Shown here: one piece after another, positions 1 to 64,000 of the stretch
How the letters are laid out: every line of letters begins with the position of its first letter
Position numbering within the stretch: position 1 is the stretch's first letter
The notes under the pieces: model-generated
Told to the model about the DNA's origin: nothing
Seen by the model: the letters and a program-made list of their open reading frames with translations, nothing else
Databases searched by the model: none
Program-made: the position numbers and the translations under genes
From: an uncultured Actinomycetota bacterium
GTDB taxonomy: Bacteria > Actinomycetota > Actinomycetes > JAHEKZ01
Direction: 5' to 3'
Assembly (NCBI GenBank): GCA_963829525.1
Contig: CAWHIJ010000003.1
Coordinates: 1,504,001-1,568,000, forward strand
Length of the DNA stretch: 64,000 bases

Positions 1-625
1 GTACTGGGTCAATGACCAGATGGTGCGCTGGCGTCCAAAGGAGTACTGGAAGCCCGGCACCGACGTGACGGTGAGTAGCCAGCTCGAGGGGATCAACCTC
101 GGCGATGGCGTTTGGGGCGATGACAATGATCTCGTTCGTTTCAGCGTAGGGGATGCCACGATCAGCACAGTCGACATCGGTGAGCACACCATGGTTGTCG
201 AGCAGAACGGCCAAGTCGTGCGCAAGATCCCAGTCACCACCGGAAAGCCGGGCTGGGACACGCGGATCGGCACGAAGGTGATCATCTCCAAGGAGCGTGA
301 GGTCGTCATGGACGCAGCCACGCTCGACGTGTCCGAATCCGACCCCGAGTACTACCGGCTCGATGTCGAATACGCCATGCGTCTGACCTGGAGCGGAGAG
401 TACGTTCACGCTGCGCCATGGTCGGTCGACTCGCAAGGCGAGGAGAACGTCAGCCACGGTTGCACGGGGATGTCATTGGCAGACGCCAGTTGGTTCTACA
501 ACATCTCCAAGCCAGGCGATGTGGTCGACTTCGTCAATGGCTCGCGAACCATGGAAGCGTGGAACGGCTACACCGACTGGAACCTCAGTTGGGATGAGTG
601 GAAGAAGGGCAGCGCCCTCTCCTAG
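1..625 (+). CDS. L,D-transpeptidase (YkuD domain with upstream Ig-like domain), 5'-truncated by the window edge
   Basis: Catalytic motif HAAPWS...NVSHGC; Ig-like segment RWRPKEYWKPGT; C-terminal YTDWNLSWDEW typical of actinobacterial Ldt proteins. Confidence 0.92.
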   Translation, partial: YWVNDQMVRWRPKEYWKPGTDVTVSSQLEGINLGDGVWGDDNDLVRFSVGDATISTVDIGEHTMVVEQNGQVVRKIPVTTGKPGWDTRIGTKVIISKEREVVMDAATLDVSESDPEYYRLDVEYAMRLTWSGEYVHAAPWSVDSQGEENVSHGCTGMSLADASWFYNISKPGDVVDFVNGSRTMEAWNGYTDWNLSWDEWKKGSALS

Positions 626-686
626 AGGGTACCTCCACGCCTGCCGATTACACCCCACCCACGGCGGATGTCGAGGCCGTTCGGGA

Positions 687-728
687 ATGGATGAGGGGCG
701 GAAGCTGATGCCTCCGCCCCTCACCCAT
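687..728. terminator. Hairpin between convergent ldt and qcrB; probable bidirectional terminator
   Basis: atggatgaggggcgga (687-702) pairs with tccgcccctcacccat (713-728), one mismatch, 10-nt loop. Confidence 0.7.
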
Positions 729-739
729 CTATCCGGTCG

Positions 740-2416
740 CTAGTCGTGCGGGGTCAGCGCCTTGGTGCGGGCATCGTTGATCTCAAGGTCACGTTCGCTG
801 GTGATCTCAGCCTCGTGGTGATTGCCTTCTTCGATCTCGGCTGGAGTCGGCATGGGGAGTCGCTCGTCGTAGAAGAAGTGCGAGAGCCGCGCCCGCAACT
901 TCTTGACGCCGTAGCCCTTCTGCTTGATGCCGTTTGCGTCGTACTTCTCCGGCATCGGTAGCGGCTTCGGCGCATCGGCACGAGCAAGCAGGAGCGCACG
1001 CTCTTCGTCGGAGATCGGCCTGTGCTGCTCGTAGTACTTACCGTTGGGCAACCGTTTGATGATCCCCGACTCGTAGCCGTGCAGCAGCTTGTCCCGGTCA
1101 CGCCGCTGCAACCCGAAACAGATCCGTTTGGTGATCACAAAGACCAGCGGTGGTACGACGAAGATAGCGATCCGTATGGCCCAGGTGATCAAAAAGACAT
1201 TGATCTCAAAGGTGTTGGCGATCAAGTCATTGCCGCCCTCGGCCCAGAGCAGCATGTAGAACGACAGGCTCATGGTGCCGATGGCTGTTCGGGTGGGGGC
1301 GTTTCGGGGACGGTCGAGCAGGTGATGTTGGGACTTGTCTCCGGTCGCCCACTGCTCAAGGAAGGGATAGAGGGCCATCACGGTGAAGATGATTCCGGGC
1401 AAGACGATGGCCGGAATGAAGATGTTGAGCATGAGGTTCCACTGCCCGAAGAGCACGATCTCGAGGTTCGGCATCAGGCGAAGTGAGCCGTCGAGCCAAC
1501 CGATGTACCAGTCGGGTTGGGAACCTGCGGTGATCTGGTCAGGAATGTACGGACCGTAGAGCCAGATCGGGTTGATCTGGAAGAGGCCGCCCATGAGTGC
1601 TGTGACACCGAAGACTATGAAGAAGAAGCCGCCGGCCTTGGCCGCGTACACGGGGAACAGCGGGTACCCGACGACATTGCGCTGGGTGCGGCCCTTGCCA
1701 GGGAACTGGGTGTGCTTCTGGAACCAGACAAGCATCAGGTGCACGGTGATCAATGCCAGGATGATTCCGGGGACCAACAGCACGTGGACGGTGTAGAGAC
1801 GCGGAATGAAGTCGGTACCGGGGAACTCGCCGCCGAAGATGAAGAACGATACATACGTGCCAACCACTGGTATCGAAAGCATGATGGCTTGGGCGATACG
1901 AAGCCCGGTGCCGGAGAGCAGGTCGTCGGGGAGGGAGTAGCCGGCGAAGCCCTCGACAAGCGCAAGGGTGAGCAACGTGACGCCGATGATCCAGTTCGCC
2001 TCGCGGGGCTTGCGGAAGGCACCGGTGAAGAAGACACGCAGCAGGTGGACGGAGATCGCGGCCACGAAGAAGAGGGCTCCCCAGTGGTGGATCTGGCGCA
2101 TGAGCAGCCCACCGCGAATGTCGAAGCTGATGTCCAGCGTTGAGGCGTAGGCCTCCGACATCTTGACACCGTTGAGAGGCAGGTAGGAGCCGTCGTACAC
2201 GACCTCGATCATCGATGGCTTGAACCACAGGCTCAGAAAGGTTCCCGACAGCAGCAGGATGATGAAGCTGTACAACGCGATCTCGCCAAGCATGAATGAC
2301 CAGTGGTCAGGGAAGACCTTGCCGAGCTGCTTCTTGAGGTACTTCGACGCCGGGACGCGGTCGTCTACCCAGAGGTAACCGGCGCCGCCAGCTTGCTCAA
2401 CCTTGCTCGTACTCAT
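740..2416 (-). CDS. qcrB: Cytochrome bcc complex cytochrome b subunit
   Basis: VFPDHWSFMLGEIALYSF, RQIHHW, GYSLPDDLLSG and SQPDWY motifs; 558 aa with the actinobacterial C-terminal extension. Confidence 0.97.
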   Translation of the reverse strand: MSTSKVEQAGGAGYLWVDDRVPASKYLKKQLGKVFPDHWSFMLGEIALYSFIILLLSGTFLSLWFKPSMIEVVYDGSYLPLNGVKMSEAYASTLDISFDIRGGLLMRQIHHWGALFFVAAISVHLLRVFFTGAFRKPREANWIIGVTLLTLALVEGFAGYSLPDDLLSGTGLRIAQAIMLSIPVVGTYVSFFIFGGEFPGTDFIPRLYTVHVLLVPGIILALITVHLMLVWFQKHTQFPGKGRTQRNVVGYPLFPVYAAKAGGFFFIVFGVTALMGGLFQINPIWLYGPYIPDQITAGSQPDWYIGWLDGSLRLMPNLEIVLFGQWNLMLNIFIPAIVLPGIIFTVMALYPFLEQWATGDKSQHHLLDRPRNAPTRTAIGTMSLSFYMLLWAEGGNDLIANTFEINVFLITWAIRIAIFVVPPLVFVITKRICFGLQRRDRDKLLHGYESGIIKRLPNGKYYEQHRPISDEERALLLARADAPKPLPMPEKYDANGIKQKGYGVKKLRARLSHFFYDERLPMPTPAEIEEGNHHEAEITSERDLEINDARTKALTPHD

Positions 2417-3415
2417 CCGCGCTCCCAGAAGCTCGGTCCAACCGGCTCAGCGAAAGGTTCGCGAGCGATCAAGTATCCGTCCTCATCTACGGTGATCGCC
2501 AGTTGAGGAAGAGCCCGGGAGGACGGTCCGAAGAGAACGTTGCCGCCGTCAGCAAGATCAAATGTCGACTGGTGGCATGGGCAGAGCATGTGGTGCGTCA
2601 GCTGCTCGTACAGCCCGAGGGGGCAGCCAGCGTGAGTGCAGATCTTCGAGTAGCACATGATCCCCTGGTAGGTCCATGGCTCCGCGCCCTCCGGCGTCTG
2701 GTCGGCGACGATCTCGTCCGGATCCATCCGGATGAGCATCACCGCAGACTTGGCGAGTTCGTTGAGGTTGCCTGCCTCCTCCATGACGAGGTCGATGCCC
2801 TCGGGGACCGCGCTGATCAACGTGCCGACCTGCATGTCCTCTGGCCGAATCATTTGTTTCGTCTCGGCGATCAAGATCTTCATGCCGGGTTCCCACATCG
2901 TGGTCCTCAACGCGTCCTCGGGGAGCGGTCCCAGGTCGCGTAGCAAGACGATTGCGGGCAGGCCAGCCAAGCCCAGCGCGGCGACCATGCTGCCGAGGAT
3001 GAACGGGCGGCGCTTCACGCCGCTCTCATCGATACCCCGCCGGTACTCGTCAAGCAACGCGTCGCGGTGCTCTGCCTCCGAGGACTCAGGAGAACGCTCT
3101 TGCACCACCTCGACATCGGGCATGAGTTTCTTGGCCCAGTGGATGGCTGCGGCGCCGATCAGGAAGAGTGCAAGGCCCATCGTGATGCCGAGGAGCAGGT
3201 TAGATGCGTTCGTGCTGCCGAACCCCCGGGAAGCGGATCTCTTTGTCGACTGGTGTGACGGCGTAGGCGACGATGAAGGCCGCGCTAGCCAGGCCGGAAG
3301 CGATGAACAAGAAACCGACCTGACGCTCAGCCCGCTTGGCGGCCCTTGGGTCGACGTCGGCGCGCCGTGACTTGTGCTCGGGAAGGTCGCTTGAGCCGTG
3401 AGTTTCGATGGTCAC
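2413..3415 (-). CDS. qcrA: Rieske iron-sulfur subunit of the cytochrome bcc complex (frameshift near 3225)
   Basis: Rieske boxes CTHAGC and CPCHQS in ORF 2413-3180; N-terminus (DPRAAKRAERQV) in ORF 3200-3415; ends GPSFWER. Confidence 0.93.
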
Positions 3416-4230
3416 TTCGCCTTGACTCCGATCCAGATAGCAACCGCGATGAGGGCGCCCAGCCCGAGGGTCCAGACTGCAATACCTTCGGTGACCGGGC
3501 CGAGCCGGCCGGTGTCGATGCCGCCAGAGTTTGGCGCCTCTCGTAGCGTCTCGATGTAGCCGATGATGGCTCGCTTGTCCTCTGGTCGCAGCGTCGTGTC
3601 GGGGAAGTTCGGCATGTTCTGCGGGCCGATCAGCATCGCCTCGTAGATGTGACGCGGCTCGGTCTCGGTCAGCGACGGCGCGTACTTGCCGTCGTCAGAG
3701 CGCCGCCTTCACCGGCGAAGTTGTGGCATGACGCGCAGTTGGCGCGGAACAGCTGCCCGCCGAGCGCGAGCTCTTCTGGCGTGATCCCTGTCGTGTCGTA
3801 CAAGTCGGGGGTGGGAATCTCCGGACCAGGGGCCAATGACCCGATGTATGCAGCCAGGGCTGCGACCTCTTCGTCGTTGTAGACCGGGGGCTTGCGCTCA
3901 GCCTGGGCTCCGGGGGCAGCCAGCGGCATGCGCCCTGTCGAGACCTGGAAGTCAACGGCCGCAGCTGCCCACGCCGATCAGCGATGGGCCGGCGACTGTG
4001 CCATCGGGCTGGAATGCGCCATCGGCATTGAGTCCGTGGCAGGTGGAGCAGCCTTCCAGGAAGAGCGCGCGGCCTTCTTCGATCTGGGTCGTCGAGGCCG
4101 TCGGCGCGGACGCCTCAGCCTGGGTGGAACTGGAGGCAGCTGCGTAGATCCCACCGATCCCGACAAGGGCGACGAGCAAGAGGAGTGCGGTTGCCCAGGG
4201 GCTGCGGCGCCTGGCGAGCAGATAAGTCAC
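3412..4230 (-). CDS. qcrC: Diheme cytochrome c subunit of the bcc complex (frameshifts near 3960 and 3690)
   Basis: Two heme motifs, CSTCH and CASCH, in successive frames; GPQNMP and C-terminal LGPVTEG plus a TM helix. Confidence 0.92.
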
Positions 4231-4252
4231 GAGAGGTTCCCCTGGAGTGTGG

Positions 4253-4858
4253 CTACTGGATGAAGTAGATCGTCGCGAACAGAGCGATCCACACGACGTC
4301 GACGAAGTGCCAGTAGTAGGACACCACGATCGCGCGCGTGGCCTGGTCGTGGTCGAACCGCCGAGCGACGTATGTGGTTGTCAGGACGAAGAGGAAGGCG
4401 ATCAGGCCGCCCGTGACGTGCGCTGCGTGGAAGCCGGTCGTGAGGAAGAAGACCGAGCCGTAGGGCTCAGAGCTCGAGGCTGAGGCCTTCATGGGCGAGT
4501 TCGGTGTACTCGAAGACCTGGCCTGCGACGAAGAAGGCGCCCATCAGGTAGGTGATGCCGAACCACTTGCGCAGGCCCTTGACGTCGCCGCGCTCAGCAG
4601 CGAAGACGCCGAGCTGACACGTCAGTGAGGACGAGACCAGCACTGCGGTGTTGAGCGACGCGAAGACGATGTTGAGGTGGACGTTCTCCGGCGGCCAGGA
4701 TCGGGCAGGGTGACCTGTCGCACCGTGAAGTACATCGCAAAAAGGGCGGCGAAGAACATCAGCTCTGACGAGAGCCAAACGATGGTTCCTACGCTGACGA
4801 GGTTGGGCCGGTTTGGCGCCTGGATCTGTGCGGGCTCGGCCACGGATGCTGTCGACAC
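4253..4858 (-). CDS. ctaE: Cytochrome c oxidase subunit III (frameshifts near 4700 and 4470)
   Basis: [47 protein letters not shown] and [10 protein letters not shown] spread over three frames. Confidence 0.93.
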
Positions 4859-5289
4859 GGCCCTGATTATGCCGACTCCGACGTCGAAGCGCTCAGAGGG
4901 GGCGAACTTTCTTTGCGGGGTGTTGCTTTTGGCCGAAGATCATCGAGCCGGAGCGTCGATTTCTTGGGGCGGTGACCCTCGGACTCGTTGCCATTCTGTG
5001 ACCAACGGACCAGGCGGTCCTCTGACGTAGGTGTGCTGGACGAGGCTGAACGGGCCGGCGTTCAGCTGCTCCAGCTGCTCCGCTGATCGCACCGTGTCGG
5101 CCAACGGCTTGCTGGTGGCACAGGAGCGGACCAGGGTCGCTGGGTTGGTGGCACGCCTAGGCGGGGACGTGCACGGGTGGCAACTGCTGGCGCCCCGGGC
5201 TGGAGATCGTGGCCGCGCTGGCTACGATCGGGGCGATCGATGAGTCGTCGACGCCAGGTCGGCGACCAGTCCCGATGCGGGGGAGCGGC

Positions 5290-5709
5290 ATGGCCGACGA
5301 CGCGCTGACTGTTTTGGTGTACAGCGACGATCGCAACACCCGCGATCAGGTGCGAATGGCCCTCGGGCGTCGCCCGGCATCAGACCTGCCACGTGTGGAG
5401 TTCGTCGACGTCGCCACCGATTGGGCCGTCATGGACCACCTCCATCGGGGCGGCATCGACCTTGCCATCTTGGACGGCGAGGCGGCTCCAGCCGGTGGAC
5501 TGGGCGTGTGCCGGACCATCAAGCAAGAAGTCTTTCAATCCCCACCTATCCTGCTGCTCATCGGACGCCCGCAAGACCGATGGCTCGCCACCTGGTCGAG
5601 GGCCGACGGAGTGGTGACGCACCCTCTCGACCCCATCACGACCGCGGCGGCCGCCGCGGAGTTGCTGCGCGCGAGGGTGGCGGCCAGCGGCGTTGCCACC
5701 CCCTCCTGA
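5290..5709 (+). CDS. Single-domain response-regulator receiver protein
   Basis: [31 protein letters not shown]; commonly found beside ctaE/trpD in Actinobacteria. Confidence 0.8.
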
Positions 5710-5713
5710 TTCG

Positions 5714-6776
5714 GTGACCGTGGGGACGCCCGGTTGGCCGACCGTGATCGGAGCGCTGCTTCGGCATGAGGACCTTGACGCGGCGTCAGCCCAATGGGCC
5801 ATGGGCCAGGTGATGTCGGGCGACGCGAGCTCAGCGCAGATCGCGGCATTCGCGGTCGCGCTCCGGAGCAAAGGAGAGACCGCAGCAGAGATGTCCGGCC
5901 TGGCCGAGGCGATGTTGGCGGCGGCCCACCGCATCGAGGTGCCTGGTCCAGCTGTCGATGTCGTCGGCACGGGAGGGGATCGATCGCAGTCGGTCAACAT
6001 CTCGACGATGGCTGCACTGGTGGTCGCGGGAACCGGAGCCCAGGTCGTCAAGCACGGAAACCGGGCGGCCTCATCTGCCTGCGGCACGGCAGACGTTCTT
6101 GAAGAGCTGGGAGTGGTTCTCACGCTGAAGCCTGAGCAGGTGGCGGCTGTGGGGGCCCAGGTCGGGATCACCTTCTGCTTCGCCCAGGTGTTTCATCCGG
6201 CGATGCGTCACGCGGCCGCGCCGCGCCGCGAGATCGGCGTACCGACGTCCTTCAACTTCTTGGGGCCTCTGACGAACCCGGCCCAGCCGGTTGCCCAAGC
6301 GATCGGCTGTGCCGATCTCGCGGATGGCTCCGGTGATGGCGCAGGTCTTTGCCGAACGGGGGGCATCCGCACTGGTGTTTCGAGGTGACGACGGGCTCGA
6401 CGAGCTGACCGTTTCGACCACGTCGTCGGTGTGGCGCGTCTCCATGGGACAGGTCGAGTCGAAGACGCTTGACCCGGCACGGCTCGGGATCGCTGCCGCC
6501 CCGCTGGAGACACTGCGAGGCGGTGATCGCAGCCACAACGCCGGGGTGGTGCGGGCGCTCCTGGCCGGCGAGGAGCGTGGCCCGATCAGGGACGCCGTGC
6601 TGCTGAACGCAGCCGCGGCGCTCTCGGCGTTAGCGGCGGCAGCGGGCGAGAGTGGCGGCGATCTCGAGGACGCCATGGCCGCCGGGCTGAAGCGTGCCGC
6701 GTCCGCCATCGACTCAGGCGCTGCCTCTGACGTGCTGGACCGGTGGATCGCGGCAACGCAGTCAGTCGCCGGCTGA
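5714..6776 (+). CDS. trpD: Anthranilate phosphoribosyltransferase (frameshift near 6320)
   Basis: [32 protein letters not shown]; continues in the next frame with GDDGLDE and VLLNAAAAL. Confidence 0.95.
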
Positions 6777-6815
6777 GTCTGCCGATCTCGGTGGGGGGAG
6801 GGAACGCAGCCCGCG

Positions 6816-7094
6816 TTACTCGAGCCCTAGGGAGAACGCTGCCTCGAGGTCGTGCCGGCTGTAGGCGCGGAACGCGATATGGGTCTCGGTGTGCACGATC
6901 CCCGGGATCTTCGCCAAACGACCGGTGATGACATCGGCGAGCTCGTCGTGCACATGCACCCTGATCATGGCGATCAGATCGACGCCCCCGGTCACCGAGT
7001 AGACCTCGCTGACCTCAGGGATCAAGGCAATGCTCTCGGCAACGGATGGGATCTGGTCGACGTCGCACTGGACGAAGACGATTGCGGTGATCAT
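6816..7094 (-). CDS. Lrp/AsnC ligand-binding-domain-only protein
   Basis: MITAIV...VSEVYSVTG...TETHIAFRAYSRHDLEAAFSLG; 92 aa with no HTH. Confidence 0.88.
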   Translation of the reverse strand: MITAIVFVQCDVDQIPSVAESIALIPEVSEVYSVTGGVDLIAMIRVHVHDELADVITGRLAKIPGIVHTETHIAFRAYSRHDLEAAFSLGLE

Positions 7095-7104
7095 GGTGGC
7101 CTCC

Positions 7105-8859
7105 CTAGTCCGACGTCGTGGTCAGGCTCAGTGCCGACTCTAGCCCGCGCGAGCCGTACCTGGGGCTGGCCCAGACGCCTTCGAGGTGGACCAGTCGGAC
7201 GCCAGGGGAGTCGAGCCAACGAAGGAGGCATTCCGCCTCTTCGGCTGACGCGGTGGGAAACCCACCGGGGCTGGCGGCGACCGGGTCAGCGCCTGCGCGA
7301 AGGGCGGCAATGAACGGCTTCGGGGCGATCCCTCGGGCAGCGAGCCCGGCTGCCGCTAGGCGGCCGTGCCGGATTACAGCGATCTCCCACCCGCCTTCGG
7401 GGGTGAGGCGTGCGGCAACGAGTTCAGGTGAGCCACCGAGCGCTCGCAGCCGCTGCGATCGCGCTGACGCGGCGAGCAGTGCCCGCAGCCGGTCGCGGTG
7501 ACTGACCGCCTCCTCGAAGCGTTCATCAGCCACGAGTGGCGCCATGCGTCTGGCGAGGGCGTCCACAACGGGACGTGCGTCCGAGCACATGGCGGCGGAC
7601 GCGGCCTGAGCGACCCGCGCGTAGTCGTCCACGCTCTGTCGGCCCTCGCAGGGGGCGCCGCAGCGGCCCATCTCCGCCAGGATGCAGGCCGCGTTCATGA
7701 CACGGAGCGAGATCGTCTGCGTGCACTGGCGTAGGGGGTACGTCTCGTGCAACGCATCACGGGCCTGCTCGGCCTGTCGGCGAGAACTGAACGGGCCGAG
7801 ATAGGTGCACGCGTCGTCCTTGACCTCGCGGACGATGGACAGCCGCGGGAAGGGGCCGACGGTCAGCTTGAGGAACGAGACCTTCTCAGGGAATCGGGAC
7901 CGCCGGTTGTAGGGCGGCTTGTACTCGGCGATCATCCGGAGCTCGCGCACCTCGGCTTCGAGCAATGTGGTGCAAGGCAGCGACACCACCTCTTCAGCCG
8001 CGGCGACCATCTCTGCCATCCGGCGCCTGCCCTCGGCTGCTGTGAAGTACTGACGCACCCGGGGGCGGAGGTCGACCGATTTGCCGATGTACAGGACGCG
8101 CTGCTTGGCGTCGCGGAAGAGGTAGACCCCGGGGCCACGGGGGACGTTGTCGGCCAAGTGGCGTTTGCGTTGCTGCGCGGGATGGACGCGGGTGGAGAAC
8201 GTGCTGAGCTCATCGATCGTGGTGACACCGAAGCAGCCGACTCGCTCGAAGAGACCGTGCAGGACGTCGACGGTTGCGCGCGCGTCATCGAGCGCGCGGT
8301 GTGACGGGGTCGTCGTCGCACGAAAGAGTTGTGCGAGCGTGCTGAGCTTGCAGTTGGGGGCCTCGTCGCGGTCAAGGGTGCGACGAGCCAGCCGGGCGGT
8401 GTCGAGGACGCCGAACGCCGGCCAGTCGATGCCCTGCTGCTCGGCGGCTGCCTTGAGGAACCCCATGTCGAACGGCGCGTTGTGCGCCACCAGGGTGCAG
8501 CCGGCCGCGAACTCCAGGAAGGCCGGGAGGACGGCGTCGATTCTCGGGGCCTGCGCCACGGCGGCATCGGTGATGCCGGTGAGCACCGAGATGAAGGCGG
8601 GGATGGAGACGCCGGGATTGACCAAGGTGTGGAACTCGCCGAGCACCTCACCGCCGCACACCTTTACGGCGCCGATCTCGGTGATCGCGCAGCTGGCTGG
8701 AGAGCCGCCGGTGGTCTCGAGGTCGACGACGACGAAAGTGACGGACGATAGTGGGGTTCCGAGGTCGTCGAATGTTGGCTGGAACGCCAGTTGCGCCGTG
8801 TGCTGTGCACCTCCCTGCGCAGCAGGCGGCGTGACTGCGCGCTCGACGCTTGACCTCAT
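7105..8859 (-). CDS. DEDD 3'-5' exonuclease (DnaQ-like) fused to a GIY-YIG/UvrC-like nuclease (Rv2191-like)
   Basis: VVDLETTG, AHNAPFD, HRALDDA; GVYLF...LYIGKS...RVRQYF...PPYN. Start set at ATG 8859, 6 nt after a TACCGT -10 box. Confidence 0.9.
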   Translation of the reverse strand: MRSSVERAVTPPAAQGGAQHTAQLAFQPTFDDLGTPLSSVTFVVVDLETTGGSPASCAITEIGAVKVCGGEVLGEFHTLVNPGVSIPAFISVLTGITDAAVAQAPRIDAVLPAFLEFAAGCTLVAHNAPFDMGFLKAAAEQQGIDWPAFGVLDTARLARRTLDRDEAPNCKLSTLAQLFRATTTPSHRALDDARATVDVLHGLFERVGCFGVTTIDELSTFSTRVHPAQQRKRHLADNVPRGPGVYLFRDAKQRVLYIGKSVDLRPRVRQYFTAAEGRRRMAEMVAAAEEVVSLPCTTLLEAEVRELRMIAEYKPPYNRRSRFPEKVSFLKLTVGPFPRLSIVREVKDDACTYLGPFSSRRQAEQARDALHETYPLRQCTQTISLRVMNAACILAEMGRCGAPCEGRQSVDDYARVAQAASAAMCSDARPVVDALARRMAPLVADERFEEAVSHRDRLRALLAASARSQRLRALGGSPELVAARLTPEGGWEIAVIRHGRLAAAGLAARGIAPKPFIAALRAGADPVAASPGGFPTASAEEAECLLRWLDSPGVRLVHLEGVWASPRYGSRGLESALSLTTTSD

Positions 8860-8950
8860 GGCCCGACGGTAGGGCGGACCACCGACAACAGGGTCAGCCA
8901 CGCCGACTCGTATTGTTAAATGCTCACCGCCTGCTAATCCTGGAGGACCC

Positions 8951-9193
8951 GTGGGCATCTCGGCCCCCAGCAGCGACACTCGCTGGCGTTGCAGCCAGTG
9001 CGGCAACTTGACCCGCTTCGACGTGGTCCGGGTGAGCCGGACCCGCGAGTTCTGGCACCAGGAGCTCTCCGGCGCCCCGGTGGTCGAGGACACGCGGGAA
9101 CTCGACGGCGAGATCGAGTCGGTGGCTTGCCGCTGGTGCGCCGGCGGTGGGTCGATTGAGCTGGTGGGCCGACCGGCACGGAGAGTGATCTGA
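8951..9193 (+). CDS. Small CxxC...CxxC (zinc-ribbon-like) hypothetical protein
   Basis: WRCSQCGNLTRFDV...VACRWC; GGAGG RBS at 8942-8946. Confidence 0.75.
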   Translation: MGISAPSSDTRWRCSQCGNLTRFDVVRVSRTREFWHQELSGAPVVEDTRELDGEIESVACRWCAGGGSIELVGRPARRVI

Positions 9194-9252
9194 CGGTCTT
9201 GTCGGTGGGTCCCTCTAACGTCTCCGGTACCAACAGATCAGAGGAGACGACC

Positions 9253-9576
9253 ATGATCATCGACTGCGATGGATGCGGCGTGCGAGGGGACGCCTGCGGC
9301 GACTGCGTGGTCGCTGTGCTTCTCGGCGCTCCTCCTGACCTCCAGGCGGACGAGCAGCGTGCGCTGGGCGTCCTGGCTGAGGCCGGGCTGGTGCCTCCGC
9401 TGCGTCTCGTGGAGAGCCGCGCAGAGTCCAATTCGGATCTCTCGACCGGTTTATCCGATTTGTCCGAACTCTGGTGTGAGAGACGACACACCGGGCTCCA
9501 GCACGCGAGCAGTTTGATCCGTTGCCGTTCCGTTACTAGGGTAGGGGCCGAGCCAGCGGCCACCGCCGTCAACTGA
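9253..9576 (+). CDS. Small Cys-rich hypothetical protein (3' end uncertain)
   Basis: MIIDCDGCGVRGDACGDCVV...ALGVLAEAGLVPPLRL; GAGGAG RBS. Confidence 0.65.
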   Translation: MIIDCDGCGVRGDACGDCVVAVLLGAPPDLQADEQRALGVLAEAGLVPPLRLVESRAESNSDLSTGLSDLSELWCERRHTGLQHASSLIRCRSVTRVGAEPAATAVN

Positions 9577-9649
9577 CGTCGACGCTGGCTCCCGTCGAGT
9601 TCAGACGGTTCGAGAACGGCTTCGAATCCATCGGAGCCACTCTTGGCCT

Positions 9650-9782
9650 TCTGGAGCCGGGGAACCAAGTTCCCTGGGGCGAATCGGCATCGAACGCTCA
9701 GCGACGCTGAGCGGTAGGTGCGGTAGGGCGCCTTCCCCGCCCGAGCCCGTCAGCTCACCCGGTAGACGGATGAGGAAGAAGG
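9650..9782 (+). ncRNA. Cyclic di-AMP (ydaO/yuaA) riboswitch
   Basis: Conserved segments GGGGAACCA, TGGGGCGAATC, GTAGGG and CCCGAGCCCGTCAGCTCACCCGGTAG directly upstream of an NlpC/P60 hydrolase, the usual actinobacterial context. Confidence 0.88.
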
Positions 9783-9794
9783 AGAGCCGCCTTA

Positions 9795-10866
9795 ATGGCG
9801 ACCCGCCCCATTTCGCGAGCCCTGTCCTTGGCCGTCGCAGCCGCATTCAGCATCACCACCATCGCTTTGGTTCCCGGCACCGGTGTTGCCGACCCCAACG
9901 TAAGCATCGATCAGGTGCAGCAGCGGGTGGACGCCCTCTATCACGAGGCCGAGGCAGCCACCGAGCGCGCACACAACATCAACCTCGATGTCCACGATGC
10001 CCAGCGTCGACTTGCTCGCGCTGCGTGCCGACATCGACAAGCAGGAGCGCGAGTTCGAGGCGCTGCGTGAGGTGCTGGCCCACGCAGCATCAGACATGTA
10101 CGCCACCGGGGGCATCGACCCGTCGATGCAGATGATGCTCGCCAGCAACCCCGACGACTTCCTGCTGCAGGCGCAGTCGCTCGACCAGGTGCTCCGTAGT
10201 CAAGATGCAGACCTGCGTCGCGCAGAGGTTGCTCAGCTCGCGCTCGCGCAGGCGAAGACTCGGGCCGACCAAGAACTCGCTCGGCTCAATGACCTGCAGG
10301 CACAGGCGCAGAAAGAACGCGACGCCGCAAACGCCAAGCTTGCTGAGGCCCAACAGCTTCTGTCCCGACTGAAGGCCGAAGAGCGTCAGCGGCTCGCGGC
10401 GCTTGCTGCCCAGCGTGCCGCAGACGCTGCTGCAGCAGCACGTTCGGCTCCGGCGCCAGCCCCGGCGTCGGCTCCGGCACCAGCGGCGTCATCGACCTCC
10501 TCCTCGGGAAGTGGTCGAGGTGGATCTGCGGTTGCCTTCGCCCAAGCTCAGGTCGGAAAGTCCTACGTTTTCGGCGCCGCTGGCCCGGACGCCTTCGACT
10601 GCTCCGGCCTCACCATGGCGGCCTGGGCCAGCGCCGGCGTCTCACTACCGCACTCTGCAGCCGCGCAGTACGGCGTCACCTCGCGGGTCGACTCAGGCAG
10701 CCTTATCCCCGGTGACCTCGTCTTCTTCTACAGCCCCATCTCGCACGTCGGCATGTACGTCGGTGGCGGCATGATCGTGCACGCTTCCAACCCCGGCACC
10801 GGTGTGGTGATGGAGCCGCTCGCCGGCTACTGGATGTCGGTGTTCGTCAGCGGCGGCCGGGTCTAA
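9795..10866 (+). CDS. Secreted NlpC/P60 (C40) peptidoglycan endopeptidase with coiled coil (frameshift near 10010)
   Basis: Signal peptide ending GVA-DP, coiled coil, Ala/Pro linker, GPDAFDCSGL, PGDLVFF, SHVGMY, VHA. Confidence 0.92.
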
Positions 10867-10934
10867 CCCCACTACCGGGTAGGACCTTGCGGGGGTGTGC
10901 GCCGCGTGAGGCTTGACTTGCCTACCATCGACGG

Positions 10935-12168
10935 GTGAGCCGTTCTCCGTCGCAGCGCCCGATCGCGCTGATCGTCGCCCCCTTCGTGGCTGTGGCTGTG
11001 GTCGCCAGCGCAGGGGCCGGCTTCGCGGTAGGGATCGTGCAGCCACCACCTGAGCGGCCGGCAGGTACCGGGTGGTTCGACCGTTGGGCGAACGATGTCG
11101 GTGACACCACGCTCACCGAGTTCACCGCGATCGCAGCCGGTCATCAGCTCAGCAGCCGCGGCAAGCAGGCTCTCAGCGGTGCCGGCAACGCGCTGGCTGG
11201 GGTCCCGTTCGAGTCGTTTCAGGTGCGTCTGTCGCAATCGGACAGGCCGGACGTCGGCGATGTACTGAGTGGGTCGTTCGACGCCACCGCGATCGTCGAG
11301 TACCGCCTGCCACTGGACCGTGTGCTGGTCGGGCGCACGGCCGATGCCACGTTCCGCCTCAGCCCACACGGCTGGCGGCTGGTGCGGCTGGACGCGTCCG
11401 GCCGCGACCTGTGGGACCACGAGCCCGTCGACGTCACCGAGGATGGACAAACGCTCGTGATCGGTCGTCGTGGTGACGCCCGGTTGTCAGGCCTCGGAGC
11501 TCTTGCCGAGCGGGCCAGGCAGGACGTTGCCGCGTTCTGGACGGCGCGGTGGCCGCGGACCGCCGTCGTGGTGCTGCCATCGGCACCACGTCTGCTCGAT
11601 CCATTGGCCGGCACTGCGTCTGGGCAGCGACCAGGTGGCGGTTACCTTGTGGGCGAGTGGCTCTGACGGCCCGGTGATCCGGGTGCTGATGAACCCCGGC
11701 GTCTACGACCGGATGCCGACGCTGGCGCGCCAGATCGTCTTGCGCCACGAGATCACGCACGTGGCGCAGGACGCCCTTCCGCGCGACAACGTCCCGACGT
11801 GGCTGTCCGAGGGGTTGGCCGACTACGTGGGCTATCGCGGGTCCGGCGTCCCGGAGTCGGTCGTGGGCGCTCAGATCTTCGCGCAGACGCGGACCGCTGG
11901 CGCCCCGGAAGACCTTCCCACGGAGTCGGAGTTCAACCTCGACCGTCCTGGTGAGGAGCGCCGAGCGGCGTACCAGTCGGGATGGGCGTTCTGCCAGATG
12001 GTGGCCGATGAGTACGGCGATGACGCCCTGGTGCCGTTCTACGTGGCCGTGTCGCGGGGCGACGGGCCGGCCAAGGAGCGGCTCGACGCCGCAGCCGATG
12101 AGGTTCTCGGGACGTCGTACGACGATCTCCGGGCGAAGTGGCGCTCGTGGCTGACGGCCAACGCATGA
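10935..12168 (+). CDS. Exported zincin-like metallopeptidase (peptidase MA-like; frameshift near 11620)
   Basis: N-terminal hydrophobic segment; LRHEITHVA and PTWLSEGLADY in the downstream frame. Confidence 0.78.
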
Positions 12169-13475
12169 CGCCTCGCGTTGCGGCTGTCTGGGTCCTGGTC
12201 GCGGTTTTGGTCGTGCTCGTAGGCGCCGCCGCACTGCTCGTGCCGTGGGGGAGTGCCAGAGCGGCTACCGGCTCCATCACTCCCGACGCGACGATCGACT
12301 TCAGCGCAGCCGAGATCGCCATCGGCGACCGGCTGGCCAAGCTCCTTGTGGTGCCGGGACTCATCTCGATGGGGGTCAGCCTGGCGCTGACCCTTGCGCT
12401 GGGCCTAACCCCGCTAGGTGTGCGCATCGCGGGCGCCGTTGCGCGCCCACTCGGCGGTGGCTGGTTCTGGCAGGCGGCGCTCGGCGGGCTCGTGCTGCTG
12501 CTCATCGTTCGGCTCGCGACGCTTCCCTTCGGGGCGTGGGCGGAGTCGGTGCGGCAAGCAAACGGACTCTCCACGCGCAGCTGGTCGACGTGGGTGGTGG
12601 ACGTCGCAAAAGGCTTTGGCCTGAGCGCCGCGATCACGCTGGTCGCCCTCACCGTGCTGATCGGTCTGGCCCGCCGCTGGCCGGACTGGTGGTGGGTCGC
12701 AGGGGGCCTCGGGGCGGCGCTGCTGGTGGTCGCGGTCTCCTTCGCCTACCCGCTGGTCATCGAACCGGTGTTCAACAAGTTCACACCGATGGCTGACGGC
12801 GACCTGCGCACGAGTCTGCTGGCCCTTGCCGACGAGGACGGCGTCGCCGTCGATGACGTGCTGGTGGCCGACGCGAGCCGGCGGACGTCCACCTTGAACG
12901 CGTACGTGTCTGGGTTCGGCAGCAGCAGACGAATCGTTGTGTACGACACCCTCCTGGAGCAGGCACCAGATGCGGAGGTCGAAGCGGTTGTCGCACACGA
13001 GCTGGGCCATGTCTCCGACCACGACGTCATCACCGGCACCGTTCTCGGGGCCTTGGGAGCGACCGCCGTTGTGGTGCTGCTCTTCCTAGTCGGCGGATGG
13101 TTGCCGCTCGATCGGTGGTTGGGGATCTCAGGGGTTGGCGACGGGCGGTCGATCGCCTTCCTGCTGGCCTTTGTCGCCGTGGTCTCGTTCCTGTCGACTC
13201 CAGTGCAGAGCTTGGTCAGTCGCCAACTCGAGGCCCGAGCTGATGTGCATGCGCTCAATCTCACCGAGGACCCGCAAGCATTCGCGGAGATGCAGCGGCG
13301 GCTCGCGACAGCGTCGAAGTCCGACGTCACTCCGAACCGAGTGCTGTACCAATGGTTCGGCACTCATCCGACCGCAGCGGAGCGCATGGCGACGGCTCGT
13401 GCCTGGGCCCTGACGCACACGGGCATCACCGTTCCGCCACCGTTGTCGCCTGATCGTGTTCCTGGGGTGGGCTGA
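12165..13475 (+). CDS. M48 family (Ste24/HtpX-like) membrane metallopeptidase
   Basis: Multiple TMs; NAYVSGFG, AHELGH, EARAD, THP. Confidence 0.92.
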   Translation: MTPRVAAVWVLVAVLVVLVGAAALLVPWGSARAATGSITPDATIDFSAAEIAIGDRLAKLLVVPGLISMGVSLALTLALGLTPLGVRIAGAVARPLGGGWFWQAALGGLVLLLIVRLATLPFGAWAESVRQANGLSTRSWSTWVVDVAKGFGLSAAITLVALTVLIGLARRWPDWWWVAGGLGAALLVVAVSFAYPLVIEPVFNKFTPMADGDLRTSLLALADEDGVAVDDVLVADASRRTSTLNAYVSGFGSSRRIVVYDTLLEQAPDAEVEAVVAHELGHVSDHDVITGTVLGALGATAVVVLLFLVGGWLPLDRWLGISGVGDGRSIAFLLAFVAVVSFLSTPVQSLVSRQLEARADVHALNLTEDPQAFAEMQRRLATASKSDVTPNRVLYQWFGTHPTAAERMATARAWALTHTGITVPPPLSPDRVPGVG

Positions 13476-13476
13476 G

Positions 13477-14613
13477 GTGGCGCGCTTGCTGGTGGTGACG
13501 AACGACTTCCCGCCACGGCCCGGTGGCATCCAGACGTTCGTACACGAGCTCGTTCGCCGGCTCGACCCCGCCGACGTCGTCGTCTACACGTCGCAATGGA
13601 AGGGGTGGGAGGCGTTCGACCGCGATCAGCCGTTCGAGGTGGTGCGCGAAGACACGTCGATGCTGCTGCCGACACCTGCCGTGCGTCGGTGTGCGAAAGG
13701 TCTGGTGCGTTCACGCGGATGTGATGCGGTGCTCTTCGGGGCGGCAGCTCCGCTGGCGCTGCTCGGGCCATCGTTGCGAGAGGCTGGGGCATCCCGGTTG
13801 GTCGCGCTGACCCATGGCCATGAGGCCGGATGGGCGCAGCTGCCGGGACCGCGGCAGGTGCTGCGTCGGATCGGTGACGGAGTTGACGTCGTCACCTACC
13901 TGGGGGAGTACACGCGGAGCCGGATCGCGGAGGCGCTGTCGCCCGCTGCCGCCGAGCGGATGGTGCGGTTGACCCCCGGCGTCGACGCTGACGTCTTCAC
14001 TCCGGAGGCGGACGGCACGGCGATCCGGCAGCGGTATGGCTTGGGGGGCCGTCCCGTGGTCGTCTGTGTCTCACGGCTGATGCGGCGCAAGGGCCAGGAC
14101 ACCTTGATCGAGGCATTCCCCGCGCTCAAGCGGCGCGTGCCGGACGCCGCGCTGTTAGTCGTGGGGGGCGGGCCCTATCGCGCTCGGTTGGCGGAGCTGG
14201 CTCAGGACTCGACGTGGGGTGAGGACATCATCTTCACCGGGTCGGTGCCGTGGCCGGAGCTTCCCGCCCATTACGCCGCGGGGGACGTCTTCGCGATGCC
14301 GTGCCGCACCCGACGTCGTGGGTTGGACGTGGAGGGTCTGGGCATCGTGTACCTGGAGGCGTCGGCGACCGGCTTACCGGTGCTGGCCGGTGACTCCGGC
14401 GGAGCGCCAGACGCTGTGCTCTCCGGTGAGACCGGCTGGGTGGTCTCAGCCGGAGTCGGCGCGCCTGCTGAGATGGTTGGGCGCCTGGAGGAGCTGTTGG
14501 GCGACGCCGACCTGCGGGCCACCGTTGGGCAGCGGGGAAGAGCCTGGGTGCAGGACGAGTGGTCGTGGGATCGTCAGGTGGAGCGGCTGCAGGGTTTGGT
14601 CGCGGCGCGCTAG
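13477..14613 (+). CDS. GT4 glycosyltransferase (PimB'-like)
   Basis: LVVTNDFPPRPGGIQ, THGHE, SRL..RKGQD, DVEGLGIVYLEA. Confidence 0.9.
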   Translation: MARLLVVTNDFPPRPGGIQTFVHELVRRLDPADVVVYTSQWKGWEAFDRDQPFEVVREDTSMLLPTPAVRRCAKGLVRSRGCDAVLFGAAAPLALLGPSLREAGASRLVALTHGHEAGWAQLPGPRQVLRRIGDGVDVVTYLGEYTRSRIAEALSPAAAERMVRLTPGVDADVFTPEADGTAIRQRYGLGGRPVVVCVSRLMRRKGQDTLIEAFPALKRRVPDAALLVVGGGPYRARLAELAQDSTWGEDIIFTGSVPWPELPAHYAAGDVFAMPCRTRRRGLDVEGLGIVYLEASATGLPVLAGDSGGAPDAVLSGETGWVVSAGVGAPAEMVGRLEELLGDADLRATVGQRGRAWVQDEWSWDRQVERLQGLVAAR

Positions 14614-14620
14614 CCGGCGG

Positions 14621-14800
14621 TCAGCAGTTTCCTGCTCCGTTGGTGACCTGCTGGCATGAGTCCGTGTAGGAGGCGAAGACTGTCTGGCCGAGCACGAAGA
14701 CGATGGATGCCACGACTGCGGCAATCCCCACGACGATGAGGGCGTACTCAACGGCCGAGGCGCCATCGTCGGCGACAGAGTTCCTGTGAATGTCGGTCAT
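14621..14800 (-). CDS. flp: Flp family type IVb pilin (59 aa; absent from the ORF track)
   Basis: Manual translation MTDIHRNSVADDG/ASAVEYALIVVGIAAVVASIVFVLGQTVFASYTDSCQQVTNGAGNC; G/xxxxEY Flp motif; GAGGGGG RBS. Confidence 0.9.
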   Translation of the reverse strand: MTDIHRNSVADDGASAVEYALIVVGIAAVVASIVFVLGQTVFASYTDSCQQVTNGAGNC

Positions 14801-14845
14801 TGCTGTTCCCCCTCGGTTGGCCGGACTGCCCTTGCGGGTGTTGGA

Positions 14846-14883
14846 AGCAGAAGGGCGAGACCATCGGGTCTCGCCCTTCTGCT
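14846..14883. terminator. Perfect 17-bp stem-loop between the two pilin genes
   Basis: agcagaagggcgagacc-atcg-ggtctcgcccttctgct. Confidence 0.8.
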
Positions 14884-14910
14884 ACTCACATGGTGCTCAC
14901 TGCTTTGGAA

Positions 14911-15104
14911 CTAGCAGCCCGAGTTCTGAATGCAGTCGTTGGTGGTGGTGAATGCGTCGAGGATGTTGTCCGCCGAGAGTGAACACGATGGCGGCAATGA
15001 CGGCGGCGATGGCCGCGACAAGCAGGCCGTACTCAACGGCTGACGCACCGTCATCGTTGCGAGAAGTCGAGCAGTGCGCGGACGTACTGGATCTGAGCGG
15101 TCAT
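14911..15104 (-). CDS. flp: Flp family type IVb pilin, probably the major pilin (two apparent +1 frameshifts near 15065 and 14960)
   Basis: Reconstructed MTAQIQYVRALLD.SRNDDG/ASAVEYGLLVAAIAAVIAAIVFTLG.NILDAFTTTNDCIQNSGC; AAAGGGA RBS; strong hairpin downstream. Confidence 0.85.
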
Positions 15105-15323
15105 GAGAGAAAGTCCCTTTCGGTAGCCCTGTGTTCCGTTGTCCCCAGGTGGGGTGTCCGGGCCCCCCTCGGGCTCCGGCTCCATAAGGATGCGGGATTC
15201 CGAGGATGATCAACATCGGCTGGCGGTCCGGCAATCGCTGTCCGATCGGTTGACCCCCAATCGGGTGACGCGCGGTAGCTCTTCCTTGACACCGCGCGCT
15301 GCTCGTGGTCGAGCTGACCGCGT

Positions 15324-15965
15324 CTACGAGGTAGCTTCGGGTGGTTCGATGAGGCCCGCGCGCAACGCCGCCATGATGGCCTGGGCGCGGTTGCCCGCCC
15401 CCAGCTTCTCGTAGAGCTTGGAGATGTGGGTCTTCGTGGTGGAGTCGCTGATGAAGAGGCGTCGCGATATCTGCGCGACCCCCAGGCCCTCCGCCAGCAG
15501 GTCGAGTACCTCCTTCTCGCGGGGTGAGAGCTGCGGGCCGGTTGGAGACATCCGGCGGCGCATCGCGTCGGCCAGGTCGGGTGCGGTGAAGGACCGGGGC
15601 GAGCTCGCCGCGTGACGGGCAGCGATGACGACATCGTCAGCCGGCGCGTCCTTGGGGACGAAAGCCGAGGCTCCGGCATCGAGGGCGCCGAACAGCTGGT
15701 CGTCACCGGCGTACATGGTCAGGACCACGATCCCGAGCTGGGGGTAGGTGCTGCGCGCCTCGCGGGCGGCATCGAGGCCGCTGCCGTCGGGCAGTCGAAC
15801 GTCGAAGATGACCACGTCAGGGCGGTGTTCGGCCAACTGGGTACGCGCCTCAGCCACTGACGCGGCCTCGGCGGCGACCTCGAAGTCAGCCGAGCGCTCG
15901 AAAGCGCGGCGCAGGCCCTCGCGGATCAGCTGATGGTCGTCAACGAGCAGCACGCGAATCGTCAT
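15324..15965 (-). CDS. NarL/LuxR-family response regulator
   Basis: VLLVDDH, DVVIFDVRLPD, FVPK; HTH LSPREKEVL...TTKTHISKLYEKLG. Confidence 0.95.
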   Translation of the reverse strand: MTIRVLLVDDHQLIREGLRRAFERSADFEVAAEAASVAEARTQLAEHRPDVVIFDVRLPDGSGLDAAREARSTYPQLGIVVLTMYAGDDQLFGALDAGASAFVPKDAPADDVVIAARHAASSPRSFTAPDLADAMRRRMSPTGPQLSPREKEVLDLLAEGLGVAQISRRLFISDSTTKTHISKLYEKLGAGNRAQAIMAALRAGLIEPPEATS

Positions 15966-17583
15966 GCTCGTCGTCCCTCCCCCTTGTGCCGATGCCGGTG
16001 TCGAGTGCATCCGGCTCTCGTGGTCGGACCTCCACGCTAGTGCCTCCGCCCGATCGGGTGGTGACGTTCAACGTGCATCCGGCCCGTAAGGCGCGCTCTT
16101 GCATGATTGCCATACCGAAACTGTCTTCACGTGGAGGGAGCAGACCTCGGCCGTCATCCTCGACTCGCAGGTACACGTCGGGGGCATCGATCAGGCACGT
16201 CACCCAGAGATTCTGCGCCCGGCTGTGTCGGCGGGCATTGGCGATGGCCTCCTGGGCAATGCGCAGCAGCTCTGACTCGACGGCCGGTCGAAGTCGGGTA
16301 GGCGACTCAGCGAGCTCGAGATGGATCGCGATTCCGGCGGACTCACCGATGTGGCGGGTGTGGTCGGCGAGCACGGAGGTGAGGCTGGCACCCGGGCCGA
16401 CCTCGCGACGCAGGTCGAAGATCGAGTAGCGCAGCTCACCGATGACCCGCGTCAGCTCCTCGCGAAGGCGAAGCAGGTCTGGCCGAAGGGGCTCTGTGGC
16501 CCGCGCTGCCATGTCGTCGATGAGATACCCCAGGGACGCGACTTCCTGGGCAACTCCGTCGTGGATCTCGCGCGCGAGGCGCTGCCGCTCCTCGGCAGTC
16601 GCAAGGGTGCGAACTTCGTCGAACAGCAGCGCAGCATCGAGGCGTACGGCGTCGGCGTCGGCTACTGATTGCATGTCAGCGAGCTCCCCCTTGGTCCAGG
16701 GCTGATCGCGGCGCTCGACGGCAACCAGACCGACCAAGGTGTCCCTGATGCGGATGGGGACTATGGCCCCGTTCATCGAAGGATCAGTGCCCAACGGACC
16801 ACCGACCGCCCGAACCTCTCGCTTCTCCATCACCTGGTGCCAGACGGTTCCCGCGGCGAGATCGGTGAAAAGCTCTGCATCAACACCTGGACCGAAGGCC
16901 AGCAAGACGGGTTGGCCACCGGTGCGGTAGCCGTAGACCCAACCGCGGGTCATCCCGAATCGCTCGCGGAGGTCGTCCAGGAGAGTGGAGCCGAGCGACA
17001 CCGCATCCAGACCCCCAGAGAGCTCGCGAGAGAGGTCGCGAAGCTGGACGAGCAGGCGCGCCGCGGCAGCGTAGGACTGGTCGTCGTCAGGAAGTTCGGT
17101 CTGAACACGACGGACCCACGCTGCGAGGAGTCCAACCGCAAGGGCGATCAGCGACCACTGAACTACATCGACGATGTACTCCGACCCAGCCAGGCCACCA
17201 ATCCCGGCCGCGCCGGGCGTCAGGAGGCCGAGGATGGTGGCGCCTGATGTGATCACCGCCAAGGTCCAGCCACCGATGAGCCCAGCGGAAAGTGCCGGGG
17301 TGACCAGGTAGGGCAACAGTGAAGGGTCGTACGGGTCCGCGGTCGCGATGATCAGGCCAGCGATCAGGGCCTCGACCACCGGGCGCCAGCGCCGCAGGCT
17401 CCGGGTCTGCACGGGTAGCACCGCAGCGACGGCCAGAACGCTGAGCAGGAGGAGCTGGACGATGAGCTCATCGGCCGTTCCGGTGATGGCCGCCACCGCA
17501 TACATCAGACCCAGGGCAGCCGCCCTGACCCCGATTTCGATGCGCTCATCGTCCAGTTGTCCCAGCACCCGGTCACGTACCAC
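15940..17583 (-). CDS. Membrane sensor histidine kinase (multi-TM, GAF-like, HisKA_3, HATPase)
   Basis: EERQRLAREIHDGVAQ H-box, QEAIANARRHS N-box, VEDDGRG, FGMAIMQERA, GGTSV. Confidence 0.93.
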   Translation of the reverse strand: MVRDRVLGQLDDERIEIGVRAAALGLMYAVAAITGTADELIVQLLLLSVLAVAAVLPVQTRSLRRWRPVVEALIAGLIIATADPYDPSLLPYLVTPALSAGLIGGWTLAVITSGATILGLLTPGAAGIGGLAGSEYIVDVVQWSLIALAVGLLAAWVRRVQTELPDDDQSYAAAARLLVQLRDLSRELSGGLDAVSLGSTLLDDLRERFGMTRGWVYGYRTGGQPVLLAFGPGVDAELFTDLAAGTVWHQVMEKREVRAVGGPLGTDPSMNGAIVPIRIRDTLVGLVAVERRDQPWTKGELADMQSVADADAVRLDAALLFDEVRTLATAEERQRLAREIHDGVAQEVASLGYLIDDMAARATEPLRPDLLRLREELTRVIGELRYSIFDLRREVGPGASLTSVLADHTRHIGESAGIAIHLELAESPTRLRPAVESELLRIAQEAIANARRHSRAQNLWVTCLIDAPDVYLRVEDDGRGLLPPREDSFGMAIMQERALRAGCTLNVTTRSGGGTSVEVRPREPDALDTGIGTRGRDDEHDDSRAAR

Positions 17584-17703
17584 GCCTCCACGGTGTCACA
17601 GCCGGGGGCGAATCGAGTCGATCCACGCGCGCTCATGCCGCCAAACGTGGGCTATCTGGCAAAGTCCCGGCGGTGGAGGCTGCCTTGTGATTCCATTTCA
17701 GAC

Positions 17704-18705
17704 ATGTCTGACCAGTTGTTCTCCCTCAGTGACGTGCTCGATGCCACAGATCGACGCCTGGATGCCGGCCTGACCGCCGCCGCACGCGTGACACCCACCG
17801 GGTTCCATCCCCTCGACACCTATCTCGGTGGAGGCCTGCGTGCGGGCGAGCTCACCCTTCTGGGAGGGCCGCAGGGTCTGGGCAAGACGACGATGGCCCT
17901 GCAGCTTCTTCGCAATGTCGTGGTGAGTGGCGGCACCGGGCTCTACTTCTCGTTCGAGCACGACCCAGCCACGGTGCTCGAACGGTTTGTCGCCATCGAG
18001 GCGGCGGCTCGCTATGGCATCGATGCCGTCCAGCTTCGGCGCATCCGTGAGGCGATGGAGAGCTTGGACGGCCACAGCGGAGGGTTGGCCGAACGGCTGG
18101 CCAACACCCCTGGGGGAGCCGAGGCCGTTGACGCCGTGGGGAAGTACGCACCCCGTCTGCACATTCACCGCGCCAGCGGTGGGGCCACCGACCTCGCCTC
18201 GATCCGGTCGATGGTGGACGCGGTCATCGCCGAGAGTGGCGCTCCACCGGTGGTCGTCGTCGACTACCTGCAGAAGGTTCCTGTGCTTGATCGACCCCTC
18301 TCCGAAGAAGACCGCATCACCACCGTTGCGCAGGGGCTGAAAGACCTCGCCCTGGAACGCGATGTCCCGGTCCTGGCAGTGGTTGCTTCTGACAAGGAAG
18401 GGATCACCAGCGGTCGCAGGATGCGGGTGCACCACCTGCGCGGAGCTGCGGTGTTGGCCTACGAGGCCGACGTTGTACTCGTGATCAACGACAAGTACGA
18501 CGTGGTCGCGCGACACCACCTGGTGTTCGACGTCGGCAATGCCGAGCGCTTCCGCGACTACGTCGTGGTCACGATCGAGAAGAACCGCACGGGAATCGAC
18601 CGGGTCGACCTGGAGTTCCGGAAGCGATTCGAGCAAGGTCGATTCGAGACCGAAGGTCGGCCGGTGGCAGAGCAGCTGGTGGACGAGCGGGTGTTCGTCG
18701 AGTGA
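17704..18705 (+). CDS. Stand-alone DnaB C-terminal-like (RecA-fold) ATPase
   Basis: TGFHPLD, Walker A GPQGLGKT, FSFE, VVVDYLQ, LKDLALERDVPV, YEADVV, IEKNRTG; lacks the DnaB N-terminal domain. Confidence 0.85.
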   Translation: MSDQLFSLSDVLDATDRRLDAGLTAAARVTPTGFHPLDTYLGGGLRAGELTLLGGPQGLGKTTMALQLLRNVVVSGGTGLYFSFEHDPATVLERFVAIEAAARYGIDAVQLRRIREAMESLDGHSGGLAERLANTPGGAEAVDAVGKYAPRLHIHRASGGATDLASIRSMVDAVIAESGAPPVVVVDYLQKVPVLDRPLSEEDRITTVAQGLKDLALERDVPVLAVVASDKEGITSGRRMRVHHLRGAAVLAYEADVVLVINDKYDVVARHHLVFDVGNAERFRDYVVVTIEKNRTGIDRVDLEFRKRFEQGRFETEGRPVAEQLVDERVFVE

Positions 18706-18708
18706 CGC

Positions 18709-19993
18709 TCAGGTCCTTGGGAAGTCTTGGATGTCGATGTGCCTGGCTAACAGCCTGGCCAGCGACCTGACATCGATCGCTCGCTGCAGGAGTGGGCCGG
18801 CCTCCTCGGCCAGGCCAGCCAGCGCGGCCAGGGATGCCTCGCTGAACGGCTCTTTGCGGTCGCGGGACAGCACCAGCACCGCGTGCACCTGAGTGACCGG
18901 AACCGCCATGAGGTGAGTGCGGCTCGCGAGCGGCGCACCGCGAAGATCCTGGCGGGCGACGTCACTCTCTTCGATCAGGATTCCCTTGCCTGCGTTCGCG
19001 ATTCTCTCGACGAGCCACGAATCTGGAGCGAGCTGGAGGCGGTACTCCAGCGGCCGCAGTGCGACTCCGGCCGCGACGCGCCATATTGATCCCGTCCGGG
19101 ACGATAAGTGCTCCGGCATCGGCCATGGTGCGACTGACCGCGTCCTCGACAACGACCGTCGCGGCTTCCTCGAGCGTGTAGAAAAGATGCGCTTCCTCAA
19201 GCAGAGCATGGACGGGATCGGCTGCAGAGAGGCTGTCCCCGGCGACTGTCCGCTTCGCCAGATCAGCAGTGGGTGGCTCGGAAGGGTCGAGGCGCAACGG
19301 GGGCGATTCGTAGCCTTCGCGTTCAGCATTCACAGCGTCGCGACGACGTCGACGCCCCGTGCGTTGAGGGACCGGGAGTGGCGCTGGTTCAGGGAGGGGC
19401 GCGGGTTCGGGGAGTGGTTCTGGTTCGGGGAGTGGTTCTGGTTCGGGGAGTGGTTCTGGTTCGGGGAGTGGAGCTGGTTGGGGGACCGGCGAGGATGGCG
19501 GAGGGGCCGGCAGCGGCGGCAAGACTTCCTGATCGAGCAGGTCGGGGTCCGGAAGTATTGCGAACTCTGGTACCTCGTCGAGCAGACGCTGGTCTGCCGG
19601 TTCGGAGCTTGTCTCGTGCCCGACGGGGCTTGGTGCCATGCGAGGGTGACGGAGGACCTCCGTCACGGCCTTCTGGAGCCGTTGGGGGTCGAGGGGAAGC
19701 GAGAGCAGGTCGACACCGGGAAGGTCCGCGACGTCCGCATCGATCCAGGCCCGATCGTACGCTGCCACCACAACGACGGGAACCCACCGGCCCTGGGCTC
19801 TCAGGTCACCGACGACGCGGCTGGCGACGGAAGGAGATCCGAGATCGAGCACCAGTGCGTCAACACCGACGTCTTCGCCGCTCGCAAGCCACTCGTCCAG
19901 CTCGTTCGCTCGGATCTCGATCAGACTGTGCTTGGTCGCCGACAACGCCATCGACATGGCCGGGTTTCGCGAGACGAGCGCTAGCCGCGCCAT
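18709..19993 (-). CDS. Pseudo-receiver, Pro/Glu linker and GAF-like domain protein (frameshift near 19088)
   Basis: N-terminal alpha/beta pattern with ALVLDL and PVVVVA; PEPEPL repeats; C-terminal ADAGALIVPDG/IWRVAAG...LMAVPV...VLVLSR...PFSEASLAAL pattern of GAF domains. Confidence 0.7.
19386..19475. repeat. 18-nt tandem repeat encoding PEPEPL
   Basis: GGTTCGGGGAGTGGTTCT three times exactly (19404-19457) with degenerate flanking copies. Confidence 0.9.
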
Positions 19994-19996
19994 GGA

Positions 19997-20935
19997 TCAC
20001 GACCCAACGATGATGGACTGGTAGATGCTGATGGCCGCCGGACCGAGTACGACGACGAACAGAGCTGGAAGGATACAGAAGATGAGCGGGAAGAGAATCT
20101 TTACCGGAACCTTCTGCGCTTGTTCCTCGGCGCGCTGGGAGCGTTTGACTCGCATCTCTTTGGCCTGAACTCGCAGAACATTGGCGATCGGGATGCCGAA
20201 CGCGTCCGCCTGAACCATTGACGTGACGAAGCCTTGAAGCTCTTCAACGTCGGTGCGATCCCCGAGCGCGCGCATCGCGTCCGTGCGACCCATCCCGATC
20301 TGCATCTCTTGCAGCACGCGGAAGAACTCATCAGCGAGCGGTCCATCGGTGTTACGCGCAACCTGCGAGACGGCGGCGTCGAACGCGAGCCCTGCCTCAA
20401 CGCTGATGGTCAGCAGGTCGAGCGCGTCCGGCAGGTCCTTGCGGATCTGGTCGCTGCGGTTGTAGGCGCTTTGGTAGAGCACGATGTTGGGCACGTAGAA
20501 GCCCAGAAGCGTGATGCCAGCGGCGATCGCGACGGTGGGCAAGAGCCCCCCGACAAGTGCCCCGAGAGCGATTCCGAGCAGCAGCCCGGCAAACAGGCCG
20601 AGGACCTTGAAAGCGATGACTCGATCCACGTCCCACCCGGGGGGATTACCCGCAAGGTCGAGCTTGCGTGCCATCCGTTCGGACTGGTCGCCGGCCGTGA
20701 ATCGGCGGCCGATAGTCGTCAGTCGACCCATTGCAGGCGACATCACTCGGTCGCCGAACGGCTTGTCGAGCTCGGTCTTCATGTGGTCAGGTGCTGTGTC
20801 TATGGCGCGGACGGCGGCCAAGGACCGATTGACCGCCTGGCGCTCAGACGTGATGGTGCCGATGGTGGTCAGCAGCAGGACGATGGCGAGGAAGACTGCG
20901 GCCAGGCCGAGAAGTAGAACGAGTTGCGACGGCAT
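19997..20935 (-). CDS. tadC: Tad pilus inner-membrane platform protein (T2SSF family)
   Basis: LPDALDLLTISVEAGLAFD, QADAFG, AEEQAQKVPVKILFPLIFCILP. Confidence 0.93.
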   Translation of the reverse strand: MPSQLVLLLGLAAVFLAIVLLLTTIGTITSERQAVNRSLAAVRAIDTAPDHMKTELDKPFGDRVMSPAMGRLTTIGRRFTAGDQSERMARKLDLAGNPPGWDVDRVIAFKVLGLFAGLLLGIALGALVGGLLPTVAIAAGITLLGFYVPNIVLYQSAYNRSDQIRKDLPDALDLLTISVEAGLAFDAAVSQVARNTDGPLADEFFRVLQEMQIGMGRTDAMRALGDRTDVEELQGFVTSMVQADAFGIPIANVLRVQAKEMRVKRSQRAEEQAQKVPVKILFPLIFCILPALFVVVLGPAAISIYQSIIVGS

Positions 20936-20936
20936 G

Positions 20937-22889
20937 TCAGACCTCCACCTTGACGACCTTGCGAAGCCACAATCCGCCGACGGCAAGGAGGAGAAGGCCC
21001 ACGATGACCAGCACCCACCCGGCAGGAGTCGTGACCAGCGGTTGGAGGTACTCCGGGCGAACGAGCACCATGTAGAGCGCGAAAGTCACCGGAAGCATGG
21101 CCAGGATCCAGGCCGAAAGGCGCCCCTCGGCAGACAGCACCTGCACCTGTCGACGGAGTCGCTCACGTTCGCGCAGGGTGGCCGAAACGGTGGAAAGCAC
21201 CTCAGCGAGGTTACCTCCCACTTCACGTTGGATTCTGATTGCCATGACCACCCAGGTGAAGTCGACGCTCTGCATGCGTTGCGCGATCCCATCCAGCGCG
21301 TCCTCGAGCTCAACACCGAGTCGGGTCTCGACAAGAGCGCGGTTGAACTCGGTGGAGATCGGAGGTTTCCCCTCGCGCACCACAGTGTCGATCGCTTGAG
21401 GCATCGAATAACCGGCCGACAGGCTTCCGGCCATCAGCTGGAGGGTGTCAGGTAGCGCGGCAAGGAATGCTTTGCGACGCTGGCCCGCCTTGCGCGAGAG
21501 GTAGAGCCACGGAATGAGGCCACCGAAGAACATGCCGATGATCGTCACGAGGATTCTGCCGCTGGACAGCAAGAAGAGCACGAGGCCGGCGCCGAGGACT
21601 ATCCCCACGTGGATGAGCAGCCACTCTGCTGGTTTGAGTGGCACCGCTGCAGACTCCAGACGACCCCCAAGTCGCGACTCGAAGTCCCGTTGGGCCACTA
21701 CGCGCCCGGCAAGCTCAACCGCGCTTCTGGCGACCTGAGTGTCGCCCAGCACCGTCGTCTCCTGTTCCTTCACCGGCTGTCGCCCGCCCAGGGTGTAGAT
21801 CGACAGGCGACGACGCACGCCGCTGCTCTGCCCTCGCTCCGGGTCGGTGGCTGAGGAAATCGCGACGTAGACGAGGATCAGCAAGGCGATGCCGACGGCG
21901 ATCACGGCGATCCAGATCAGGTTGTCCGAGACCGCCTGGATCGGGCCGGGGTCGGGAGCGGGTGCCGGCTTGATGTCCTCGGGGGCCGGGATGTCGGCGG
22001 GGGCTATTGAGACGAATGCTTGGTCGGTGACGGCGGCCCCATCGACGAGGACGGTGACCGAAATCGTGGCAGAGTTCTTGGTGAAATCCTCGGGCAGGGG
22101 AGCGGTGAGAACTAGGCGGTTGCTGATGCTTGAGGCCGCATCGTTGAATGCGGTAACCAGTTCGGCCGTGTCGGCCGCCTGGTAGACGGTCCCACCGGTG
22201 GCATCGGCGATATCGGTCAGCGCCGCAGTCTGGCCCGAGCTCTCGCCGAACGAAACCACGTCGAAGCGAGCCTCTGCATTCTCGGCCGACTTGGTTGCCT
22301 CTGCCAGCGTGGCCGTACTGCCGCGGTCGGCCCCATCTGAGAGCAGAAGTGCCGAACCTACGTCGGCGCTCTTCAACTCGTCCGCCGCGAGGACGACTGC
22401 GTCGTAGAGCACCGTTTGCTGTGCCGTGGCTAGACCATCGATGGCCTCAACAAGAGCGTTGCGGTCGGTGGTCGGGGCTACCCGCACCTCAGTGGAGCTG
22501 TCGAAAGTGATGAGTCCGATCTCGACTTCCGCAGGTACCGCCTCCACGAACTGCTTGGCTGCGTCCTGTGCACTGGCAAGCTTGCCGTTCTCGTTCATCG
22601 AGTCGCTGGTGTCCATCACCAGATACGTTGTCTGCGTGATGTCGCTGTTGTCACTCGCAGCCTCAACCGAAGGGTCGAGCGGCTGGCCGTCCAAAGACGC
22701 TGACACATTGTTGGTGTCGACGTCGGCCCCGGGAGCTAGGCCGCTGAGGCCGAGGACGACGCTGAGCTCGCCATCGTTTACCTCAACCTGCTCGATCGTG
22801 GAGCTGGTCTCGGCAATCGCCGTTCCGGCGCCCGCAAGGAGGATGAGCGCTGCGATGGCGGCGCCGGTCAGGGTCCGACGCACGCTCAT
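20937..22889 (-). CDS. tadB: TadB with an N-terminal signal peptide and VWA domain
   Basis: Signal peptide ending AIA, MIDAS DTSDS, LYDAV, LLSDG; C-terminal LPDTLQLMAGSLSAG, IQREVGGNLAE, LSAEGRLSA. Confidence 0.9.
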   Translation of the reverse strand: MSVRRTLTGAAIAALILLAGAGTAIAETSSTIEQVEVNDGELSVVLGLSGLAPGADVDTNNVSASLDGQPLDPSVEAASDNSDITQTTYLVMDTSDSMNENGKLASAQDAAKQFVEAVPAEVEIGLITFDSSTEVRVAPTTDRNALVEAIDGLATAQQTVLYDAVVLAADELKSADVGSALLLSDGADRGSTATLAEATKSAENAEARFDVVSFGESSGQTAALTDIADATGGTVYQAADTAELVTAFNDAASSISNRLVLTAPLPEDFTKNSATISVTVLVDGAAVTDQAFVSIAPADIPAPEDIKPAPAPDPGPIQAVSDNLIWIAVIAVGIALLILVYVAISSATDPERGQSSGVRRRLSIYTLGGRQPVKEQETTVLGDTQVARSAVELAGRVVAQRDFESRLGGRLESAAVPLKPAEWLLIHVGIVLGAGLVLFLLSSGRILVTIIGMFFGGLIPWLYLSRKAGQRRKAFLAALPDTLQLMAGSLSAGYSMPQAIDTVVREGKPPISTEFNRALVETRLGVELEDALDGIAQRMQSVDFTWVVMAIRIQREVGGNLAEVLSTVSATLRERERLRRQVQVLSAEGRLSAWILAMLPVTFALYMVLVRPEYLQPLVTTPAGWVLVIVGLLLLAVGGLWLRKVVKVEV

Positions 22890-24277
22890 CGCCCCGTGAA
22901 CTTCTCGAAGGCGAAGAGGGACGGGTCGACGCTGACGCCAGAGGCTGTGAGCTTGTCGAGGAACTTAGGACGAAGCCCGGTTGACTTCAAGGTTCCGATC
23001 GAGCGGCCGTTCTCGTCGAACCCCGCTCCGTGGTCGAAGAGGAAGAGGTCCTGGAGGGTGATCACATCACCTTCCATACCGACCACTTCGGAGACCGCGG
23101 TGATGTGTCGCGTCCCGTCCTTGAACCGGGTCTGCTGGACCACCAGATCGATGGCGCTGGCAACCTGCTCTCGAATCGCGCGCACCGGCAGGTCGACCCC
23201 GGCCATCAGGACCATGGTCTCGATGCGGGCAAGCACGTCACGAGGCGTGTTGGCGTGAACGGTACAGATCGACCCGTCGTGACCGGTGTTCATCGCCTGA
23301 AGCATGTCCAGTGCCGCCGCGTCACGAACTTCACCGACGACGATGCGGTCCGGGCGCATACGCAGGGCGTTTCGCACGAGGTCGCGAACCTTGACCTCAC
23401 CGCGACCTTCGATGTTCGGTGGACGTGCCTCGAGCCGAAGCACGTGGTCTTGGTGCAGCTGCAGCTCTGCGGCGTCCTCGATCGTGACGATCCGCTCGTT
23501 CTCGGGGATGAAAGAAGACAGCACGTTGAGCGTGGTCGTCTTTCCGGCGCCCGTGCCGCCGGAGACCAAGATGTTGAGCTTGCCCCGCACACATGCGTCG
23601 AGGAAGTCCGCAACCGACCGCGTCAGGGTGCCGAAGCCGATCAGGTCCTCGATCCGGTACGGGTCCGCGGCGAACTTTCGGATGGTGAGCATCGAGCCAT
23701 CGAGAGCAAGCGGCGGGACGACTGCGTTGACACGGCTGCCGTCGGGAAGCCGGGCGTCGACCATGGGGCTGGACTCGTCGACGCGACGTCCCACACGCGC
23801 CACGATCTTCTCGATCGTGCGGCGCAGATGGTTCTCGTCGGTGAACTCGCCATCGGTCTTGTAGAGCCGGCCGGCACGCTCAATCCAAATGTCGCTGCTG
23901 CCGTTGACCATGACCTCGGTGATGTCGGGGTCACGCAGGTAGGGCTCGAGAGGGCCATAGCCGAGGATGTCGTCGGCGATCTCTTGGGCGATTCGGGCCC
24001 GGTCGGCTGTGGTGAGAGGTGTGTCATCTTGGCTCAGAACCTCTTGCAGCGCCTGGCGGACCTTCTGCTCCAGCTCGCTCTGCGTCTGCCGTGAGTCGTA
24101 GAGCTTGGGGCCAAGGTTGTCGAGCAGAGCTTGGTGCACTGTGCGCTTGAGGTCGGCAAAGGGGTCGCTGGACTTGCGCTTGGCTAAGGGCTTGCCGATC
24201 AGGGTGTCGTCGGCCTCCACGCGCTCGGTCGGAGCCTTCTGTCGCCGGGCTTCGGCGAGGCGGTCTGCCAGGCTCAT
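22886..24277 (-). CDS. tadA: Tad pilus assembly ATPase TadA/CpaF
   Basis: GGTGAGKTT, TIEDAAEL, LRMRPDRIVVGE, AMNTGHDG. Confidence 0.96.
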   Translation of the reverse strand: MSLADRLAEARRQKAPTERVEADDTLIGKPLAKRKSSDPFADLKRTVHQALLDNLGPKLYDSRQTQSELEQKVRQALQEVLSQDDTPLTTADRARIAQEIADDILGYGPLEPYLRDPDITEVMVNGSSDIWIERAGRLYKTDGEFTDENHLRRTIEKIVARVGRRVDESSPMVDARLPDGSRVNAVVPPLALDGSMLTIRKFAADPYRIEDLIGFGTLTRSVADFLDACVRGKLNILVSGGTGAGKTTTLNVLSSFIPENERIVTIEDAAELQLHQDHVLRLEARPPNIEGRGEVKVRDLVRNALRMRPDRIVVGEVRDAAALDMLQAMNTGHDGSICTVHANTPRDVLARIETMVLMAGVDLPVRAIREQVASAIDLVVQQTRFKDGTRHITAVSEVVGMEGDVITLQDLFLFDHGAGFDENGRSIGTLKSTGLRPKFLDKLTASGVSVDPSLFAFEKFTGR

Positions 24278-25485
24278 GAGGTCTTGGCCTTCCTGCGAAG
24301 GAGACCGCGGCGGTCGCTGCGGAGCTCAGGAGGGATGGAGGAGTCGGTGTGACGCCCAGTGAGTACATGCTTCTCGGCGAACTGACGGATCGCCACGCTG
24401 ACCGGATGCTTGGGGTCGTCGTAGATGATCGGCACGCCCCGGTTGATGGCAGCGGGCACGTCTCGCGAGCTGGGGATCTGGATCGAGATCGGAACGCGCA
24501 GGGTCTTCTCTACCTCGTTGAGGGCCAGTCCGACCTTGGAGTCGGAGCGGTTGAGGACAACGGCCCACTTCTCTCGGGGGAAGTTGATCTCCTCGAGGGT
24601 CTCGAGTGTCAGCTTGAGGTTCTTCAGGGCCGGGATGTCAAGAGTCGCGATCAGTGCGATGAGGTCGCTCTGGTCGAGCGCCTCGAGCACCTGCTCGTCG
24701 AATGCCGGGGGGGTGTCGACGACGACGTAGTCGAACTCTTGGCGGAGGATTGACAGGATCTCTCGTACCAGGTCTGCAGTGATCCCCCTGTTCGACCCGG
24801 GGTCCAGGGGAGCTACCAGTGTTGACAGTCCCGGGATGTTGTTGTGCGGGGTGAGCAGTGACTCGACTGCCGGGGCGTCGAGACCGTCGCCGAGCGAGAC
24901 GGCGTCGGCGATGGTGTGAGCCGGGAAGAGCTGCAGAGCGATCGCGACGTCGCCGAAGGAGAGGTCGAGGTCGACGAGACAGACGCGATTGCGTCCTCCC
25001 TCTGTGAGGGCTACCGCAAGGTTCGTCGACAGCGTGGTCTTGCCGCAGCCACCCTTGGCCGAGAACACCGTGACCAAGATGGCGTGGTCGACCTCGTCCT
25101 CGGGGTGCGCGGCCCCCGGAACTGTCTCACGCATTGACTGGGCGAGCTGCTTCACCCGGGCTACCGCCGAGTTGATTCCGGCGAGGTCGCGCTCTTCGCA
25201 CACTTCTCGAACCCCAGAACGCAGGGCATCGGCCAGCACGGAGGTATCGACCCTGCGACGAACAAGGACTACTCCGAGACTCTGCCGAGAGACCCTCATC
25301 CCAGCGGCAAGCTCAAGCGCGCTCTCGAGGTCGACAGAGGACCCGATCACAACGGCGTCCTCGCCCAAGTGGGTGTCGAGATGGCGCCGGAGTGCGTCGA
25401 GCGTCGGAAGCACCGTGGCATCGGCACCGAGTGCCGAGCGAAGTGACTCCGCGGTGTTGGCGTCGTAATCGAGGATGACAGTCAT
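24274..25485 (-). CDS. cpaE: CpaE/TadZ-like MinD/ParA ATPase with an N-terminal receiver-like domain
   Basis: Deviant Walker A SAKGGCGKTT, LVDLDLSFGD, VVDTP; ATG at 25485 overlaps the cpaB TGA. Confidence 0.88.
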   Translation of the reverse strand: MTVILDYDANTAESLRSALGADATVLPTLDALRRHLDTHLGEDAVVIGSSVDLESALELAAGMRVSRQSLGVVLVRRRVDTSVLADALRSGVREVCEERDLAGINSAVARVKQLAQSMRETVPGAAHPEDEVDHAILVTVFSAKGGCGKTTLSTNLAVALTEGGRNRVCLVDLDLSFGDVAIALQLFPAHTIADAVSLGDGLDAPAVESLLTPHNNIPGLSTLVAPLDPGSNRGITADLVREILSILRQEFDYVVVDTPPAFDEQVLEALDQSDLIALIATLDIPALKNLKLTLETLEEINFPREKWAVVLNRSDSKVGLALNEVEKTLRVPISIQIPSSRDVPAAINRGVPIIYDDPKHPVSVAIRQFAEKHVLTGRHTDSSIPPELRSDRRGLLRRKAKTS

Positions 25486-26226
25486 CAGCGGAACAGGTTC
25501 TGAGTGGTGGTGGCCCCGCCGGTACGCACCTTGGTTCCGTCTCCGAGAAGTGCGAAGTAGAGGGCGCCTCCGGTCTGCGCGTTGATGATCTTCTCGGCCT
25601 CTTGCTGGTCGACCGACAGCGGTGAGGATCGCCAAGGGGATCTCCTCAGTTGTCGAGTCGCCTTGGTCGGTCGTGGTTGTCTGTGTGGTCAGCGTGGTAG
25701 CGCCGACACCGATTACCTCGACCTCGGGCAGCAACGCAGAGGTCACGTCGATGTCGGTGGTCGCTGCTGTCCGGCCAGTGAGAGTTGCGAAGACAGCAAC
25801 TCGTGATCCGGGAACCACGAATCCAGCGACGCGCTCTGGGTCTCCGAGCTGGACCGAGATGGCCAGCTGACCCTTGGGAACCTCGAGTCCAGAGGCCGCC
25901 TGCGCGTTGCCGAACATCTGCGCCAAGATCTGCTGCCCCGGAAAGATTGGTGCGAGCGCAACCTGGTCGGAGATGATCGTGATGTCAGTCAACGCTCCTT
26001 CGGCTGCAGCCGAAGCCGGAACCTCTTGAATCTCGAAGGCTCCGTCCTCAGAAGCAGTGGAGGCTGTTGTCCCTGCGGCCACCTCCTGGGTGGCCACGAG
26101 CACCTGGACCGGAGTGGCGTCGGCCTGCGCACGTTCGTCTGCACCTCGCACGTACACGAAGATGAGAACGGTGCCGAGCGCGGCAACGACCAGAGCGGCA
26201 ATGAGCAAAAGAGTTCTACGTCCCAT
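25485..26226 (-). CDS. cpaB: Flp pilus assembly protein CpaB/RcpC (extra base near 25620)
   Basis: N-terminal TM, SAF segment VLVATQEVAAGT, VAGFVVPGSRV; corrected C-terminus LTLSVDQQEAEKII...LYFALL...QNLFR-stop. Confidence 0.88.
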
Positions 26227-26233
26227 AAGACCT

Positions 26234-26261
26234 CTATCGGAGTGTGACGTGCTCGGTTGAG
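26234..26261 (-). promoter_or_regulatory. Sigma-28 (FliA/WhiG)-like promoter of the cpaB operon
   Basis: CTCAAC-N14-TCCGATAG, 7 nt before the cpaB ATG. Confidence 0.55.
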
Positions 26262-26452
26262 GGAACAAGGCGGACAAATTTCTTGAGCGGGTGCTCCAGC
26301 GGCCATGGTCGGCACTGCCTGCGACACACCATGAGCCCCCGAGATCCCCTGGCGACCGCTGTCGCCAATGGTGCATCGTCCCATGGCACCTTGTCCGTTA
26401 CGCGCAGGGACTCCCGGTCTGTCCCTGGTAGCAAACACCTAGTTATATCGAA

Positions 26453-27985
26453 CTACCCACCAGCAACCGTGAGCACGACCTGGGCGCGCACGTGCGGATG
26501 ACTCCACGCCAAGTTGGTCCGGTACCAGTGCAGAAAGGTGAGGAGCGCGACGGGCAGCGCACCGAGCAGCGGGAACCACCACGGCTGGGCGAGGGCCAGC
26601 CCGGCGAAGTAGAGGCTGGTAAAGGTGGTGACGGTGGCGAACCGCACTGACTGCGCTGCCATGACCCCCGGTGTGGCCGGAGTGTCCCGAGGGCCCTGCA
26701 GGTCTGCCCGATGTGGGTGTCGCAGCGAGGACCGCATGCCGATGGCCACGACGATCAGGACACAGCAGACCGCGGAGGCTATCGCGGCAGAGACTTGCGC
26801 CCCTGTCGACGGAACGGGGGCTCGAAGCGAGCCACCGATCAGTGCTGAGAGAACCGCGGCCATGGCCACCTCGAGGAAGACCAATGACTTTGCGAGGAAT
26901 GCCGATTGCGACCACTCCGGCAGAGTGGCAAGCCACACCGAGCCGGTGGAGTCGAGCGTGAAGGCGTTGATCCCGAAGAGCAATCCAGCGCCAGCTGCGA
27001 TGAGTCCTGGAACCAGGATCAGCGACTGCCAGGTCATCCCGGCCAGGGCTGCAATCATCCCGGGCACGACGACGAGGACGAGTACCCCGCGGCGCAGGGG
27101 GGTGGAGCGCCAGACGCTGGCGTGGTCGACCACAACCAGAGCGAGCAGGCGATTGGACCGCTGGCGTCGCCGAGTCAGTGATCGTGCACTGGCCCGATCG
27201 GAGTGGTCACCAGGCCGTCGTAGGGCCCACGCGGTCACCGCGTCCCCGGCCTTGAGAAGGACGAGTGCAGGGATGGCCAGAGCTGCGAGGACGATCAACC
27301 AGTCCCGGTAGTTGCCTGCGTATCCGTCGAAGGCACCAACCAACACCCTTGTCGTCGGTGAGCGGTCGAGCAACGTGATGACGTTGTCCGTCCAGAAGAT
27401 GAGTAGTCCACCAACAATGACGGCCAGCCCCAAGAGGTTCGTGACCCACCGACCTGGCCGGTTCTGTCGAATCCCCATCACCAGCCAACCGGCAACGTGT
27501 CCGAAGACGGTGGCCAATCCGATGAAGGCAGCCGCCACAACCAGCGCTCTTGCGGTTGGCAACCAGACGAGGTCACCGGCGGCAAATCCGGTGACTACGA
27601 ACAGCGCCACCACGTTGATCATCCAGGCCAAGTTGATCGGCGCGAGGACCAAGGTGCTGCGAAAGACGGTGGCGGGTCTGATGGGGTAGGCCATTAGATG
27701 GTCGGCGGGATAGAGCTCGTACCCGCCGCCAGACACTAGAGGTGCGAGGACCGCCAGCACGATGAACCCGACGTAGAAGGACGGTGTTGCCACCCCAAGG
27801 TTGAGTCTTTGGTCGTCCGGCGCCGTCTGGAGACTGAAGAGTCCTACCAGGACAAGTGCCGGGGGCACGAGGGTGACAAAGGTGATACCCCACCGCAAAG
27901 GTGTGGAGCGGATCATCTTCCAACGGAGCCTGAGGAGCGCCATCAGCTGCGCGTTGGGGGTGAGGGGGCGCGGTGGCGTGCTCAT
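26453..27985 (-). CDS. Multi-TM ABC exporter permease
   Basis: About 12 hydrophobic helices; start overlaps the stop of the upstream ABC ATPase. Confidence 0.75.
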   Translation of the reverse strand: MSTPPRPLTPNAQLMALLRLRWKMIRSTPLRWGITFVTLVPPALVLVGLFSLQTAPDDQRLNLGVATPSFYVGFIVLAVLAPLVSGGGYELYPADHLMAYPIRPATVFRSTLVLAPINLAWMINVVALFVVTGFAAGDLVWLPTARALVVAAAFIGLATVFGHVAGWLVMGIRQNRPGRWVTNLLGLAVIVGGLLIFWTDNVITLLDRSPTTRVLVGAFDGYAGNYRDWLIVLAALAIPALVLLKAGDAVTAWALRRPGDHSDRASARSLTRRRQRSNRLLALVVVDHASVWRSTPLRRGVLVLVVVPGMIAALAGMTWQSLILVPGLIAAGAGLLFGINAFTLDSTGSVWLATLPEWSQSAFLAKSLVFLEVAMAAVLSALIGGSLRAPVPSTGAQVSAAIASAVCCVLIVVAIGMRSSLRHPHRADLQGPRDTPATPGVMAAQSVRFATVTTFTSLYFAGLALAQPWWFPLLGALPVALLTFLHWYRTNLAWSHPHVRAQVVLTVAGG

Positions 27986-28692
27986 GAGGTCAGCAGGGAG
28001 CGGTAGCGCTCTGCACCGGCTCGACCGGCCAACTCGGTCGCCGGGGCCGCGGCGATCACCCGTCCGCGCCTGAGCACGACCGCCTGCTCGCAGGCCTGAA
28101 CGGCGAGCTCGAGGAGGTGGGTCGAGACCATGACCGCCGACCCGGTTGCGCGAAGTTCGGCGATCACTTCCATCGTTGCCTCGACGCCGAGCGGGTCCAC
28201 CCCGTCAAATGGCTCGTCGAGCAGCAGCACCTCGGGTTCATGAAAGGCGGCCAGGATCACCGACATCCTCCGGCCCATGCCATGCGAGAAACCAGCGGTG
28301 ACCCGGTCGGCGACGCCAAGCAGGTCGAAGCGGTCCAGAAGGTCCTCGGCTCTCTTCTCCCAACCAGCGTCCATCGCCCGCATCGTGGCCGAGAGCTGCA
28401 GGTGCTCCCATGGGGTGGCTCGCGGGATGAGTCCTCCGACGTCCGGGCAGTAGCCGACTCGCGCCCGAGCCTGATCAGGGTGGCGCAATGCATCCACGCC
28501 GCCGATCGACACCGAGCCCGTGGTCGGGGGAAGCACGCCGGCCAGCACCTTCAATGTGGTCGACTTTCCCGCGCCGTTGCGTCCGACGAGCGCAAGGGTG
28601 GCACGGGCCGGCACGGTCAGGTCGAAGCCGTCAACGGCAACGACCGGCCCAAAGGCGACCGTGAGTCCCCGGGCTTCCACTACTGCGCTCAT
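27982..28692 (-). CDS. ABC transporter ATP-binding protein
   Basis: GRNGAGKST, FSHGM signature, LLLDEP, STH. Confidence 0.93.
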   Translation of the reverse strand: MSAVVEARGLTVAFGPVVAVDGFDLTVPARATLALVGRNGAGKSTTLKVLAGVLPPTTGSVSIGGVDALRHPDQARARVGYCPDVGGLIPRATPWEHLQLSATMRAMDAGWEKRAEDLLDRFDLLGVADRVTAGFSHGMGRRMSVILAAFHEPEVLLLDEPFDGVDPLGVEATMEVIAELRATGSAVMVSTHLLELAVQACEQAVVLRRGRVIAAAPATELAGRAGAERYRSLLTS

Positions 28693-28769
28693 CGTCCCCC
28701 CTTCGGCGCTTCCAGCCTCCAGGTTGATGGTCCACTCGGTGACTGCGCAACTCGAGAGTGACCGGCTCG

Positions 28770-28797
28770 TCAAGACTTAATGCCGCCATGCCGAGGA
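28770..28797 (+). promoter_or_regulatory. Sigma-28-like promoter
   Basis: TCAAG-N15-GCCGAGGA, 7 nt before GTG 28805. Confidence 0.5.
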
Positions 28798-28804
28798 TCC
28801 TTGC

Positions 28805-29293
28805 GTGAGTACCACTTTGTCTTGCGGCCAGTGCCGGGCTCCGCTGCGTGTGGAGCAGGGCTGGTGCTCGCTCTGTTACGCGACAGTAGAAGCTGAGTTC
28901 GATCCGTTGACCGCGCCCTTGGACGAGGTCGTAGGACGCTTGGAGCCTGTTACGCCAGCTGAGGCTGACCCGATGGCTGAGGCTGACCCGATGGAGGCCG
29001 TCGCCGGCGTGAGCGCTGACTGGGTCAGCACCCCATTGATCGACAGGGCATCGATCGACAGGGGACCAGCGACGTCAGGCGAGACCGCCGATCAGGAACA
29101 GAGTGCCGAGGTCAGTGATCTTGACGTGATGTTCTCGATGCTGGCGGCGGAGCATCGACGGAGTGATCCTGCAGCAGGCATTGCCGAGCGGCTGCAGGAC
29201 AAGTCGACCCGGATTGCGGTGATGGTTGGCGGCATGGCCTTCGTCGGCATCGTGGTGTTCCTCGCGCTCACCGTCTTCGGTGCCTTGGCCTGA
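28805..29293 (+). CDS. Hypothetical protein with N-terminal zinc-ribbon-like motif and C-terminal TM anchor
   Basis: CGQC...WCSLC; acidic linker with an 18-nt duplication (28958-28993); hydrophobic C-terminus. Confidence 0.7.
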   Translation: MSTTLSCGQCRAPLRVEQGWCSLCYATVEAEFDPLTAPLDEVVGRLEPVTPAEADPMAEADPMEAVAGVSADWVSTPLIDRASIDRGPATSGETADQEQSAEVSDLDVMFSMLAAEHRRSDPAAGIAERLQDKSTRIAVMVGGMAFVGIVVFLALTVFGALA

Positions 29294-29342
29294 GGCCGAT
29301 ACGCTCGCCGTATTCACCGTAAACGCACGGCCGGGAGCATTC

Positions 29343-29780
29343 ATGAGCGAGCAGACGTCCTCGACCATCGTCATCGGGGCGACGCCGACTGCAGTGATGA
29401 GCGAGATCGCCGACCTCGACTCATACCCGGAGTGGACCGGCTCGGTGCGATCGGTCGAGGTTCTCGATCGCAACGCAGACGGTCGTCCCTCTCGGGCGAC
29501 GTTTGTGCTCGACGCCGGCGTCGTCAAGGACACCTACACCCTCCAGTACACCTGGCACGGCGACGACTCGGTGAGCTGGACCCTGGTGGAGGCCCAGATG
29601 TTGACCGCCATGGACGGCAGCTACCACCTGACTGACCGGGGGGAAGCGGGCACCGACGTCGAGTACGTGCTGACGCTCGACCTCAAGATGCCCATGATCG
29701 GGTTGTTGCGCCGCAAGGCCGAGAAGGTGGTGACCGACACCGCGCTGAAGGAGCTCAAGCGTCGGGTCGAAGGGGCCTGA
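29343..29780 (+). CDS. SRPBCC (polyketide cyclase/START-like) protein
   Basis: ADLDSYPEW, MDGSY, RKAEKVVTDTALKELKRRVE. Confidence 0.9.
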   Translation: MSEQTSSTIVIGATPTAVMSEIADLDSYPEWTGSVRSVEVLDRNADGRPSRATFVLDAGVVKDTYTLQYTWHGDDSVSWTLVEAQMLTAMDGSYHLTDRGEAGTDVEYVLTLDLKMPMIGLLRRKAEKVVTDTALKELKRRVEGA

Positions 29781-29845
29781 CGGTCGGGCGACAGCGCTCG
29801 GATTACGGCAGCACCGCTAGGCTCTTTGCTCATGGAGGTCCAGCG

Positions 29846-31042
29846 GTGCGCGTAGTGCTCTTCACCGGTAAGGGTGGAGTCGGAAAGACAACCCTTGCCG
29901 CGGCGACGGCAGCTCAGGTTGCCGCTGCCGGCCGCAAGACGCTCGTGCTCTCAACAGACCCAGCGCACTCACTGTCCGACGCGATGGCCTGCAGCGCTGA
30001 GACAGAACCGACCGAGGTGGCGGCTGGGCTCTTCGTCGGGCACGTCGATACCCAGCGGCGACTTCAGGAATCCTGGGGCGAGCTACAGGGCTACCTCGCG
30101 TCCCTCTTGGGTTCGGCCGGCTTCGACACCCTTCGCGCCGAAGAGCTGACCGTCCTGCCTGGCGCCGAAGAGTTGCTGGCACTGATCGAGGTACGCGACC
30201 ACGTCCGAAGTGGTCGGTGGGACGCGGTCATCGTCGACTGCGCCCCTACCGCCGAGACACTGCGCCTGCTGGCTCTCCCCGAGGCGCTCGAGTGGTATCT
30301 GAGCCGAGCACTTCCAGCCGAGCGGCGCGTGGTGCGCGCGCTGCGTCCTTTACTCGGACCCGCCGTGGGTCTGCCCGCCCCCAACACCGAAGTGTGGGAG
30401 GCAGCTGAGCAGCTGCAGGGGCAACTGCTCGACGTGCAGCAGGTGTTGCGTGCCCCCGAGACCACCGTTCGGTTGGTGCTGACGCCAGAGTCCGTCGTGG
30501 TCGCGGAGGCGCGTCGGGCCTACACGCAGCTGGCGCTCTACGGCTACCGAGTCGACGCGGTGATAGCGAATCGGGTCTTCGACGCCGGTGACGATCCCTG
30601 GCGATCCAGCTGGGCACAGACGCAGCGCCGCCAGCTCAGCGAGGTCAGCGACTCTTTTGAGCCACTCCCGATCTTCACCGCTGGCTATCTGCCCGCCGAG
30701 CCTGTTGGCCCAGACGCGCTCGCGAGACTCGGCGCAACGGTGTACGGACCAGCAGATCCACTTGCAGCGGTCGAGTCAGCGGACTTCCTTACGGTTCGAC
30801 AAGCAGGCGATGGTTTCGTGATGACCTTGGTACTGCCCTTGGTCGACAAGGACTCCCTCGACCTCACCCGCGTCGGCGACGACCTCGTCGTCACGGTTTC
30901 AGGGCGCCGACGCGTCATGGCGCTGCCCAGTGCGCTGCGGCGCTGTCAGGTTCGCGGTGCGCACGTCGAGGATGGACGTCTGCACATCAGATTTGTGCCG
31001 GACCGAGAACAGTTTCCTCGAGTGACGGCGGCGCACCCATGA
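29846..31042 (+). CDS. ArsA/Get3-family ATPase with C-terminal HSP20-like domain
   Basis: GKGGVGKTT, STDPAHSL, DCAPTAETLRLL; beta-rich C-terminal tail. Confidence 0.9.
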   Translation: MRVVLFTGKGGVGKTTLAAATAAQVAAAGRKTLVLSTDPAHSLSDAMACSAETEPTEVAAGLFVGHVDTQRRLQESWGELQGYLASLLGSAGFDTLRAEELTVLPGAEELLALIEVRDHVRSGRWDAVIVDCAPTAETLRLLALPEALEWYLSRALPAERRVVRALRPLLGPAVGLPAPNTEVWEAAEQLQGQLLDVQQVLRAPETTVRLVLTPESVVVAEARRAYTQLALYGYRVDAVIANRVFDAGDDPWRSSWAQTQRRQLSEVSDSFEPLPIFTAGYLPAEPVGPDALARLGATVYGPADPLAAVESADFLTVRQAGDGFVMTLVLPLVDKDSLDLTRVGDDLVVTVSGRRRVMALPSALRRCQVRGAHVEDGRLHIRFVPDREQFPRVTAAHP

Positions 31043-31344
31043 GTGAGCGAGAGCCGTTGGGTAGCGCCGCGCACGAAGCAGGGCGGCTGATGGATGCGCT
31101 GCGTGACTGGCTGGACGCCCGCGGTGTTCCCGAGACGCCGATCGCAACGGGGAGCGCCGAGTGCCGGGCGTGCCCGGTTTGCCTGACGTTGAGCGCGGTT
31201 CGCGAGCACCACCCCGAGGTCGTCGAGCAGCTCGGAAAGGCCGCCGAGTCGATCCTGGCAGCCCTTCGCGCCGTCATCGCCGAACAAGAGGAACGCTGGA
31301 GCGATCCAGGGCGTCCTGACGTCGAGCGAATCGACATCGACTGA
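31039..31344 (+). CDS. Small CxxCPxC protein of the ArsA-glucokinase operon
   Basis: ECRACPVC, PEVVEQL, ends VERIDID; translationally coupled on both sides. Confidence 0.78.
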   Translation: MSEREPLGSAAHEAGRLMDALRDWLDARGVPETPIATGSAECRACPVCLTLSAVREHHPEVVEQLGKAAESILAALRAVIAEQEERWSDPGRPDVERIDID

Positions 31345-32249
31345 TGTCCGGCTACACCGTCGGGGTCGACGTTGGCGGTACCAAGGTTGCTGCAGCGCTG
31401 GTAGATGACGCCGGGGTCATCATGCGACGGGGCCGCGCCGAAACCGAGTCGTCCGACTACGCGGGGATGGTTGCCGGCATCGTCTCGGCAGTCACCGAGG
31501 TGCGCGAAGGCGTTGATGTGAGTGGCGTCGGGCTTGCCATCGCCGGCAATGTTGCCGCTGACGGGTCACACGTCCTCTTCTCGCCGCACTTGCCGCTGGC
31601 CAGTGAGCCGCTCGCCGCTGACCTGCGGGCGGCGCTTGGTGTTCGGATCCTCATCGACAACGACGCAAATGCTGCTGCCTGGGCCGAACACGAGTCTGGA
31701 GCCGGACGCGGCACCAGCGAGATGCTGTTCGTCGCTCTGGGTACCGGACTTGGCGCGGGTTTGGTGCTGAGCAACCGGCTGTACCGGGGGTACCAGGGTT
31801 TCGCCGGGGAGGCGGGTCACCTGACGGTCGTGATCGACGGAAGAGCTTGTCCTTGTGGCGCCCGTGGCTGCTGGGAGCGATACGCCAGCGGTACGGCGCT
31901 CGTCGCGCATTACGTCGAGCGAGGCGGTGACCCGGAAGTTGGCGGACCTGGCATCACGAAGGCTGCCGCGAAGGGTGATGCCCTCGCGCTCGCCGCACTG
32001 GCTGACGTGGGTGAGTGGCTCGGCCGGGGTTTGGCGAGCCTGGTGGCGATCTTGGACCCTGAGATCGTCGTTGTCGGTGGGGGAGTCAGCGAGTCCGGCG
32101 ACCTACTGCTCGATCCCGCTCGCCGTCAGCTGTCGGAGTCGGTGACCGGGGCCGGACGGCGTCCGCTGCCCGCTGTCGTGGCGGCCACGCTTGGCAACGA
32201 GGCCGGCGTGGTCGGGGCCGCGATGCTGGCCCGCACTCACAGTTTGTAG
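31344..32249 (+). CDS. glk: ROK-family glucokinase
   Basis: GVDVGGTK, NDANAAA, GTGLG, GEAGH, CPCGARGCWE. Confidence 0.88.
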   Translation: MSGYTVGVDVGGTKVAAALVDDAGVIMRRGRAETESSDYAGMVAGIVSAVTEVREGVDVSGVGLAIAGNVAADGSHVLFSPHLPLASEPLAADLRAALGVRILIDNDANAAAWAEHESGAGRGTSEMLFVALGTGLGAGLVLSNRLYRGYQGFAGEAGHLTVVIDGRACPCGARGCWERYASGTALVAHYVERGGDPEVGGPGITKAAAKGDALALAALADVGEWLGRGLASLVAILDPEIVVVGGGVSESGDLLLDPARRQLSESVTGAGRRPLPAVVAATLGNEAGVVGAAMLARTHSL

Positions 32250-32318
32250 TGATCTATCACTCTCCGTAGTTCCGATCATCTGATCGGTTCGACCATGGGG
32301 GATCTGGCTCAGCAAATC

Positions 32319-32346
32319 TTAAGCGGCTGGACGATCCTGCCGATGG
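32319..32346 (+). promoter_or_regulatory. Sigma-28-like promoter of TadE/TadG cassette 1
   Basis: TTAAG-N15-GCCGATGG, close to the FliA consensus TAAA-N15-GCCGATAA. Confidence 0.6.
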
Positions 32347-32390
32347 CGCCTGTGGGACGGGTGCCGTAGGGCTCCCGCGCGGAGGGAGTC

Positions 32391-32909
32391 ATGAAGCGAC
32401 TGCGACCGACGATTCGAGGAAGATCCGACGGCGGGGCGACCGCTGTCGAGTTCGCCCTCGTCGTTCCCATTCTTCTGGTGCTGGTCTTCGGGATCATCGA
32501 CTACGGACTCTGGTTCTCCGACTCACTGTCCTCGCGTCAAGGGGTGCGTGAGGCCGCGCGGCAAGGAGTGGTTGCGAACTTCGGTGATACGACCAGCTGT
32601 GGGCTCAGTGGGGCATCAGGCGACTCGAACTCCCGCGCCCTCATGTGCACGGCGCAGAACCGAATCGGTGGCATCGCAGGCGAACCGGCCATCAAGGTGT
32701 CGGCTCCGGAAGGCTGGGTTCGCGGCAAGCCGCTTATTGTGTGTGCGCAGATGAAAGGAGGAGCCGGCACCGGGCTTGTCCCGCTGCCCAATGACCGCAT
32801 CATCCGCACTGAAGTGCAGATGGCCATCGAGCAGGCTCCGCCCGGTACCGCCTTCATCGGCGGCTCCGAGTCACCTCCCGCCGGTGCGAACTGGGACTGG
32901 TGCGGATGA
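32391..32909 (+). CDS. tadE: TadE-family minor pilin
   Basis: G/ATAVEFALVVPILLVLVFGIIDYG, VREAAR. Confidence 0.9.
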   Translation: MKRLRPTIRGRSDGGATAVEFALVVPILLVLVFGIIDYGLWFSDSLSSRQGVREAARQGVVANFGDTTSCGLSGASGDSNSRALMCTAQNRIGGIAGEPAIKVSAPEGWVRGKPLIVCAQMKGGAGTGLVPLPNDRIIRTEVQMAIEQAPPGTAFIGGSESPPAGANWDWCG

Positions 32910-34278
32910 TGGGCAGACTGCGCGACGAAGGTGGGGCAGTAGCGGTCCTCACGGCGCTTCTGGCTGTCGTGCTTCTCAGCATGGCGGCATTGGTGGTTGA
33001 CCTCGGTATAGCCAGGGACAGTCGCCGCCAAGCGCAGAACACCGCCGACTCCGCGGCCCTGGCTGCCGCTAACGCGCTGTATGCCACGCGTGCTCCGAAT
33101 CTGAACCAGCCCGGCGACTTCGTCGCTGCCGTGAATGCAGCCAAGCGATACGCGGCTGAGAACTACGGGACGACCGAAGCTGAGTGGCGCGGCTGCTCAA
33201 CAGACCAGGCGCTCGACTATCAGAATCCCGGGACTTGGACGAACTGCATCACCTTCGACTCCTTTCTCTATCCCAGGCAGGTCCTGATCGTCGTTCCGGT
33301 GCGTGAGCAGCCGGTCTTCTTCGGTGGCGTTGTCGGGTACGAGGGTGCTCGATCGGCGCACTGGCGCAGGCGCGGCTCGACCCGGGAGGTCGCCGCGTGT
33401 GCACCTTCTGCGTTTTGGGTGACGACGTGAACGTGATCCAGAACGGCAACGTCAACGTCACCGGCGGCAACATGTGGTTCAACGGCGACGTCGCCATGGG
33501 GCCTAACGGAGTTCGGCGAACTCCAGCTCCGGGAACTGTTGTTGGTGATGACGGTTCGACTTTCGTAGATGGTGGCAACATCTACGTGTCCGGCGCGATC
33601 ACTAGCAACTGCACCAAGGTCCAGGGCGGTGGTGCACAGGTCGGTCAGCCGCGGGTTGTTGACCCACTCGCAGCGCAGGTGTTGCCGTTCGTCACGCAGA
33701 GCGCGTTGGTGGGAAAGACGGTCAGTCCCTGCTCGGGTGGCCCCGGGATCTATGGCGACGTCAATCTTCGGCCAGGTACTTGCACGCTCATTCCGGGTCT
33801 CTACGTGTTCACCGGAAAGTTGGATCTGGCTGGTGGGGCGACGCTAATCGGCAACGGGGTCACCTTCTACTTCACCTGCGGTGAGGGGACGGTGCCGCGG
33901 GCGTGCAACTCACCCGGTGAGGACGGCGGCCGGATCGACTCCACGGGTACGCCCGAGTACCAGTTGACAGCCCCGCCTCTGCGCTCCACGCACCCCACGG
34001 TCGCGTCCGAGCTCTACGGCTACTCGCTCGTGTTCGATCGCTACAACACGTCAGTGCAGCGACTCCGAGGAAATACGAACTCGTTCGTCTCGGGAACGAT
34101 CTACGGCGTGAATGCGACCTTGGACATCGGCGGAACGGCGGGCAGCACGACGCCGTTCAGTTCCTGGGTGGTCATCGGAACCTTGAAGATGAACGGTTCG
34201 CCAGCGAGCCTGACCGTCAACTTCGACGCGTCGAAGAACGCCAAGGCAAGTGAAGGCGCACGCGGGTTGGTGCGGTAG
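32906..34278 (+). CDS. TadG-like pilin/adhesin with Gly/Asn-rich beta-repeat C-terminal domain (frameshift near 33345)
   Basis: G/AVAVLTALL...VDLG...QNTADSAALAAA; downstream frame has PGIYG, PGLYVF, GVTFYF, GTIYG. Confidence 0.82.
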
Positions 34279-34301
34279 GGCTCGTTCTGTCGGTCTTGGC
34301 G

Positions 34302-35406
34302 CTACTTCCAGAGCTGGGCGCTCAGGATCGCATTCTTGCAGTTCGATGCGGTGAAGTTGCAGGTTAACCCGCTGCCGGAGTAGCCGGTGGTGTAGTCGAC
34401 GTAGCGGTACTGGATGAATCGGACCGCGTTCGGTCGAGCGTTGATGTAGGGAGCAGCCTTCACCGGGTCGTAGCAGCTGCCGAACTTGTACTTGGTGCGA
34501 TCAAGGTAGTACCCGCACACCTTCGCGCTGACGAAAGCCCACGACGGTGAACCGGCCGTTGCTACCCGGTCCCGATCCTGGCGTATAGCCGCTGACGACC
34601 GGGAAGAGCACGACCTGGTCCACAATCGAGTCAAGCTGCGTTTGGACAGGTGCCAGGTTGTTGCCGGGGTCACCAGGAACCACGGGTGGCGACACGGATA
34701 CGGGCTTGGGATACCCGTTCTGCGTCCAGTCCTGAATGTCTCCGGTGGGGTTTGAGCCACCATCGAAATCCACGATCCCCCAGTTGCCGGCGGCCGTTGA
34801 GTTGCAGAGTCCAATCTTGTTGTCCAGGTCCATGACGAACGTCTCGCCAGGTGTTGCCTTTGCCTGGTCGACGACGCTGTTGCAGGCGGCGTAGGGACGC
34901 AGCCCGCTAACGGAGAGCAGCGGGACGACGGCGGCAGTTGCCGATCGCTTCGGTGCGATGCTCGAGATGTTGGCGACACCACCGAAGAAGACCGGGAGGT
35001 CACGGCTGTTGTCGACGCGGACTTCGACCCGACTGTCGCCAATGCATGTGATGACCACGGAATCGACGTTGGAGTTACCGCTCAAGTCGTTGGCGGCATT
35101 GGTGGAGTTGGCTGCGCCTTCGGCCGCTGCTTGCGCGGCTGCTCGCTGGCTGGCTGTCCACCCCGCACATCCTTGACCCCCTCCAAGAATCGGCAGGCCG
35201 CCGGACTTCGCGACCGCAACGGCTCGGGCCGCGTCGAGGGCGGCCGAGTCGGCGGCAACAGAGAGCTGTCGCTTGACGGCGTAGGCATTGCCCAAGTCGA
35301 CGGCGAAGGCGGCCATCAAGACGAGGAGCACGGACAAGAGCGCGACGATCACCGCGACGGCACCATCGTCTCTCGGTTGGCGGATGGCTCTTAGTTGAAC
35401 TCGCAC
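34302..35406 (-). CDS. Second TadG-like pilin/adhesin (frameshift near 34540; start approximate)
   Basis: G/AVAVIVALL...AVDLG...QLSVAADSAALDAA; GNWGIVDF, PGDPGN, VLFPV, VVGF. Confidence 0.82.
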
Positions 35407-35900
35407 TTGTACACCGCCTTGGATGTCAAGGTGAACTGATTCGGGAGCCCTGGGACCGGCAAGGGAAGAATTAGCTTTGCCGGGTAGGTGGCGGTGACCA
35501 CGATGCTCTGCTGGGCATTGGTCGTTGCGTTGATCGAGCCGGTGCACACCGCTGGCGAGGTACTGGCCGGGTTGTTCCCCGTCCCGCATGGTGTGGTTGA
35601 GGCCGACCGCACGACCTTGACGTTGATGTCAGTGGTGGCCATGGCGATGGCAGGCCCCGTCGAGTTGCGGACGCCGGAAACGACACCCGCGCATGACTTC
35701 TCGAATGACGTTGAACCTTCCACAACCGCGAGTCGGGCGCCTTGGCGGACTCCGTTGTTCAGGGCGAGCTGCTGCGCGAAGAGGGTGCCGTAGGAGATGA
35801 TGCCGAACGCAAGAATGAGCAGAATCGGGAGTACCAGAGCGAACTCGACGGCGGACGCGCCGTCGTCACGTCGCCTCCGCGGCCTGAGGCGAGCGATCAT
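35391..35900 (-). CDS. tadE: Second TadE-family minor pilin
   Basis: G/ASAVEFALVLPILLILAFGIISYG, VRQGAR; AAGGGGG RBS. Confidence 0.9.
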   Translation of the reverse strand: MIARLRPRRRRDDGASAVEFALVLPILLILAFGIISYGTLFAQQLALNNGVRQGARLAVVEGSTSFEKSCAGVVSGVRNSTGPAIAMATTDINVKVVRSASTTPCGTGNNPASTSPAVCTGSINATTNAQQSIVVTATYPAKLILPLPVPGLPNQFTLTSKAVYKCEFN

Positions 35901-36017
35901 GGGTCCCCCTTGCGGGCGGCGTTCGCCCATCCGGACTATCAAGGTCTTACCGAAAGTGTCCACTGGACCGGGGACCTGCGACAGGATACTCCCCATGTTC
36001 ACCCGGTTGGAGGACAG

Positions 36018-36701
36018 TTGCGACGGCCGCTTCGCCTGATGACCTGGAACGTTCGCTCGCTGCGCGACGATCGGGCAGCCGTCATCCGGGTCTTGAGAAC
36101 CTGCGCCCCAGATGTCCTGTTTGTGCAGGAGGCGCCTCGCTTCCTGAGGGCCCAGTCCAAGCTGGCGGCCCTCGCCCGTGAGGCGGGACTTGTCGTCGCT
36201 GCAGGCGGGCGACCCGCGGCAGGCGTCGCCCTGCTCACCACCCTCCGGGTGGACGTCGACGCCCCCGCCAGCCACCTCCTCACCAAGACCTGGCGCCTGC
36301 ACCAGAGGGGCCTCGCCATGGCTCGACTGAGCCTCGGAGACCTCTCGTTCGTCGCCGGGTCACTGCATCTTGGCCTCGACGGCGCCGAGCGCCGGCGGCA
36401 TGCGTCCGAGATCGCCCACCTCCTCGGAACGGGCGATTCGGTGATCGCTGGCGACTTCAACGAGGGCTCGACCGGCCCGGCCCGGCGGGCCCTCGCATCC
36501 GGCCGACACGACGTCGGGGCGGCACAGGACTTGCCGACCTTCTCGACGTCGGCGCCTCGACGGCGGATCGACACGATCCTGGTTCCAACCGATTGGCAGG
36601 TGACACCCGTCTCACCCCTCGAAATACTGCATGAATCGGACCTTGTCGTCGCCACGGATCACCGACCGGTGATCGCCGATGTGGTGGGCTGGGCCCGGTA
36701 G
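36018..36701 (+). CDS. Endonuclease/exonuclease/phosphatase family protein
   Basis: LMTWNV, DVLFVQE, AGDFNE, RIDTIL, TDHRPV; TTG start after GGAGG. Confidence 0.9.
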   Translation: MRRPLRLMTWNVRSLRDDRAAVIRVLRTCAPDVLFVQEAPRFLRAQSKLAALAREAGLVVAAGGRPAAGVALLTTLRVDVDAPASHLLTKTWRLHQRGLAMARLSLGDLSFVAGSLHLGLDGAERRRHASEIAHLLGTGDSVIAGDFNEGSTGPARRALASGRHDVGAAQDLPTFSTSAPRRRIDTILVPTDWQVTPVSPLEILHESDLVVATDHRPVIADVVGWAR

Positions 36702-36760
36702 CCCGACACTGGGGTCATCGCGTGGGGTCACATCGCTACGGGGGCGAAGGGACGAGACTG

Positions 36761-38077
36761 GTGCCGGACAGTTTTGCCGAGCGGGTTGCGCGAGTGCCAC
36801 CGCGCCTGTTGCTGCCCCACGGCAGCACGACCCCAGAGCGCCTCACCCTTGTGGACGCGCTCGCGCTTCCGGACGCCGTTCCCGCCTGCTGGCTCGTCCT
36901 CGCCACCGACGACGAAGACGGCAGCCACATCCTGCCGCTTGTCGATGATGGGCAGCAGCCTCGTCGGGCAAGGGCCGGTGATGGGTGGGCGACCGCCTTG
37001 GTGGCCCTGGGTCTGCACCCGAACGGCGAGCGCGGGTGGCAGGTCAGGGTGGTCGAACCGTTGGACGCCGCAACGTTGCAAGGGTCGCTCATCGAGGAAC
37101 CGATGTCGTCATCGTCGTGGCACGAGTCGCTCGAGGTCGCAGGCGCCTTCCGCATCCGGATCGTGCTGCGCCCTGACCGTCTGAGCGCACCGTCGCCACA
37201 ACCATGGCGTCACATTGGTCACACCGCCCCTGACCTGGTCGACGGCGGCCGCTTCGACGTGGCGTGGAGCTCGCCGGACGAAGCGCGCTCACTGTCCTCT
37301 GCCGTGCTCGTGGCCGACGTTGCCTCCGAGACGTCGGTGGCCGAGGTGCTCAACCGCGAGGCGACCCGGCACTTGCGCGGCTCCGACACCGCCAACAGCA
37401 CCCTTGCCCTGGCCACCATGCTCGGTGAGACGTTGGCCAGGGCACACCACGCACTCGCAACCCCATCACCGGAGCTGCCAGAACCTTTGACGGTCATGGA
37501 CGCGGACGGGGCAGCGCTCTTGGACCGACGAGTGAAGGACGTGCTGTCTGAAGCGGTCGTGCTGACCGAACCAGATGTTCGCGAGACCCTGCACGCGCAC
37601 ATGGTCGATTTGCGAGGCTCGTTCGCCGAGCTGGCGTTCGCGACGGGTGCCTGGGTGTTACCGGCTGTGCCACTGGGCAGCCTGGAGCAGTTCCTGGTCC
37701 GCAGCGACCGGCTGGTCCTCGACCCGTTGGCGGTTCGTGCTGCTGAGGGACCGCACCTGGCGGTGATGGACGTCGCCCGGCTGCTCCGCGAAGTCACCCA
37801 TGTTGCGCACGGCGCGTTGCGTCGCATGGTCGGCGGCGGCGAACACGTGCCGGCTGAGCGCGTCCCGACGTGGGTGGGTGCTGTGCGCGAGACCATCCTG
37901 GAACGCTACGAGGCAACTCTGATCGCCTATGGGCAGGCGCCCCTGCTCGACGCCCGGCTGCTGCGTGCCTTCGAGATCGAGGCGGAGTGCCGAGCCCTCA
38001 TCTACGCATCGCGCGAGCTGCCGACGTGGAGCTCGGTACCCGATGCCGGGCTGGTCGAGCTGCTGAGCCACTGGTGA
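36761..38077 (+). CDS. Glucosamine kinase/maltokinase-like protein with degenerate catalytic motifs
   Basis: RRARAGDG, LARAHHALA, DVARLLR, RLLRAFEIEAECRALIYASRELPTW..VPDA resemble the family; HGD and DF motifs are absent. Confidence 0.65.
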   Translation: MPDSFAERVARVPPRLLLPHGSTTPERLTLVDALALPDAVPACWLVLATDDEDGSHILPLVDDGQQPRRARAGDGWATALVALGLHPNGERGWQVRVVEPLDAATLQGSLIEEPMSSSSWHESLEVAGAFRIRIVLRPDRLSAPSPQPWRHIGHTAPDLVDGGRFDVAWSSPDEARSLSSAVLVADVASETSVAEVLNREATRHLRGSDTANSTLALATMLGETLARAHHALATPSPELPEPLTVMDADGAALLDRRVKDVLSEAVVLTEPDVRETLHAHMVDLRGSFAELAFATGAWVLPAVPLGSLEQFLVRSDRLVLDPLAVRAAEGPHLAVMDVARLLREVTHVAHGALRRMVGGGEHVPAERVPTWVGAVRETILERYEATLIAYGQAPLLDARLLRAFEIEAECRALIYASRELPTWSSVPDAGLVELLSHW

Positions 38078-38105
38078 AAGCGGCCAACGACCCTGGGTCG
38101 GTCAC

Positions 38106-38513
38106 GTGAGGGGAGTCAGGGCTCCGGGTGCCTGGGCCTTCCTGGCAGGGTTTCTCACCGTTGCCGGGCTCATGCACTTTGTCGCACCGCAGTTCTACCG
38201 CCCGCTCATCCCCGAACCCCTGGGGGACCCCGATCCATGGGTTTACGGCTCCGGCGTCGCCGAGATAGCTGTCGGACTCGCACTGATCCCGAGGAAGACC
38301 CGGCGTCCGGCTGCGCTCTGCGCCGCGGCGCTCTTCGTTCTGGTGTTTCCCGGCAACCTGCAGATGGCATGGGACGCGCGCGATGACACCACGGTGCGTC
38401 AGGTGGCGACGCTGGCACGGCTTCCGCTGCAGGCCGTGCTGATCTGGTGGGCACTGCGTGTGGCGAAGAACGCTAAGGCCAGCCTGGGGCTTGCAGAGAG
38501 CGGGAGCGGCTAG
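38106..38513 (+). CDS. DoxX-like membrane protein
   Basis: AGLMHF, VYGSGVAEI, VFPGNLQMA, ARLPLQ. Confidence 0.82.
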   Translation: MRGVRAPGAWAFLAGFLTVAGLMHFVAPQFYRPLIPEPLGDPDPWVYGSGVAEIAVGLALIPRKTRRPAALCAAALFVLVFPGNLQMAWDARDDTTVRQVATLARLPLQAVLIWWALRVAKNAKASLGLAESGSG

Positions 38514-39019
38514 ACCACGGCGCCGTCGTCGGGGCCATCGTCGATGCGCGGGCCCGGCCGCAGTCGAGACACCAGCGTTCCGAACCCGGCCAGGAAGGCG
38601 ACGACCAGTGCGATCCCCGTCAGCCCGTCGACGCCCCAGCCGATGATGGGCAGCACGATTGCCAGGATCGGCGCGCCCAACGCACCCGCCCACGCCCAGC
38701 GCCCCACCTTGTCGCCCTTGGGCAGGGGAGGTGGCGGCGGGGGCACGTAGTGGCCCTCGTCCTCCTGAGGCGGCTCGGACGGAGGCTCGGCCTGCGGGAT
38801 CCGGATGTCGTCCCACTCCGACCATTCGGTCCGGGGAGTGCGCTGTGGGGTCGGCGCCGCTGGTGGCGGCGTGGGGTCCGCAGACGTGTTCTCGGCCTCT
38901 GGCCAGGGTGCGGTGGATGCGGCAGTGCCGGGACGGTCGATGTTGGCGACGATCTCGTCGAAGGCTGCATCGATCGCATGCGTCTCGTCGGGCTCTTCGT
39001 CGTCGGGCGAGGTGGTCAC
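38510..39019 (-). CDS. Conserved hypothetical membrane protein
   Basis: DAAFDEIVA, EGHYVPPPPPPLP, two TMs, C-terminal DDGAVV; coupled to the esterase. Confidence 0.8.
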   Translation of the reverse strand: MTTSPDDEEPDETHAIDAAFDEIVANIDRPGTAASTAPWPEAENTSADPTPPPAAPTPQRTPRTEWSEWDDIRIPQAEPPSEPPQEDEGHYVPPPPPPLPKGDKVGRWAWAGALGAPILAIVLPIIGWGVDGLTGIALVVAFLAGFGTLVSRLRPGPRIDDGPDDGAVV

Positions 39020-39801
39020 GGCTGCAGCCCCGTGGCGTCCCACGCAGTTGCCTCGTGCGTCGTGATCCGCTGCACGAAGGCCAGGCTCTGCTCGAAGATG
39101 AGCGGAGCGTCGTTGTCGAGGGTTGCAACGTGATAGCTGTCGTGCAGCGGGATGAATGTCACATCGCGTGAGCTGACGCCTTGCACGATCTCGACAGAGT
39201 TGCTTGGCTCGACGACGTGGTCGTCGTCGCTGCCGAAAGCGATCATCGGACAGCTGATCTCGGCCAGCCGGGGAGCGACTTCCTGCCACAGCTCGGTCAG
39301 CGAGTACAGCGGCTGCAGCGGCACACGCGCGTATGCCAGTTCGTCCTGCCCCGGCTTCTTGATGTCGTTGCGGATACCGGCAATCGTTGGCAGCACGTGA
39401 CGCAGGATCGGCAGCGCCCTCAGCGCAGGGTTTCGCGAGTGCACCGAGGCATTGACGACCGCGATCCCGGAGACCAGCCGTGGGTGCTCGAGCGCGAGCT
39501 TCAAGGTGAGGGTGCCGCCCATCGAAAGCCCCATGACGAACACGCGGTCGCAGGCGTCAGCGAGCTCGAGCAGCTCACGCTCGAGACACGCGTACCAGTC
39601 CGGCCAACGAGTGATTTGCATCTGCTGCCACTCGGTTCCGTGGCCGGGCAGCAGTGGCAGGCGAACTGACAGGCCGGCGGACGCTAGATGCTCGGCCCAC
39701 GGACGCAGGGAGGCCGGCGATCCGGTGAATCCGTGGCACAGCAGGACGCCGACCGATCCGCCGGCGTGACGGAACGGCTCGGTGCCGGGGTGTGGGACCA
39801 C
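39016..39801 (-). CDS. Alpha/beta hydrolase (carboxylesterase); alternative start 39831
   Basis: HGFTG, GLSMGG nucleophile elbow, DDHVV, SYHVATLD. Confidence 0.92.
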   Translation of the reverse strand: MVPHPGTEPFRHAGGSVGVLLCHGFTGSPASLRPWAEHLASAGLSVRLPLLPGHGTEWQQMQITRWPDWYACLERELLELADACDRVFVMGLSMGGTLTLKLALEHPRLVSGIAVVNASVHSRNPALRALPILRHVLPTIAGIRNDIKKPGQDELAYARVPLQPLYSLTELWQEVAPRLAEISCPMIAFGSDDDHVVEPSNSVEIVQGVSSRDVTFIPLHDSYHVATLDNDAPLIFEQSLAFVQRITTHEATAWDATGLQP

Positions 39802-40004
39802 GGGTGCTCCTGGGGTTAGCGACTCCCTCATCGTGGCACGTCGAGACTCGTCTCGGCACGGCACGGTGAGCCGGCAGGTGGTAGGGACCCCGGTTAGACA
39901 TTGCCGGGCAGGGGTAAGGATCAATAGGCTGGCCTGTCTAGCAACCCTCCGCACCCGCCTGGGTGCGCCTGACTGCAGCAGCTCACGAACGGGAAGGAAC
40001 AGCG

Positions 40005-40733
40005 TTGCTCTACTGGCTGATCAAGTACGTGTTCGTCGGCTGGTGGCTGCGCCTTCTCTTCCGTCCTTGGGTTCAGGGCATCGAGAACATCCCTGCGGAT
40101 GGCCCCGCGATCCTTGCGAGCAACCACCTGTCGTTCTCCGACTCGGTGTTCTTGCCGTTGATGGTCGACCGGCACATCACTTTCTTGGCCAAGAGCGACT
40201 ACTTCACCGGCAAGGGCATCAAGGGGCGGCTGATCGCCTGGTTCATGTCCGGCGTCGAGCAGGTTCCGGTCGACCGAACCGGTGGACGCGCCAGCGAGGC
40301 GGCGATCTACACGGGCCTGCGGATCCTCGGTGAGGACAAGCTGCTCGGCATCTATCCGGAGGGCACCCGGTCTCCGGACGGCCGGCTCTACCGAGGAAAG
40401 ACGGGCGTCGCGCGCATGGCGCTCGAGGCCAAGGCGCCGATCATCCCGGTCGCGATGATCAATACGCGCGAGGTTCAGCCGCCTGGGAAGCTCATACCCC
40501 GGTTGGGGCGGATCGGCATCCGGATAGGAACGCCGCTCGACTTCTCGCGCTACGAGGGCATGGAGGACGACCGCTTCGTCCTGAGGTCGGTCACCGACGA
40601 GCTCATGTACGAGCTGATGGAGCTCTCGGGCCAGGAGTACGTCGACGTCTATGCGTCGCGGGCAAAGTCACCGCCTCCTGCAGCCGTCCCGCCCGAGGAG
40701 GCCGGCGACCGCGCGGCCGTCCCAGCCGCCTGA
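40005..40733 (+). CDS. 1-acyl-sn-glycerol-3-phosphate acyltransferase (PlsC family)
   Basis: NHLSFSD, FLAK, YPEGTRS. Confidence 0.93.
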   Translation: MLYWLIKYVFVGWWLRLLFRPWVQGIENIPADGPAILASNHLSFSDSVFLPLMVDRHITFLAKSDYFTGKGIKGRLIAWFMSGVEQVPVDRTGGRASEAAIYTGLRILGEDKLLGIYPEGTRSPDGRLYRGKTGVARMALEAKAPIIPVAMINTREVQPPGKLIPRLGRIGIRIGTPLDFSRYEGMEDDRFVLRSVTDELMYELMELSGQEYVDVYASRAKSPPPAAVPPEEAGDRAAVPAA

Positions 40734-40796
40734 CCCGGTAGATGCTGGACCCTGGCGACGCGTGACCCTCGCGCCGAGCGACTTTGACTCGGGGAG

Positions 40797-40839
40797 ACGA
40801 ATATCGTGATCAAGTGACGTGCTAGGTACGAAATTCGTA
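40797..40839. promoter_or_regulatory. Two ACGA-WWW-TCGT palindromes; candidate Lrp/AsnC operators
   Basis: ACGAATATCGT (40797-40807) and TACGAAATTCGTA (40827-40839); cores 31 bp apart. Confidence 0.6.
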
Positions 40840-40909
40840 GCGATGACTCTTTCCTCGCCTCCGAGATCGGCCTAACGTGGCGATGTCCGTCCACCGTGAG
40901 GAGCCCCGC

Positions 40910-42331
40910 ATGACCGCCGAGCTGGCCACCGCCTTTGAACTGCCCAACATCGTCACCGAGCTGCCTGGCCCGCGCAGCCGGGAGTGGTTCGCTCGCGCAG
41001 ACAGGCACTTGACCGGCGCCATGGTTGACCACTCGATCGTGCCGTTCGTCGAGGCCGCCAAACGGGGGTCGCTGATCGTCGATGTCGACGGCAACACGTT
41101 CGCCGACCACATGTCTGCCTGGGGTGCGTCCCCATTCGGTCCGACGCCAGAGCGCATCAAGCGCGTGATGGAAGAGACGTGGGACCGCCACGGGATGCAG
41201 ATCAGCGGCTGGATTCAGAGCACACCGGTGCTTGAGCTCAACGAACTTATGGTCGAGGTGGCACCTGGCCGGCTCAACCGTGTCGAGTACTCAGTGACAG
41301 GGACATTGGCGGTCGAAGGCGCCGTGAAACTCATGCGCGAAGCGACCGGACGTCCACTGATCCTCACGTTTGGCGGCCAGTATCACGGTGAGTCCACCTA
41401 CCTGACCGCTGGACTCTCCAGCGACCTGTCGAACGTCACCGCCGGCAGCGCGCAGTACGTCTCCGGCGTCGTCACCATCCCGTTCCCCAATCGGTTCCGC
41501 TCGCCGTTCGCCAAGGGTCCGGGTCCGTTCGACGACACCGCGGTGCTCGACTACTTGGAGGACTACCTGCTGGTGCAGCAGGTGCATCCAGGGCAGGTGG
41601 CCGGCGTCATGATCGAGCCCGTGCTCGGCGAAGGAGGCATCCACGCGCCGAGCCAGGCGTTCTGGGACCGGCTCGGCGCCATGTGCAAGAAGTGGGGCTG
41701 GCTGCTGTGCCTCGACGAGGTGCAGACGTGCATGGGGCGCTGCGGTGAGATGTTCGCGTTCGAGATCTGGGACGGCATCGACCCCGACCTCGTCTTGCTG
41801 GGCAAGTCTTTTTGCGCTGGTGGGCAGCCGATCGCCGGGCTGCTGGGCACCGACGCAGTGATGAAGGACACCGAGCTGCACCTCGGAAGCACGTACGGCT
41901 TCGTCCCGGCAGCCGCTGCCGCGGCTGCTGAGGGCATCCGGATCATCCAGGAGGAAGGCGTCCTGGATAACGTCCGTGAGCTCGAGCGCGTCTTCCTGGA
42001 GGAGATGACACCTCTGGTGGCGCGCGTCGAGCAGGTCGGTGACGCCAGGGCGTCAGGTGCGCTCGCTGCTCTGGAGTTCGTCAAGGACAAGGCGTCCAAC
42101 GCGCCCGCTCCGTCGTTCCAGTACGCGGTGTACGAGGCCGCTCTAAGACGCGGCGTCCTCGGGATCACGCAACGCGGCAAGTGGCATTACCGGCTGCAGC
42201 CGGCGCTGACGATGCCACCAGAGTTCTTCCGCGACAGCTGCCGCCGCATCATCGACGCGGTGGACGAGGTTGCGGCGAACCCGCCTGTGGAGGGCCACGT
42301 GCTCGACACTGTCGCGGAGTCCTACCGCTAG
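40910..42331 (+). CDS. Class III PLP-dependent aminotransferase
   Basis: DVDGN, YHG, IEPVLGEGG, DEVQTCMGRCG, PLP lysine in LGKS. Confidence 0.9.
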   Translation: MTAELATAFELPNIVTELPGPRSREWFARADRHLTGAMVDHSIVPFVEAAKRGSLIVDVDGNTFADHMSAWGASPFGPTPERIKRVMEETWDRHGMQISGWIQSTPVLELNELMVEVAPGRLNRVEYSVTGTLAVEGAVKLMREATGRPLILTFGGQYHGESTYLTAGLSSDLSNVTAGSAQYVSGVVTIPFPNRFRSPFAKGPGPFDDTAVLDYLEDYLLVQQVHPGQVAGVMIEPVLGEGGIHAPSQAFWDRLGAMCKKWGWLLCLDEVQTCMGRCGEMFAFEIWDGIDPDLVLLGKSFCAGGQPIAGLLGTDAVMKDTELHLGSTYGFVPAAAAAAAEGIRIIQEEGVLDNVRELERVFLEEMTPLVARVEQVGDARASGALAALEFVKDKASNAPAPSFQYAVYEAALRRGVLGITQRGKWHYRLQPALTMPPEFFRDSCRRIIDAVDEVAANPPVEGHVLDTVAESYR

Positions 42332-42828
42332 TGGTCGATGGCGGGTCGGCGTCCGACAGTGGCTCGTCGGGAGTCTCCCAGGTCGACGACACCGACGTCG
42401 CGATCATGACCGCGCTGCAGGAGGACGGCCGGCGACCTTTCACCGAAATCGCGCGCTCCCTAGGTTTGTCCGAGGGCACGGTGCGACAACGCGTCGCGCG
42501 GCTCCAACGACTCGGCATCGTGCAGATCGTGGGAGTCATCAACCCTTCGCGACTTGGCATGCGTCGTCTGGTGATCGGCGTTCAGGTGCGCGGGAAGCCG
42601 GTCTCTGGTGTTGAGAAGGCGATCCGTGAGTTCCCAGAGGTCGACTACGTCGCGGTGAGTACCGGCGGGTACGACATGGTGCTGATGGCAGCGTGCCGCG
42701 ATGACGACCACGTGCTCGATCTCGTCAGCGAGCGGCTGCGCAAGATTGTGGGCGTCGACGGTCTCGACGTGATCACCGTCTTGAAGGAGACCAAGGACGC
42801 CTACCGGTACTTCGGCGCCATCAACTGA
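42331..42828 (+). CDS. Lrp/AsnC family transcriptional regulator
   Basis: LQEDGRRPFTEIARSLGLSEGTVRQRVARL HTH; TGGYD. Confidence 0.92.
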   Translation: MVDGGSASDSGSSGVSQVDDTDVAIMTALQEDGRRPFTEIARSLGLSEGTVRQRVARLQRLGIVQIVGVINPSRLGMRRLVIGVQVRGKPVSGVEKAIREFPEVDYVAVSTGGYDMVLMAACRDDDHVLDLVSERLRKIVGVDGLDVITVLKETKDAYRYFGAIN

Positions 42829-42838
42829 CCGCCACCGC

Positions 42839-44318
42839 TCAGGTTTCCAGCGCCCAGCCCTTGGCACGTTCGACGGCAGCCCGCCAGAGCCGGTGCGCGT
42901 TCTCGTCGCGCCGCCCAGGGGCGAACGTTCGCTCGATGCGGCGCTTTCCGACCAGTTCATCCTGGGACGCCCAGATGCCCGAACCCAGCCCAGCGAGGAA
43001 CGCAGCCCCTAGCCCGGTGGTCTCGATCATCTCTGGACGTAGCACCGGGACGCCCAGCTGGTCGGCTTGCAGCTGGCAGAGCAGGTCGCTGGCGCTGGCA
43101 CCGCCGTCGACGGCCAGAGTGGGTAGCGATACCGAGGCCTCGGCAACCATGAGGTCGACGACGTCGCGCACCTGGAAGGCGATGGCGTCCAATGTGGCTC
43201 TTGCCAGGTGGGCGGCCGTCGTTCCCCTGGTGATGCCAACGATGACTCCGCGGGCGGACGGATCCCAGTCTGGTGCGCCCAGCCCAGCCAGGGCCGGAAC
43301 GAACACCACACCGCCGGCATCGGGGACGGAGCCGGCCAGGTCGTTCACCTGGTGGGCGGCCTCGATGACCCCCAGGCCGTCCCGCAGCCACTGGATCGCC
43401 GCCCCGGTGACGAAGACGGAGCCCTCCAGGGCATACGTCAACGTGCCGTCCGGTGCGCCGACAGCCACGGTGGTGAGCAGCCCAGCGTGGGAGTCGACGG
43501 CTTGGCTGCCGGTGTTGACCAGCACGAAGGAACCGGTGCCGTAGGTGCACTTGGCGTCGCCCGGCGCGAAGGCGCACTGGCCGAAGAGCGCAGCCTGCTG
43601 GTCGCCCGCGATCCCGGAGATGGGAACGTCCAGACCGAGGAAGCAGCTCGGATCTGTGCGTCCAAGCTCCCCATAGGACGCGACAACGGTGGGCAACGCA
43701 TCCATGGGGACTCCGAAGAGTGCGCAGAGGTCCGCAGACCAAGCGCCACCGTGTATGTCGAAGAGCAGCGTCCGTGACGCGTTGGACACGTCGGTGATGT
43801 GGTGCAAGCCGCGGCCCATGCGCGCGACGAGGTAGGAGTCGATCGTTCCGATGGCCGTACGGCCAGCGGTGACACCCGCCCAGATGTCAGGTTCGTTGTT
43901 CTGGATCCATGCGAGCTTGGTCGCCGAGAAGTACGGGTCCAGGCGCAGTCCGGTGGTGCTGCGGACTATGCGCTCGTGACCGTCCTGCCGAAGCTGCTCG
44001 CACATGCCGGACGTCCGGCGGTCCTGCCAGACGATCGCCGGACGCGGTGAGCTCGAGCGTCTCGCGATCCCACAGGACCACGGTCTCGCGTTGGTTGGTG
44101 ATCCCGACACAGGTCGGTGTCGATGGGGCGTCCGCCAGAGCATCCCGGGCCGCGTCAAGGGACGCCGTCCAGATCTCGTCGGGGAAGTGCTCGACCCAGC
44201 CGGACTGCGGGAAGTGCTGAGGGAACTCTCGATAGCCACGGGACTGCACAGCGGTGTCAGTTCCCACTACCAGGGCGGTAACTCCGGTGGTACCCGCGTC
44301 GATGACCAGGACTGACAT
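42839..44318 (-). CDS. glpK: Glycerol kinase (frameshift near 44045)
   Basis: IDAGTT, GITNQRET, IVWQDRRT, DPYFSATK, GDQQAALFGQ, KCTYGTG. Confidence 0.95.
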
Positions 44319-44412
44319 GCCCAAAACCCTAGGGTAGGGAGGTGGCGGTGGCACGGTCGTGCGGCCGATGTGAGGCAGGCTGCCGCCTGCGTGACGAGTG
44401 AAGGAGAAGACC

Positions 44413-45438
44413 ATGCGTGTCGGCGTCCTGACCGGTGGGGGAGACGCCCCCGGGCTCAACTGCGTGATCAGGGCTGTGGTGCGGCGCGGCGTCACCGACT
44501 ACGGCATGGACTTCGTCGGTTTCGCCGATGGATGGCTCGGGCCGCTGACCGGCAAGACGAAGCCGCTGGACATCAACGCCGTCCGGGGCATCCTTCCTCG
44601 AGGCGGAACGATTCTCGGCTCGTCACGCACCAACCCGCTCAAGCAGGAAGGCGGCCTGGACGCCGTGCGCGCCACGATCGCCGACTTGGGCGTCGACGCC
44701 CTGGTCGTCATCGGCGGCGAAGACACGCTCGGTGTCGCGGCCAAGCTCTACGAGGCCGGTGTGAAGGTCGTCGGCGTCCCGAAGACGATCGACAACGACC
44801 TCGCCTGCACCGACGTCACGTTCGGTTTCGACACTGCCGTTCAGATCGCCACCGATGCCATCGACCGGCTGCACACCACGGCGGAGTCTCACAAACGCGC
44901 GCTCGTCCTGGAAGTCATGGGGCGACATGCGGGGTGGATCGCGCTTCACTCCGGAATGGCAGGGGGGGCGAACGTCATTCTCATCCCCGAGCAGAACTTC
45001 GACATGGATGAGGTAGTCGGGTGGGTCGAGGCACGTTTCGAGCGTGGCTTCGCGCCGATCATCGTCGTTGCCGAGGGGGCGGTGCCCAAAGGCGGAGACA
45101 TGGTGCTCAAGGACGGCGCGACGGACGCTTTCGGTCATGTGCGGCTGTCGGGCATCGCCGACTGGCTGGCCCGCGAGCTCGAGAAGCGCACGGGGCATGA
45201 GGCGCGCACGACGGTGCTCGGCTACGTGCAGCGCGGCGGCACACCGACGGCGCGCGACCGGGTGCTGGCCACGCGTTTCGGGATCCGGGCGATCGACGCC
45301 GTCCGAGACGGCGATTTCGGGCAGATGGCGGCTCTGCGGGGCAACGACATCGTGCTGGTGCCCCTCGCCGACGCCGTGGCCCAGCTGAAGACCGTCCCGC
45401 CTGAGCTCTACGACGAGGCGAAGGACTTCTTCGGCTGA
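44413..45438 (+). CDS. pfkA: 6-phosphofructokinase
   Basis: LTGGGDAPG, GGTILGSSR, GGEDT, PKTIDND, EVMGRHAG. Confidence 0.96.
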   Translation: MRVGVLTGGGDAPGLNCVIRAVVRRGVTDYGMDFVGFADGWLGPLTGKTKPLDINAVRGILPRGGTILGSSRTNPLKQEGGLDAVRATIADLGVDALVVIGGEDTLGVAAKLYEAGVKVVGVPKTIDNDLACTDVTFGFDTAVQIATDAIDRLHTTAESHKRALVLEVMGRHAGWIALHSGMAGGANVILIPEQNFDMDEVVGWVEARFERGFAPIIVVAEGAVPKGGDMVLKDGATDAFGHVRLSGIADWLARELEKRTGHEARTTVLGYVQRGGTPTARDRVLATRFGIRAIDAVRDGDFGQMAALRGNDIVLVPLADAVAQLKTVPPELYDEAKDFFG

Positions 45439-45532
45439 GCTCGCCGCCGATCGCCACGTCTGGCCCTCAGGGCCACGTTTGGTCGCGCCAAGGGGCTCAA
45501 CGCAGCGAGCCCTGGCGCTTCCGTACCCTTGA

Positions 45533-46864
<1,332 letters not shown>

Positions 46865-46964
46865 CGTGTCGAGTGCGATTGCCGCACTTAACATGGCGGG
46901 CCCATTGTCACTTCTCTTGCGGTGCTCACGAAGGCCAGACTGGGTCTGTGAGAGTGGAGTTTCC

Positions 46965-47570
46965 ATGACACAGCCGCAGAACGCCGACGCCCTCCGAGCA
47001 GCACACGAACGTCTGAGGCGCGACAAGGCAGCAGAGATCGAACTCAGGTCGGTCGATCAGTTGCTCGACGCCAGCGGCACCCAGCCGTCAGGCGTCGCCG
47101 TGCTGGCAGGAGTCCTCGATTCGGCACTGCGGCTTCCAGACGTCCTCACCATCCGCATCGTGCTACCTGAGCTGACTGACGTCCACGAAACTGAGATTGC
47201 CGCCTTCCGGGACCACTGCCGAGCGCAGGCGGACGCGGATTGGCGTGCTGCGATGGCCCTTCGGCAGGGAGGACTCCGTGAGATCCCACGGGCGCTCGTG
47301 TACTCGGTCATGGCGGCGACGGTGGGTGTCGCGAGCGGCTACCTGGCAGAAGGTGTCGACGGCACGCTCGTGACGGTGCTCCTCTACGCCATGGCGTTCG
47401 TTGCTGTGATCGCGGCGTGGACGATCGGCTGGGCACCGATCGAGCAGGCACTCTTCGACTGGCGTGCCCCTGGCCACTCGGCGTCGGTGTACGCGCTGAT
47501 GGCCCACGCGCACATCGAGGTCATTGAGGGGCCACGGGAGGTCGACGGTGCGGTAGCGCTCGGCGGCTGA
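46965..47570 (+). CDS. Hypothetical protein with two C-terminal TMs
   Basis: EIELRSVDQL, two hydrophobic segments, WTIGWAPIEQALFDW; GGAG RBS. Confidence 0.7.
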   Translation: MTQPQNADALRAAHERLRRDKAAEIELRSVDQLLDASGTQPSGVAVLAGVLDSALRLPDVLTIRIVLPELTDVHETEIAAFRDHCRAQADADWRAAMALRQGGLREIPRALVYSVMAATVGVASGYLAEGVDGTLVTVLLYAMAFVAVIAAWTIGWAPIEQALFDWRAPGHSASVYALMAHAHIEVIEGPREVDGAVALGG

Positions 47571-47632
47571 GGCTCACATCAACCACTGCCGTGTCCGAAT
47601 CCCGCTAGTGGCGGCGCCCGCTGCGGGGTTGG

Positions 47633-49099
47633 ATGGTCTCCATGAGCCCTACCACCGCCGCGGTCACGCTGCCCGGCCATGACGCCGAGTCGCTCTACCG
47701 TGCGGTTGCCTCGAGGGACCGGCGGTTCGACGGACGGTTCGTGCTCGGCGTGACCTCGACGGGGATCTACTGCCGACCGTCGTGCCCAGCGCGCACGCCC
47801 AAGCGCGAGAACGTCCGCTACTTTGCGCTGCCCGCCGCGGCGGTGGCCGCTGGTTTCCGCGCCTGTCGACGGTGTCGTCCTGATCGGGTGTCACCCCGCC
47901 CCCACATCGCCGACGAGACTGGTCTCGTGGAGCGTGCCCTCACACTGATCGGACAAGGGGTCGTCGACGACGCGGGCGTCGCGGGTCTGGCGGAGCGGCT
48001 GTCGGTGAGTGAGCGTCACCTACACCGACTGCTGATGTCGTCGGTGGGTGCCGGTGCGCTGGGGCTGGCGCAGGCACGCCGCGCGCAGGCAGCCCGAACG
48101 CTGCTGGAGCAGACGCCCCTGCGCGTGACCGACGTGGCCTTCGCAGCCGGTTTCGGTAGCCTCCGCCAGTTCAACGACGTCATCCGCGCCGAGTACGGCG
48201 CGAGCCCGACTGAGCTGCGCCAGCGACCGGCTAAGCCCGACCGGCCAGCGGACGCGGGCTCGCTCGCGCTGCGGCTACCCGTGACGGTGCCGTGGGACGG
48301 CGCGCGCCTGTTGGCGTTCCTTGGGTCACGAGCGGTGGACGGCGTGGAGGCCCACGACGGCCGCCGCTACGTGCGCACGCTGGCCACCCCTGCTGGAGCA
48401 GCGATGCTCGCGCTCGAGCCCGGCGACGACGCGGTACACGTGCAAGTCACGGCGTACGACCTCGGCGCCATCGGTCCGGCGATGGTGGCCGTGCGCCGAC
48501 TCTGCGACCTGGCCGCTGACATCGAAGCCATTGAGTCTGGGCTGGACGCGGTGCCGGCGCTCGCTGCCTTGGTGCGCGCCCGGCCGGGTCTGCGGGTGCC
48601 CGGAGCCGTCGACGGCTGGGAGATCCTGGTGCGCGCGATCGTCGGACAGCAGGTCTCGGTCGCGGCGGCAAGGACTCTGCTCGGCCGGATCGTGGAGCGG
48701 TGCGGACCACCGGTTGGTGATGCTGCTCAGGGAGCGGTTACGCGGCTCTTCCCATCGGCCACTGAGGTCGCAGCTGGAGATCTGAGCGGTCTTGGGTTGA
48801 CCGGCCGCCGGGCGGCATCGCTTGAGGCAGCGGCCGAGGCGGCTGCGTCGGATGAGCTGCTACTGGAACCGGGGGATGACCTGCACGAGGCACGGCGCCG
48901 ACTGATGACACTACCGGGCGTAGGTCCCTGGACGGCCGAGTACGTGGCGCTGCGAGCACTGGCCGACCCCGATGCCTGGCCGGAAACCGACTTGGTGCTG
49001 GCGCGAGCGGCGTCCGGAATCGATATCGAACGGCTGCGCCCCTGGCGGGCGTACGCCGCAGTGCACCTCTGGACCCGATACAGCGAGGAGACGGCATGA
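47633..49099 (+). CDS. alkA: Ada metal-binding/AraC and AlkA 3-methyladenine glycosylase fusion
   Basis: GIYCRPSC, RACRRC, AraC HTH, GQQVS, HhH LPGVGPWTA, RPWRAYA. Confidence 0.92.
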   Translation: MVSMSPTTAAVTLPGHDAESLYRAVASRDRRFDGRFVLGVTSTGIYCRPSCPARTPKRENVRYFALPAAAVAAGFRACRRCRPDRVSPRPHIADETGLVERALTLIGQGVVDDAGVAGLAERLSVSERHLHRLLMSSVGAGALGLAQARRAQAARTLLEQTPLRVTDVAFAAGFGSLRQFNDVIRAEYGASPTELRQRPAKPDRPADAGSLALRLPVTVPWDGARLLAFLGSRAVDGVEAHDGRRYVRTLATPAGAAMLALEPGDDAVHVQVTAYDLGAIGPAMVAVRRLCDLAADIEAIESGLDAVPALAALVRARPGLRVPGAVDGWEILVRAIVGQQVSVAAARTLLGRIVERCGPPVGDAAQGAVTRLFPSATEVAAGDLSGLGLTGRRAASLEAAAEAAASDELLLEPGDDLHEARRRLMTLPGVGPWTAEYVALRALADPDAWPETDLVLARAASGIDIERLRPWRAYAAVHLWTRYSEETA

Positions 49100-49593
49100 G
49101 CCTGCGTGGGTGGACGATCGAGACGTCTTTGGCGCCCTGGAGCGTCGTGGTGGACGGTGATGTGGTGGTGGCGTCCGGCTTCTGCTCGCTCGAGCAGCTT
49201 GGCGAACGGTTACCGGGCGGCGCGGAGACGTTGTCGCGAGCAGATGCCACCGGGGTGGTCGCGGCAGCGGCCCGGGCCTACTTGGCCGGGGACGCAGGTG
49301 CGCTGGACGCTGTGGCGGTTCGCCAGCCGGGCGGAGAATTCCAGCAGCAGGCGTGGGCGGTGATGCGGGAAATTCCGGCTGGGCAGACTTGGTCGTACGC
49401 CGACATAGCGACGAAGGCGGGGCGACCTTCGGCGACTCGGGCGGCCGGGACTGCGTGCGCGCGGAACCTGGTGGCGCCGTTCGTTCCATGTCACCGGGTT
49501 GTGCGGTCGGATGGGTCTTTGGGCGGCTATGCCTATGGGCTCCCAGTGAAGCGGTGGCTGTTGGCGCTGGAGGGCGACTCGGCGGGAAACTAG
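49096..49593 (+). CDS. ogt: Methylated-DNA-protein-cysteine methyltransferase
   Basis: PCHRVV active site, IPAGQTWSY. Confidence 0.93.
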   Translation: MSLRGWTIETSLAPWSVVVDGDVVVASGFCSLEQLGERLPGGAETLSRADATGVVAAAARAYLAGDAGALDAVAVRQPGGEFQQQAWAVMREIPAGQTWSYADIATKAGRPSATRAAGTACARNLVAPFVPCHRVVRSDGSLGGYAYGLPVKRWLLALEGDSAGN

Positions 49594-50462
49594 CGGAGGG
49601 ACTTCAGCAGCGCTACGTCGGCAGCGTGTTCTGCCTCGTTGCCGGGGGTCTCGATGACGAGCGGGACCTGTTGCATCGTCGGATGGGCCAACAGGGTGCG
49701 GAACGGCTCAGCGCCGACATGACCGGAGCCGATTGCGGTGTGGCGGTCCTTCTTGGCACCGGCGACATCCATCGAGTCGTTGGCGTGGATCAGCCCAATC
49801 GGCACGGTGCCGCGCACCTTGTCGAGGTGGTCGAGGAAGTCGTTCATCCCGCCGTCTGCCGAGAGGTCGTGACCGGCGGCGAAGAAGTGGCAGGTGTCGA
49901 CGCAGACCCCGAGGCGTGGGTGGTGCTCGAGCCAGTGCAGGTATTCGTCGAGCTCATCCAGCGTCGAGCAGAGCGACTGGCCCTGCCCCGCGGTCGGTTC
50001 GAGCAGAACCGGGGGAGCGTCGTCGGGCAAGGCATCGAGGATTGGCAGCAGGAGGTCGCGGGTCTGCACCATCGCCTCGTCGTACCGGTCCTTCGCAACC
50101 GCCGACCCGGTGTGCACGACGACGCCGCGCGCACCTATTACTCGGGCACGCTCGACGGTGTGCGCCAGTGATGTCGCCGACTTCTCGGCAATGGCCACGT
50201 CAGGGCTGCCGAGGTTTATCAGGAACGACGCGTGGACGTACGCGGGGAGCCGACCGGTGACGACGTCGCGGAAGGCGGCATCCTGCAGCGGGTCACCCTT
50301 CGCCGCCGCCCACCCGCGCGGATTGGTGACGAAGACCTGAACGCACTCGGCGCCGATCTCGTCGGCGTAGGCGAGTCCACGTTTGGCCAAGCCACCGCTG
50401 GTCGGAACATGGGCGCCGACCGGGGGACCGGATGCACACGTCGTCTTCGAACGCCGCCTCAT
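49590..50462 (-). CDS. nfo: Endonuclease IV
   Basis: GAHV, HASFLINLGS, VVHTGS, LEPTAG, DTCH, HANDS, DRH, IETP. Confidence 0.93.
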   Translation of the reverse strand: MRRRSKTTCASGPPVGAHVPTSGGLAKRGLAYADEIGAECVQVFVTNPRGWAAAKGDPLQDAAFRDVVTGRLPAYVHASFLINLGSPDVAIAEKSATSLAHTVERARVIGARGVVVHTGSAVAKDRYDEAMVQTRDLLLPILDALPDDAPPVLLEPTAGQGQSLCSTLDELDEYLHWLEHHPRLGVCVDTCHFFAAGHDLSADGGMNDFLDHLDKVRGTVPIGLIHANDSMDVAGAKKDRHTAIGSGHVGAEPFRTLLAHPTMQQVPLVIETPGNEAEHAADVALLKSLR

Positions 50463-52393
50463 CAGACCAAGCCGAGCTCGACGACGCTGCCCTTGGGAGC
50501 CTGGCTGCCGCCCTCGGGGTCCTGCGTTGCGACGCGGTTCAGCGGGCTGACGCCGAACAGGTCGTAGGTCTTGTACGCGAAGCCAGCGGCTTCGAGTTTG
50601 GCGATAGCTTCCTCCAGAGGCATGTCTACGACATCGGGGACCTCGACGAGCGGTGGTCCGAGCGACACGACGACCGAGACCGTGCTGCCCTGCTGGACAC
50701 TCGCTCCGGCAGCCGGGTCCTGGCTGATGACTGCGCCGACCGGCACCTTGTTGCTGTACTCCTCGCCGCTCTGGTCATACTCGAGATTCTGCTTGCCGAG
50801 CTGGTCCTGAGCGCTGCCGGTGGAGTCTCCCACCAGGTTGGGCACCGTCACCGGAGGGAGTCCCTTACTCACCACGAGATCGACGCGCGTGTCTGGTCGT
50901 ACCGAGGTGCCGGCCTCTGGCTTGGCATTCATGACAATGCCCGTCTCGACCGTGTCGGAGAACTTACGCGTGATGTCTCCCACCGCAAGATTGCGTTGTT
51001 TGATCTGCTGCTTGGCGTCCTCGAGCGCTTGGCCGACCACATTCGGGACGTCGTAACGCTCAGGACCCTTCGACACGACCAGGGTCACCGTGCTGCCGGA
51101 CGGCACCTCCGCGCCCTGCTCCGGGTCGCTGCTGATGACCTGACCAGCCTTGACGATCTCGCTGTACTTCTCGTCACCGAACTTGACGTCGAGTCCCTCG
51201 GACTCCAGCTGCGATTGGGCCGCCTGTGCGGTGAGCCCTGTGACGCGTGGCACCGTCGTGTTGCGTCCGTCCCCGATCCACCAGGCGAAGGCACCGGCAG
51301 CAATGGTGAGCGCGAGCACGACGGCAAGTGCCACGAGGCCCCGTCGACGACTGCGCTTGCGGTACGCCTCGGGGTCGAGTGCCTGGTCGCTTGCTTTCGA
51401 AGTGGCTTCGCTGGGTGCTGGCGGCGTCGGCGCGCCGACCGGTATGGCGGCATCGGCCGTAGGTGTCACCGCCGTGTCGTGCGTCGCAGCCGCCACGCCT
51501 ACCGGGATGGGCACCACCATCGTCTGTTGCAGGTCAACGGGCGTGGCCGACTTCGGGACGGTGCGCACCAGCAGCAGGAGCGCAGCGGCATCTGCCGGAC
51601 GCTGGTTCGGGTCGCGCTGAGTGGCCGCCAGGACGACGTCGTCGAGCAGGTTGCTGACTCCGGGGCTGAACTCCGATGGGGTAGGCACGTCCTCATTCAC
51701 GTGCCGGTAGGCGACAGAGATCGCCTCGTCTCCGGTGAACGGTGGGGCGCCGGTGAGCATCTCGAAGAGGACGATGCCTGCGGAGTAGACGTCGGAGCGT
51801 TCATCGGAGACGCCCGGCTTGACCTGCTCTGGCGACAGGTACGCGACGGTTCCGAGCAAGAGCCCAGAAGTGATGTGTTGGGTGGATGAAGTGTTCGTCG
51901 CGCGAGCTAGACCGAAGTCAGTGACGTAGACGTGGCCGTCGTCGCCGATCAGGACATTCTCTGGTTTGACGTCGCGGTGCACGACGCTTTCGGCGTGCGC
52001 TGCCGCGAGGGCCTGCAGAACGGGGTCGATGACGGCAAGCGCCTCGTCGACGGGGAGGCGCTTACGCTCGTTCAGGACGTCGCGCAGCGTCCGGCTCGGA
52101 ACGTACTCCATCGCGAGGAAGATGACTCCGCCATCTTGGCCCTGGTCGAACACCTTGACGATGTGACGGTTGGACAGCCTGGCGGCGGCACGGGCCTCGC
52201 GGGTGAAGCGGGCGACGAAGTCGGGGTCCTCGGCGAACGACGGGTGCATGACCTTCAGCGCGATGGTGCGGTCAAGCCGGGTGTCGGTCGCCCGATAGAC
52301 GGTGGCCATACCACCGCGCGCAACCTGCTCGTCGACGCGGTACCGCTCGTCGACAAGTCGCCCGATCAGCGGGTCGCCACCGTCAGAGTTCAC
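50462..52393 (-). CDS. PASTA-domain Ser/Thr kinase (PknL/Stk1 family)
   Basis: ARGGMATVY, ALK, HRDVKPEN, DFG, TM helix, four PASTA repeats; GTG start 6 nt after TAAACT. Confidence 0.93.
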   Translation of the reverse strand: MNSDGGDPLIGRLVDERYRVDEQVARGGMATVYRATDTRLDRTIALKVMHPSFAEDPDFVARFTREARAAARLSNRHIVKVFDQGQDGGVIFLAMEYVPSRTLRDVLNERKRLPVDEALAVIDPVLQALAAAHAESVVHRDVKPENVLIGDDGHVYVTDFGLARATNTSSTQHITSGLLLGTVAYLSPEQVKPGVSDERSDVYSAGIVLFEMLTGAPPFTGDEAISVAYRHVNEDVPTPSEFSPGVSNLLDDVVLAATQRDPNQRPADAAALLLLVRTVPKSATPVDLQQTMVVPIPVGVAAATHDTAVTPTADAAIPVGAPTPPAPSEATSKASDQALDPEAYRKRSRRRGLVALAVVLALTIAAGAFAWWIGDGRNTTVPRVTGLTAQAAQSQLESEGLDVKFGDEKYSEIVKAGQVISSDPEQGAEVPSGSTVTLVVSKGPERYDVPNVVGQALEDAKQQIKQRNLAVGDITRKFSDTVETGIVMNAKPEAGTSVRPDTRVDLVVSKGLPPVTVPNLVGDSTGSAQDQLGKQNLEYDQSGEEYSNKVPVGAVISQDPAAGASVQQGSTVSVVVSLGPPLVEVPDVVDMPLEEAIAKLEAAGFAYKTYDLFGVSPLNRVATQDPEGGSQAPKGSVVELGLV

Positions 52394-52528
52394 AACACGC
52401 GAGTTTACGTTCGGGAGTGCGGCAGGCCCGGCATCTGGAGCGTGTGCCGCCGCTGTTCTGCGGTGACCTGGCTCACCCCGCGACCCGCTCGCTGACTCAT
52501 CAGTCAGTGAACCCACTAGCATGCCGGG

Positions 52529-53692
52529 ATGAAGAGGATCGTGATCGTCGGAGGCGGGCTTGCCGGTTTCGAGTCGGCAAGGGCGTTACGGAGCCAGGGG
52601 TTCGGCGGCGAGGTGGTGATGCTCGCGGCTGAGCAGGAACCCCCCTATGACCGGCCGCCACTGTCGAAGGACTTCTTGGCCTGGCGCGACGTCTCCCTTC
52701 ACTTCGATATGGCCCCGGTGCCCGACATCGACATCCGCCTGGGCACACCGGCGACGGGCCTGGAGGCTGGATCGGTGCTGACCGCCGACGGTCGCCTCGA
52801 CTGCGACGGGGTGGTGGTTGCGGTCGGATCCACTCCCGTTGCACTCCCTGGGACGACGACGTTACGGACGCTTGGCGACGCGCACATGCTGCGCGACTCA
52901 TTGGAGATGGGCGCCGAGGTGGCCATCATCGGCGCCGGATGGATCGGTGCCGAAGTCGCGTCTGCCGCCGCTGAGAACGGCTGCTCGGTCACCGTCTACG
53001 AAGCGGCTGACTCTCCGCTGTCGGCCGCTCTGCCGAAGGACCTAGGGATGCGCACGGTCCAGTGGTACGAGCAGCTGGGGATTTCGCTGCGCTTGGGCGA
53101 GAGGGTTGATGACGTGACCGCTCTCGGTGCCGACGTCGTGCTGGCCGGGCTCGGAGCGCGTCCAGCGACCGAGGTCCTTACTGACAGCGATCTCGAGCTG
53201 CGGACCGAGGACGGCGCGGTCGTGGTCGACGACCGGATGCGGTCGTCGATGCCCGGAGTCGTGGCGGTGGGTGACTGCGCGGCCTGGTGGTCGGCGCGGT
53301 ACGACACCCGGTTGCGGGTGGAGCACTGGGACGCCGCACTCCACGCGCCGGCGGTGGCTGCCGCGGTGCTGCTGGCCGGCGACAAGGCCGATGCCGACGT
53401 GGAGCCGTACAACCCGGTGCCGTACTTCTGGTCAGACCAGTTCGGTCACACGATCCAGTACGCGGGCCATCGCTCGGCGTCTGATCGACGGGTCGACCGC
53501 TGCGTGGAGGGCGACTGGGCGGTCGGGTGGTTCCGCGACGCCGAAGGTGGCCCACAGTTGACGGCTCTGGCCGTCGTGGACCGACCGCGCGACCTCACGC
53601 AGGCCCGGCGGCTCATGACGGCGGGGACGGCGATCGACCCGGAGAAGTTTGCCGACGCGTCCGTCCCGGTCAAGGCCTGCACCCTGGGGTGA
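52529..53692 (+). CDS. FAD/NAD(P)-dependent oxidoreductase (ferredoxin-reductase-like)
   Basis: GGGLAG, PYDRPPLSK, GAGWIGAE, GDCA, VPYFWSDQ. Confidence 0.9.
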   Translation: MKRIVIVGGGLAGFESARALRSQGFGGEVVMLAAEQEPPYDRPPLSKDFLAWRDVSLHFDMAPVPDIDIRLGTPATGLEAGSVLTADGRLDCDGVVVAVGSTPVALPGTTTLRTLGDAHMLRDSLEMGAEVAIIGAGWIGAEVASAAAENGCSVTVYEAADSPLSAALPKDLGMRTVQWYEQLGISLRLGERVDDVTALGADVVLAGLGARPATEVLTDSDLELRTEDGAVVVDDRMRSSMPGVVAVGDCAAWWSARYDTRLRVEHWDAALHAPAVAAAVLLAGDKADADVEPYNPVPYFWSDQFGHTIQYAGHRSASDRRVDRCVEGDWAVGWFRDAEGGPQLTALAVVDRPRDLTQARRLMTAGTAIDPEKFADASVPVKACTLG

Positions 53693-53723
53693 GATCGAGT
53701 CATCGACGTGGCAGGGTGAGCGG

Positions 53724-54110
53724 GTGAGCACCCGAGCAAGCATCGACACCCCAGTCACCTCCGACGTGGATGAGCTGGTCGGTGAGTGGCTGACAGTGCC
53801 CGATCTCGCTGAGGCCCTGGGCATCGACGTGGTCAACGTTCGCCAGTACCTCAAGGATGGGCACCTGATCAGTGTTCGCCGCGGTGATCGTGCGGTCATC
53901 AGTGTTCCAGCCGCATTCGTGCAAGACGGCATCGTCGTCAAGAAGATCCCCGGACTGCTTACCTTGCTGCGGGACGCCGGCTACGACGAGAACGAGTCGA
54001 TGCGGTGGATCTTCACCTCCGACGACTCCTTGCCGGGAACCCCCATGCAGGCGCTGCTCGACAACCGGCACACCGAGGTACGCAGACGCGCTCAGTCGCT
54101 GGCCTTCTGA
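53724..54110 (+). CDS. Rv2175c-family DNA-binding protein
   Basis: WLTVPDLAEALG, PGLLTLLRDAGY, EVRRRAQSLAF; position near the PknL-like kinase. Confidence 0.88.
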   Translation: MSTRASIDTPVTSDVDELVGEWLTVPDLAEALGIDVVNVRQYLKDGHLISVRRGDRAVISVPAAFVQDGIVVKKIPGLLTLLRDAGYDENESMRWIFTSDDSLPGTPMQALLDNRHTEVRRRAQSLAF

Positions 54111-54112
54111 CC

Positions 54113-54472
54113 GTGCAGCAGTTCGCGTACTTCGGCGTCCTCCTTTTCATCGTGGTGGGGAGCGGCTGGCTCGAGCTCGGGCTGAGAACCAATGTGCTGC
54201 GTCGGTGGCGCAGGTTCGTTCTGTCGGTTGCGCCGGTGCTCATGCTGTTCCTGTTGTGGGATGCCTACGCCATTGCCTCAGAGCACTGGAACTTCGATCA
54301 GGAGCGGACCACCGGTGTGACGATCGGAGCCGGGATCCCCATCGAAGAGCTGGTGTTCTTCATCGTCGTCCCGTTCGCTGCCGTCCTTACCCTCGAGGCG
54401 GTGCGCTCGGTGCGCGGTTGGTCCGTCGGCGATGAGCCACCGGGGGATTCGGCGTCGGGGGCTTCGCAATGA
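54113..54472 (+). CDS. Heterodimeric lycopene cyclase subunit (CrtYc-like)
   Basis: WDAYAI...W.F, IPIEELVFF; hydrophobic. Confidence 0.85.
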   Translation: MQQFAYFGVLLFIVVGSGWLELGLRTNVLRRWRRFVLSVAPVLMLFLLWDAYAIASEHWNFDQERTTGVTIGAGIPIEELVFFIVVPFAAVLTLEAVRSVRGWSVGDEPPGDSASGASQ

Positions 54473-54858
54473 CGTACACGCAGCTGGCACTGTTGGGGGT
54501 CGGGCTCACCGTGGTTCTCGACCTCATGGTGTTGCGCACGCGGTTGCTGCTGCGGCGTACCTTCTGGGTGGCGTACGGGATCGTCGTCTTCTTCCAGCTT
54601 GCGACGAACGGCGTCCTCACCGGTTTCGAGATCGTTCGGTACTCCGGCGATGCCATCATCGGGACGGATTCGCCGACCTTCCTTGGCGACGGCCGCATCG
54701 CCTACGCTCCGATCGAGGATCTGCTCTTCGGCTTCGCTCTCGTGGTGCAGACGCTCATCTGGTGGGTGTGGTGGGGCCGCCGAGGTGTTCAGTACCGACC
54801 GCTTGCTGGCCCGCCGGTCTGGCGGCGCCGTCGAGGCGCGTCAGGCGCGGACAACTGA
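54469..54858 (+). CDS. Heterodimeric lycopene cyclase subunit (CrtYd-like)
   Basis: MTY, TNGVLTG, APIEDLLFGF. Confidence 0.85.
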   Translation: MTYTQLALLGVGLTVVLDLMVLRTRLLLRRTFWVAYGIVVFFQLATNGVLTGFEIVRYSGDAIIGTDSPTFLGDGRIAYAPIEDLLFGFALVVQTLIWWVWWGRRGVQYRPLAGPPVWRRRRGASGADN

Positions 54859-54894
54859 CACCCTCTGAGGTGGCGTCATGACCACGTCACCCGA

Positions 54895-55800
54895 TCATCG
54901 GGCACGGACGGCGCGGAACCACGCGGGGAGCGCCACCTGGACGCGGCGTGGCACTGACACGGTGGCCCTTTCGGTGAACACCTGGTAGTCGATGCTCTCG
55001 ACGGCGTCGGCGATTCCGCAGTAGAGGATGCGGGCGGCGTCGATGCAGGGCTGGCTGTCCGGCGAGAGCAGTGCGATGCCGGGGCGGGACGCCTGCTCGA
55101 GCCGCCGCACCCTGGCGATCTCGAACTTCAGCAGCTCGCGTACCGGCTCGGTGACGACCCGGCGCTCGAGATCTCGGCGGGTCAGCCCGAACTGTGAGAG
55201 GTCCGCAATCGGCATATAGAGGCGACCGCGGTCGAGGTCCTCACCGATGTCGCGGATGAAGTTGGCCAGCTGGAAGGCGACCCCCAGGTCCATGGCGTAG
55301 TCGTAGGCGGCGTCCGAACTCGGTTCGAGGATCGGCACCATCTGCAGGCCGATGACGGCTGCTGATCCGTAGACGTACTCGTAGAGGGCGTCGTAGTCGG
55401 CGTACTCGGTGACCGTGAGGTCCATGGCCATCGAGTGAAGGAACGCCTCGAAGTGCGCGCGCGGGATGTTCCAGCGCTGCACCGTGTCGACCACCGCGCG
55501 GCAGATGGGGTCGTCACTGTGGCCGGCATCAAGATCAACCAGGAACTTCGCCCCCCACTCGTGCAACAGCGTTGTCTTCTGCTCATCGGTGAGGGTGCTT
55601 GCCAGATCATCGACGATCTCGTCGGCGTACCGTGCGAAACCGTAGAGTGCATGCACGTAGGGACGCTTAGCCGGAGGCAAGAGCAGGGTGGCCAGGTAGT
55701 ACGTCTTGCCGTGGGCGGCATTGAGCCGTCGGCACGCCTCGTACGACTCACGGAGGTGCGGATCGAACACTCCCGCAGCGTCCAACTCACGTTCGCTCAC
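54895..55800 (-). CDS. crtB: Phytoene synthase
   Basis: HGKTYY, ARYADEIVD, AFQLANFIRDIGED, GRLYMP. Confidence 0.95.
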   Translation of the reverse strand: MSERELDAAGVFDPHLRESYEACRRLNAAHGKTYYLATLLLPPAKRPYVHALYGFARYADEIVDDLASTLTDEQKTTLLHEWGAKFLVDLDAGHSDDPICRAVVDTVQRWNIPRAHFEAFLHSMAMDLTVTEYADYDALYEYVYGSAAVIGLQMVPILEPSSDAAYDYAMDLGVAFQLANFIRDIGEDLDRGRLYMPIADLSQFGLTRRDLERRVVTEPVRELLKFEIARVRRLEQASRPGIALLSPDSQPCIDAARILYCGIADAVESIDYQVFTERATVSVPRRVQVALPAWFRAVRAR

Positions 55801-55921
55801 GGCGACATCCTGCCTCACCGGGTTCGCACCTGGCGGGCGACGGTGCGAGTAGGTTGGGGGGTGAAGGAGTCTCAGGGGAGCGGCGGGGAATGTCCGTCGC
55901 AATGCGGGAAGGGTGAGGGCG

Positions 55922-56422
55922 ATGAGCACGGAGTCGACGGAAGAGCCGGTCGACATCAACGACCCTGAGCTTTTCGGATCGCTCGAGGACGACGAGGTGC
56001 CGGCTGCGGTGCAGGAAGCCTTCGACGGCCGAAGGGGAGTCCATCTCCTTGAAACTGAGCCCGGACCGGTGCGGCGTGAGGCCACTGAGCACGACTGGCA
56101 TACGGTCACTTTGGACACTTTGGGCGTGGACGACCGCGAGGGGTTTGTCGCTGCTCTGTCCGAATGTTTTGACCTGTCCGGCCTCGGCGCTGGTTCGTGG
56201 GACGTGCTCGATCAGCACCTGCGCGCACTCGACCTCGACGAGCCGAACGGGCTCCTCATCTGCTGGGACGGTTGGGGCTCCTTCGCAGAAGCCGACCCGG
56301 ACAGTTTCGAGATGGCGATCGAGATCTTCCAGGACGCCTGCATCGCTTGGCAGTACGACAAGTTCCAAGCGGCGGTGCTGCTCGTCGGCGACGGCCCTGA
56401 GACCGACGTCCCGTCCTGGTGA
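55922..56422 (+). CDS. Barstar-family protein
   Basis: TLD...DREGF...CFDL...SWDVLDQHL...LICWDGW...IFQDA pattern; strongly acidic. Confidence 0.7.
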   Translation: MSTESTEEPVDINDPELFGSLEDDEVPAAVQEAFDGRRGVHLLETEPGPVRREATEHDWHTVTLDTLGVDDREGFVAALSECFDLSGLGAGSWDVLDQHLRALDLDEPNGLLICWDGWGSFAEADPDSFEMAIEIFQDACIAWQYDKFQAAVLLVGDGPETDVPSW

Positions 56423-56426
56423 TGTT

Positions 56427-57926
56427 TCAGCGTAAGGCGCGCGAGCGGTAGTTCGGATCGGGTCCGGTGATCCGTTCGGCGGCCAGGCGCCCAGAGATCA
56501 GCACCATGGGGACGCCGACACCTGGCGTTGTGCCAGACCCGGCGAACACGACGTTCTCTCCCCACAGGTTCTTCGGTCGGAATGGACCGGTCTGAAGGAA
56601 CGAGTGCGCCGACGCGAACGGCGAACCATCAGCCATGCCCTGACGTTCCCAGTCGACCGGGTCGATGATGTGCTCGACTTCCACGGCGTCGCTGAAGCCG
56701 ACGTAGCCGCGCTCCTCGAGGACGGCGAGGACATGGTCGCGGTACCCCTCACGCTCCACCGCCCAATCGATGTCGGCAGAGGTGTTCGGCGTCGGGAAGA
56801 AGACGTAGTAGATCTGGCGTCCGTCGGGCGCCAGTGACGGGTCGGAGTGTGTCGGGTTGGACACCAGAAAGCTTGGGTCGCTCATCAGTTCGCCGCGGTC
56901 GATGAGTTCATCGAAGACACCGCGCCACGAGCGGCCAAAGTGGATGTTGTGGTGCGCGACCTTGGCGTACGACGCTGACGAACCGGCGAGCATCAGGAAG
57001 CAGGAGGGGGAGTAGCGCAGACGGCGCACCGTCCATGGCTCCTCACCGAGCAGCTCACGCATAGCCACGGGGAGGTCAGGGTTGACGACGACGGCGTCGC
57101 AAGGAATGCGATCTCCGTCCGCGGTGTGAACAGCCACCGCTCGCGCACCGCGGCGTTCGATGTGGATCGCTTCTGTGCTGTAACGGAAGTCGACCCCGTG
57201 CTTGCTCGCCGCCGCAGCCATCGCCTCGGGGACGGCGTGCATGCCGCCGTCCGGCGCGTAGACGCCGGCGACGGAGTCCATGTACGCGATCACGCAGTAC
57301 AGAGCCATTGCGTCGAATGGTGACATTCCTGCGTACATGGCCTGGAACGACAGGACGCGTTGCGTCCGAGGGTCCTTGAGGTACTGCTCGACCTTCGGCG
57401 CCATCCTGCGAAAACCCCCGAGTGCGGCGAGTCGGGCCAGGTTTGGCGTCAGCAGGTCGAACGGTGAGTCGATGTTGCGGTCGATGAAGTCGGTCATTTC
57501 ATACCGGTAGAGCTGGGTGACGAACTCAACGTAGCGGCGGTAACCGCCCGCTTCTTCGGGTCCGCAGACCTGCCGGATCTCCTCGATCATCGCGGCTGGG
57601 TCCAGCTTCACGTCCAGAGATGAACCGTCGGCGTACCAGGCGCGGTAGAGAGGGTCGATGGGACGCAGCGTGAGCCAGTCGTCCATGTCCTCGCCGACGC
57701 AGTCGAATGCATCGGCGATGAGGTCGGGCATCGTCAGCACCGTTGGGCCATTGTCGAAGTGATAGCCCGCGTCGGCGATGACGCCGGCACGTCCTCCTGG
57801 AACTGCCGCTCGCTCGATGACGGTCACCTGGCGGCCGGCTCCGGCAAGGCGAAGTGCCGCCGAAAGCCCGGCCAGCCCGGCTCCGATGACGACGACATGG
57901 TCGGTTCGACCGCGAACGGTGCGCAT
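56427..57926 (-). CDS. crtI: Phytoene desaturase
   Basis: VIGAGLAGL, FDNGPTVLTMP, FQAMYAG, QTGPFRP, GSGTTPGVGVPM. Confidence 0.95.
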   Translation of the reverse strand: MRTVRGRTDHVVVIGAGLAGLSAALRLAGAGRQVTVIERAAVPGGRAGVIADAGYHFDNGPTVLTMPDLIADAFDCVGEDMDDWLTLRPIDPLYRAWYADGSSLDVKLDPAAMIEEIRQVCGPEEAGGYRRYVEFVTQLYRYEMTDFIDRNIDSPFDLLTPNLARLAALGGFRRMAPKVEQYLKDPRTQRVLSFQAMYAGMSPFDAMALYCVIAYMDSVAGVYAPDGGMHAVPEAMAAAASKHGVDFRYSTEAIHIERRGARAVAVHTADGDRIPCDAVVVNPDLPVAMRELLGEEPWTVRRLRYSPSCFLMLAGSSASYAKVAHHNIHFGRSWRGVFDELIDRGELMSDPSFLVSNPTHSDPSLAPDGRQIYYVFFPTPNTSADIDWAVEREGYRDHVLAVLEERGYVGFSDAVEVEHIIDPVDWERQGMADGSPFASAHSFLQTGPFRPKNLWGENVVFAGSGTTPGVGVPMVLISGRLAAERITGPDPNYRSRALR

Positions 57927-57930
57927 GGGC

Positions 57931-58999
57931 CTACCCCTCCCGCCGAGTAGCGGCGAAGGTGAGGTCGTCCAGGACCCCATGGGCAGGTTGGGGCAGCAGG
58001 GTCAGAGCTCGGTGTGACTCGTCCACGAGCGAGATGATGAGCTCTTCGACGAATGTCAGCGCGCCGGTCTCCTCGATCAGGCCGCGCAGTTCGTCGACGC
58101 CGGCGGCCGTCAGGTGCGGGTCGCCCAGGTGACGGTGCAGAAGTGCCAGTTGCGAGGGGCTGCTTCGCTCGTCCGCGACGGCGATGAGCACGGTGCGCTT
58201 TCCCTCACGCAGATCGTCGCCGGCTGGTTTTCCCGTAACGGCTGGGTCACCGAAGACGCCGAGGACGTCGTCGCGCAGCTGAAAGGCCTCGCCCAGCGGG
58301 ATGCCATAGGCGCTGTACTGCGTGAGGAGCTCGGGTGGGGCTCCGGCCAATGTGGCGCCGAGATGAAGGGGGCCCTCTACGGTGTACTTGGCAGCCTTGT
58401 AACCGAGCAACCCGAAGAGCCCGCTCGACCGATCCGCCACCCCTCGCCTGCTCGAGCAGGTCGAGATACTGGCCGGCCATCAGCTCGGTACGCATCCGGT
58501 CATAGACGGGTTTGGCTCGCACCAGGGCGTCCTGCGGAAGAGCTGCAGAGAAGAGCATCTCGTCGGCCCAGGTGAGGGTGAGGTCACCCAGCAGGATCGC
58601 AGCGCCCGTCCCGAACGACTCCGGTGAACCGACCCACTGAGCGCTGCGGTGCAGACCCGCAAACTTCCGATGCGCGCTCGGATGGCCGCGTCGGGTATCG
58701 GAGTCGTCCATGACGTCGTCGTGGATCAGCGCGCAGGCCTGGAGGAACTCAAGTGCTGCGACCGCTCGGATGATCTCGGTGCAGTCATCACCGCCGGCTC
58801 CGCGCCACCCCCAGTACGCGAAGGCGGGGCGCAGCCGCTTGCCGCCCGCGAGAAGGGTGCGGGCGGCGTCCAGGATGGGGAGCAGCTCTTCCCCAACGGC
58901 GTCGAGCACCGGCTGTTGGCTTTCGAGGAAAGCCTCGAGCTCTTTGTGCACGCGGACGCGGAGGTCTTCAGCATCGAGCGGAGAGCGCTGCGAGGACAT
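57931..58999 (-). CDS. Polyprenyl (GGPP) synthase, CrtE/IdsA-like (frameshift near 58400)
   Basis: GGKRLRP, LIHDDVMDDSDTRRG, GQYLD, FQLRDD, GKPAGDDLREGK. Confidence 0.92.
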
Positions 59000-59061
59000 A
59001 CCGGCGAGGCTATCTGCCCACTCGCGCGCTTGCAGCCCGAGGCCAGTTCCACCCGCTCGCT

Positions 59062-59085
59062 CAGTCGCACACCCAGTCGCACACC
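59062..59085. repeat. 12-bp direct repeat upstream of the polyprenyl synthase
   Basis: CAGTCGCACACC twice in tandem. Confidence 0.75.
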
Positions 59086-59104
59086 CGGCTGCCCGCTCGG
59101 GTCC

Positions 59105-60607
59105 TCAGGCGGGGCCGATCAGATCGGCCACGATCGCTGCCGACATTCCCACGAGGGGTAGCCCACCGCCCGGGTGCGCCGAACCCCCGACCAGGAAGAG
59201 GCCAGGAACCGGCGAGCGGTTGGCAGCCCTGAGGAACGCAGCCCTCGCCCCGTTGCTGGATGTGCCGTAGATGGACCCTCCCGGTGAGCGGGTGGTGCGC
59301 TCGAGGTCTGCCGGCGTCCGGACCTCCGACCACAGCAGGCGTGGCCGGACGTCGTAGCCGCGCGCTGCGAGGACATCGAGGATGCGTTCGCGGTACTCGC
59401 TCACGAGGTCGAGGTCACTCCAGTCCACGCCTCCGGCTGGATCGTGGCGTGGTGCGTTGACGAGCACGAACCACGCCTCGTGTTCGTCGTCGGGGCGCAT
59501 CAGCGTGTCGTCGGGAGCGCAGAGGTAGATCGTCGGATCGTCGACCGGACGGGGCGTACGGCCGAAGATCGAGTCGAACTCGGCGTCGTAGTCGGAGGGG
59601 AAGAGCACATTGTGGTGCAGCAGTCCTGGGGTGCGGCCCCGGACCGCCAACAGCATCACGAAACCGGCGAGGGATGGTGTTGCCCTCTTCAAGCGACGAA
59701 GTGGAGCACTTGCAGCCTTGTCGTCGAGCAGCTCTGCGTACAGGTGCCGGGCATCGGCGTCGGACACCACAACATCGGCGTTGATCGGTTCGCCGGAAGC
59801 AAGCGTTACCCCACTCACCCGGTTCGCATCGGTGTGGATGCGCGCAACGTCGGCACCGAAGCGGAAGGTGATGCCGCGGTCGCGACACCGCTGATACAAC
59901 GCATCGGCGAGCCCACCGATGCCCCCTCCGATGTGCCAGGCGCCAAAGGTCTGTTCGACGAAGGGGATGACGGCGAGGGCGGCCGGAGCCTTTCGAGGGT
60001 CCGAGCCGGTGTAAGTGGCGTACCGGTCGAGAAGCGTGACCAGGCGGGGGTCGTCGAAGTACTCGTTTCCAAGGCCACGAAGCGTCTTCCAGGGTGCCAC
60101 GGTCCGCAGGTCCGACCACTTCCGAAGGTGTGGCAGCAGGTCTCGCGGTCCGTTGAGCGGTGACTCGAGGAAGGGCACCCGCGTTGCTGACCATAAGTCC
60201 GCCGATCGCCTGCTGAAACGCTTCCAATCGTCCTCGGCAGAACTACCTAGCGCCGCACCGAGTGCAGCAGCAACTCGATTGCTGTTGCTACCAGGAAGAA
60301 CGGCGTTGACGCCGTCAGCCCAGCGGTAGCAGAAGGCTGGGTCCAAGCCTTGCAGATCGACGTTCTCCTCCAGCGCTGCGCCCTTTCGGCGGATGGGCGT
60401 CTTGAGGAAGAGGTCGCGGTAGACGGCGGGCAGCGTGAGCAGTGATGGCCCGGTGTCGAACGCGAATCCGTCCCGCCGGTACGTCTCGACCTTGCCTCCT
60501 GCACGTTCAGATTGCTCGAGGACCGTGACGTCATGCCCCTGGGCAGAGAGGCGCGCGGCGGCGGCCATGCCGCCCATGCCTGCACCTATCACCACCACCG
60601 AAGCCAC
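59105..60607 (-). CDS. Second CrtI-family carotenoid desaturase/oxidoreductase (possibly CrtD-like)
   Basis: IGAGMGG, FDTGPSLLTLP, RYATYTGSDP, GGSAHPGGGLP. Confidence 0.88.
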   Translation of the reverse strand: MASVVVIGAGMGGMAAAARLSAQGHDVTVLEQSERAGGKVETYRRDGFAFDTGPSLLTLPAVYRDLFLKTPIRRKGAALEENVDLQGLDPAFCYRWADGVNAVLPGSNSNRVAAALGAALGSSAEDDWKRFSRRSADLWSATRVPFLESPLNGPRDLLPHLRKWSDLRTVAPWKTLRGLGNEYFDDPRLVTLLDRYATYTGSDPRKAPAALAVIPFVEQTFGAWHIGGGIGGLADALYQRCRDRGITFRFGADVARIHTDANRVSGVTLASGEPINADVVVSDADARHLYAELLDDKAASAPLRRLKRATPSLAGFVMLLAVRGRTPGLLHHNVLFPSDYDAEFDSIFGRTPRPVDDPTIYLCAPDDTLMRPDDEHEAWFVLVNAPRHDPAGGVDWSDLDLVSEYRERILDVLAARGYDVRPRLLWSEVRTPADLERTTRSPGGSIYGTSSNGARAAFLRAANRSPVPGLFLVGGSAHPGGGLPLVGMSAAIVADLIGPA

Positions 60608-60640
60608 GTCGGGAGCGTACGGGTGGCTAGTGTCGGCGGC
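60608..60640. promoter_or_regulatory. 33-bp bidirectional leaderless promoter
   Basis: Plus strand TAGTGT-N7-ATG(60641); minus strand TACGCT-N6-GTG(60607). Confidence 0.6.
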
Positions 60641-62095
60641 ATGACCAACCCTGAAGACCCACTCGGTCTGCGCGACGACGCACCGCTGCTCGATGGCTGG
60701 CTCGCCTACCGAGCCAGTAGTCCTGTGCCATTCGGGACACCGGGCCACAAGCAGCGTCTTGACCTTGTCGGGGCAGTGGTGCGCGACGACATCCCGCTCT
60801 ACGGCGGCGTCGACACCATCCGCCAACAGGCGGGAGCCATCGCGGAGGCCGACCGTCGCCTCGCCCGCGCCTGGGGCGCGGACTGGGGCCGGATCTCTGT
60901 CGGTGGATCGACGCATGGCAACCAGACGTTGATGCTGGCTCTATGTCGTCCCGGCGACACCGTTGTCGTGACGCGGACACTGCATCGCTCGCTCTTGCTC
61001 GGCATGGTGCTGGCCGGCGTCACACCCGTGTGGGTACGACCAGACGTCGATCCCACGACGGGCCTGCCAACGCACGTGCCAGTGGACCGGGTGCAGGCCG
61101 CGCTCGCTGCGCACCCGGAGGCTAAGGCCGTCTTCCTCGTCGAGCCGACCTACGTCGGGACCGTTTCCGACGTCGCCGCGCACGCTGCGGTCGCCCACGC
61201 CCAGGGTGTGCCACTCGTCGTCGACCAGGCGTGGGGCGCGTACTTCGGATTCCACCCTGACCTGCCACGCCATGCACTCCAGGCTGGTGCGGACGCGCTG
61301 GTCACGAGCGCCCACAAGACCCTTCCCGCCTACACGCAGGCTGCGCTCGTGCTGGCCCGCAACGAGCGGATCGATCCCCACCGCCTCGACCGAGCATTCG
61401 ACGCGACGGCCACCACAAGTCCCTCCGGCACGATCGCGGCGAGCGCAGACGCCGCCCGTGCACTCTTGGAGCGCGACGGGGAGCGGCTGCTCGGCCATCT
61501 GATCCGGATCGTCGATCATGCACGCGACCGGCTACGCGAGGTTCCTGGACTGGTCCTGCTCGACGATGTCGTCGACCGCTCGGTCATCCTCGACCGCGTC
61601 AAGTTGGCGATCAATGTGTCGGCGACGGGCGCAACCGGGCTCGCTGTTGAGGAAGACCTCATCAAGGCCGGCATGCCGGTGGAGCTGGCTGATCGCGACA
61701 CCGTTGTACCCATCATCTCGATCAACGATGACCAGAGCTCGGTCGATGCCTTCATTGACGGAGTCATCGCGTCGATCGAGCGCCAACGAAGCCAATCCCG
61801 TCCGGTGCTGCCGTCGATCTCGTGGACTGTCGAACCCGACGTCGTACTGTCACCGCGCGACGCCTACTTCGCCGCGCACGAGACCGTGCCGGCGACCGAC
61901 GCGGTTGGGCTGGTGTCGGCTGAGCTTGTGGCTCCGTACCCGCCAGGTATCCCTGTGCTCGCACCAGGAGAACGCATCACTTCGGCCGCCGTTGAAGGGC
62001 TGCGCGACGCGATGGGCGACGGGACGCAGATCCGCTACGCCGCCGATCCGACGCTGGCCACCTTCCAGGTCGTCGCAACCCCCGACAACGTGTGA
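60641..62095 (+). CDS. Orn/Lys/Arg decarboxylase family PLP enzyme
   Basis: PGHK, GGSTHGN, HRS, DQAWGA, SAHKTLP, PYPPGIPVLAPGE. Confidence 0.9.
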   Translation: MTNPEDPLGLRDDAPLLDGWLAYRASSPVPFGTPGHKQRLDLVGAVVRDDIPLYGGVDTIRQQAGAIAEADRRLARAWGADWGRISVGGSTHGNQTLMLALCRPGDTVVVTRTLHRSLLLGMVLAGVTPVWVRPDVDPTTGLPTHVPVDRVQAALAAHPEAKAVFLVEPTYVGTVSDVAAHAAVAHAQGVPLVVDQAWGAYFGFHPDLPRHALQAGADALVTSAHKTLPAYTQAALVLARNERIDPHRLDRAFDATATTSPSGTIAASADAARALLERDGERLLGHLIRIVDHARDRLREVPGLVLLDDVVDRSVILDRVKLAINVSATGATGLAVEEDLIKAGMPVELADRDTVVPIISINDDQSSVDAFIDGVIASIERQRSQSRPVLPSISWTVEPDVVLSPRDAYFAAHETVPATDAVGLVSAELVAPYPPGIPVLAPGERITSAAVEGLRDAMGDGTQIRYAADPTLATFQVVATPDNV

Positions 62096-62158
62096 GCGCG
62101 CTGGGGCTATACCCCCCGTGATCTAACACAATGCGCAGGGGGACGAGTGGGGCGCGGG

Positions 62159-63277
62159 TCAGGGGAGGGGGCGTGACTTCCAGGTGAGTGTGCCGCGCCG
62201 CCGTCCGACCCATGAACGGGCCGTCAGATAGCTGAAGCCAAGCACTGAAACGGGGTGCAGCAACGAGTCGGGCCACACCCGTCCGCCGACGCGGTGCGCT
62301 ACCAGCGCACGTCCGCTGACCGCACCTGCGTACCCAATCGCACCGAGCCGAGAACCGAGGAGTGCAGCGACCGGTGGAACCACATAGGCAAGCACCACGA
62401 GAGAGATGAAGGCCATCGCGCCAACAGGTGATCCCGTCGCCGACCAGAGCGACTTGCTGTACCCGTCGCGCAGGTCCCCCCAGCCGTCATACATGCGGCA
62501 GGTGGCGACGTCTGTTCCGTCGGCGAGCGAACCGCGGCGCCCGACGCGCTTGAGCTGCTGGAACAGGGCCACATCGTCCAGGACCTCACCACGGATGCCT
62601 GCATGTCCGCCGATGGTGTCGTAGGCATCGCGCGTGATGGCGAGCAGCTGACCGTTGGCCGCAACCAACGATGGTCGTGGACTCCGTTCGGCAAGGCCGA
62701 GGGGCAGCAGGGTTGACCATGACCACTGCAGCAGCGGCTGGACGATGCGCTCGGCCCAGGTGACCGAGATCTGTCGTGGGTACGGGCTTACGGCGTCGAC
62801 CGCCCCCGACTCCAGTAGCTTCAGCATCCGTGCCACGGCATTTGGCGCAAGCGTGACATCGGCATCGACGAAGACAAGCACCCGGCCGGTCGCCTTCTCC
62901 GCCAACTGGTTGCAGGCCCAGGTTTTGCCCAGCCAGCCAGCTGGCGGTTCGGCCTCGCTACGCGTCAGATGGACGCGGGGATCCTCGAGGTGGTGGCGGA
63001 CGACGGCTTCGGTGCTGTCGCTGGAGCGATCGTCGAGCACGAGGATCTCAAGATCGGGAACGTCCACCTGCGTACGTAACGAAGCAAGACAGTGGCCGAT
63101 TGTCGCCGCTTCGTTGCGGGCAGGCACCAACAGCGATACCCGAGGTCCGCTCCTGCCCGAAGCCTCCGGAAGCACCCGAAGCTGCCGCAGGTTCCACCAG
63201 CTGTGCGCCGCGCCGGCGACTGCCAGCGCCGACCCACCTGCGACCAGGGCTCTGGCGATCTGGCGTGCTCGGCTCAT
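62159..63277 (-). CDS. GT2 glycosyltransferase (CruG-like carotenoid glycosyltransferase)
   Basis: VPARNEA, DDRSSD, GWLGK, FVDAD, ANGQ, LDD, CRMY, WKSR. Confidence 0.85.
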   Translation of the reverse strand: MSRARQIARALVAGGSALAVAGAAHSWWNLRQLRVLPEASGRSGPRVSLLVPARNEAATIGHCLASLRTQVDVPDLEILVLDDRSSDSTEAVVRHHLEDPRVHLTRSEAEPPAGWLGKTWACNQLAEKATGRVLVFVDADVTLAPNAVARMLKLLESGAVDAVSPYPRQISVTWAERIVQPLLQWSWSTLLPLGLAERSPRPSLVAANGQLLAITRDAYDTIGGHAGIRGEVLDDVALFQQLKRVGRRGSLADGTDVATCRMYDGWGDLRDGYSKSLWSATGSPVGAMAFISLVVLAYVVPPVAALLGSRLGAIGYAGAVSGRALVAHRVGGRVWPDSLLHPVSVLGFSYLTARSWVGRRRGTLTWKSRPLP

Positions 63278-64000
63278 CCGCGGTCGACCCAGAGTCGCCA
63301 GACGAGCGGCAACGCGACAAGGCCCATCGCGAGACCTCCGACGATCGCGGGGCCAGGTCTTTCGAAGAAGGCGGCACTCGCCAGCACAGACGACGCATAG
63401 ACCCACAGATACATCGTGGCGGGCTGTGCAGGTGAGGCTCGGCGGGCCGGGATGGCGAGCAGGACGAGCCCGATGACCAGGCCGACGCCGAACCATCCTG
63501 CGTAGTTCACCAACGGGATATCGGGGATGCCCGGAAGGTCAGGTGACGTGGTCATCCATCGCCAGGCACCGAGCTCGACCATCATCGGGTCGAGGAAGAA
63601 GTCCCACGCCATGAGCGACCAGGCCGTCACCACCGGAACCAGCCAACGTGCACGTGTCACCACGGTGGACGCCGCGACGTACGCGGGATACGCCATCATC
63701 GCCCAGGCAAGCGGGACCACCGCGGGGACGCCACCGAGCAACGGTCCAAGAGCATCGGTGTACTCGTACTCGCCGAACGGAACGCCTGTCGTCGACCCAA
63801 TCCGTTCGGCCCCCCATCCGATCGCCGGAACGACGACGCCGACGAGGATGAACCCGCGCAAGCGGTGGTACGCGGACGCGTGGGTCACCGAGGCCAGGTA
63901 GAAGACGACGACCGTGGACGCAGCGAGGCTCGCCCGCTGGTCGTCTCCGGCGAGAGGGAACGCGATCTGCAGGGCGATGGTCGCCACAGCGAGGAACCAG
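63274..64000 (-). CDS. CruF-like carotenoid biosynthesis membrane protein (5' end beyond the window)
   Basis: E.IG..TGVPFGEYEY, LG...GVP..VPLAW, WDFFLDP, W.W, IPLVNYAGW. Confidence 0.85.
   Translation of the reverse strand, partial: WFLAVATIALQIAFPLAGDDQRASLAASTVVVFYLASVTHASAYHRLRGFILVGVVVPAIGWGAERIGSTTGVPFGEYEYTDALGPLLGGVPAVVPLAWAMMAYPAYVAASTVVTRARWLVPVVTAWSLMAWDFFLDPMMVELGAWRWMTTSPDLPGIPDIPLVNYAGWFGVGLVIGLVLLAIPARRASPAQPATMYLWVYASSVLASAAFFERPGPAIVGGLAMGLVALPLVWRLWVDRG

Follow-up and report, generated by a model that had tools for sequence, protein, structure and literature searches.

Organization of the locus

In the 64-kb stretch of DNA analysed here (the window), the genes of a Tad/Flp pilus share a locus with genes for signalling proteins and a DnaB-like ATPase, which raises the question of which of these genes belong to the pilus system and whether they form a circuit that controls it. 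The initial annotation had proposed an undescribed system built on a circuit of four genes, encoding a pseudo-receiver/GAF protein (REC-GAF), the ATPase, a GAF histidine kinase and a LuxR-type regulator. An ORF and domain scan of the locus found all of the named genes, with the adjacency details right:

14621..14800, minus strand: flpA, intact Flp-type prepilin of 59 aa with a G/ASAVEY motif and one hydrophobic helix
14839..14890, minus strand: RNA hairpin between flpB and flpA, 24-nt arms 88% complementary
14911..15104, minus strand: flpB, Flp-type prepilin with a G/ASAVEY motif, two frame breaks in the assembly
15242..15268, minus strand: motif TCAHCCGWWYGG, present twice in tandem within the regulator-flp spacer, candidate operator
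15324..15965, minus strand: NarL/LuxR-type response regulator (Response_reg 5.6e-24, GerE 2.2e-18)
15940..17583, minus strand: sensor histidine kinase (GAF 2.2e-5, HisKA_3 4e-9, HATPase_c 1.6e-8)
17704..18705, plus strand: DnaB_C-only RecA-fold ATPase of 333 aa (DnaB_C 2.6e-21; AAA_25; KaiC over the P-loop region only)
18709..19993, minus strand: pseudo-receiver/Pro-Glu-rich linker/GAF gene (REC-GAF), last gene of the tad operon, frame break near 19090
19997..20935, minus strand: tadC, inner-membrane platform protein (T2SSF 1.7e-20) with three hydrophobic segments
20937..22889, minus strand: signal peptide, VWA and TadB platform (VWA_2 1.3e-14, T2SSF 3.8e-20)
22886..24277, minus strand: tadA/cpaF secretion ATPase (T2SSE 6.3e-66)
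24274..25485, minus strand: cpaE/tadZ, ParA/MinD-like ATPase (ParA/CbiA/AAA_31 matches), start ATG 25485
25483..26226, minus strand: cpaB/rcpC-like gene (RcpC 2.5e-11), break near 25616, start ATG 26226
26453..28773, minus strand: ABC ATPase (ABC_tran 7.5e-26) and membrane protein, upstream of the tad operon
32276..32287, plus strand: one-mismatch copy of TCAHCCGWWYGG inside a near-palindrome, ~105 nt upstream of the tadE-like gene
32391..34278, plus strand: TadE-like and TadG-like pseudopilin genes (TadE 1.6e-14, Tad 2.6e-10) and a 293-aa ORF
34501-35589, minus strand: further TadG-like gene, beyond the pseudopilin genes at 32391..34278

The minus-strand order is cpaB, cpaE/tadZ, tadA, VWA-tadB, tadC and REC-GAF, followed beyond the ATPase gene by the kinase, the regulator and the two flp genes; among the locus genes, only the ATPase gene is on the plus strand. 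REC-GAF (ATG 19993) begins 3 nt past the tadC stop codon (19997-19999), as annotated, and the ATPase gene converges on it, with stops at 18705 (+) and 18709 (−), 3 nt apart. Pfam matches likewise confirm a GAF histidine kinase and a LuxR-type regulator directly upstream of the Flp pilins. Gene content, domain architecture, block conservation, the all-or-none pattern described below and motif positions were observed directly.

The tadC ORF reaches 20986, with ATG 20935 as the likely start. The VWA-TadB protein is a genuine fusion, found as one tblastn segment in six related loci (L001, L002, L005, L023, L024, L035). CpaE/TadZ carries an N-terminal extension of ~135 aa; in L024 and L005, cpaE is a separate 400-402-aa gene whose ParA part begins at ~residue 137. 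The pseudopilin genes and the 293-aa ORF at 32391..34278, each with an N-terminal hydrophobic helix, belong to the Tad system but lie apart from the rest of it. Membership of the ABC ATPase (27982-28773) and its partner membrane protein (26453-27985, 11 hydrophobic segments) is doubtful; they are present in 5/13 more distant tad-linked loci.

The window also contains qcrA, qcrC, ctaE, trpD and a polyprenyl synthase gene in split form. With so many split genes the assembly is indel-rich, and breaks are therefore probably errors rather than pseudogenes; most likely, the frameshifts seen in REC-GAF, flpB and cpaB are artefactual. REC-GAF has one additional base near 19090 compared with L001 and L002, where the gene is intact, and cpaB has one near 25616 compared with L001, L002 and L023. 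The two frame breaks in flpB are likewise relative to L001 and L002: here the leader from ATG 15104 meets a stop and the Flp motif and C-terminus lie in other frames, whereas both orthologues are unbroken through the leader. We rejected two gene models. The 700-aa RcpC+ParA ORF (24274-26376) is an artefactual fusion produced by the base near 25616, cpaB and cpaE being separate genes in L001, L002, L024, L005 and L038. A start of the ATPase at TTG 17557 is at odds with close homologues, all of which have 333-336 aa, matching ATG 17704.

Conservation across related loci

We compared 80 loci, all retrieved with the ATPase as the query, 61 of which could be evaluated on both sides. The block, defined by tadC downstream of the ATPase gene and the regulator upstream, is present in 15/61 evaluable loci and carries all four markers in 13 of these 15 (L023 lacks a REC-GAF match and L020 a kinase match). 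Four short contigs (L003, L004, L008, L010) agree with the block, and flp genes are found at the corresponding position in most of the tad-linked loci. The recurrence of the order in 15 fully evaluable loci and further partial contigs means that the arrangement is not due to chance. The signalling genes are thus built into the Tad/Flp locus, as the initial annotation had stated, and the arrangement is kept in several actinobacterial lineages.

Of the evaluable loci, the remaining 46 (29 from Actinomycetota, 17 from Chloroflexota) have the ATPase without the block, and no tadC, REC-GAF, kinase or regulator of at least 50% identity was found in them. REC-GAF, kinase, regulator and tad genes are present all together or not at all in the 61 evaluable loci, and across all 80 loci REC-GAF, kinase and regulator occur only with tad. 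Among these loci retrieved with the ATPase, neighbourhood co-occurrence separates the proposed partners: REC-GAF and the kinase-regulator pair are tad-linked, whereas the DnaB_C-only ATPase is mostly unlinked. In 13 more distant tad-linked loci, the regulator, tadC and tadB were each found 13 times and the kinase and the REC-GAF C-terminus 12 times; among the flanking genes, GT4, ABC and a 510-aa membrane protein were found in 5 each, and SRPBCC, ArsA and ROK in 2 each. The locus is a conserved, lineage-typical actinobacterial Tad/Flp pilus cluster that includes a two-component system of its own.

The kinase, the regulator and a motif next to flp

The regulator ORF reaches 16010, with a likely start at ATG 15965, and its receiver reads as canonical, with the DD pair and the phospho-Asp, Thr and Lys positions present. 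In the kinase, ~4-5 N-terminal membrane helices (hydropathy, residues 15-155) precede a cytoplasmic GAF domain (25.5 bits; cutoff 22.4), HisKA_3 and HATPase_c; the H-box EIHD is at 339 and the G1 box at 476.

The two spacer copies of TCAHCCGWWYGG are its sole exact matches in the window. Exact matches occur in 8/80 loci, 7 of them tad-linked, and lie beside flp genes where positions were compared (e.g. L002, L023, L030, L001). The position of this conserved repeat, between regulator gene and flp, is consistent with control of pilin transcription, and the locus regulator may bind there. The kinase and regulator, transcribed directly ahead of flp, would most likely switch pilin transcription via these repeats, with a logic like that of PprAB in the Pseudomonas aeruginosa tad locus. 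Perhaps they also switch pseudopilin transcription. The copy at 32276..32287 may be functional too; one-mismatch matches in the window number 16 against 6.4 expected, only a modest enrichment. The hairpin between the flp genes has an RNA fold of −57.6 kcal/mol (z = −6.25) that 0/200 shuffles equal, and probably serves as a terminator or attenuator following the first pilin gene.

The REC-GAF protein

GAF_2 is matched in 6 of eight intact REC-GAF orthologues (best 6.7e-8), and the N-terminal profile matches receiver structures (PhoP 1mvo, 1.5e-7). Aligned, these eight show no acidic pair following strand 1 of the pseudo-receiver and a hydrophobic residue in place of the strand-5 Lys; L015 and L024 have Gly instead of the strand-3 Asp. 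No similarity to the CpaE of the same locus was detectable. When 57 REC-GAF homologues were used as tblastn queries, matches were obtained in only 17/80 loci, always immediately beyond the ATPase gene. In 8/8 intact orthologues REC-GAF starts ~3-25 nt from tadC; such translational coupling to tadC suggests that REC-GAF and the assembly platform are made together. REC-GAF is most likely a ligand-responsive adaptor that would act at the kinase or at the machine's cytoplasmic side, a role modelled on pseudo-receiver proteins such as FrzS that steer type IV pili. Its GAF domain and that of the kinase are putative sensors, and the pseudo-receiver is a putative partner-binding module.

The ATPase gene and competing explanations

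The ATPase is probably a hexameric ring ATPase with retained DnaB-type nucleotide- and DNA-binding motifs. Its DnaB_C match covers 3-251 of 255 profile positions, and it aligns with the DnaB linker helix, Walker A, catalytic-Glu motif, DYLQ Walker B and H4 motif; a domain search found no DnaB N-terminal domain. The KaiC Pfam model is covered at only 2-70 of 231 positions, and the FlaH model NF004723 scores 18.1 bits (cutoff 194). The gene is conserved separately and seems to be transcribed alone. It has a -10-like element at ~17687-17692, and this conserved hexamer ends 4-9 nt ahead of the start codon in 13/16 linked and 20/29 unlinked actinobacterial loci (background 0.00145). Mean identity among actinobacterial copies is 0.584 within the linked group, 0.559 within the unlinked group and 0.529 between them; each direction of the comparison yields a single group-specific column, the conserved residues being common to both. 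Unlinked copies lie near rplKA/rplJL, dxr/rseP, FtsH/pyrophosphatase or XPB/UvrD helicase genes, with housekeeping neighbours at L019, L031, L029, L009, L073 and L055.

We considered the proposal that all four genes form one signalling unit, in which the ring ATPase would be a hub of the KaiC/FlaH kind: REC-GAF would read its state, which would pass through kinase and regulator to pilin transcription. Gene geometry is in line with it. The ATPase gene lies between the kinase and REC-GAF genes in 17/17 loci with a tadC match, even in the rearranged Motilibacteraceae (L038, L042), where kinase and regulator are inverted and the SRPBCC-ArsA-ROK block is on the other side but the ATPase keeps its position and orientation beside REC-GAF. 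It is divergent from the kinase gene, the spacer between them measuring 87-335 nt, and in 5/9 loci examined it is tail to tail with REC-GAF, the stops being 1-3 nt apart, so that the two transcripts must overlap. A tree that unites every tad-linked ATPase is not rejected (p-AU 0.517), and they could thus be a distinct subfamily. Reported precedents are the cyanobacterial KaiA pseudo-receiver, which modulates KaiC (PMC12632262), and the archaeal Epd pilus, a sister of Tad in which a FlaH ATPase takes the place of TadZ (PMC6668835). Yet the tad-linked ATPases have next to no residues specific to their group, share the promoter-like element of the unlinked copies, are encoded on the strand opposite to every other locus gene, and match DnaB_C end to end but KaiC and FlaH models in the P-loop region only. 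The kinase/ATPase spacer contains no copy of TCAHCCGWWYGG, even with one mismatch allowed in the motif scan, and in 46/61 evaluable loci no partner gene lies within 10 kb of the ATPase. Because the ATPase family usually sits elsewhere, the four-gene circuit is only partly supported: REC-GAF, kinase and regulator hold together with tad, but the presence of the ATPase at the locus is poor evidence of such a circuit. We regard the complete circuit as unlikely.

It is quite improbable that the Tad pilus here serves natural transformation, as in Micrococcus luteus, with the ATPase translocating or processing the incoming single strand. The retained DnaB motifs and linker helix would suit such a role, and at the unlinked locus L029 the ATPase gene lies between UvrD-like and XPB-type helicase genes. 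RadA, a DnaB-type helicase, is reported to act in transformation (PMC5512693), and in M. luteus the tad clusters are reported to be needed for transformation, which an FtsK-like ATPase gene beside tad-1 also affects (PMC8467076). However, no comEA/comEC or other competence genes were found among the window ORFs scanned, most members of the ATPase family have non-pilus contexts, and a DNA role would suit these contexts equally well with no pilus link. About as improbable is that kinase, regulator and REC-GAF control a non-pilus target and are adjacent to tad merely as a region inherited as a block: the tad-linked loci all come from related Actinomycetes, the GT4 and ABC flanks are also kept in ~5/13 distant loci and control of the pilus genes is predicted from sequence, but the three genes are all-or-none with tad, are kept in 12-13/13 distant loci versus 2-5/13 for flanks, include one that begins a few nucleotides from tadC and are accompanied by the motif between the regulator gene and flp, and locus-embedded two-component systems reportedly control tad genes in two studied bacteria (PMC3510237, PMC3767616).

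The best overall explanation is probably a tad locus with its own regulators and REC-GAF, the ATPase being a separate matter. In one set of lineages the ATPase gene may have become enclosed by the two co-selected parts of the locus, while it sits elsewhere in most others; any role it has at the tad locus is putative, as is its substrate.

Comparison with known systems

The closest known systems are two-component systems embedded in the tad loci of P. aeruginosa (PprAB) and Pectobacterium, for which a histidine kinase and a NarL/LuxR-family regulator inside or beside the locus are reported to activate the pilus genes there (PMC3510237, PMC3767616). The HisKA_3 kinase and REC+GerE regulator encoded immediately upstream of flp here would act likewise. 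The likeness to PprAB is one of domain content, the best NCBIfam regulator and kinase models scoring far below their cutoffs; the host differs in being a monoderm actinomycete, and the kinase in having a multi-helix membrane domain and a GAF domain. We know of no REC-GAF gene or inserted ATPase gene in the PprAB locus. The system is therefore not undescribed in its two-component part, which has these precedents; what is new is the uncharacterised pseudo-receiver/GAF accessory protein added to a tad locus of this kind.

The TadA, CpaE and TadG-like matches also include models of the actinobacterial 'helicase/secretion neighbourhood' Tad-like locus, all below cutoff: TIGR03819 (TadA-like, 346.7 vs 373.15), TIGR03815 (Ssd/CpaE-like, 59.7 vs 154.45) and TIGR03816 (Rv3654c-type TadE-like, 26.2 vs 50.95). 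The short names heli_sec_ATPase and tadE_like_DECH record a conserved helicase neighbour in that locus. This neighbour belongs to the DEAH-box SF2 helicases rather than to the DnaB-fold ATPases; the window ORFs scanned included no DEAD/DEAH helicase.

M. luteus offers another actinobacterial Flp/Tad system with a sensor kinase, whose gene is reported to share an operon with cpaB and cpaE, and with an ATPase of a DNA-handling family near tad, FtsK/SpoIIIE beside tad-1 (PMC8467076). Its sensor domain is PAS rather than GAF, ATPase family and layout differ, and its tad function is reported to be transformation (PMC8467076), which for the present locus is hypothetical. In the archaeal Epd pilus and the archaellum, a RecA-superfamily accessory ATPase (the KaiC-like FlaH/ArlH) is likewise encoded with a TadA-like motor, and Tad has been inferred to derive from an archaeal lineage (PMC6668835). 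Unlike FlaH, the ATPase here is a full-length DnaB_C match on the opposite strand, with a promoter-like element of its own and found mostly outside pilus loci.

For REC-GAF, the nearest parallels are FrzS of Myxococcus and the atypical receiver of TadZ, in which a receiver fold without phospho-acceptor chemistry is reported to be a protein-binding module that places or activates a pilus machine (PMC1974792, PMC9811614, PMC12632262). The N-terminus of REC-GAF similarly matches receivers but lacks their conserved catalytic residues; its C-terminal partner is a GAF domain instead of a coiled coil or a ParA ATPase, and its role may be comparable.

The Tad locus contains a kinase/regulator pair, an ATPase and a REC-GAF gene

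Between its prepilin genes and tadC, the Tad locus holds a two-component regulator and kinase, a DnaB_C-only ATPase of 333 aa and a gene that we refer to as REC-GAF. The initial annotation described gene content and adjacencies that our gene and domain calls in the window found correct in every particular.

Features of the Tad/Flp locus (window coordinates, strand, description)
14621-14800, minus: flpA
14839-14890: strong hairpin between flpB and flpA, z = -6.25
14911-15104, minus: flpB
15242-15253 and 15257-15268: tandem pair of the motif between regulator and flp, copies spaced 15 nt apart
15324-15965, minus: canonical NarL/LuxR regulator
15940-17583, minus: histidine kinase with ~4-5 membrane helices, GAF, HisKA_3 and HATPase_c
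17704-18705, plus: DnaB_C-only ATPase
18709-19993, minus: REC-GAF, with receiver-like N-terminus, Pro/Glu-rich linker and GAF C-terminus
19997-20935, minus: tadC (T2SSF, 1.7e-20)
20937-22889, minus: signal-peptide/VWA/TadB fusion, 650 aa (T2SSF, 3.8e-20)
22886-24277, minus: tadA (T2SSE, 6.3e-66)
24274-25485, minus: cpaE/tadZ (ParA/CbiA match)
about 25483-26226, minus: cpaB/rcpC (RcpC match)
26453-27985, minus: membrane protein of ~11 helices, no Pfam match
27982-28773, minus: ABC ATPase
32391-32909, plus: TadE-like gene (TadE, 1.6e-14)
32900-33430, plus: Tad (TadE/G-like) gene (Tad, 2.6e-10)
34501-35589, minus: TadG-like gene (Tad, 2.7e-9)

The REC-GAF ATG lies 3 nt past the tadC stop, and its own stop is 3 nt from the end of the ATPase gene on the opposite strand, so that the two genes meet tail to tail. 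The kinase and ATPase genes are divergent, and 220 nt separate the regulator from flpB. The Tad components found here comprise the TadA/CpaF ATPase, the platform proteins TadB and TadC, TadZ/CpaE, CpaB/RcpC and TadE/F/G-type pseudopilins; the TadE/TadG-like genes on the plus strand span 32391-34278, to the right of the main tad operon. Two genes encode Flp-type prepilins with a G-ASAVEY processing motif and one hydrophobic segment, and the Flp orthologue of a related locus, L038, matches Pfam Flp_Fap. No Peptidase_A24 match indicative of the prepilin peptidase TadV/CpaA was found among the window ORFs scanned, nor in related loci L024, L038 and L005 (25 of 53 called ORFs scanned); the peptidase may be encoded elsewhere in the genome. 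One tblastn segment covers VWA-TadB in each of six other loci (L001, L002, L005, L023, L024 and L035), which shows that the fusion is genuine; this gives the pilus platform a VWA domain that lies outside the membrane. The ABC ATPase and ~11-helix protein genes overlap at stop and start just upstream of cpaB, and this pair neighbours the tad operon in close relatives, as well as in 5/13 more distant loci. Searches for riboswitches and known RNA families across 13000-36000 returned none, the best matches being at chance level and on the inter-flp hairpin, and no sigma-70-type promoter match was found across 14400-29400.

One flank of the block (740-14613) carries ctaE-qcrCAB, trpD, an NlpC/P60 protein, an M48 peptidase and a GT4 transferase. 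The other (29226-54110) carries SRPBCC, an ArsA-like ATPase, DUF5304 and a ROK kinase, followed by DAHP synthase, a PASTA kinase and an Rv2175c-like protein. We take these flanks to resemble the mycobacterial Rv2172-Rv2200 core region, and on this likeness the tad block would appear to have been inserted in a conserved core.

Single-base errors produce false fusions and false pseudogenes

Several reading frames of the locus are broken. REC-GAF changes frame near 19090, where a single extra base distinguishes it from the intact orthologues of L001 and L002, and flpB has two frame breaks relative to the same loci. A 700-aa ORF that joins RcpC and ParA matches is not a CpaB-CpaE fusion; it results from one extra base near 25616, and cpaB has its own stop, with the cpaE start right after it, in L001, L002, L024, L005 and L038. 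Essential genes in the window are likewise split: qcrA (2413-3180 and 3200-3415), the cytochrome c gene qcrC (3669-3929 and 3952-4230), ctaE/COX3 (4253-4492 and 4467-4778), trpD (5693-6388 holds only half of the Glycos_transf_3 domain) and the polyprenyl synthase gene (57931-58440, covering only profile positions 143-238 of 251). We therefore attribute the breaks in REC-GAF, flpB and cpaB to sequencing errors, and consider it unlikely that REC-GAF and flpB are real pseudogenes. Single-base indel errors are evidently numerous in this assembly and create both false fusions and false pseudogenes.

The tad block is all-or-none, and the ATPase occurs with or without it

We scanned genomes with an alignment of 14 ATPase homologues (A1). 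The scan matched 599 stretches, 461 of which encoded relatives; the best 80 loci of these were kept (L001-L080), window proteins were mapped to them by tblastn, and 61 could be judged on both flanks. All loci were found via the ATPase, and tad blocks that lack it therefore lie outside the sample. A block with tadC downstream and the regulator upstream of the ATPase is present in 15/61 evaluable loci, all from Actinomycetota. All four markers occur in 13 of these; L023 lacks REC-GAF and L020 gave no kinase match. None of the block markers is present in the remaining 46 loci (29 Actinomycetota, 17 Chloroflexota), and four short contigs (L003, L004, L008 and L010) carry partial blocks consistent with this pattern. 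Flp-motif genes are found in 17/19 tad-linked sequences examined, the window included, and in 0 other loci; they lie just past the regulator except in L038, where the gene lies beyond the tad operon. When 57 REC-GAF homologues were used as queries, they matched 17 loci only, always directly beyond the ATPase. Thus, REC-GAF, kinase, regulator, flp and tad genes form an all-or-none block, and the ATPase occurs with or without it. The initial annotation had proposed a Tad locus with a built-in signalling module, and gene neighbourhoods in the 61 evaluable loci uphold this for the kinase/regulator pair and REC-GAF, which are tied to the tad genes, but not for the ATPase, which is mostly found elsewhere.

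Of 13 tad-linked loci at a greater distance, 12-13 keep the core of regulator, kinase, REC-GAF C-terminus, tadC and tadB. Among flanking genes, GT4, ABC and the 510-aa protein are retained in 5 each, and SRPBCC, ArsA and ROK in 2 each. Two Motilibacteraceae loci (L038 and L042) are rearranged, with the kinase/regulator pair inverted and the SRPBCC-ArsA-ROK block on the opposite side, and the ATPase still adjoins REC-GAF in both. The stop codons of these two genes are 1-3 nt apart in 5/9 loci. Core retention, the Motilibacteraceae arrangement and these close stop codons are the observations that speak for the ATPase having a part in the system. Outside close relatives, alignment of the kinase/ATPase spacers is poor. 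In L023 (10996-11023), from which REC-GAF is absent, the ATPase abuts tadC, with 27 nt between the tblastn matches.

Unlinked ATPase genes, which occur in Nocardioidaceae, Intrasporangiaceae and Limnocylindrales among others, have diverse neighbours. In Nocardioidaceae (L031) the gene lies within the rplK-rplA / rplJ-rplL-rpoB cluster; there, the ATPase shares the stretch 8519-12258, between rplJ/rplL and rplA/rplK, with an F420H2-dependent quinone reductase gene, in a nusG-rplKA-rplJL-rpoB region that is otherwise highly conserved. In Knoellia (L019) it lies between an aldehyde dehydrogenase gene and ribonuclease/dxr/rseP genes, in L029 between UvrD-like and XPB-type helicase genes, and in L009 beside fur and a gamma-glutamyltranspeptidase gene. 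Two Chloroflexota loci (L073 and L055) share the row FtsH, M20 peptidase, ATPase, pyrophosphatase. Unlinked L014 (10001-12450) has tandem ATPase-family genes with 57% and 50% identity to the window ATPase, preceded by an extra short fragment match, a local duplication.

ATPase sequences favour one protein in both contexts

A quick ATPase tree requires 4 changes between linked and unlinked labels, compared with 16.8 when labels are shuffled. The AU test did not reject a single group of all 18 tad-linked ATPase rows (p-AU 0.517), and the tree constrained to hold them together was 0.91 log-likelihood units better; therefore, a single change of ATPase context may suffice. Linked and unlinked actinobacterial ATPases differ by one distinguishing column in each direction, and mean identity is 0.584 among linked copies, 0.559 among unlinked copies and 0.529 across the two sets.

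The close homologues are all 333-336 aa, which sets the ATPase start at ATG 17704. A -10-like hexamer, T[GT][CG][CA]AT, often after TGn, ends 4-9 nt ahead of this start. It lies within 17680-17703 in the window and at the same position in 33 other loci. Among actinobacterial loci with an ATPase start codon at the predicted place, it is found in 13/16 linked and 20/29 unlinked cases (background 0.00145). This suggests that the ATPase has a conserved promoter of its own and that the transcript is probably leaderless or near-leaderless. Together, the residue, identity and promoter-element data favour one ATPase protein with one function in both contexts. In Chloroflexota loci (L055, L060-L071, L073-L078 and L080), no start codon is present at the actinobacterial position, about 60 nt of DNA just upstream of the ATPase match are similar between loci, and the ORFs called in L073 and L055 begin further upstream (371 and 508 aa), suggesting that these ATPases carry a short N-terminal extension.

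The ATPase is a DnaB_C-only protein that scores below the DnaB, RadA, KaiC and FlaH cutoffs

DnaB_C covers the ATPase end to end (profile 3-251 of 255), and the DnaB N-terminal domain is absent. Aligning the ATPase profile to the solved DnaB structures 2vye and 2r6a locates a linker helix, Walker A, a catalytic-Glu motif, Walker B (DYLQ) and the DNA-binding motif H4, and invariant columns for the RecA-fold motifs are seen in both A1 and A4; we take these motif names to apply here. We infer that the protein forms a hexameric ring and may act on single-stranded DNA. The family is large, with 2443 matches at E ≤ 0.001 among 8000 candidates scored, and database names for the relatives are only 'DnaB-like helicase C-terminal domain-containing protein' or 'replicative DNA helicase'. 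Homologue P0114 falls in DnaB_C-only clusters alone in the Atlas, some of them from phages.

Models for KaiC, RecA, RadA and FlaH match the ATPase at the P-loop region only, and Pfam KaiC covers 2-70 of 231 positions. Replicative DnaB (TIGR00665, 72 bits vs cutoff 385.25), RadA/Sms (TIGR00416, 31.5 vs 403.05, P-loop region only), KaiC (NF006799, 30.4 vs 408) and FlaH (NF004723, 18.1 vs 194) were all rejected as identities, each score being far below its equivalog cutoff. A PADLOC search for anti-phage defence returned weak generic P-loop and HTH matches only, such as mad8 at 9.1e-5 for the ATPase, and we rejected a relation to defence systems.

REC-GAF is an accessory protein specific to the tad block

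Eight intact REC-GAF orthologues of 329-508 aa were aligned (A3). The N-terminal ~120 residues match receiver structures (PhoP 1mvo, 1.5e-7). Read by eye, the alignment has no acidic pair after strand 1, Gly in place of the strand-3 Asp in 2/8 orthologues, and no strand-5 Lys; the domain is therefore a pseudo-receiver. It shows no similarity to CpaE. A variable, proline-rich linker leads to a C-terminal part of ~170 residues that matches GAF_2 in 6/8 orthologues (best 6.7e-8, most matches falling under the gathering cutoff). A special kinship between this GAF domain and that of the kinase was rejected (E = 0.78).

A word-based search found 57 relatives, whose names go no further than 'GAF domain-containing', 'CheY-like' or 'hypothetical'. 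Cultured Kineosporia and Spongisporangium contribute some of these proteins, which align over the GAF part only. An exhaustive profile search returned 2525, 392 and 245 representatives at E ≤ 1e-3, 1e-10 and 1e-30, respectively, many of which match over their full length, and the 245 clusters at E ≤ 1e-30 have no functional name in any source. The longer relatives (18 proteins) have 0 to 1 Pfam match each and no informative extra domain. In one relative, P0392 (626 aa), a GAF-like C-terminus follows a phage-capsid Pfam match (1.8e-10); a mis-called ORF is the probable cause, an odd fusion the alternative. REC-GAF is an uncharacterised accessory protein specific to the tad block.

A candidate operator lies between the regulator and flp genes

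The kinase, whose GAF match scores 25.5 bits vs a cutoff of 22.4, and the NarL/LuxR regulator keep their position within the tad locus in 15/61 evaluable loci. IUPAC pattern searches were made for a motif common to the regulator-flp spacers of tad-linked loci, TCAHCCGWWYGG. Its two tandem copies are the sole exact matches within 64 kb, and one-mismatch matches number 16 in the window vs 6.4 expected. Exact copies occur in 8/80 loci, 7 of them tad-linked, and adjoin the flp genes where positions were compared (L002, L023, L030 and L001). A one-mismatch copy lies in a near-palindrome about 105 nt upstream of the tadE-like gene; the kinase/ATPase spacer contains no copy, even with one mismatch allowed. 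We infer that the regulator of the locus may bind the spacer motif.

Position may overstate the role of the ATPase

The ATPase is most likely an independent gene kept in place by position. It would sit between two co-selected halves, flp with its regulators on one side and the tad operon on the other, and would be hard to remove by rearrangement. A functional link between the ATPase and the pilus is the less probable case, with an appreciable chance of being right. One form of such a link, drawn by analogy, is decidedly doubtful: ATPase and REC-GAF would be an accessory motor-and-modulator pair of the actinobacterial Tad machine, with the ATPase as the counterpart of a FlaH/KaiC-type protein that gates the pilus or pulls in single-stranded DNA in Tad-dependent transformation. 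The pseudo-receiver of REC-GAF would then act on the ATPase as that of KaiA acts on KaiC, and the pilus served by the unlinked ATPases of Nocardioidaceae, Intrasporangiaceae and Chloroflexota would be encoded at another site. We favour the independent gene, and urge caution: the ATPase is conserved in place, its family is mostly elsewhere, and position alone overstates its role.

Tad pili mediate adhesion and the formation of biofilms, and at least one actinomycete uses them for DNA uptake; to our knowledge, their control in monoderm high-GC bacteria has barely been studied. This locus type offers a compact, testable set: a kinase/regulator pair ahead of the pilins, a conserved candidate operator and a pseudo-receiver/GAF family. 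If the GAF domains bind a small molecule, it would provide a simple model for switching of a Gram-positive Tad machine.

Comparison with known systems

A helicase beside a Tad-like locus is already recorded in the actinobacterial 'helicase/secretion neighbourhood' models of NCBIfam; that helicase is presumably of the DEAH-box type, and all three models score under cutoff in the window proteins. Micrococcus luteus has cpaB, cpaE and a PAS kinase gene together in one operon, and its tad-1 cluster adjoins an FtsK-like ATPase gene that affects transformation (PMC8467076). The archaeal Epd pilus has FlaH in place of the TadZ of Tad (PMC6668835). Pseudo-receivers steer type IV pili in Myxococcus (PMC1974792 and PMC9811614), and the KaiA pseudo-receiver modulates KaiC (PMC12632262). 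A search of mainly open-access literature found no description of a Tad locus that carries either a DnaB_C-only ATPase or a gene of the pseudo-receiver/GAF kind, and literature pairing the Tad pilus with KaiC concerned archaella only.

The precedent is PprAB of Pseudomonas aeruginosa, a NarL/LuxR two-component system that lies inside the tad locus and activates it (PMC3510237). A kinase and NarL/LuxR regulator within the tad locus is a feature that the present locus shares, and the term 'undescribed' in the initial annotation does not hold for a tad-embedded two-component system, which PprAB had already established. What is known is thus the two-component system embedded in the tad locus; what is new is the added, block-specific pseudo-receiver/GAF protein.

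Follow-up and report, generated by a model that had tools for sequence, protein, structure and literature searches.

To our knowledge, almost all known SF4 (DnaB-type) rings are replication helicases; RadA, a recombination helicase, is an exception. In replicative DnaB, an N-terminal collar domain binds primase, and a glutamine in motif H3 provides the coupling between the gamma-phosphate and the DNA loops. Rings built from a RecA core only are found in the minimal SF4 helicases that serve phage or plasmid replication, such as the T7 gp4 helicase domain, the SPP1 G40P ATPase domain, and RSF1010 RepA, which also lacks a collar. Natural transformation employs other cytoplasmic DNA motors, ComFA and ComM, which belong to the SF2 DEAD-box and MCM/AAA+-like superfamilies, respectively; we know of no actinobacterial counterpart. 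In one actinobacterial model of natural transformation Tad pili are the uptake organelle, and we know of no cytoplasmic DNA motor described there.

In Micrococcus luteus, an actinobacterium, natural transformation is reported to require Flp/Tad pili (PMC4322843) and to be affected by a sensor kinase beside cpaB/cpaE (PMC8467076). For RadA, the lysine and arginine of KNRFG are described as a piston and an arginine finger, and mutants of these residues are described as losing ssDNA-stimulated ATPase, helicase activity, and ssDNA binding; the same account calls the K-N-R-x-G signature unique to RadA among SF4 proteins (PMC5512693). In archaea, ArlH/FlaH is described as a lone RecA-fold ATPase whose gene accompanies those of a type IV filament system with a TadA-family ATPase and a TadB/C-family platform, and Epd pili, close relatives of Tad pili, are described as carrying FlaH as a secondary ATPase in the place of TadZ (PMC6668835). 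ArlH is presented as a KaiC-like ATP-binding protein whose autophosphorylation governs binding to ArlI (bioRxiv 10.1101/2021.03.19.436134).

The window analyzed here is a 64,000-nucleotide stretch of DNA from an uncultured Actinomycetota bacterium. A sequence-only reading had drawn attention to a gene for a DnaB motor domain without its N-terminal domain and with an altered sensor motif, and had proposed that the product is a pilus switch analogous to ArlH or an ssDNA-handling partner. The observation was confirmed, with every quoted motif present in the translation of the gene, and the interpretation is partly supported. Of the three results that the sequence-only reading had named as refuting it (grouping with ordinary phage or replicative DnaB, a recovered N-terminal domain, or a lack of tad linkage), none was obtained.

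The protein consists of the DnaB C-terminal (SF4 helicase) domain, without any other domain. The Pfam DnaB_C model matched residues 31–310 with 77.3 bits (cut-off 27), equivalent to profile positions 3–251 of 255, and sequence and modelled fold show these features of PF03796 and SF4 members: a RecA-type core, Walker A, catalytic Glu, Walker B, Lys/Arg finger, and linker helix. The best-scoring profile was a phage family of DnaB-like helicases, PHROG 19 (124.5 bits). In contrast to the near full-length DnaB_C match, KaiC and RadA models matched the P-loop region only, with 39.7 bits over profile positions 2–70 of 231 for Pfam KaiC (PF06745) and 32 bits against a cut-off of 403 for the RadA model TIGR00416. 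The Pfam RecA model scored 18.7 bits, KaiC equivalogs at most 31 bits, and the FlaH model NF004723 18.4 bits against 194. The NCBIfam equivalog for replicative DnaB, TIGR00665, gave 72.1 bits against its cut-off of 385.25, and the remaining DnaB equivalogs were each far under their own cut-offs. A defence-system reading was set aside because the sole match to PADLOC models was mad8 with 20 bits.

By sequence and fold, replicative DnaB is nearest to the window protein. A linker-like N-terminal helix (approximately residues 8–20) and the RecA core are accompanied by a family-specific insert (approximately 262–286) and a conserved C-terminal extension (301–333) with the tail ...EQLVDERVFVE. The linker helix, Walker A (GPQGLGKT, 55–62), the Glu of FS.E (FSFE, 82–85), DYLQ (187–190), the K-x-R finger (EKNRTG, 292–297), and the H4 Arg are shared with DnaB. 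Unlike DnaB, the window protein lacks the N-terminal collar and a replication context, and it adds the insert of about 25 aa and the conserved 30-aa extension. The altered sensor motif was borne out by residue-by-residue alignment with Geobacillus DnaB. Because AVVASDKE aligns over ALSQLSRS, the H3 glutamine of SQL(S/N)R corresponds to Ala228 of the window protein (VASDK, 227–231), a loss that could weaken coupling to DNA. Further along, RRMRVHHLRGAAVLAYEAD aligns to KRPMMSDLRESGSIEQDAD, and HLRGAAVLAYEAD occupies residues 244–256. The H4 motif is remodelled, with LRESG..EQDAD of DnaB replaced by LRG(S/A)..YEAD in this family and a basic RRxRxHH run ahead of it, forming the loop R238-R239-x-R241-x-H243-H244-x-R246.

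An AlphaFold model built from a 93-sequence alignment (pLDDT 95.5, pTM 0.93) replaced one from a 15-sequence alignment, which was discarded (pLDDT 62, C-terminal third <50). The best PDB fold match was 9dls_C (E 6.6e-19, TMq 0.72, 320 aligned columns, linker included). All PDB matches listed were DnaB or gp4-type helicases, with DnaB identity of about 20% at TMq of about 0.72; 1e0j (gp4D) and 3bh0 (the G40P ATPase domain) were among the matches listed and RepA was absent from them. Matches listed in a BFVD search were likewise DnaB or gp4-type, with identity to phage helicases of only 14–22%. The RecA-core-only architecture is that of the minimal SF4 helicases, although the window gene is chromosomal, vertically conserved, and placed outside replicon modules. 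Sequence and modelled fold together favour a nucleic-acid ring motor, as the presumptive function, over a switch of KaiC/ArlH type.

The locus leaves no space for an N-terminal domain. The collar model PF00772 matched neither the 333-aa nor the 382-aa reading, and the alternative TTG start of the longer reading, at 17557, would run into the start of the divergent histidine kinase gene at 17583, which leaves 120 bp of intergenic DNA before the DnaB-like gene. Nearly all of the 120 homologues listed are 331–336 aa long, and in all 16 loci aligned a conserved block stops 6–8 nt ahead of the start codon.

Across tad-nested loci the divergent spacer is approximately 100–130 bp, conserved blocks included. 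In the window, the block ACGGTGTCACA (17590–17600) adjoins the kinase start and the block TGTGATTCCAT (17686–17696) ends 7 nt upstream of the ATG of the DnaB-like gene. The gene has no Shine-Dalgarno sequence, and on sequence grounds the block could serve as promoter for a leaderless transcript; a sigma-70 consensus scan found no promoter. ACGGTGTCACA has one exact copy in the window. A window search for a shared regulon found no second good copy, for example ahead of the tad operon, and a 1-mismatch site inside qcrB is at chance level. Two terminator-like sites were found by scan, at 17669–17684 (+) and, inside the DnaB-like gene, at 18497–18509 (-), and none between the convergent genes. An Rfam scan of 14.0–20.5 kb gave just a chance palindromic match on a hairpin.

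The linkage to tad genes proposed in the sequence-only reading is real and tighter than claimed (Table 1). Because two flp genes follow the kinase–regulator pair, the DnaB-like gene is nested between HK–RR–flp and GAF–tadC–tadB–tadA–cpaBE. These pilin genes, downstream of the response regulator, had been missed. The first has two apparent indels, since its reading spans three frames in the assembly. As had been described, the DnaB-like gene is divergent from the histidine kinase; it is the lone opposite-strand gene amid the tad cluster and lies outside the tad operon. This position suggests that its product may serve the pilus, as a partner in DNA handling or regulation, and not replication. 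On the other side, its stop codon is 3 bp from that of a convergent gene, which lies in two frames here (18962–19993 and 18709–19329) and is a single ORF in the locus L016. The product of this neighbor had been called a REC-GAF protein. The GAF domain was matched by Pfam; for the receiver domain there was no Pfam match, the intact L016 orthologue included.

Table 1. Features of the tad-nested locus and related genes of the window, with the number of nested loci that carry each neighbor where this was counted.
Feature	Coordinates	Strand	Basis and remarks	Nested loci
flp pilin gene 2, 59 aa, ...DDGASAVEYAL...	14621..14800	-	Flp_Fap 29.8 bits, E 5e-7, just below 32.2 cut-off	
flp pilin gene 1, leader then ...DDGASAVEYGLL...	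14911..15103	-	reads in three frames here	
NarL/LuxR-type response regulator, REC + GerE	15324..16010	-	Pfam	30/33
Membrane histidine kinase, GAF + HisKA_3 + HATPase_c	15940..17583	-	Pfam/NCBIfam; divergent from DnaB-like gene	31/33 (tad-type loci having enough upstream DNA)
Divergent control region, common to kinase operon	17584..17703		120 bp; locus alignments	
DnaB_C (SF4) ATPase gene, stand-alone, 333 aa	17704..18705	+	translation, Pfam, NCBIfam, fold search, alignment	
Convergent GAF neighbor: N-terminal domain of no known family, Pro-rich linker, C-terminal GAF	18709..19993	-	Pfam	28/29
TadC (T2SSF platform protein)	19997..20986	-	Pfam	29/29
TadB (T2SSF), N-terminal VWA domain fused	20937..22889	-	Pfam/NCBIfam	
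TadA/CpaF secretion ATPase	22886..24277	-	T2SSE 223 bits; TIGR03819 347 bits vs 373 cut-off	24/24
CpaB (RcpC) fused to CpaE/TadZ-like MinD-type ATPase	24274..26376	-	Pfam/NCBIfam	24/24 (CpaE)
Second tad block: TadE-like + TadG-like pseudopilin genes	32391..35589		32391-32909 +, 32900-33430 +, 34501-35589 -	

As a whole, the window is a block of conserved core chromosome (qcr/cta, trpD, aroG, pknL-like). In agreement with the earlier description, a scan of 62 ORFs found no phage, integrase, replication, or replication-initiator gene. Nearest among genes related to DNA are those for a DnaQ-like exonuclease-domain protein (7105–9093) and ada/ogt (47.6–49.6 kb). No com genes were found in the window. 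An EEP-family protein (35742–36701) was considered as a competence nuclease and dropped, its start being likely internal and no signal peptide being visible by eye.

The nested arrangement recurs. From 332 loci, 80 related loci were kept, and in 37 of these the gene is nested in a tad locus; the MAGs concerned bear the labels of several different orders or families. In addition to the neighbors counted in Table 1, a gene with the Flp motif stands at the flp position in 27 of 30 loci. The DnaB-like gene and the GAF gene meet tail to tail, with a median gap of 7.5 bp (n=34). Nesting is kept where an FtsK-like gene is the upstream neighbor (L028, L042) and where the GAF gene is missing (L031).

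The DnaB-like gene belongs to a distinct, uncharacterized family of Actinomycetota and Chloroflexota, which comprises 280 clusters at E<=1e-30, compared with 18,521 at E<=1e-10. In the tree, the family forms a clade on a long branch (support 100) apart from three plasmid DnaBs. A collection of 72,556 plasmids held no family member and gave 8 matches, all of <=31% identity. Together with the TIGR00665 score, these results uphold the view that the protein stands outside the ordinary DnaBs, whether replicative, phage, or plasmid. Among 93 family representatives (31–88% identity), conservation of the catalytic residues is strong: Walker A K61 99% and T62 96%, catalytic E85 95%, Walker B D187 100% with Q190 99%, and, in the finger motif, K293 100%, N294 92%, R295 100%, and G297 98%. 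R239 (98%), E254 (96%), and D256 (100%) are similarly retained, and the basic loop is kept at R238 in 56%, R241 in 86%, H244 in 71%, and R246 in 73%. Alanine stands at the H3 Gln position in 87%. In two family members, P0153 and P0152, the family motifs occur together with the DnaB N-terminal domain PF00772 (54.5 and 26.2 bits, respectively, in our own Pfam scan), and precomputed Pfam annotation places this domain in 16 of the 37 listed relatives of at least 457 aa. Such relatives would speak for a helicase ancestry of the family. No fused forms of 584–2000 aa were found at E<=1e-25, which is weak evidence.

The explanation that we tentatively place first, with rather less than even confidence, is a collar-less DnaB/SF4 ring motor on ssDNA that is coordinated with the pilus and handles pilus-linked DNA. 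It starts from the fold, the domain content, the conserved catalytic residues, the distinctness of the family, and the nested synteny, and would add to them ring assembly, a nucleic-acid substrate, co-regulation, and a pilus-related role. The retained linker helix would support assembly of a ring in which ATP is bound at the subunit interfaces by K61/T62, E85, and D187, with K293 and R295 of K-N-R-x-G contributed in trans by the adjacent subunit. Hydrolysis would then move the basic loop, the equivalent of DnaB H4, along single-stranded nucleic acid in the channel, most probably ssDNA. The protein is not the replicative helicase; it lacks the primase- or loader-binding collar and the H3 glutamine. 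The conserved C-terminal extension and its tail are a likely partner-binding element. The gene forms a single-gene unit, divergent from HK–RR–flp via the 120-bp region and head-on toward the end of the tad operon; given this nested position and the shared divergent region, expression coordinated with the pilus is proposed. The role may be to handle DNA linked to pilus function, for example in ssDNA uptake or processing. A literature search found no experimental data on the protein with TadA, TadZ, the platform, or a pilus phenotype.

Possible, if on balance doubtful, is that the protein is a housekeeping, non-replicative DNA helicase or translocase that acts in recombination, repair, or fork processing in the manner of RadA, has no tie to the pilus, and owes its tad position to inherited gene order. 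The structural and motif evidence is equal for this explanation and for the pilus-coordinated motor. The window protein resembles RadA/Sms as a presumed non-replicative SF4-like ring with the K-N-R-x-G signature (as a KNRTG variant), the signature ascribed to RadA (PMC5512693), but the C4 zinc finger and Lon-like C-terminal domain that define RadA are absent (no Pfam match). The spread of the family past this lineage, with Chloroflexota and forms with the DnaB N-terminal domain included, also fits a housekeeping enzyme, as does the core chromosomal character of the window. In 43 of the 80 related loci, tad, kinase, and flp genes are all absent within 10 kb of the DnaB-like gene. Relocated copies occupy the rplA/rplJ interval in 24 loci and the interval between UvrD-like and XPB repair helicases in 11; in 6 loci, 2–3 tandem copies stand ahead of dxr, and the rest are unassigned. 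No fixed differences separate nested from relocated copies, and their mean column entropy is 1.00 and 1.07, respectively. Because the gene stands alone elsewhere in these 43 loci with unchanged conservation, tad adjacency is not obligatory, and the similar constraint means that the tad neighborhood is dispensable in cis. The region of approximately 20 kb around the gene is syntenic as a whole, and adjacency to tad could be historical. In two rooted trees, the relocated group is a single derived clade (support 95 and 93), which would suggest that the nested arrangement is ancestral, whereas monophyly of the nested group survives an AU test (p 0.60). Against the housekeeping explanation stand the base-pair-tight packing in 37 nested loci across several different orders or families and the survival of nesting with a swapped upstream neighbor, which is more than loose synteny.

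The switch proposed in the sequence-only reading fared less well and is judged unlikely. It would be a repurposed RecA-fold ring without nucleic-acid action that docks on the TadA/CpaF hexamer, the kinase, or the GAF protein and switches pilus assembly as ArlH/FlaH does for the archaellum ATPase ArlI. Its appeal lies in the nesting beside a two-component system and a GAF protein, in the family-wide loss of the H3 glutamine and remodelling of H4, and in the precedent of FlaH in Epd pili and of ArlH phosphorylation described above. Homology to ArlH/KaiC, however, ends at the P-loop region, with the FlaH score far below its cut-off, and the fold matches listed were all DnaB or gp4. The helicase-type arginine finger, the catalytic Glu, and the basic equivalent of the channel loop are strictly retained, and the DnaB collar domain is found in relatives. 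ArlH is also about 100 aa shorter than the window protein. The setting differs as well: the window gene is encoded on the strand opposite to the tad operon, where that operon ends, the locus already has TadZ/CpaE, and the gene stands apart from tad genes in more than half of the related loci. The other proposal of that reading, an ssDNA-handling partner, appears to fit the data better than the switch.

A stronger form of the pilus-coordinated motor would make the DnaB-like ring an integral cytoplasmic part of the Tad/Flp system, an ATP-driven motor that receives or drives ssDNA in Tad-pilus-dependent uptake or transfer and is switched on together with the pilins by the kinase and regulator via the divergent promoter. 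We regard this as quite improbable. Its likeness to ComFA and ComM would be one of proposed role alone, by analogy as an ATP-driven motor on incoming ssDNA in a type IV filament system. Least probable by far, and largely refuted, is that the protein is the replicative helicase, decayed or still active, of a phage, plasmid, or integrated element: NTD-less DnaB_C proteins of 285–350 aa are common in viruses (Atlas clusters) and PHROG 19 is the top profile, but phage, integrase, and replication-initiator genes are absent from the ORFs scanned, the base composition resembles that of the neighbors (GC3 0.78), inheritance is largely vertical with conserved chromosomal synteny, plasmids hold no family member, and identity to phage helicases is low.

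The family is widespread and strongly conserved, with intact catalytic residues, a shed collar, and rewired DNA-sensing motifs, and no function has been assigned to it. Its gene is wedged, in a broad set of actinomycetes, between a pilin/regulator operon and the Tad assembly operon. The locus therefore offers a testable candidate for a DNA-uptake motor or for what FlaH is in archaeal pili, a secondary ATPase, in bacterial form. Should neither role hold, two major bacterial phyla would still share a non-replicative helicase family that has gone unstudied.

The DnaB-like gene is intact: it is an open frame without stop that encodes a 333-aa protein, collinear with its relatives at 88–94% identity. 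The motifs quoted in the earlier sequence-only reading are all present in the translation (see table). In Pfam, DnaB_C was matched as a full domain (77.3 bits against a cut-off of 27; profile positions 3–251 of 255), whereas KaiC was matched over the first 70 positions of its model only (39.7 bits) and RecA scored 18.7 bits. Scores against NCBIfam models were 72 bits for the replicative DnaB equivalog (cut-off 385), 31 for KaiC (408), 18 for FlaH (194) and 32 for RadA (403). The PHROG 19 phage helicase profile gave 124.5 bits. HMMER alignment to Geobacillus DnaB fixed the motif equivalences that had been guessed. VVASDK is the counterpart of the H3 motif LSQLSR, which makes the H3 sensor glutamine Ala228 here, and KRPMMSDLRESGSIEQDAD is aligned with RRMRVHHLRGAAVLAYEAD. 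The proposed absence of the DnaB N-terminal domain (collar, PF00772) was borne out. Upstream there are 120 bp before the divergent histidine kinase gene, which starts at 17583, and the sole longer reading (TTG 17557) would run into the kinase start. Nearly all of the best 120 homologues are 331–336 aa long.

Features of the window around the DnaB-like gene and motifs of its protein. Positions are window nucleotides for genes and residues for motifs. Conservation refers to nested loci (gene within tad/kinase/flp context) with enough flanking DNA for genes, and to 93 family representatives for motifs.
Feature	Position	Strand	Conservation	Remark
cpaB-cpaE fusion	24274-26376	-	CpaE 24/24	
tadA	22886-24277	-	24/24	
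VWA-tadB	20937-22889	-		
tadC	19997-20986	-	29/29	
Pro-rich protein, C-terminal GAF domain	18709-19993	-	28/29	Split by frame shift in window; missing in locus L031
DnaB-like gene	17704-18705	+		Alone on plus strand between two minus-strand blocks
Kinase, GAF/HisKA_3	15940-17583	-	31/33	
NarL-type regulator	15324-16010	-	30/33	
flp1 pilin gene	about 14911-15103	-		Reads in three frames
flp2 pilin gene	14621-14800	-		Flp_Fap 29.8 bits, E 5e-7, just below 32.2-bit cut-off; G/ASAVEY prepilin motif
Flp motif gene			27/30	Missing in loci L007, L028, L042
Walker A GPQGLGKT	55-62		K61 99%, T62 96%	
FSFE	82-85		E85 95%, H86 95%	Catalytic Glu region
DYLQ	187-190		D187 100%, Q190 99%	Walker B region
VASDK	227-231		Ala in 87%	H3 position
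Basic loop before H4			R238 56%, R241 86%, H244 71%, R246 73%	
HLRGAAVLAYEAD	244-256			
H4 region			R239 98%, E254 96%, D256 100%	
EKNRTG	292-297		K293 100%, N294 92%, R295 100%, G297 98%	Finger motif

With 15 close sequences the structural model was of low quality (pLDDT 62); the model from an alignment of 93 family representatives (31–88% identity) reached pLDDT 95.5 and pTM 0.93. Its top Foldseek matches in the PDB were SF4 helicases only, namely Vibrio and E. coli DnaB, Geobacillus DnaB with ssDNA, the G40P ATPase domain and T7 gp4 (E-values 6.6e-19 to 1e-14, TMq about 0.7, identity about 20%). About 320 of 333 residues were aligned, so the fold match takes in an N-terminal helix equivalent to the DnaB linker. 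Phage DnaB-like helicases in the viral fold library were matched at the same level. KaiC and RadA were reached in sequence searches through the P-loop region only.

A family profile searched against 1.84 billion representatives gave 280, 18,521 and 60,684 clusters at E-value limits of 1e-30, 1e-10 and 1e-3, respectively. The best 150 matches scored 180–549 bits, and true PDB DnaBs about 70 bits or less. Members are labelled by source as Actinomycetes, Nocardioidaceae and Mycobacteriales, and remoter ones as Chloroflexota (Limnocylindria, Anaerolineae, Caldilineae) and Zixibacteria. The ATPase set is complete and invariant across the family, including the trans-acting Lys/Arg pair, and there is a family-specific extra segment (about 262–286) and a conserved C-terminal extension finishing ...EQLVDERVFVE. 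Some relatives of 484–586 aa combine the family motifs with the DnaB N-terminal domain (PF00772 at 54.5 bits in P0153 and 26.2 bits in P0152); among the 37 listed relatives with a length of at least 457 aa, 16 have this domain annotated. A longer, fused form was not found, which is weak evidence. With three plasmid DnaBs as the root of a tree, the family forms a single clade on a long branch (support 100), apart from those DnaBs; clustering with ordinary DnaB was not obtained. Collar-bearing forms fall within one sub-clade (96) and collar-less actinobacterial forms make up another (99). Database names are 'DnaB-like helicase C-terminal domain-containing protein', 'AAA family ATPase' and, automatically, 'replicative DNA helicase'. 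Full-text literature searching from tad/pilus, KaiC/RecA-like and paralogue angles gave no paper on a DnaB-like protein of this type.

The presence of flp pilin genes on one side and tad genes on the other places the DnaB-like gene inside a Tad/Flp locus, upholding the tad linkage and divergence from the kinase described previously. The tandem flp1 and flp2 genes, which come straight after the response regulator gene, were missing from the earlier list. Further pseudopilin genes lie at 32.4–35.6 kb, and the remaining window belongs to a core block conserved in actinobacteria (qcrCAB/ctaE, trpD, NlpC/P60, GT4, aroG, PASTA kinase). The stop codon of the DnaB-like gene (18705) is 3 bp from that of the convergent GAF gene (18709), and no terminator-like site is present between them in the window; the two transcripts must overlap. 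Across 34 loci the median tail-to-tail gap is 7.5 bp, with some overlaps.

Several neighbours have features of their own. The GAF gene is frame-shifted near 19090–19100, straight after ...ALIVPDG. Its orthologue in the related locus L016 is one 529-aa ORF (11006–12595, minus strand) whose N-terminal domain has no Pfam match; of the REC-GAF protein proposed here, the GAF domain was found and REC is unconfirmed. The VWA-TadB fusion and that of CpaB (RcpC) with a CpaE/MinD-type ATPase are unusual, and both are kept in related loci. A perfect 17-bp-stem hairpin (14848–14885, minus strand; -40.2 kcal/mol, z -7.7) between flp1 and flp2 probably terminates or attenuates transcription past the first pilin gene; its Rfam match to mir-761 was a chance, palindromic one. 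Reading flp1 in three frames implies two apparent indels, and trpD, ctaE, qcrC fragments and the GAF neighbour are likewise frame-split. Core genes appear as adjacent ORFs (3669–4778 and 5693–6776, among others; trpD is 5693–6388 plus 6291–6776). This suggests that the assembly probably carries indel errors, typical of unpolished long-read assembly, rather than pseudogenes.

The spacer between the kinase and DnaB-like genes is near 100–130 bp across nested loci. All 16 of the 16 aligned loci have a conserved TG-N-T-N-C-N-AT block that stops 6–8 nt 5' of the DnaB-like start codon, with no Shine-Dalgarno sequence. The block is a putative promoter of a leaderless mRNA, and departs from the TANNNT form usually seen. 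Another block, ACGGTGTCACA (17590–17600), lies a few bases 5' of where the kinase gene starts; it is kept across distant loci, has no second good copy in the window and may be an operator or promoter element.

A scan of 185,579 species genomes gave 332 loci with a relative, and the best 80 of these were searched with the window neighbours (tblastn) and an Flp motif. The tad/kinase context was present in 37 of the 80, with one to three flp genes 3' of the regulator in 27 of the 30 whose flanking DNA sufficed. These nested loci are from MAGs labelled Nanopelagicales, Jiangellales, Frankiales/Frankiaceae, Mycobacteriales and Nonomuraea. Two of them (L028, L042) have an FtsK/SpoIIIE-type ATPase upstream in place of the kinase and retain the DnaB-like/GAF/tad side. 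L007, from a record labelled as a Myxococcota bin, has 90% identity to the window gene and the window's actinobacterial neighbourhood, except that regulator and flp are absent; mis-binning or mis-assembly of an actinobacterial contig is the probable cause. Flanking GT4, M48 peptidase and ABC ATPase genes are also syntenic in nested loci, so part of the conservation is plain conserved gene order.

In the other 43 of the best 80 loci, tad, kinase and Flp genes are all absent within 10 kb. In 24 (Nocardioidaceae) the gene is alone on the opposite strand with rplA and rplJ either side (for example L038, 8932–11902, and 23 similar loci), in 11 it is flanked by UvrD-like and XPB helicases, and in six (Intrasporangiaceae/Dermatophilaceae) it is just upstream of dxr-rseP; L039 and L064 are unassigned. 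Two to three tandem paralogues precede dxr-rseP in L012 (8878–12110), L013, L051 and L067, which hints at a mixed ring. Two trees group these relocated loci as a single clade (49 rows with paralogues; support 95 and 93), which suggests one relocation event. Monophyly of the nested group was not rejected (AU test, p 0.60), so nesting is not claimed as the ancestral state. Comparison of 36 nested with 47 relocated sequences (L039, L042 and L064 left out, L042 later being counted as nested) revealed no fixed differences and mean column entropies of 1.00 vs 1.07; judged from sequence, the protein is under equal constraint with or without tad neighbours. This is evidence against an obligatory tad link. 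The second reading, somewhat less probable than a pilus-coordinated DNA motor, is a helicase with a housekeeping part in recombination or repair that would sit in the tad locus for historical reasons.

For the ArlH-like pilus switch of the sequence-only reading, archaeal Epd pili offer a genuine precedent in concept: in these closest Tad relatives, FlaH holds the 'secondary ATPase' position that TadZ has in Tad loci (PMC6668835). ArlH, a regulator of ArlI, is described as KaiC-like and ATP-binding (preprint 10.1101/2021.03.19.436134). However, TadZ/CpaE is already present in the window locus, the DnaB-like protein is no homologue of KaiC or ArlH and shows strict conservation of its helicase-type features, and the gene is away from tad genes in many genomes, which makes such a switch doubtful. 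A mobile-element helicase is highly improbable: no family member occurs among 72,556 plasmids, and the window holds no phage or replication genes, as had been noted.

The SF4 fold, linker helix, invariant ATPase set, basic H4 loop and collar-bearing relatives argue for an oligomeric ring motor. The basic H4-equivalent loop retains an Arg aligned with that of DnaB LRESG, which touches ssDNA phosphates in the DnaB-ssDNA structure. The family's K-N-R-x-G agrees with KNRFG, a signature said in the RadA structure paper to be unique to RadA among SF4 proteins; in RadA, K serves as a 'piston' and R as the arginine finger of the adjacent subunit (PMC5512693). The predicted ring would hydrolyse ATP at subunit interfaces and may travel along single-stranded nucleic acid. 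Lacking a collar, the protein cannot be a primase-coupled replicative helicase. N-terminal domains are reported to set the partnerships of DnaB and RadA (PMC5512693); here the conserved C-terminal extension is an obvious candidate for that role.

The nested, divergent and convergent placement suggests that expression may be coordinated with the pilins and assembly genes, and convergence would leave room for transcriptional interference with tad operon read-through. Natural transformation of Micrococcus luteus needs Flp/Tad pili (PMC4322843, in whose searched text the terms helicase, KaiC and DnaB were not found), and its competence is reported to be affected by a sensor kinase adjoining cpaB/cpaE (PMC8467076). 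In such a setting it is plausible that the DnaB-like ring handles DNA tied to pilus function, and the protein is tentatively read as a pilus-coordinated DNA motor.
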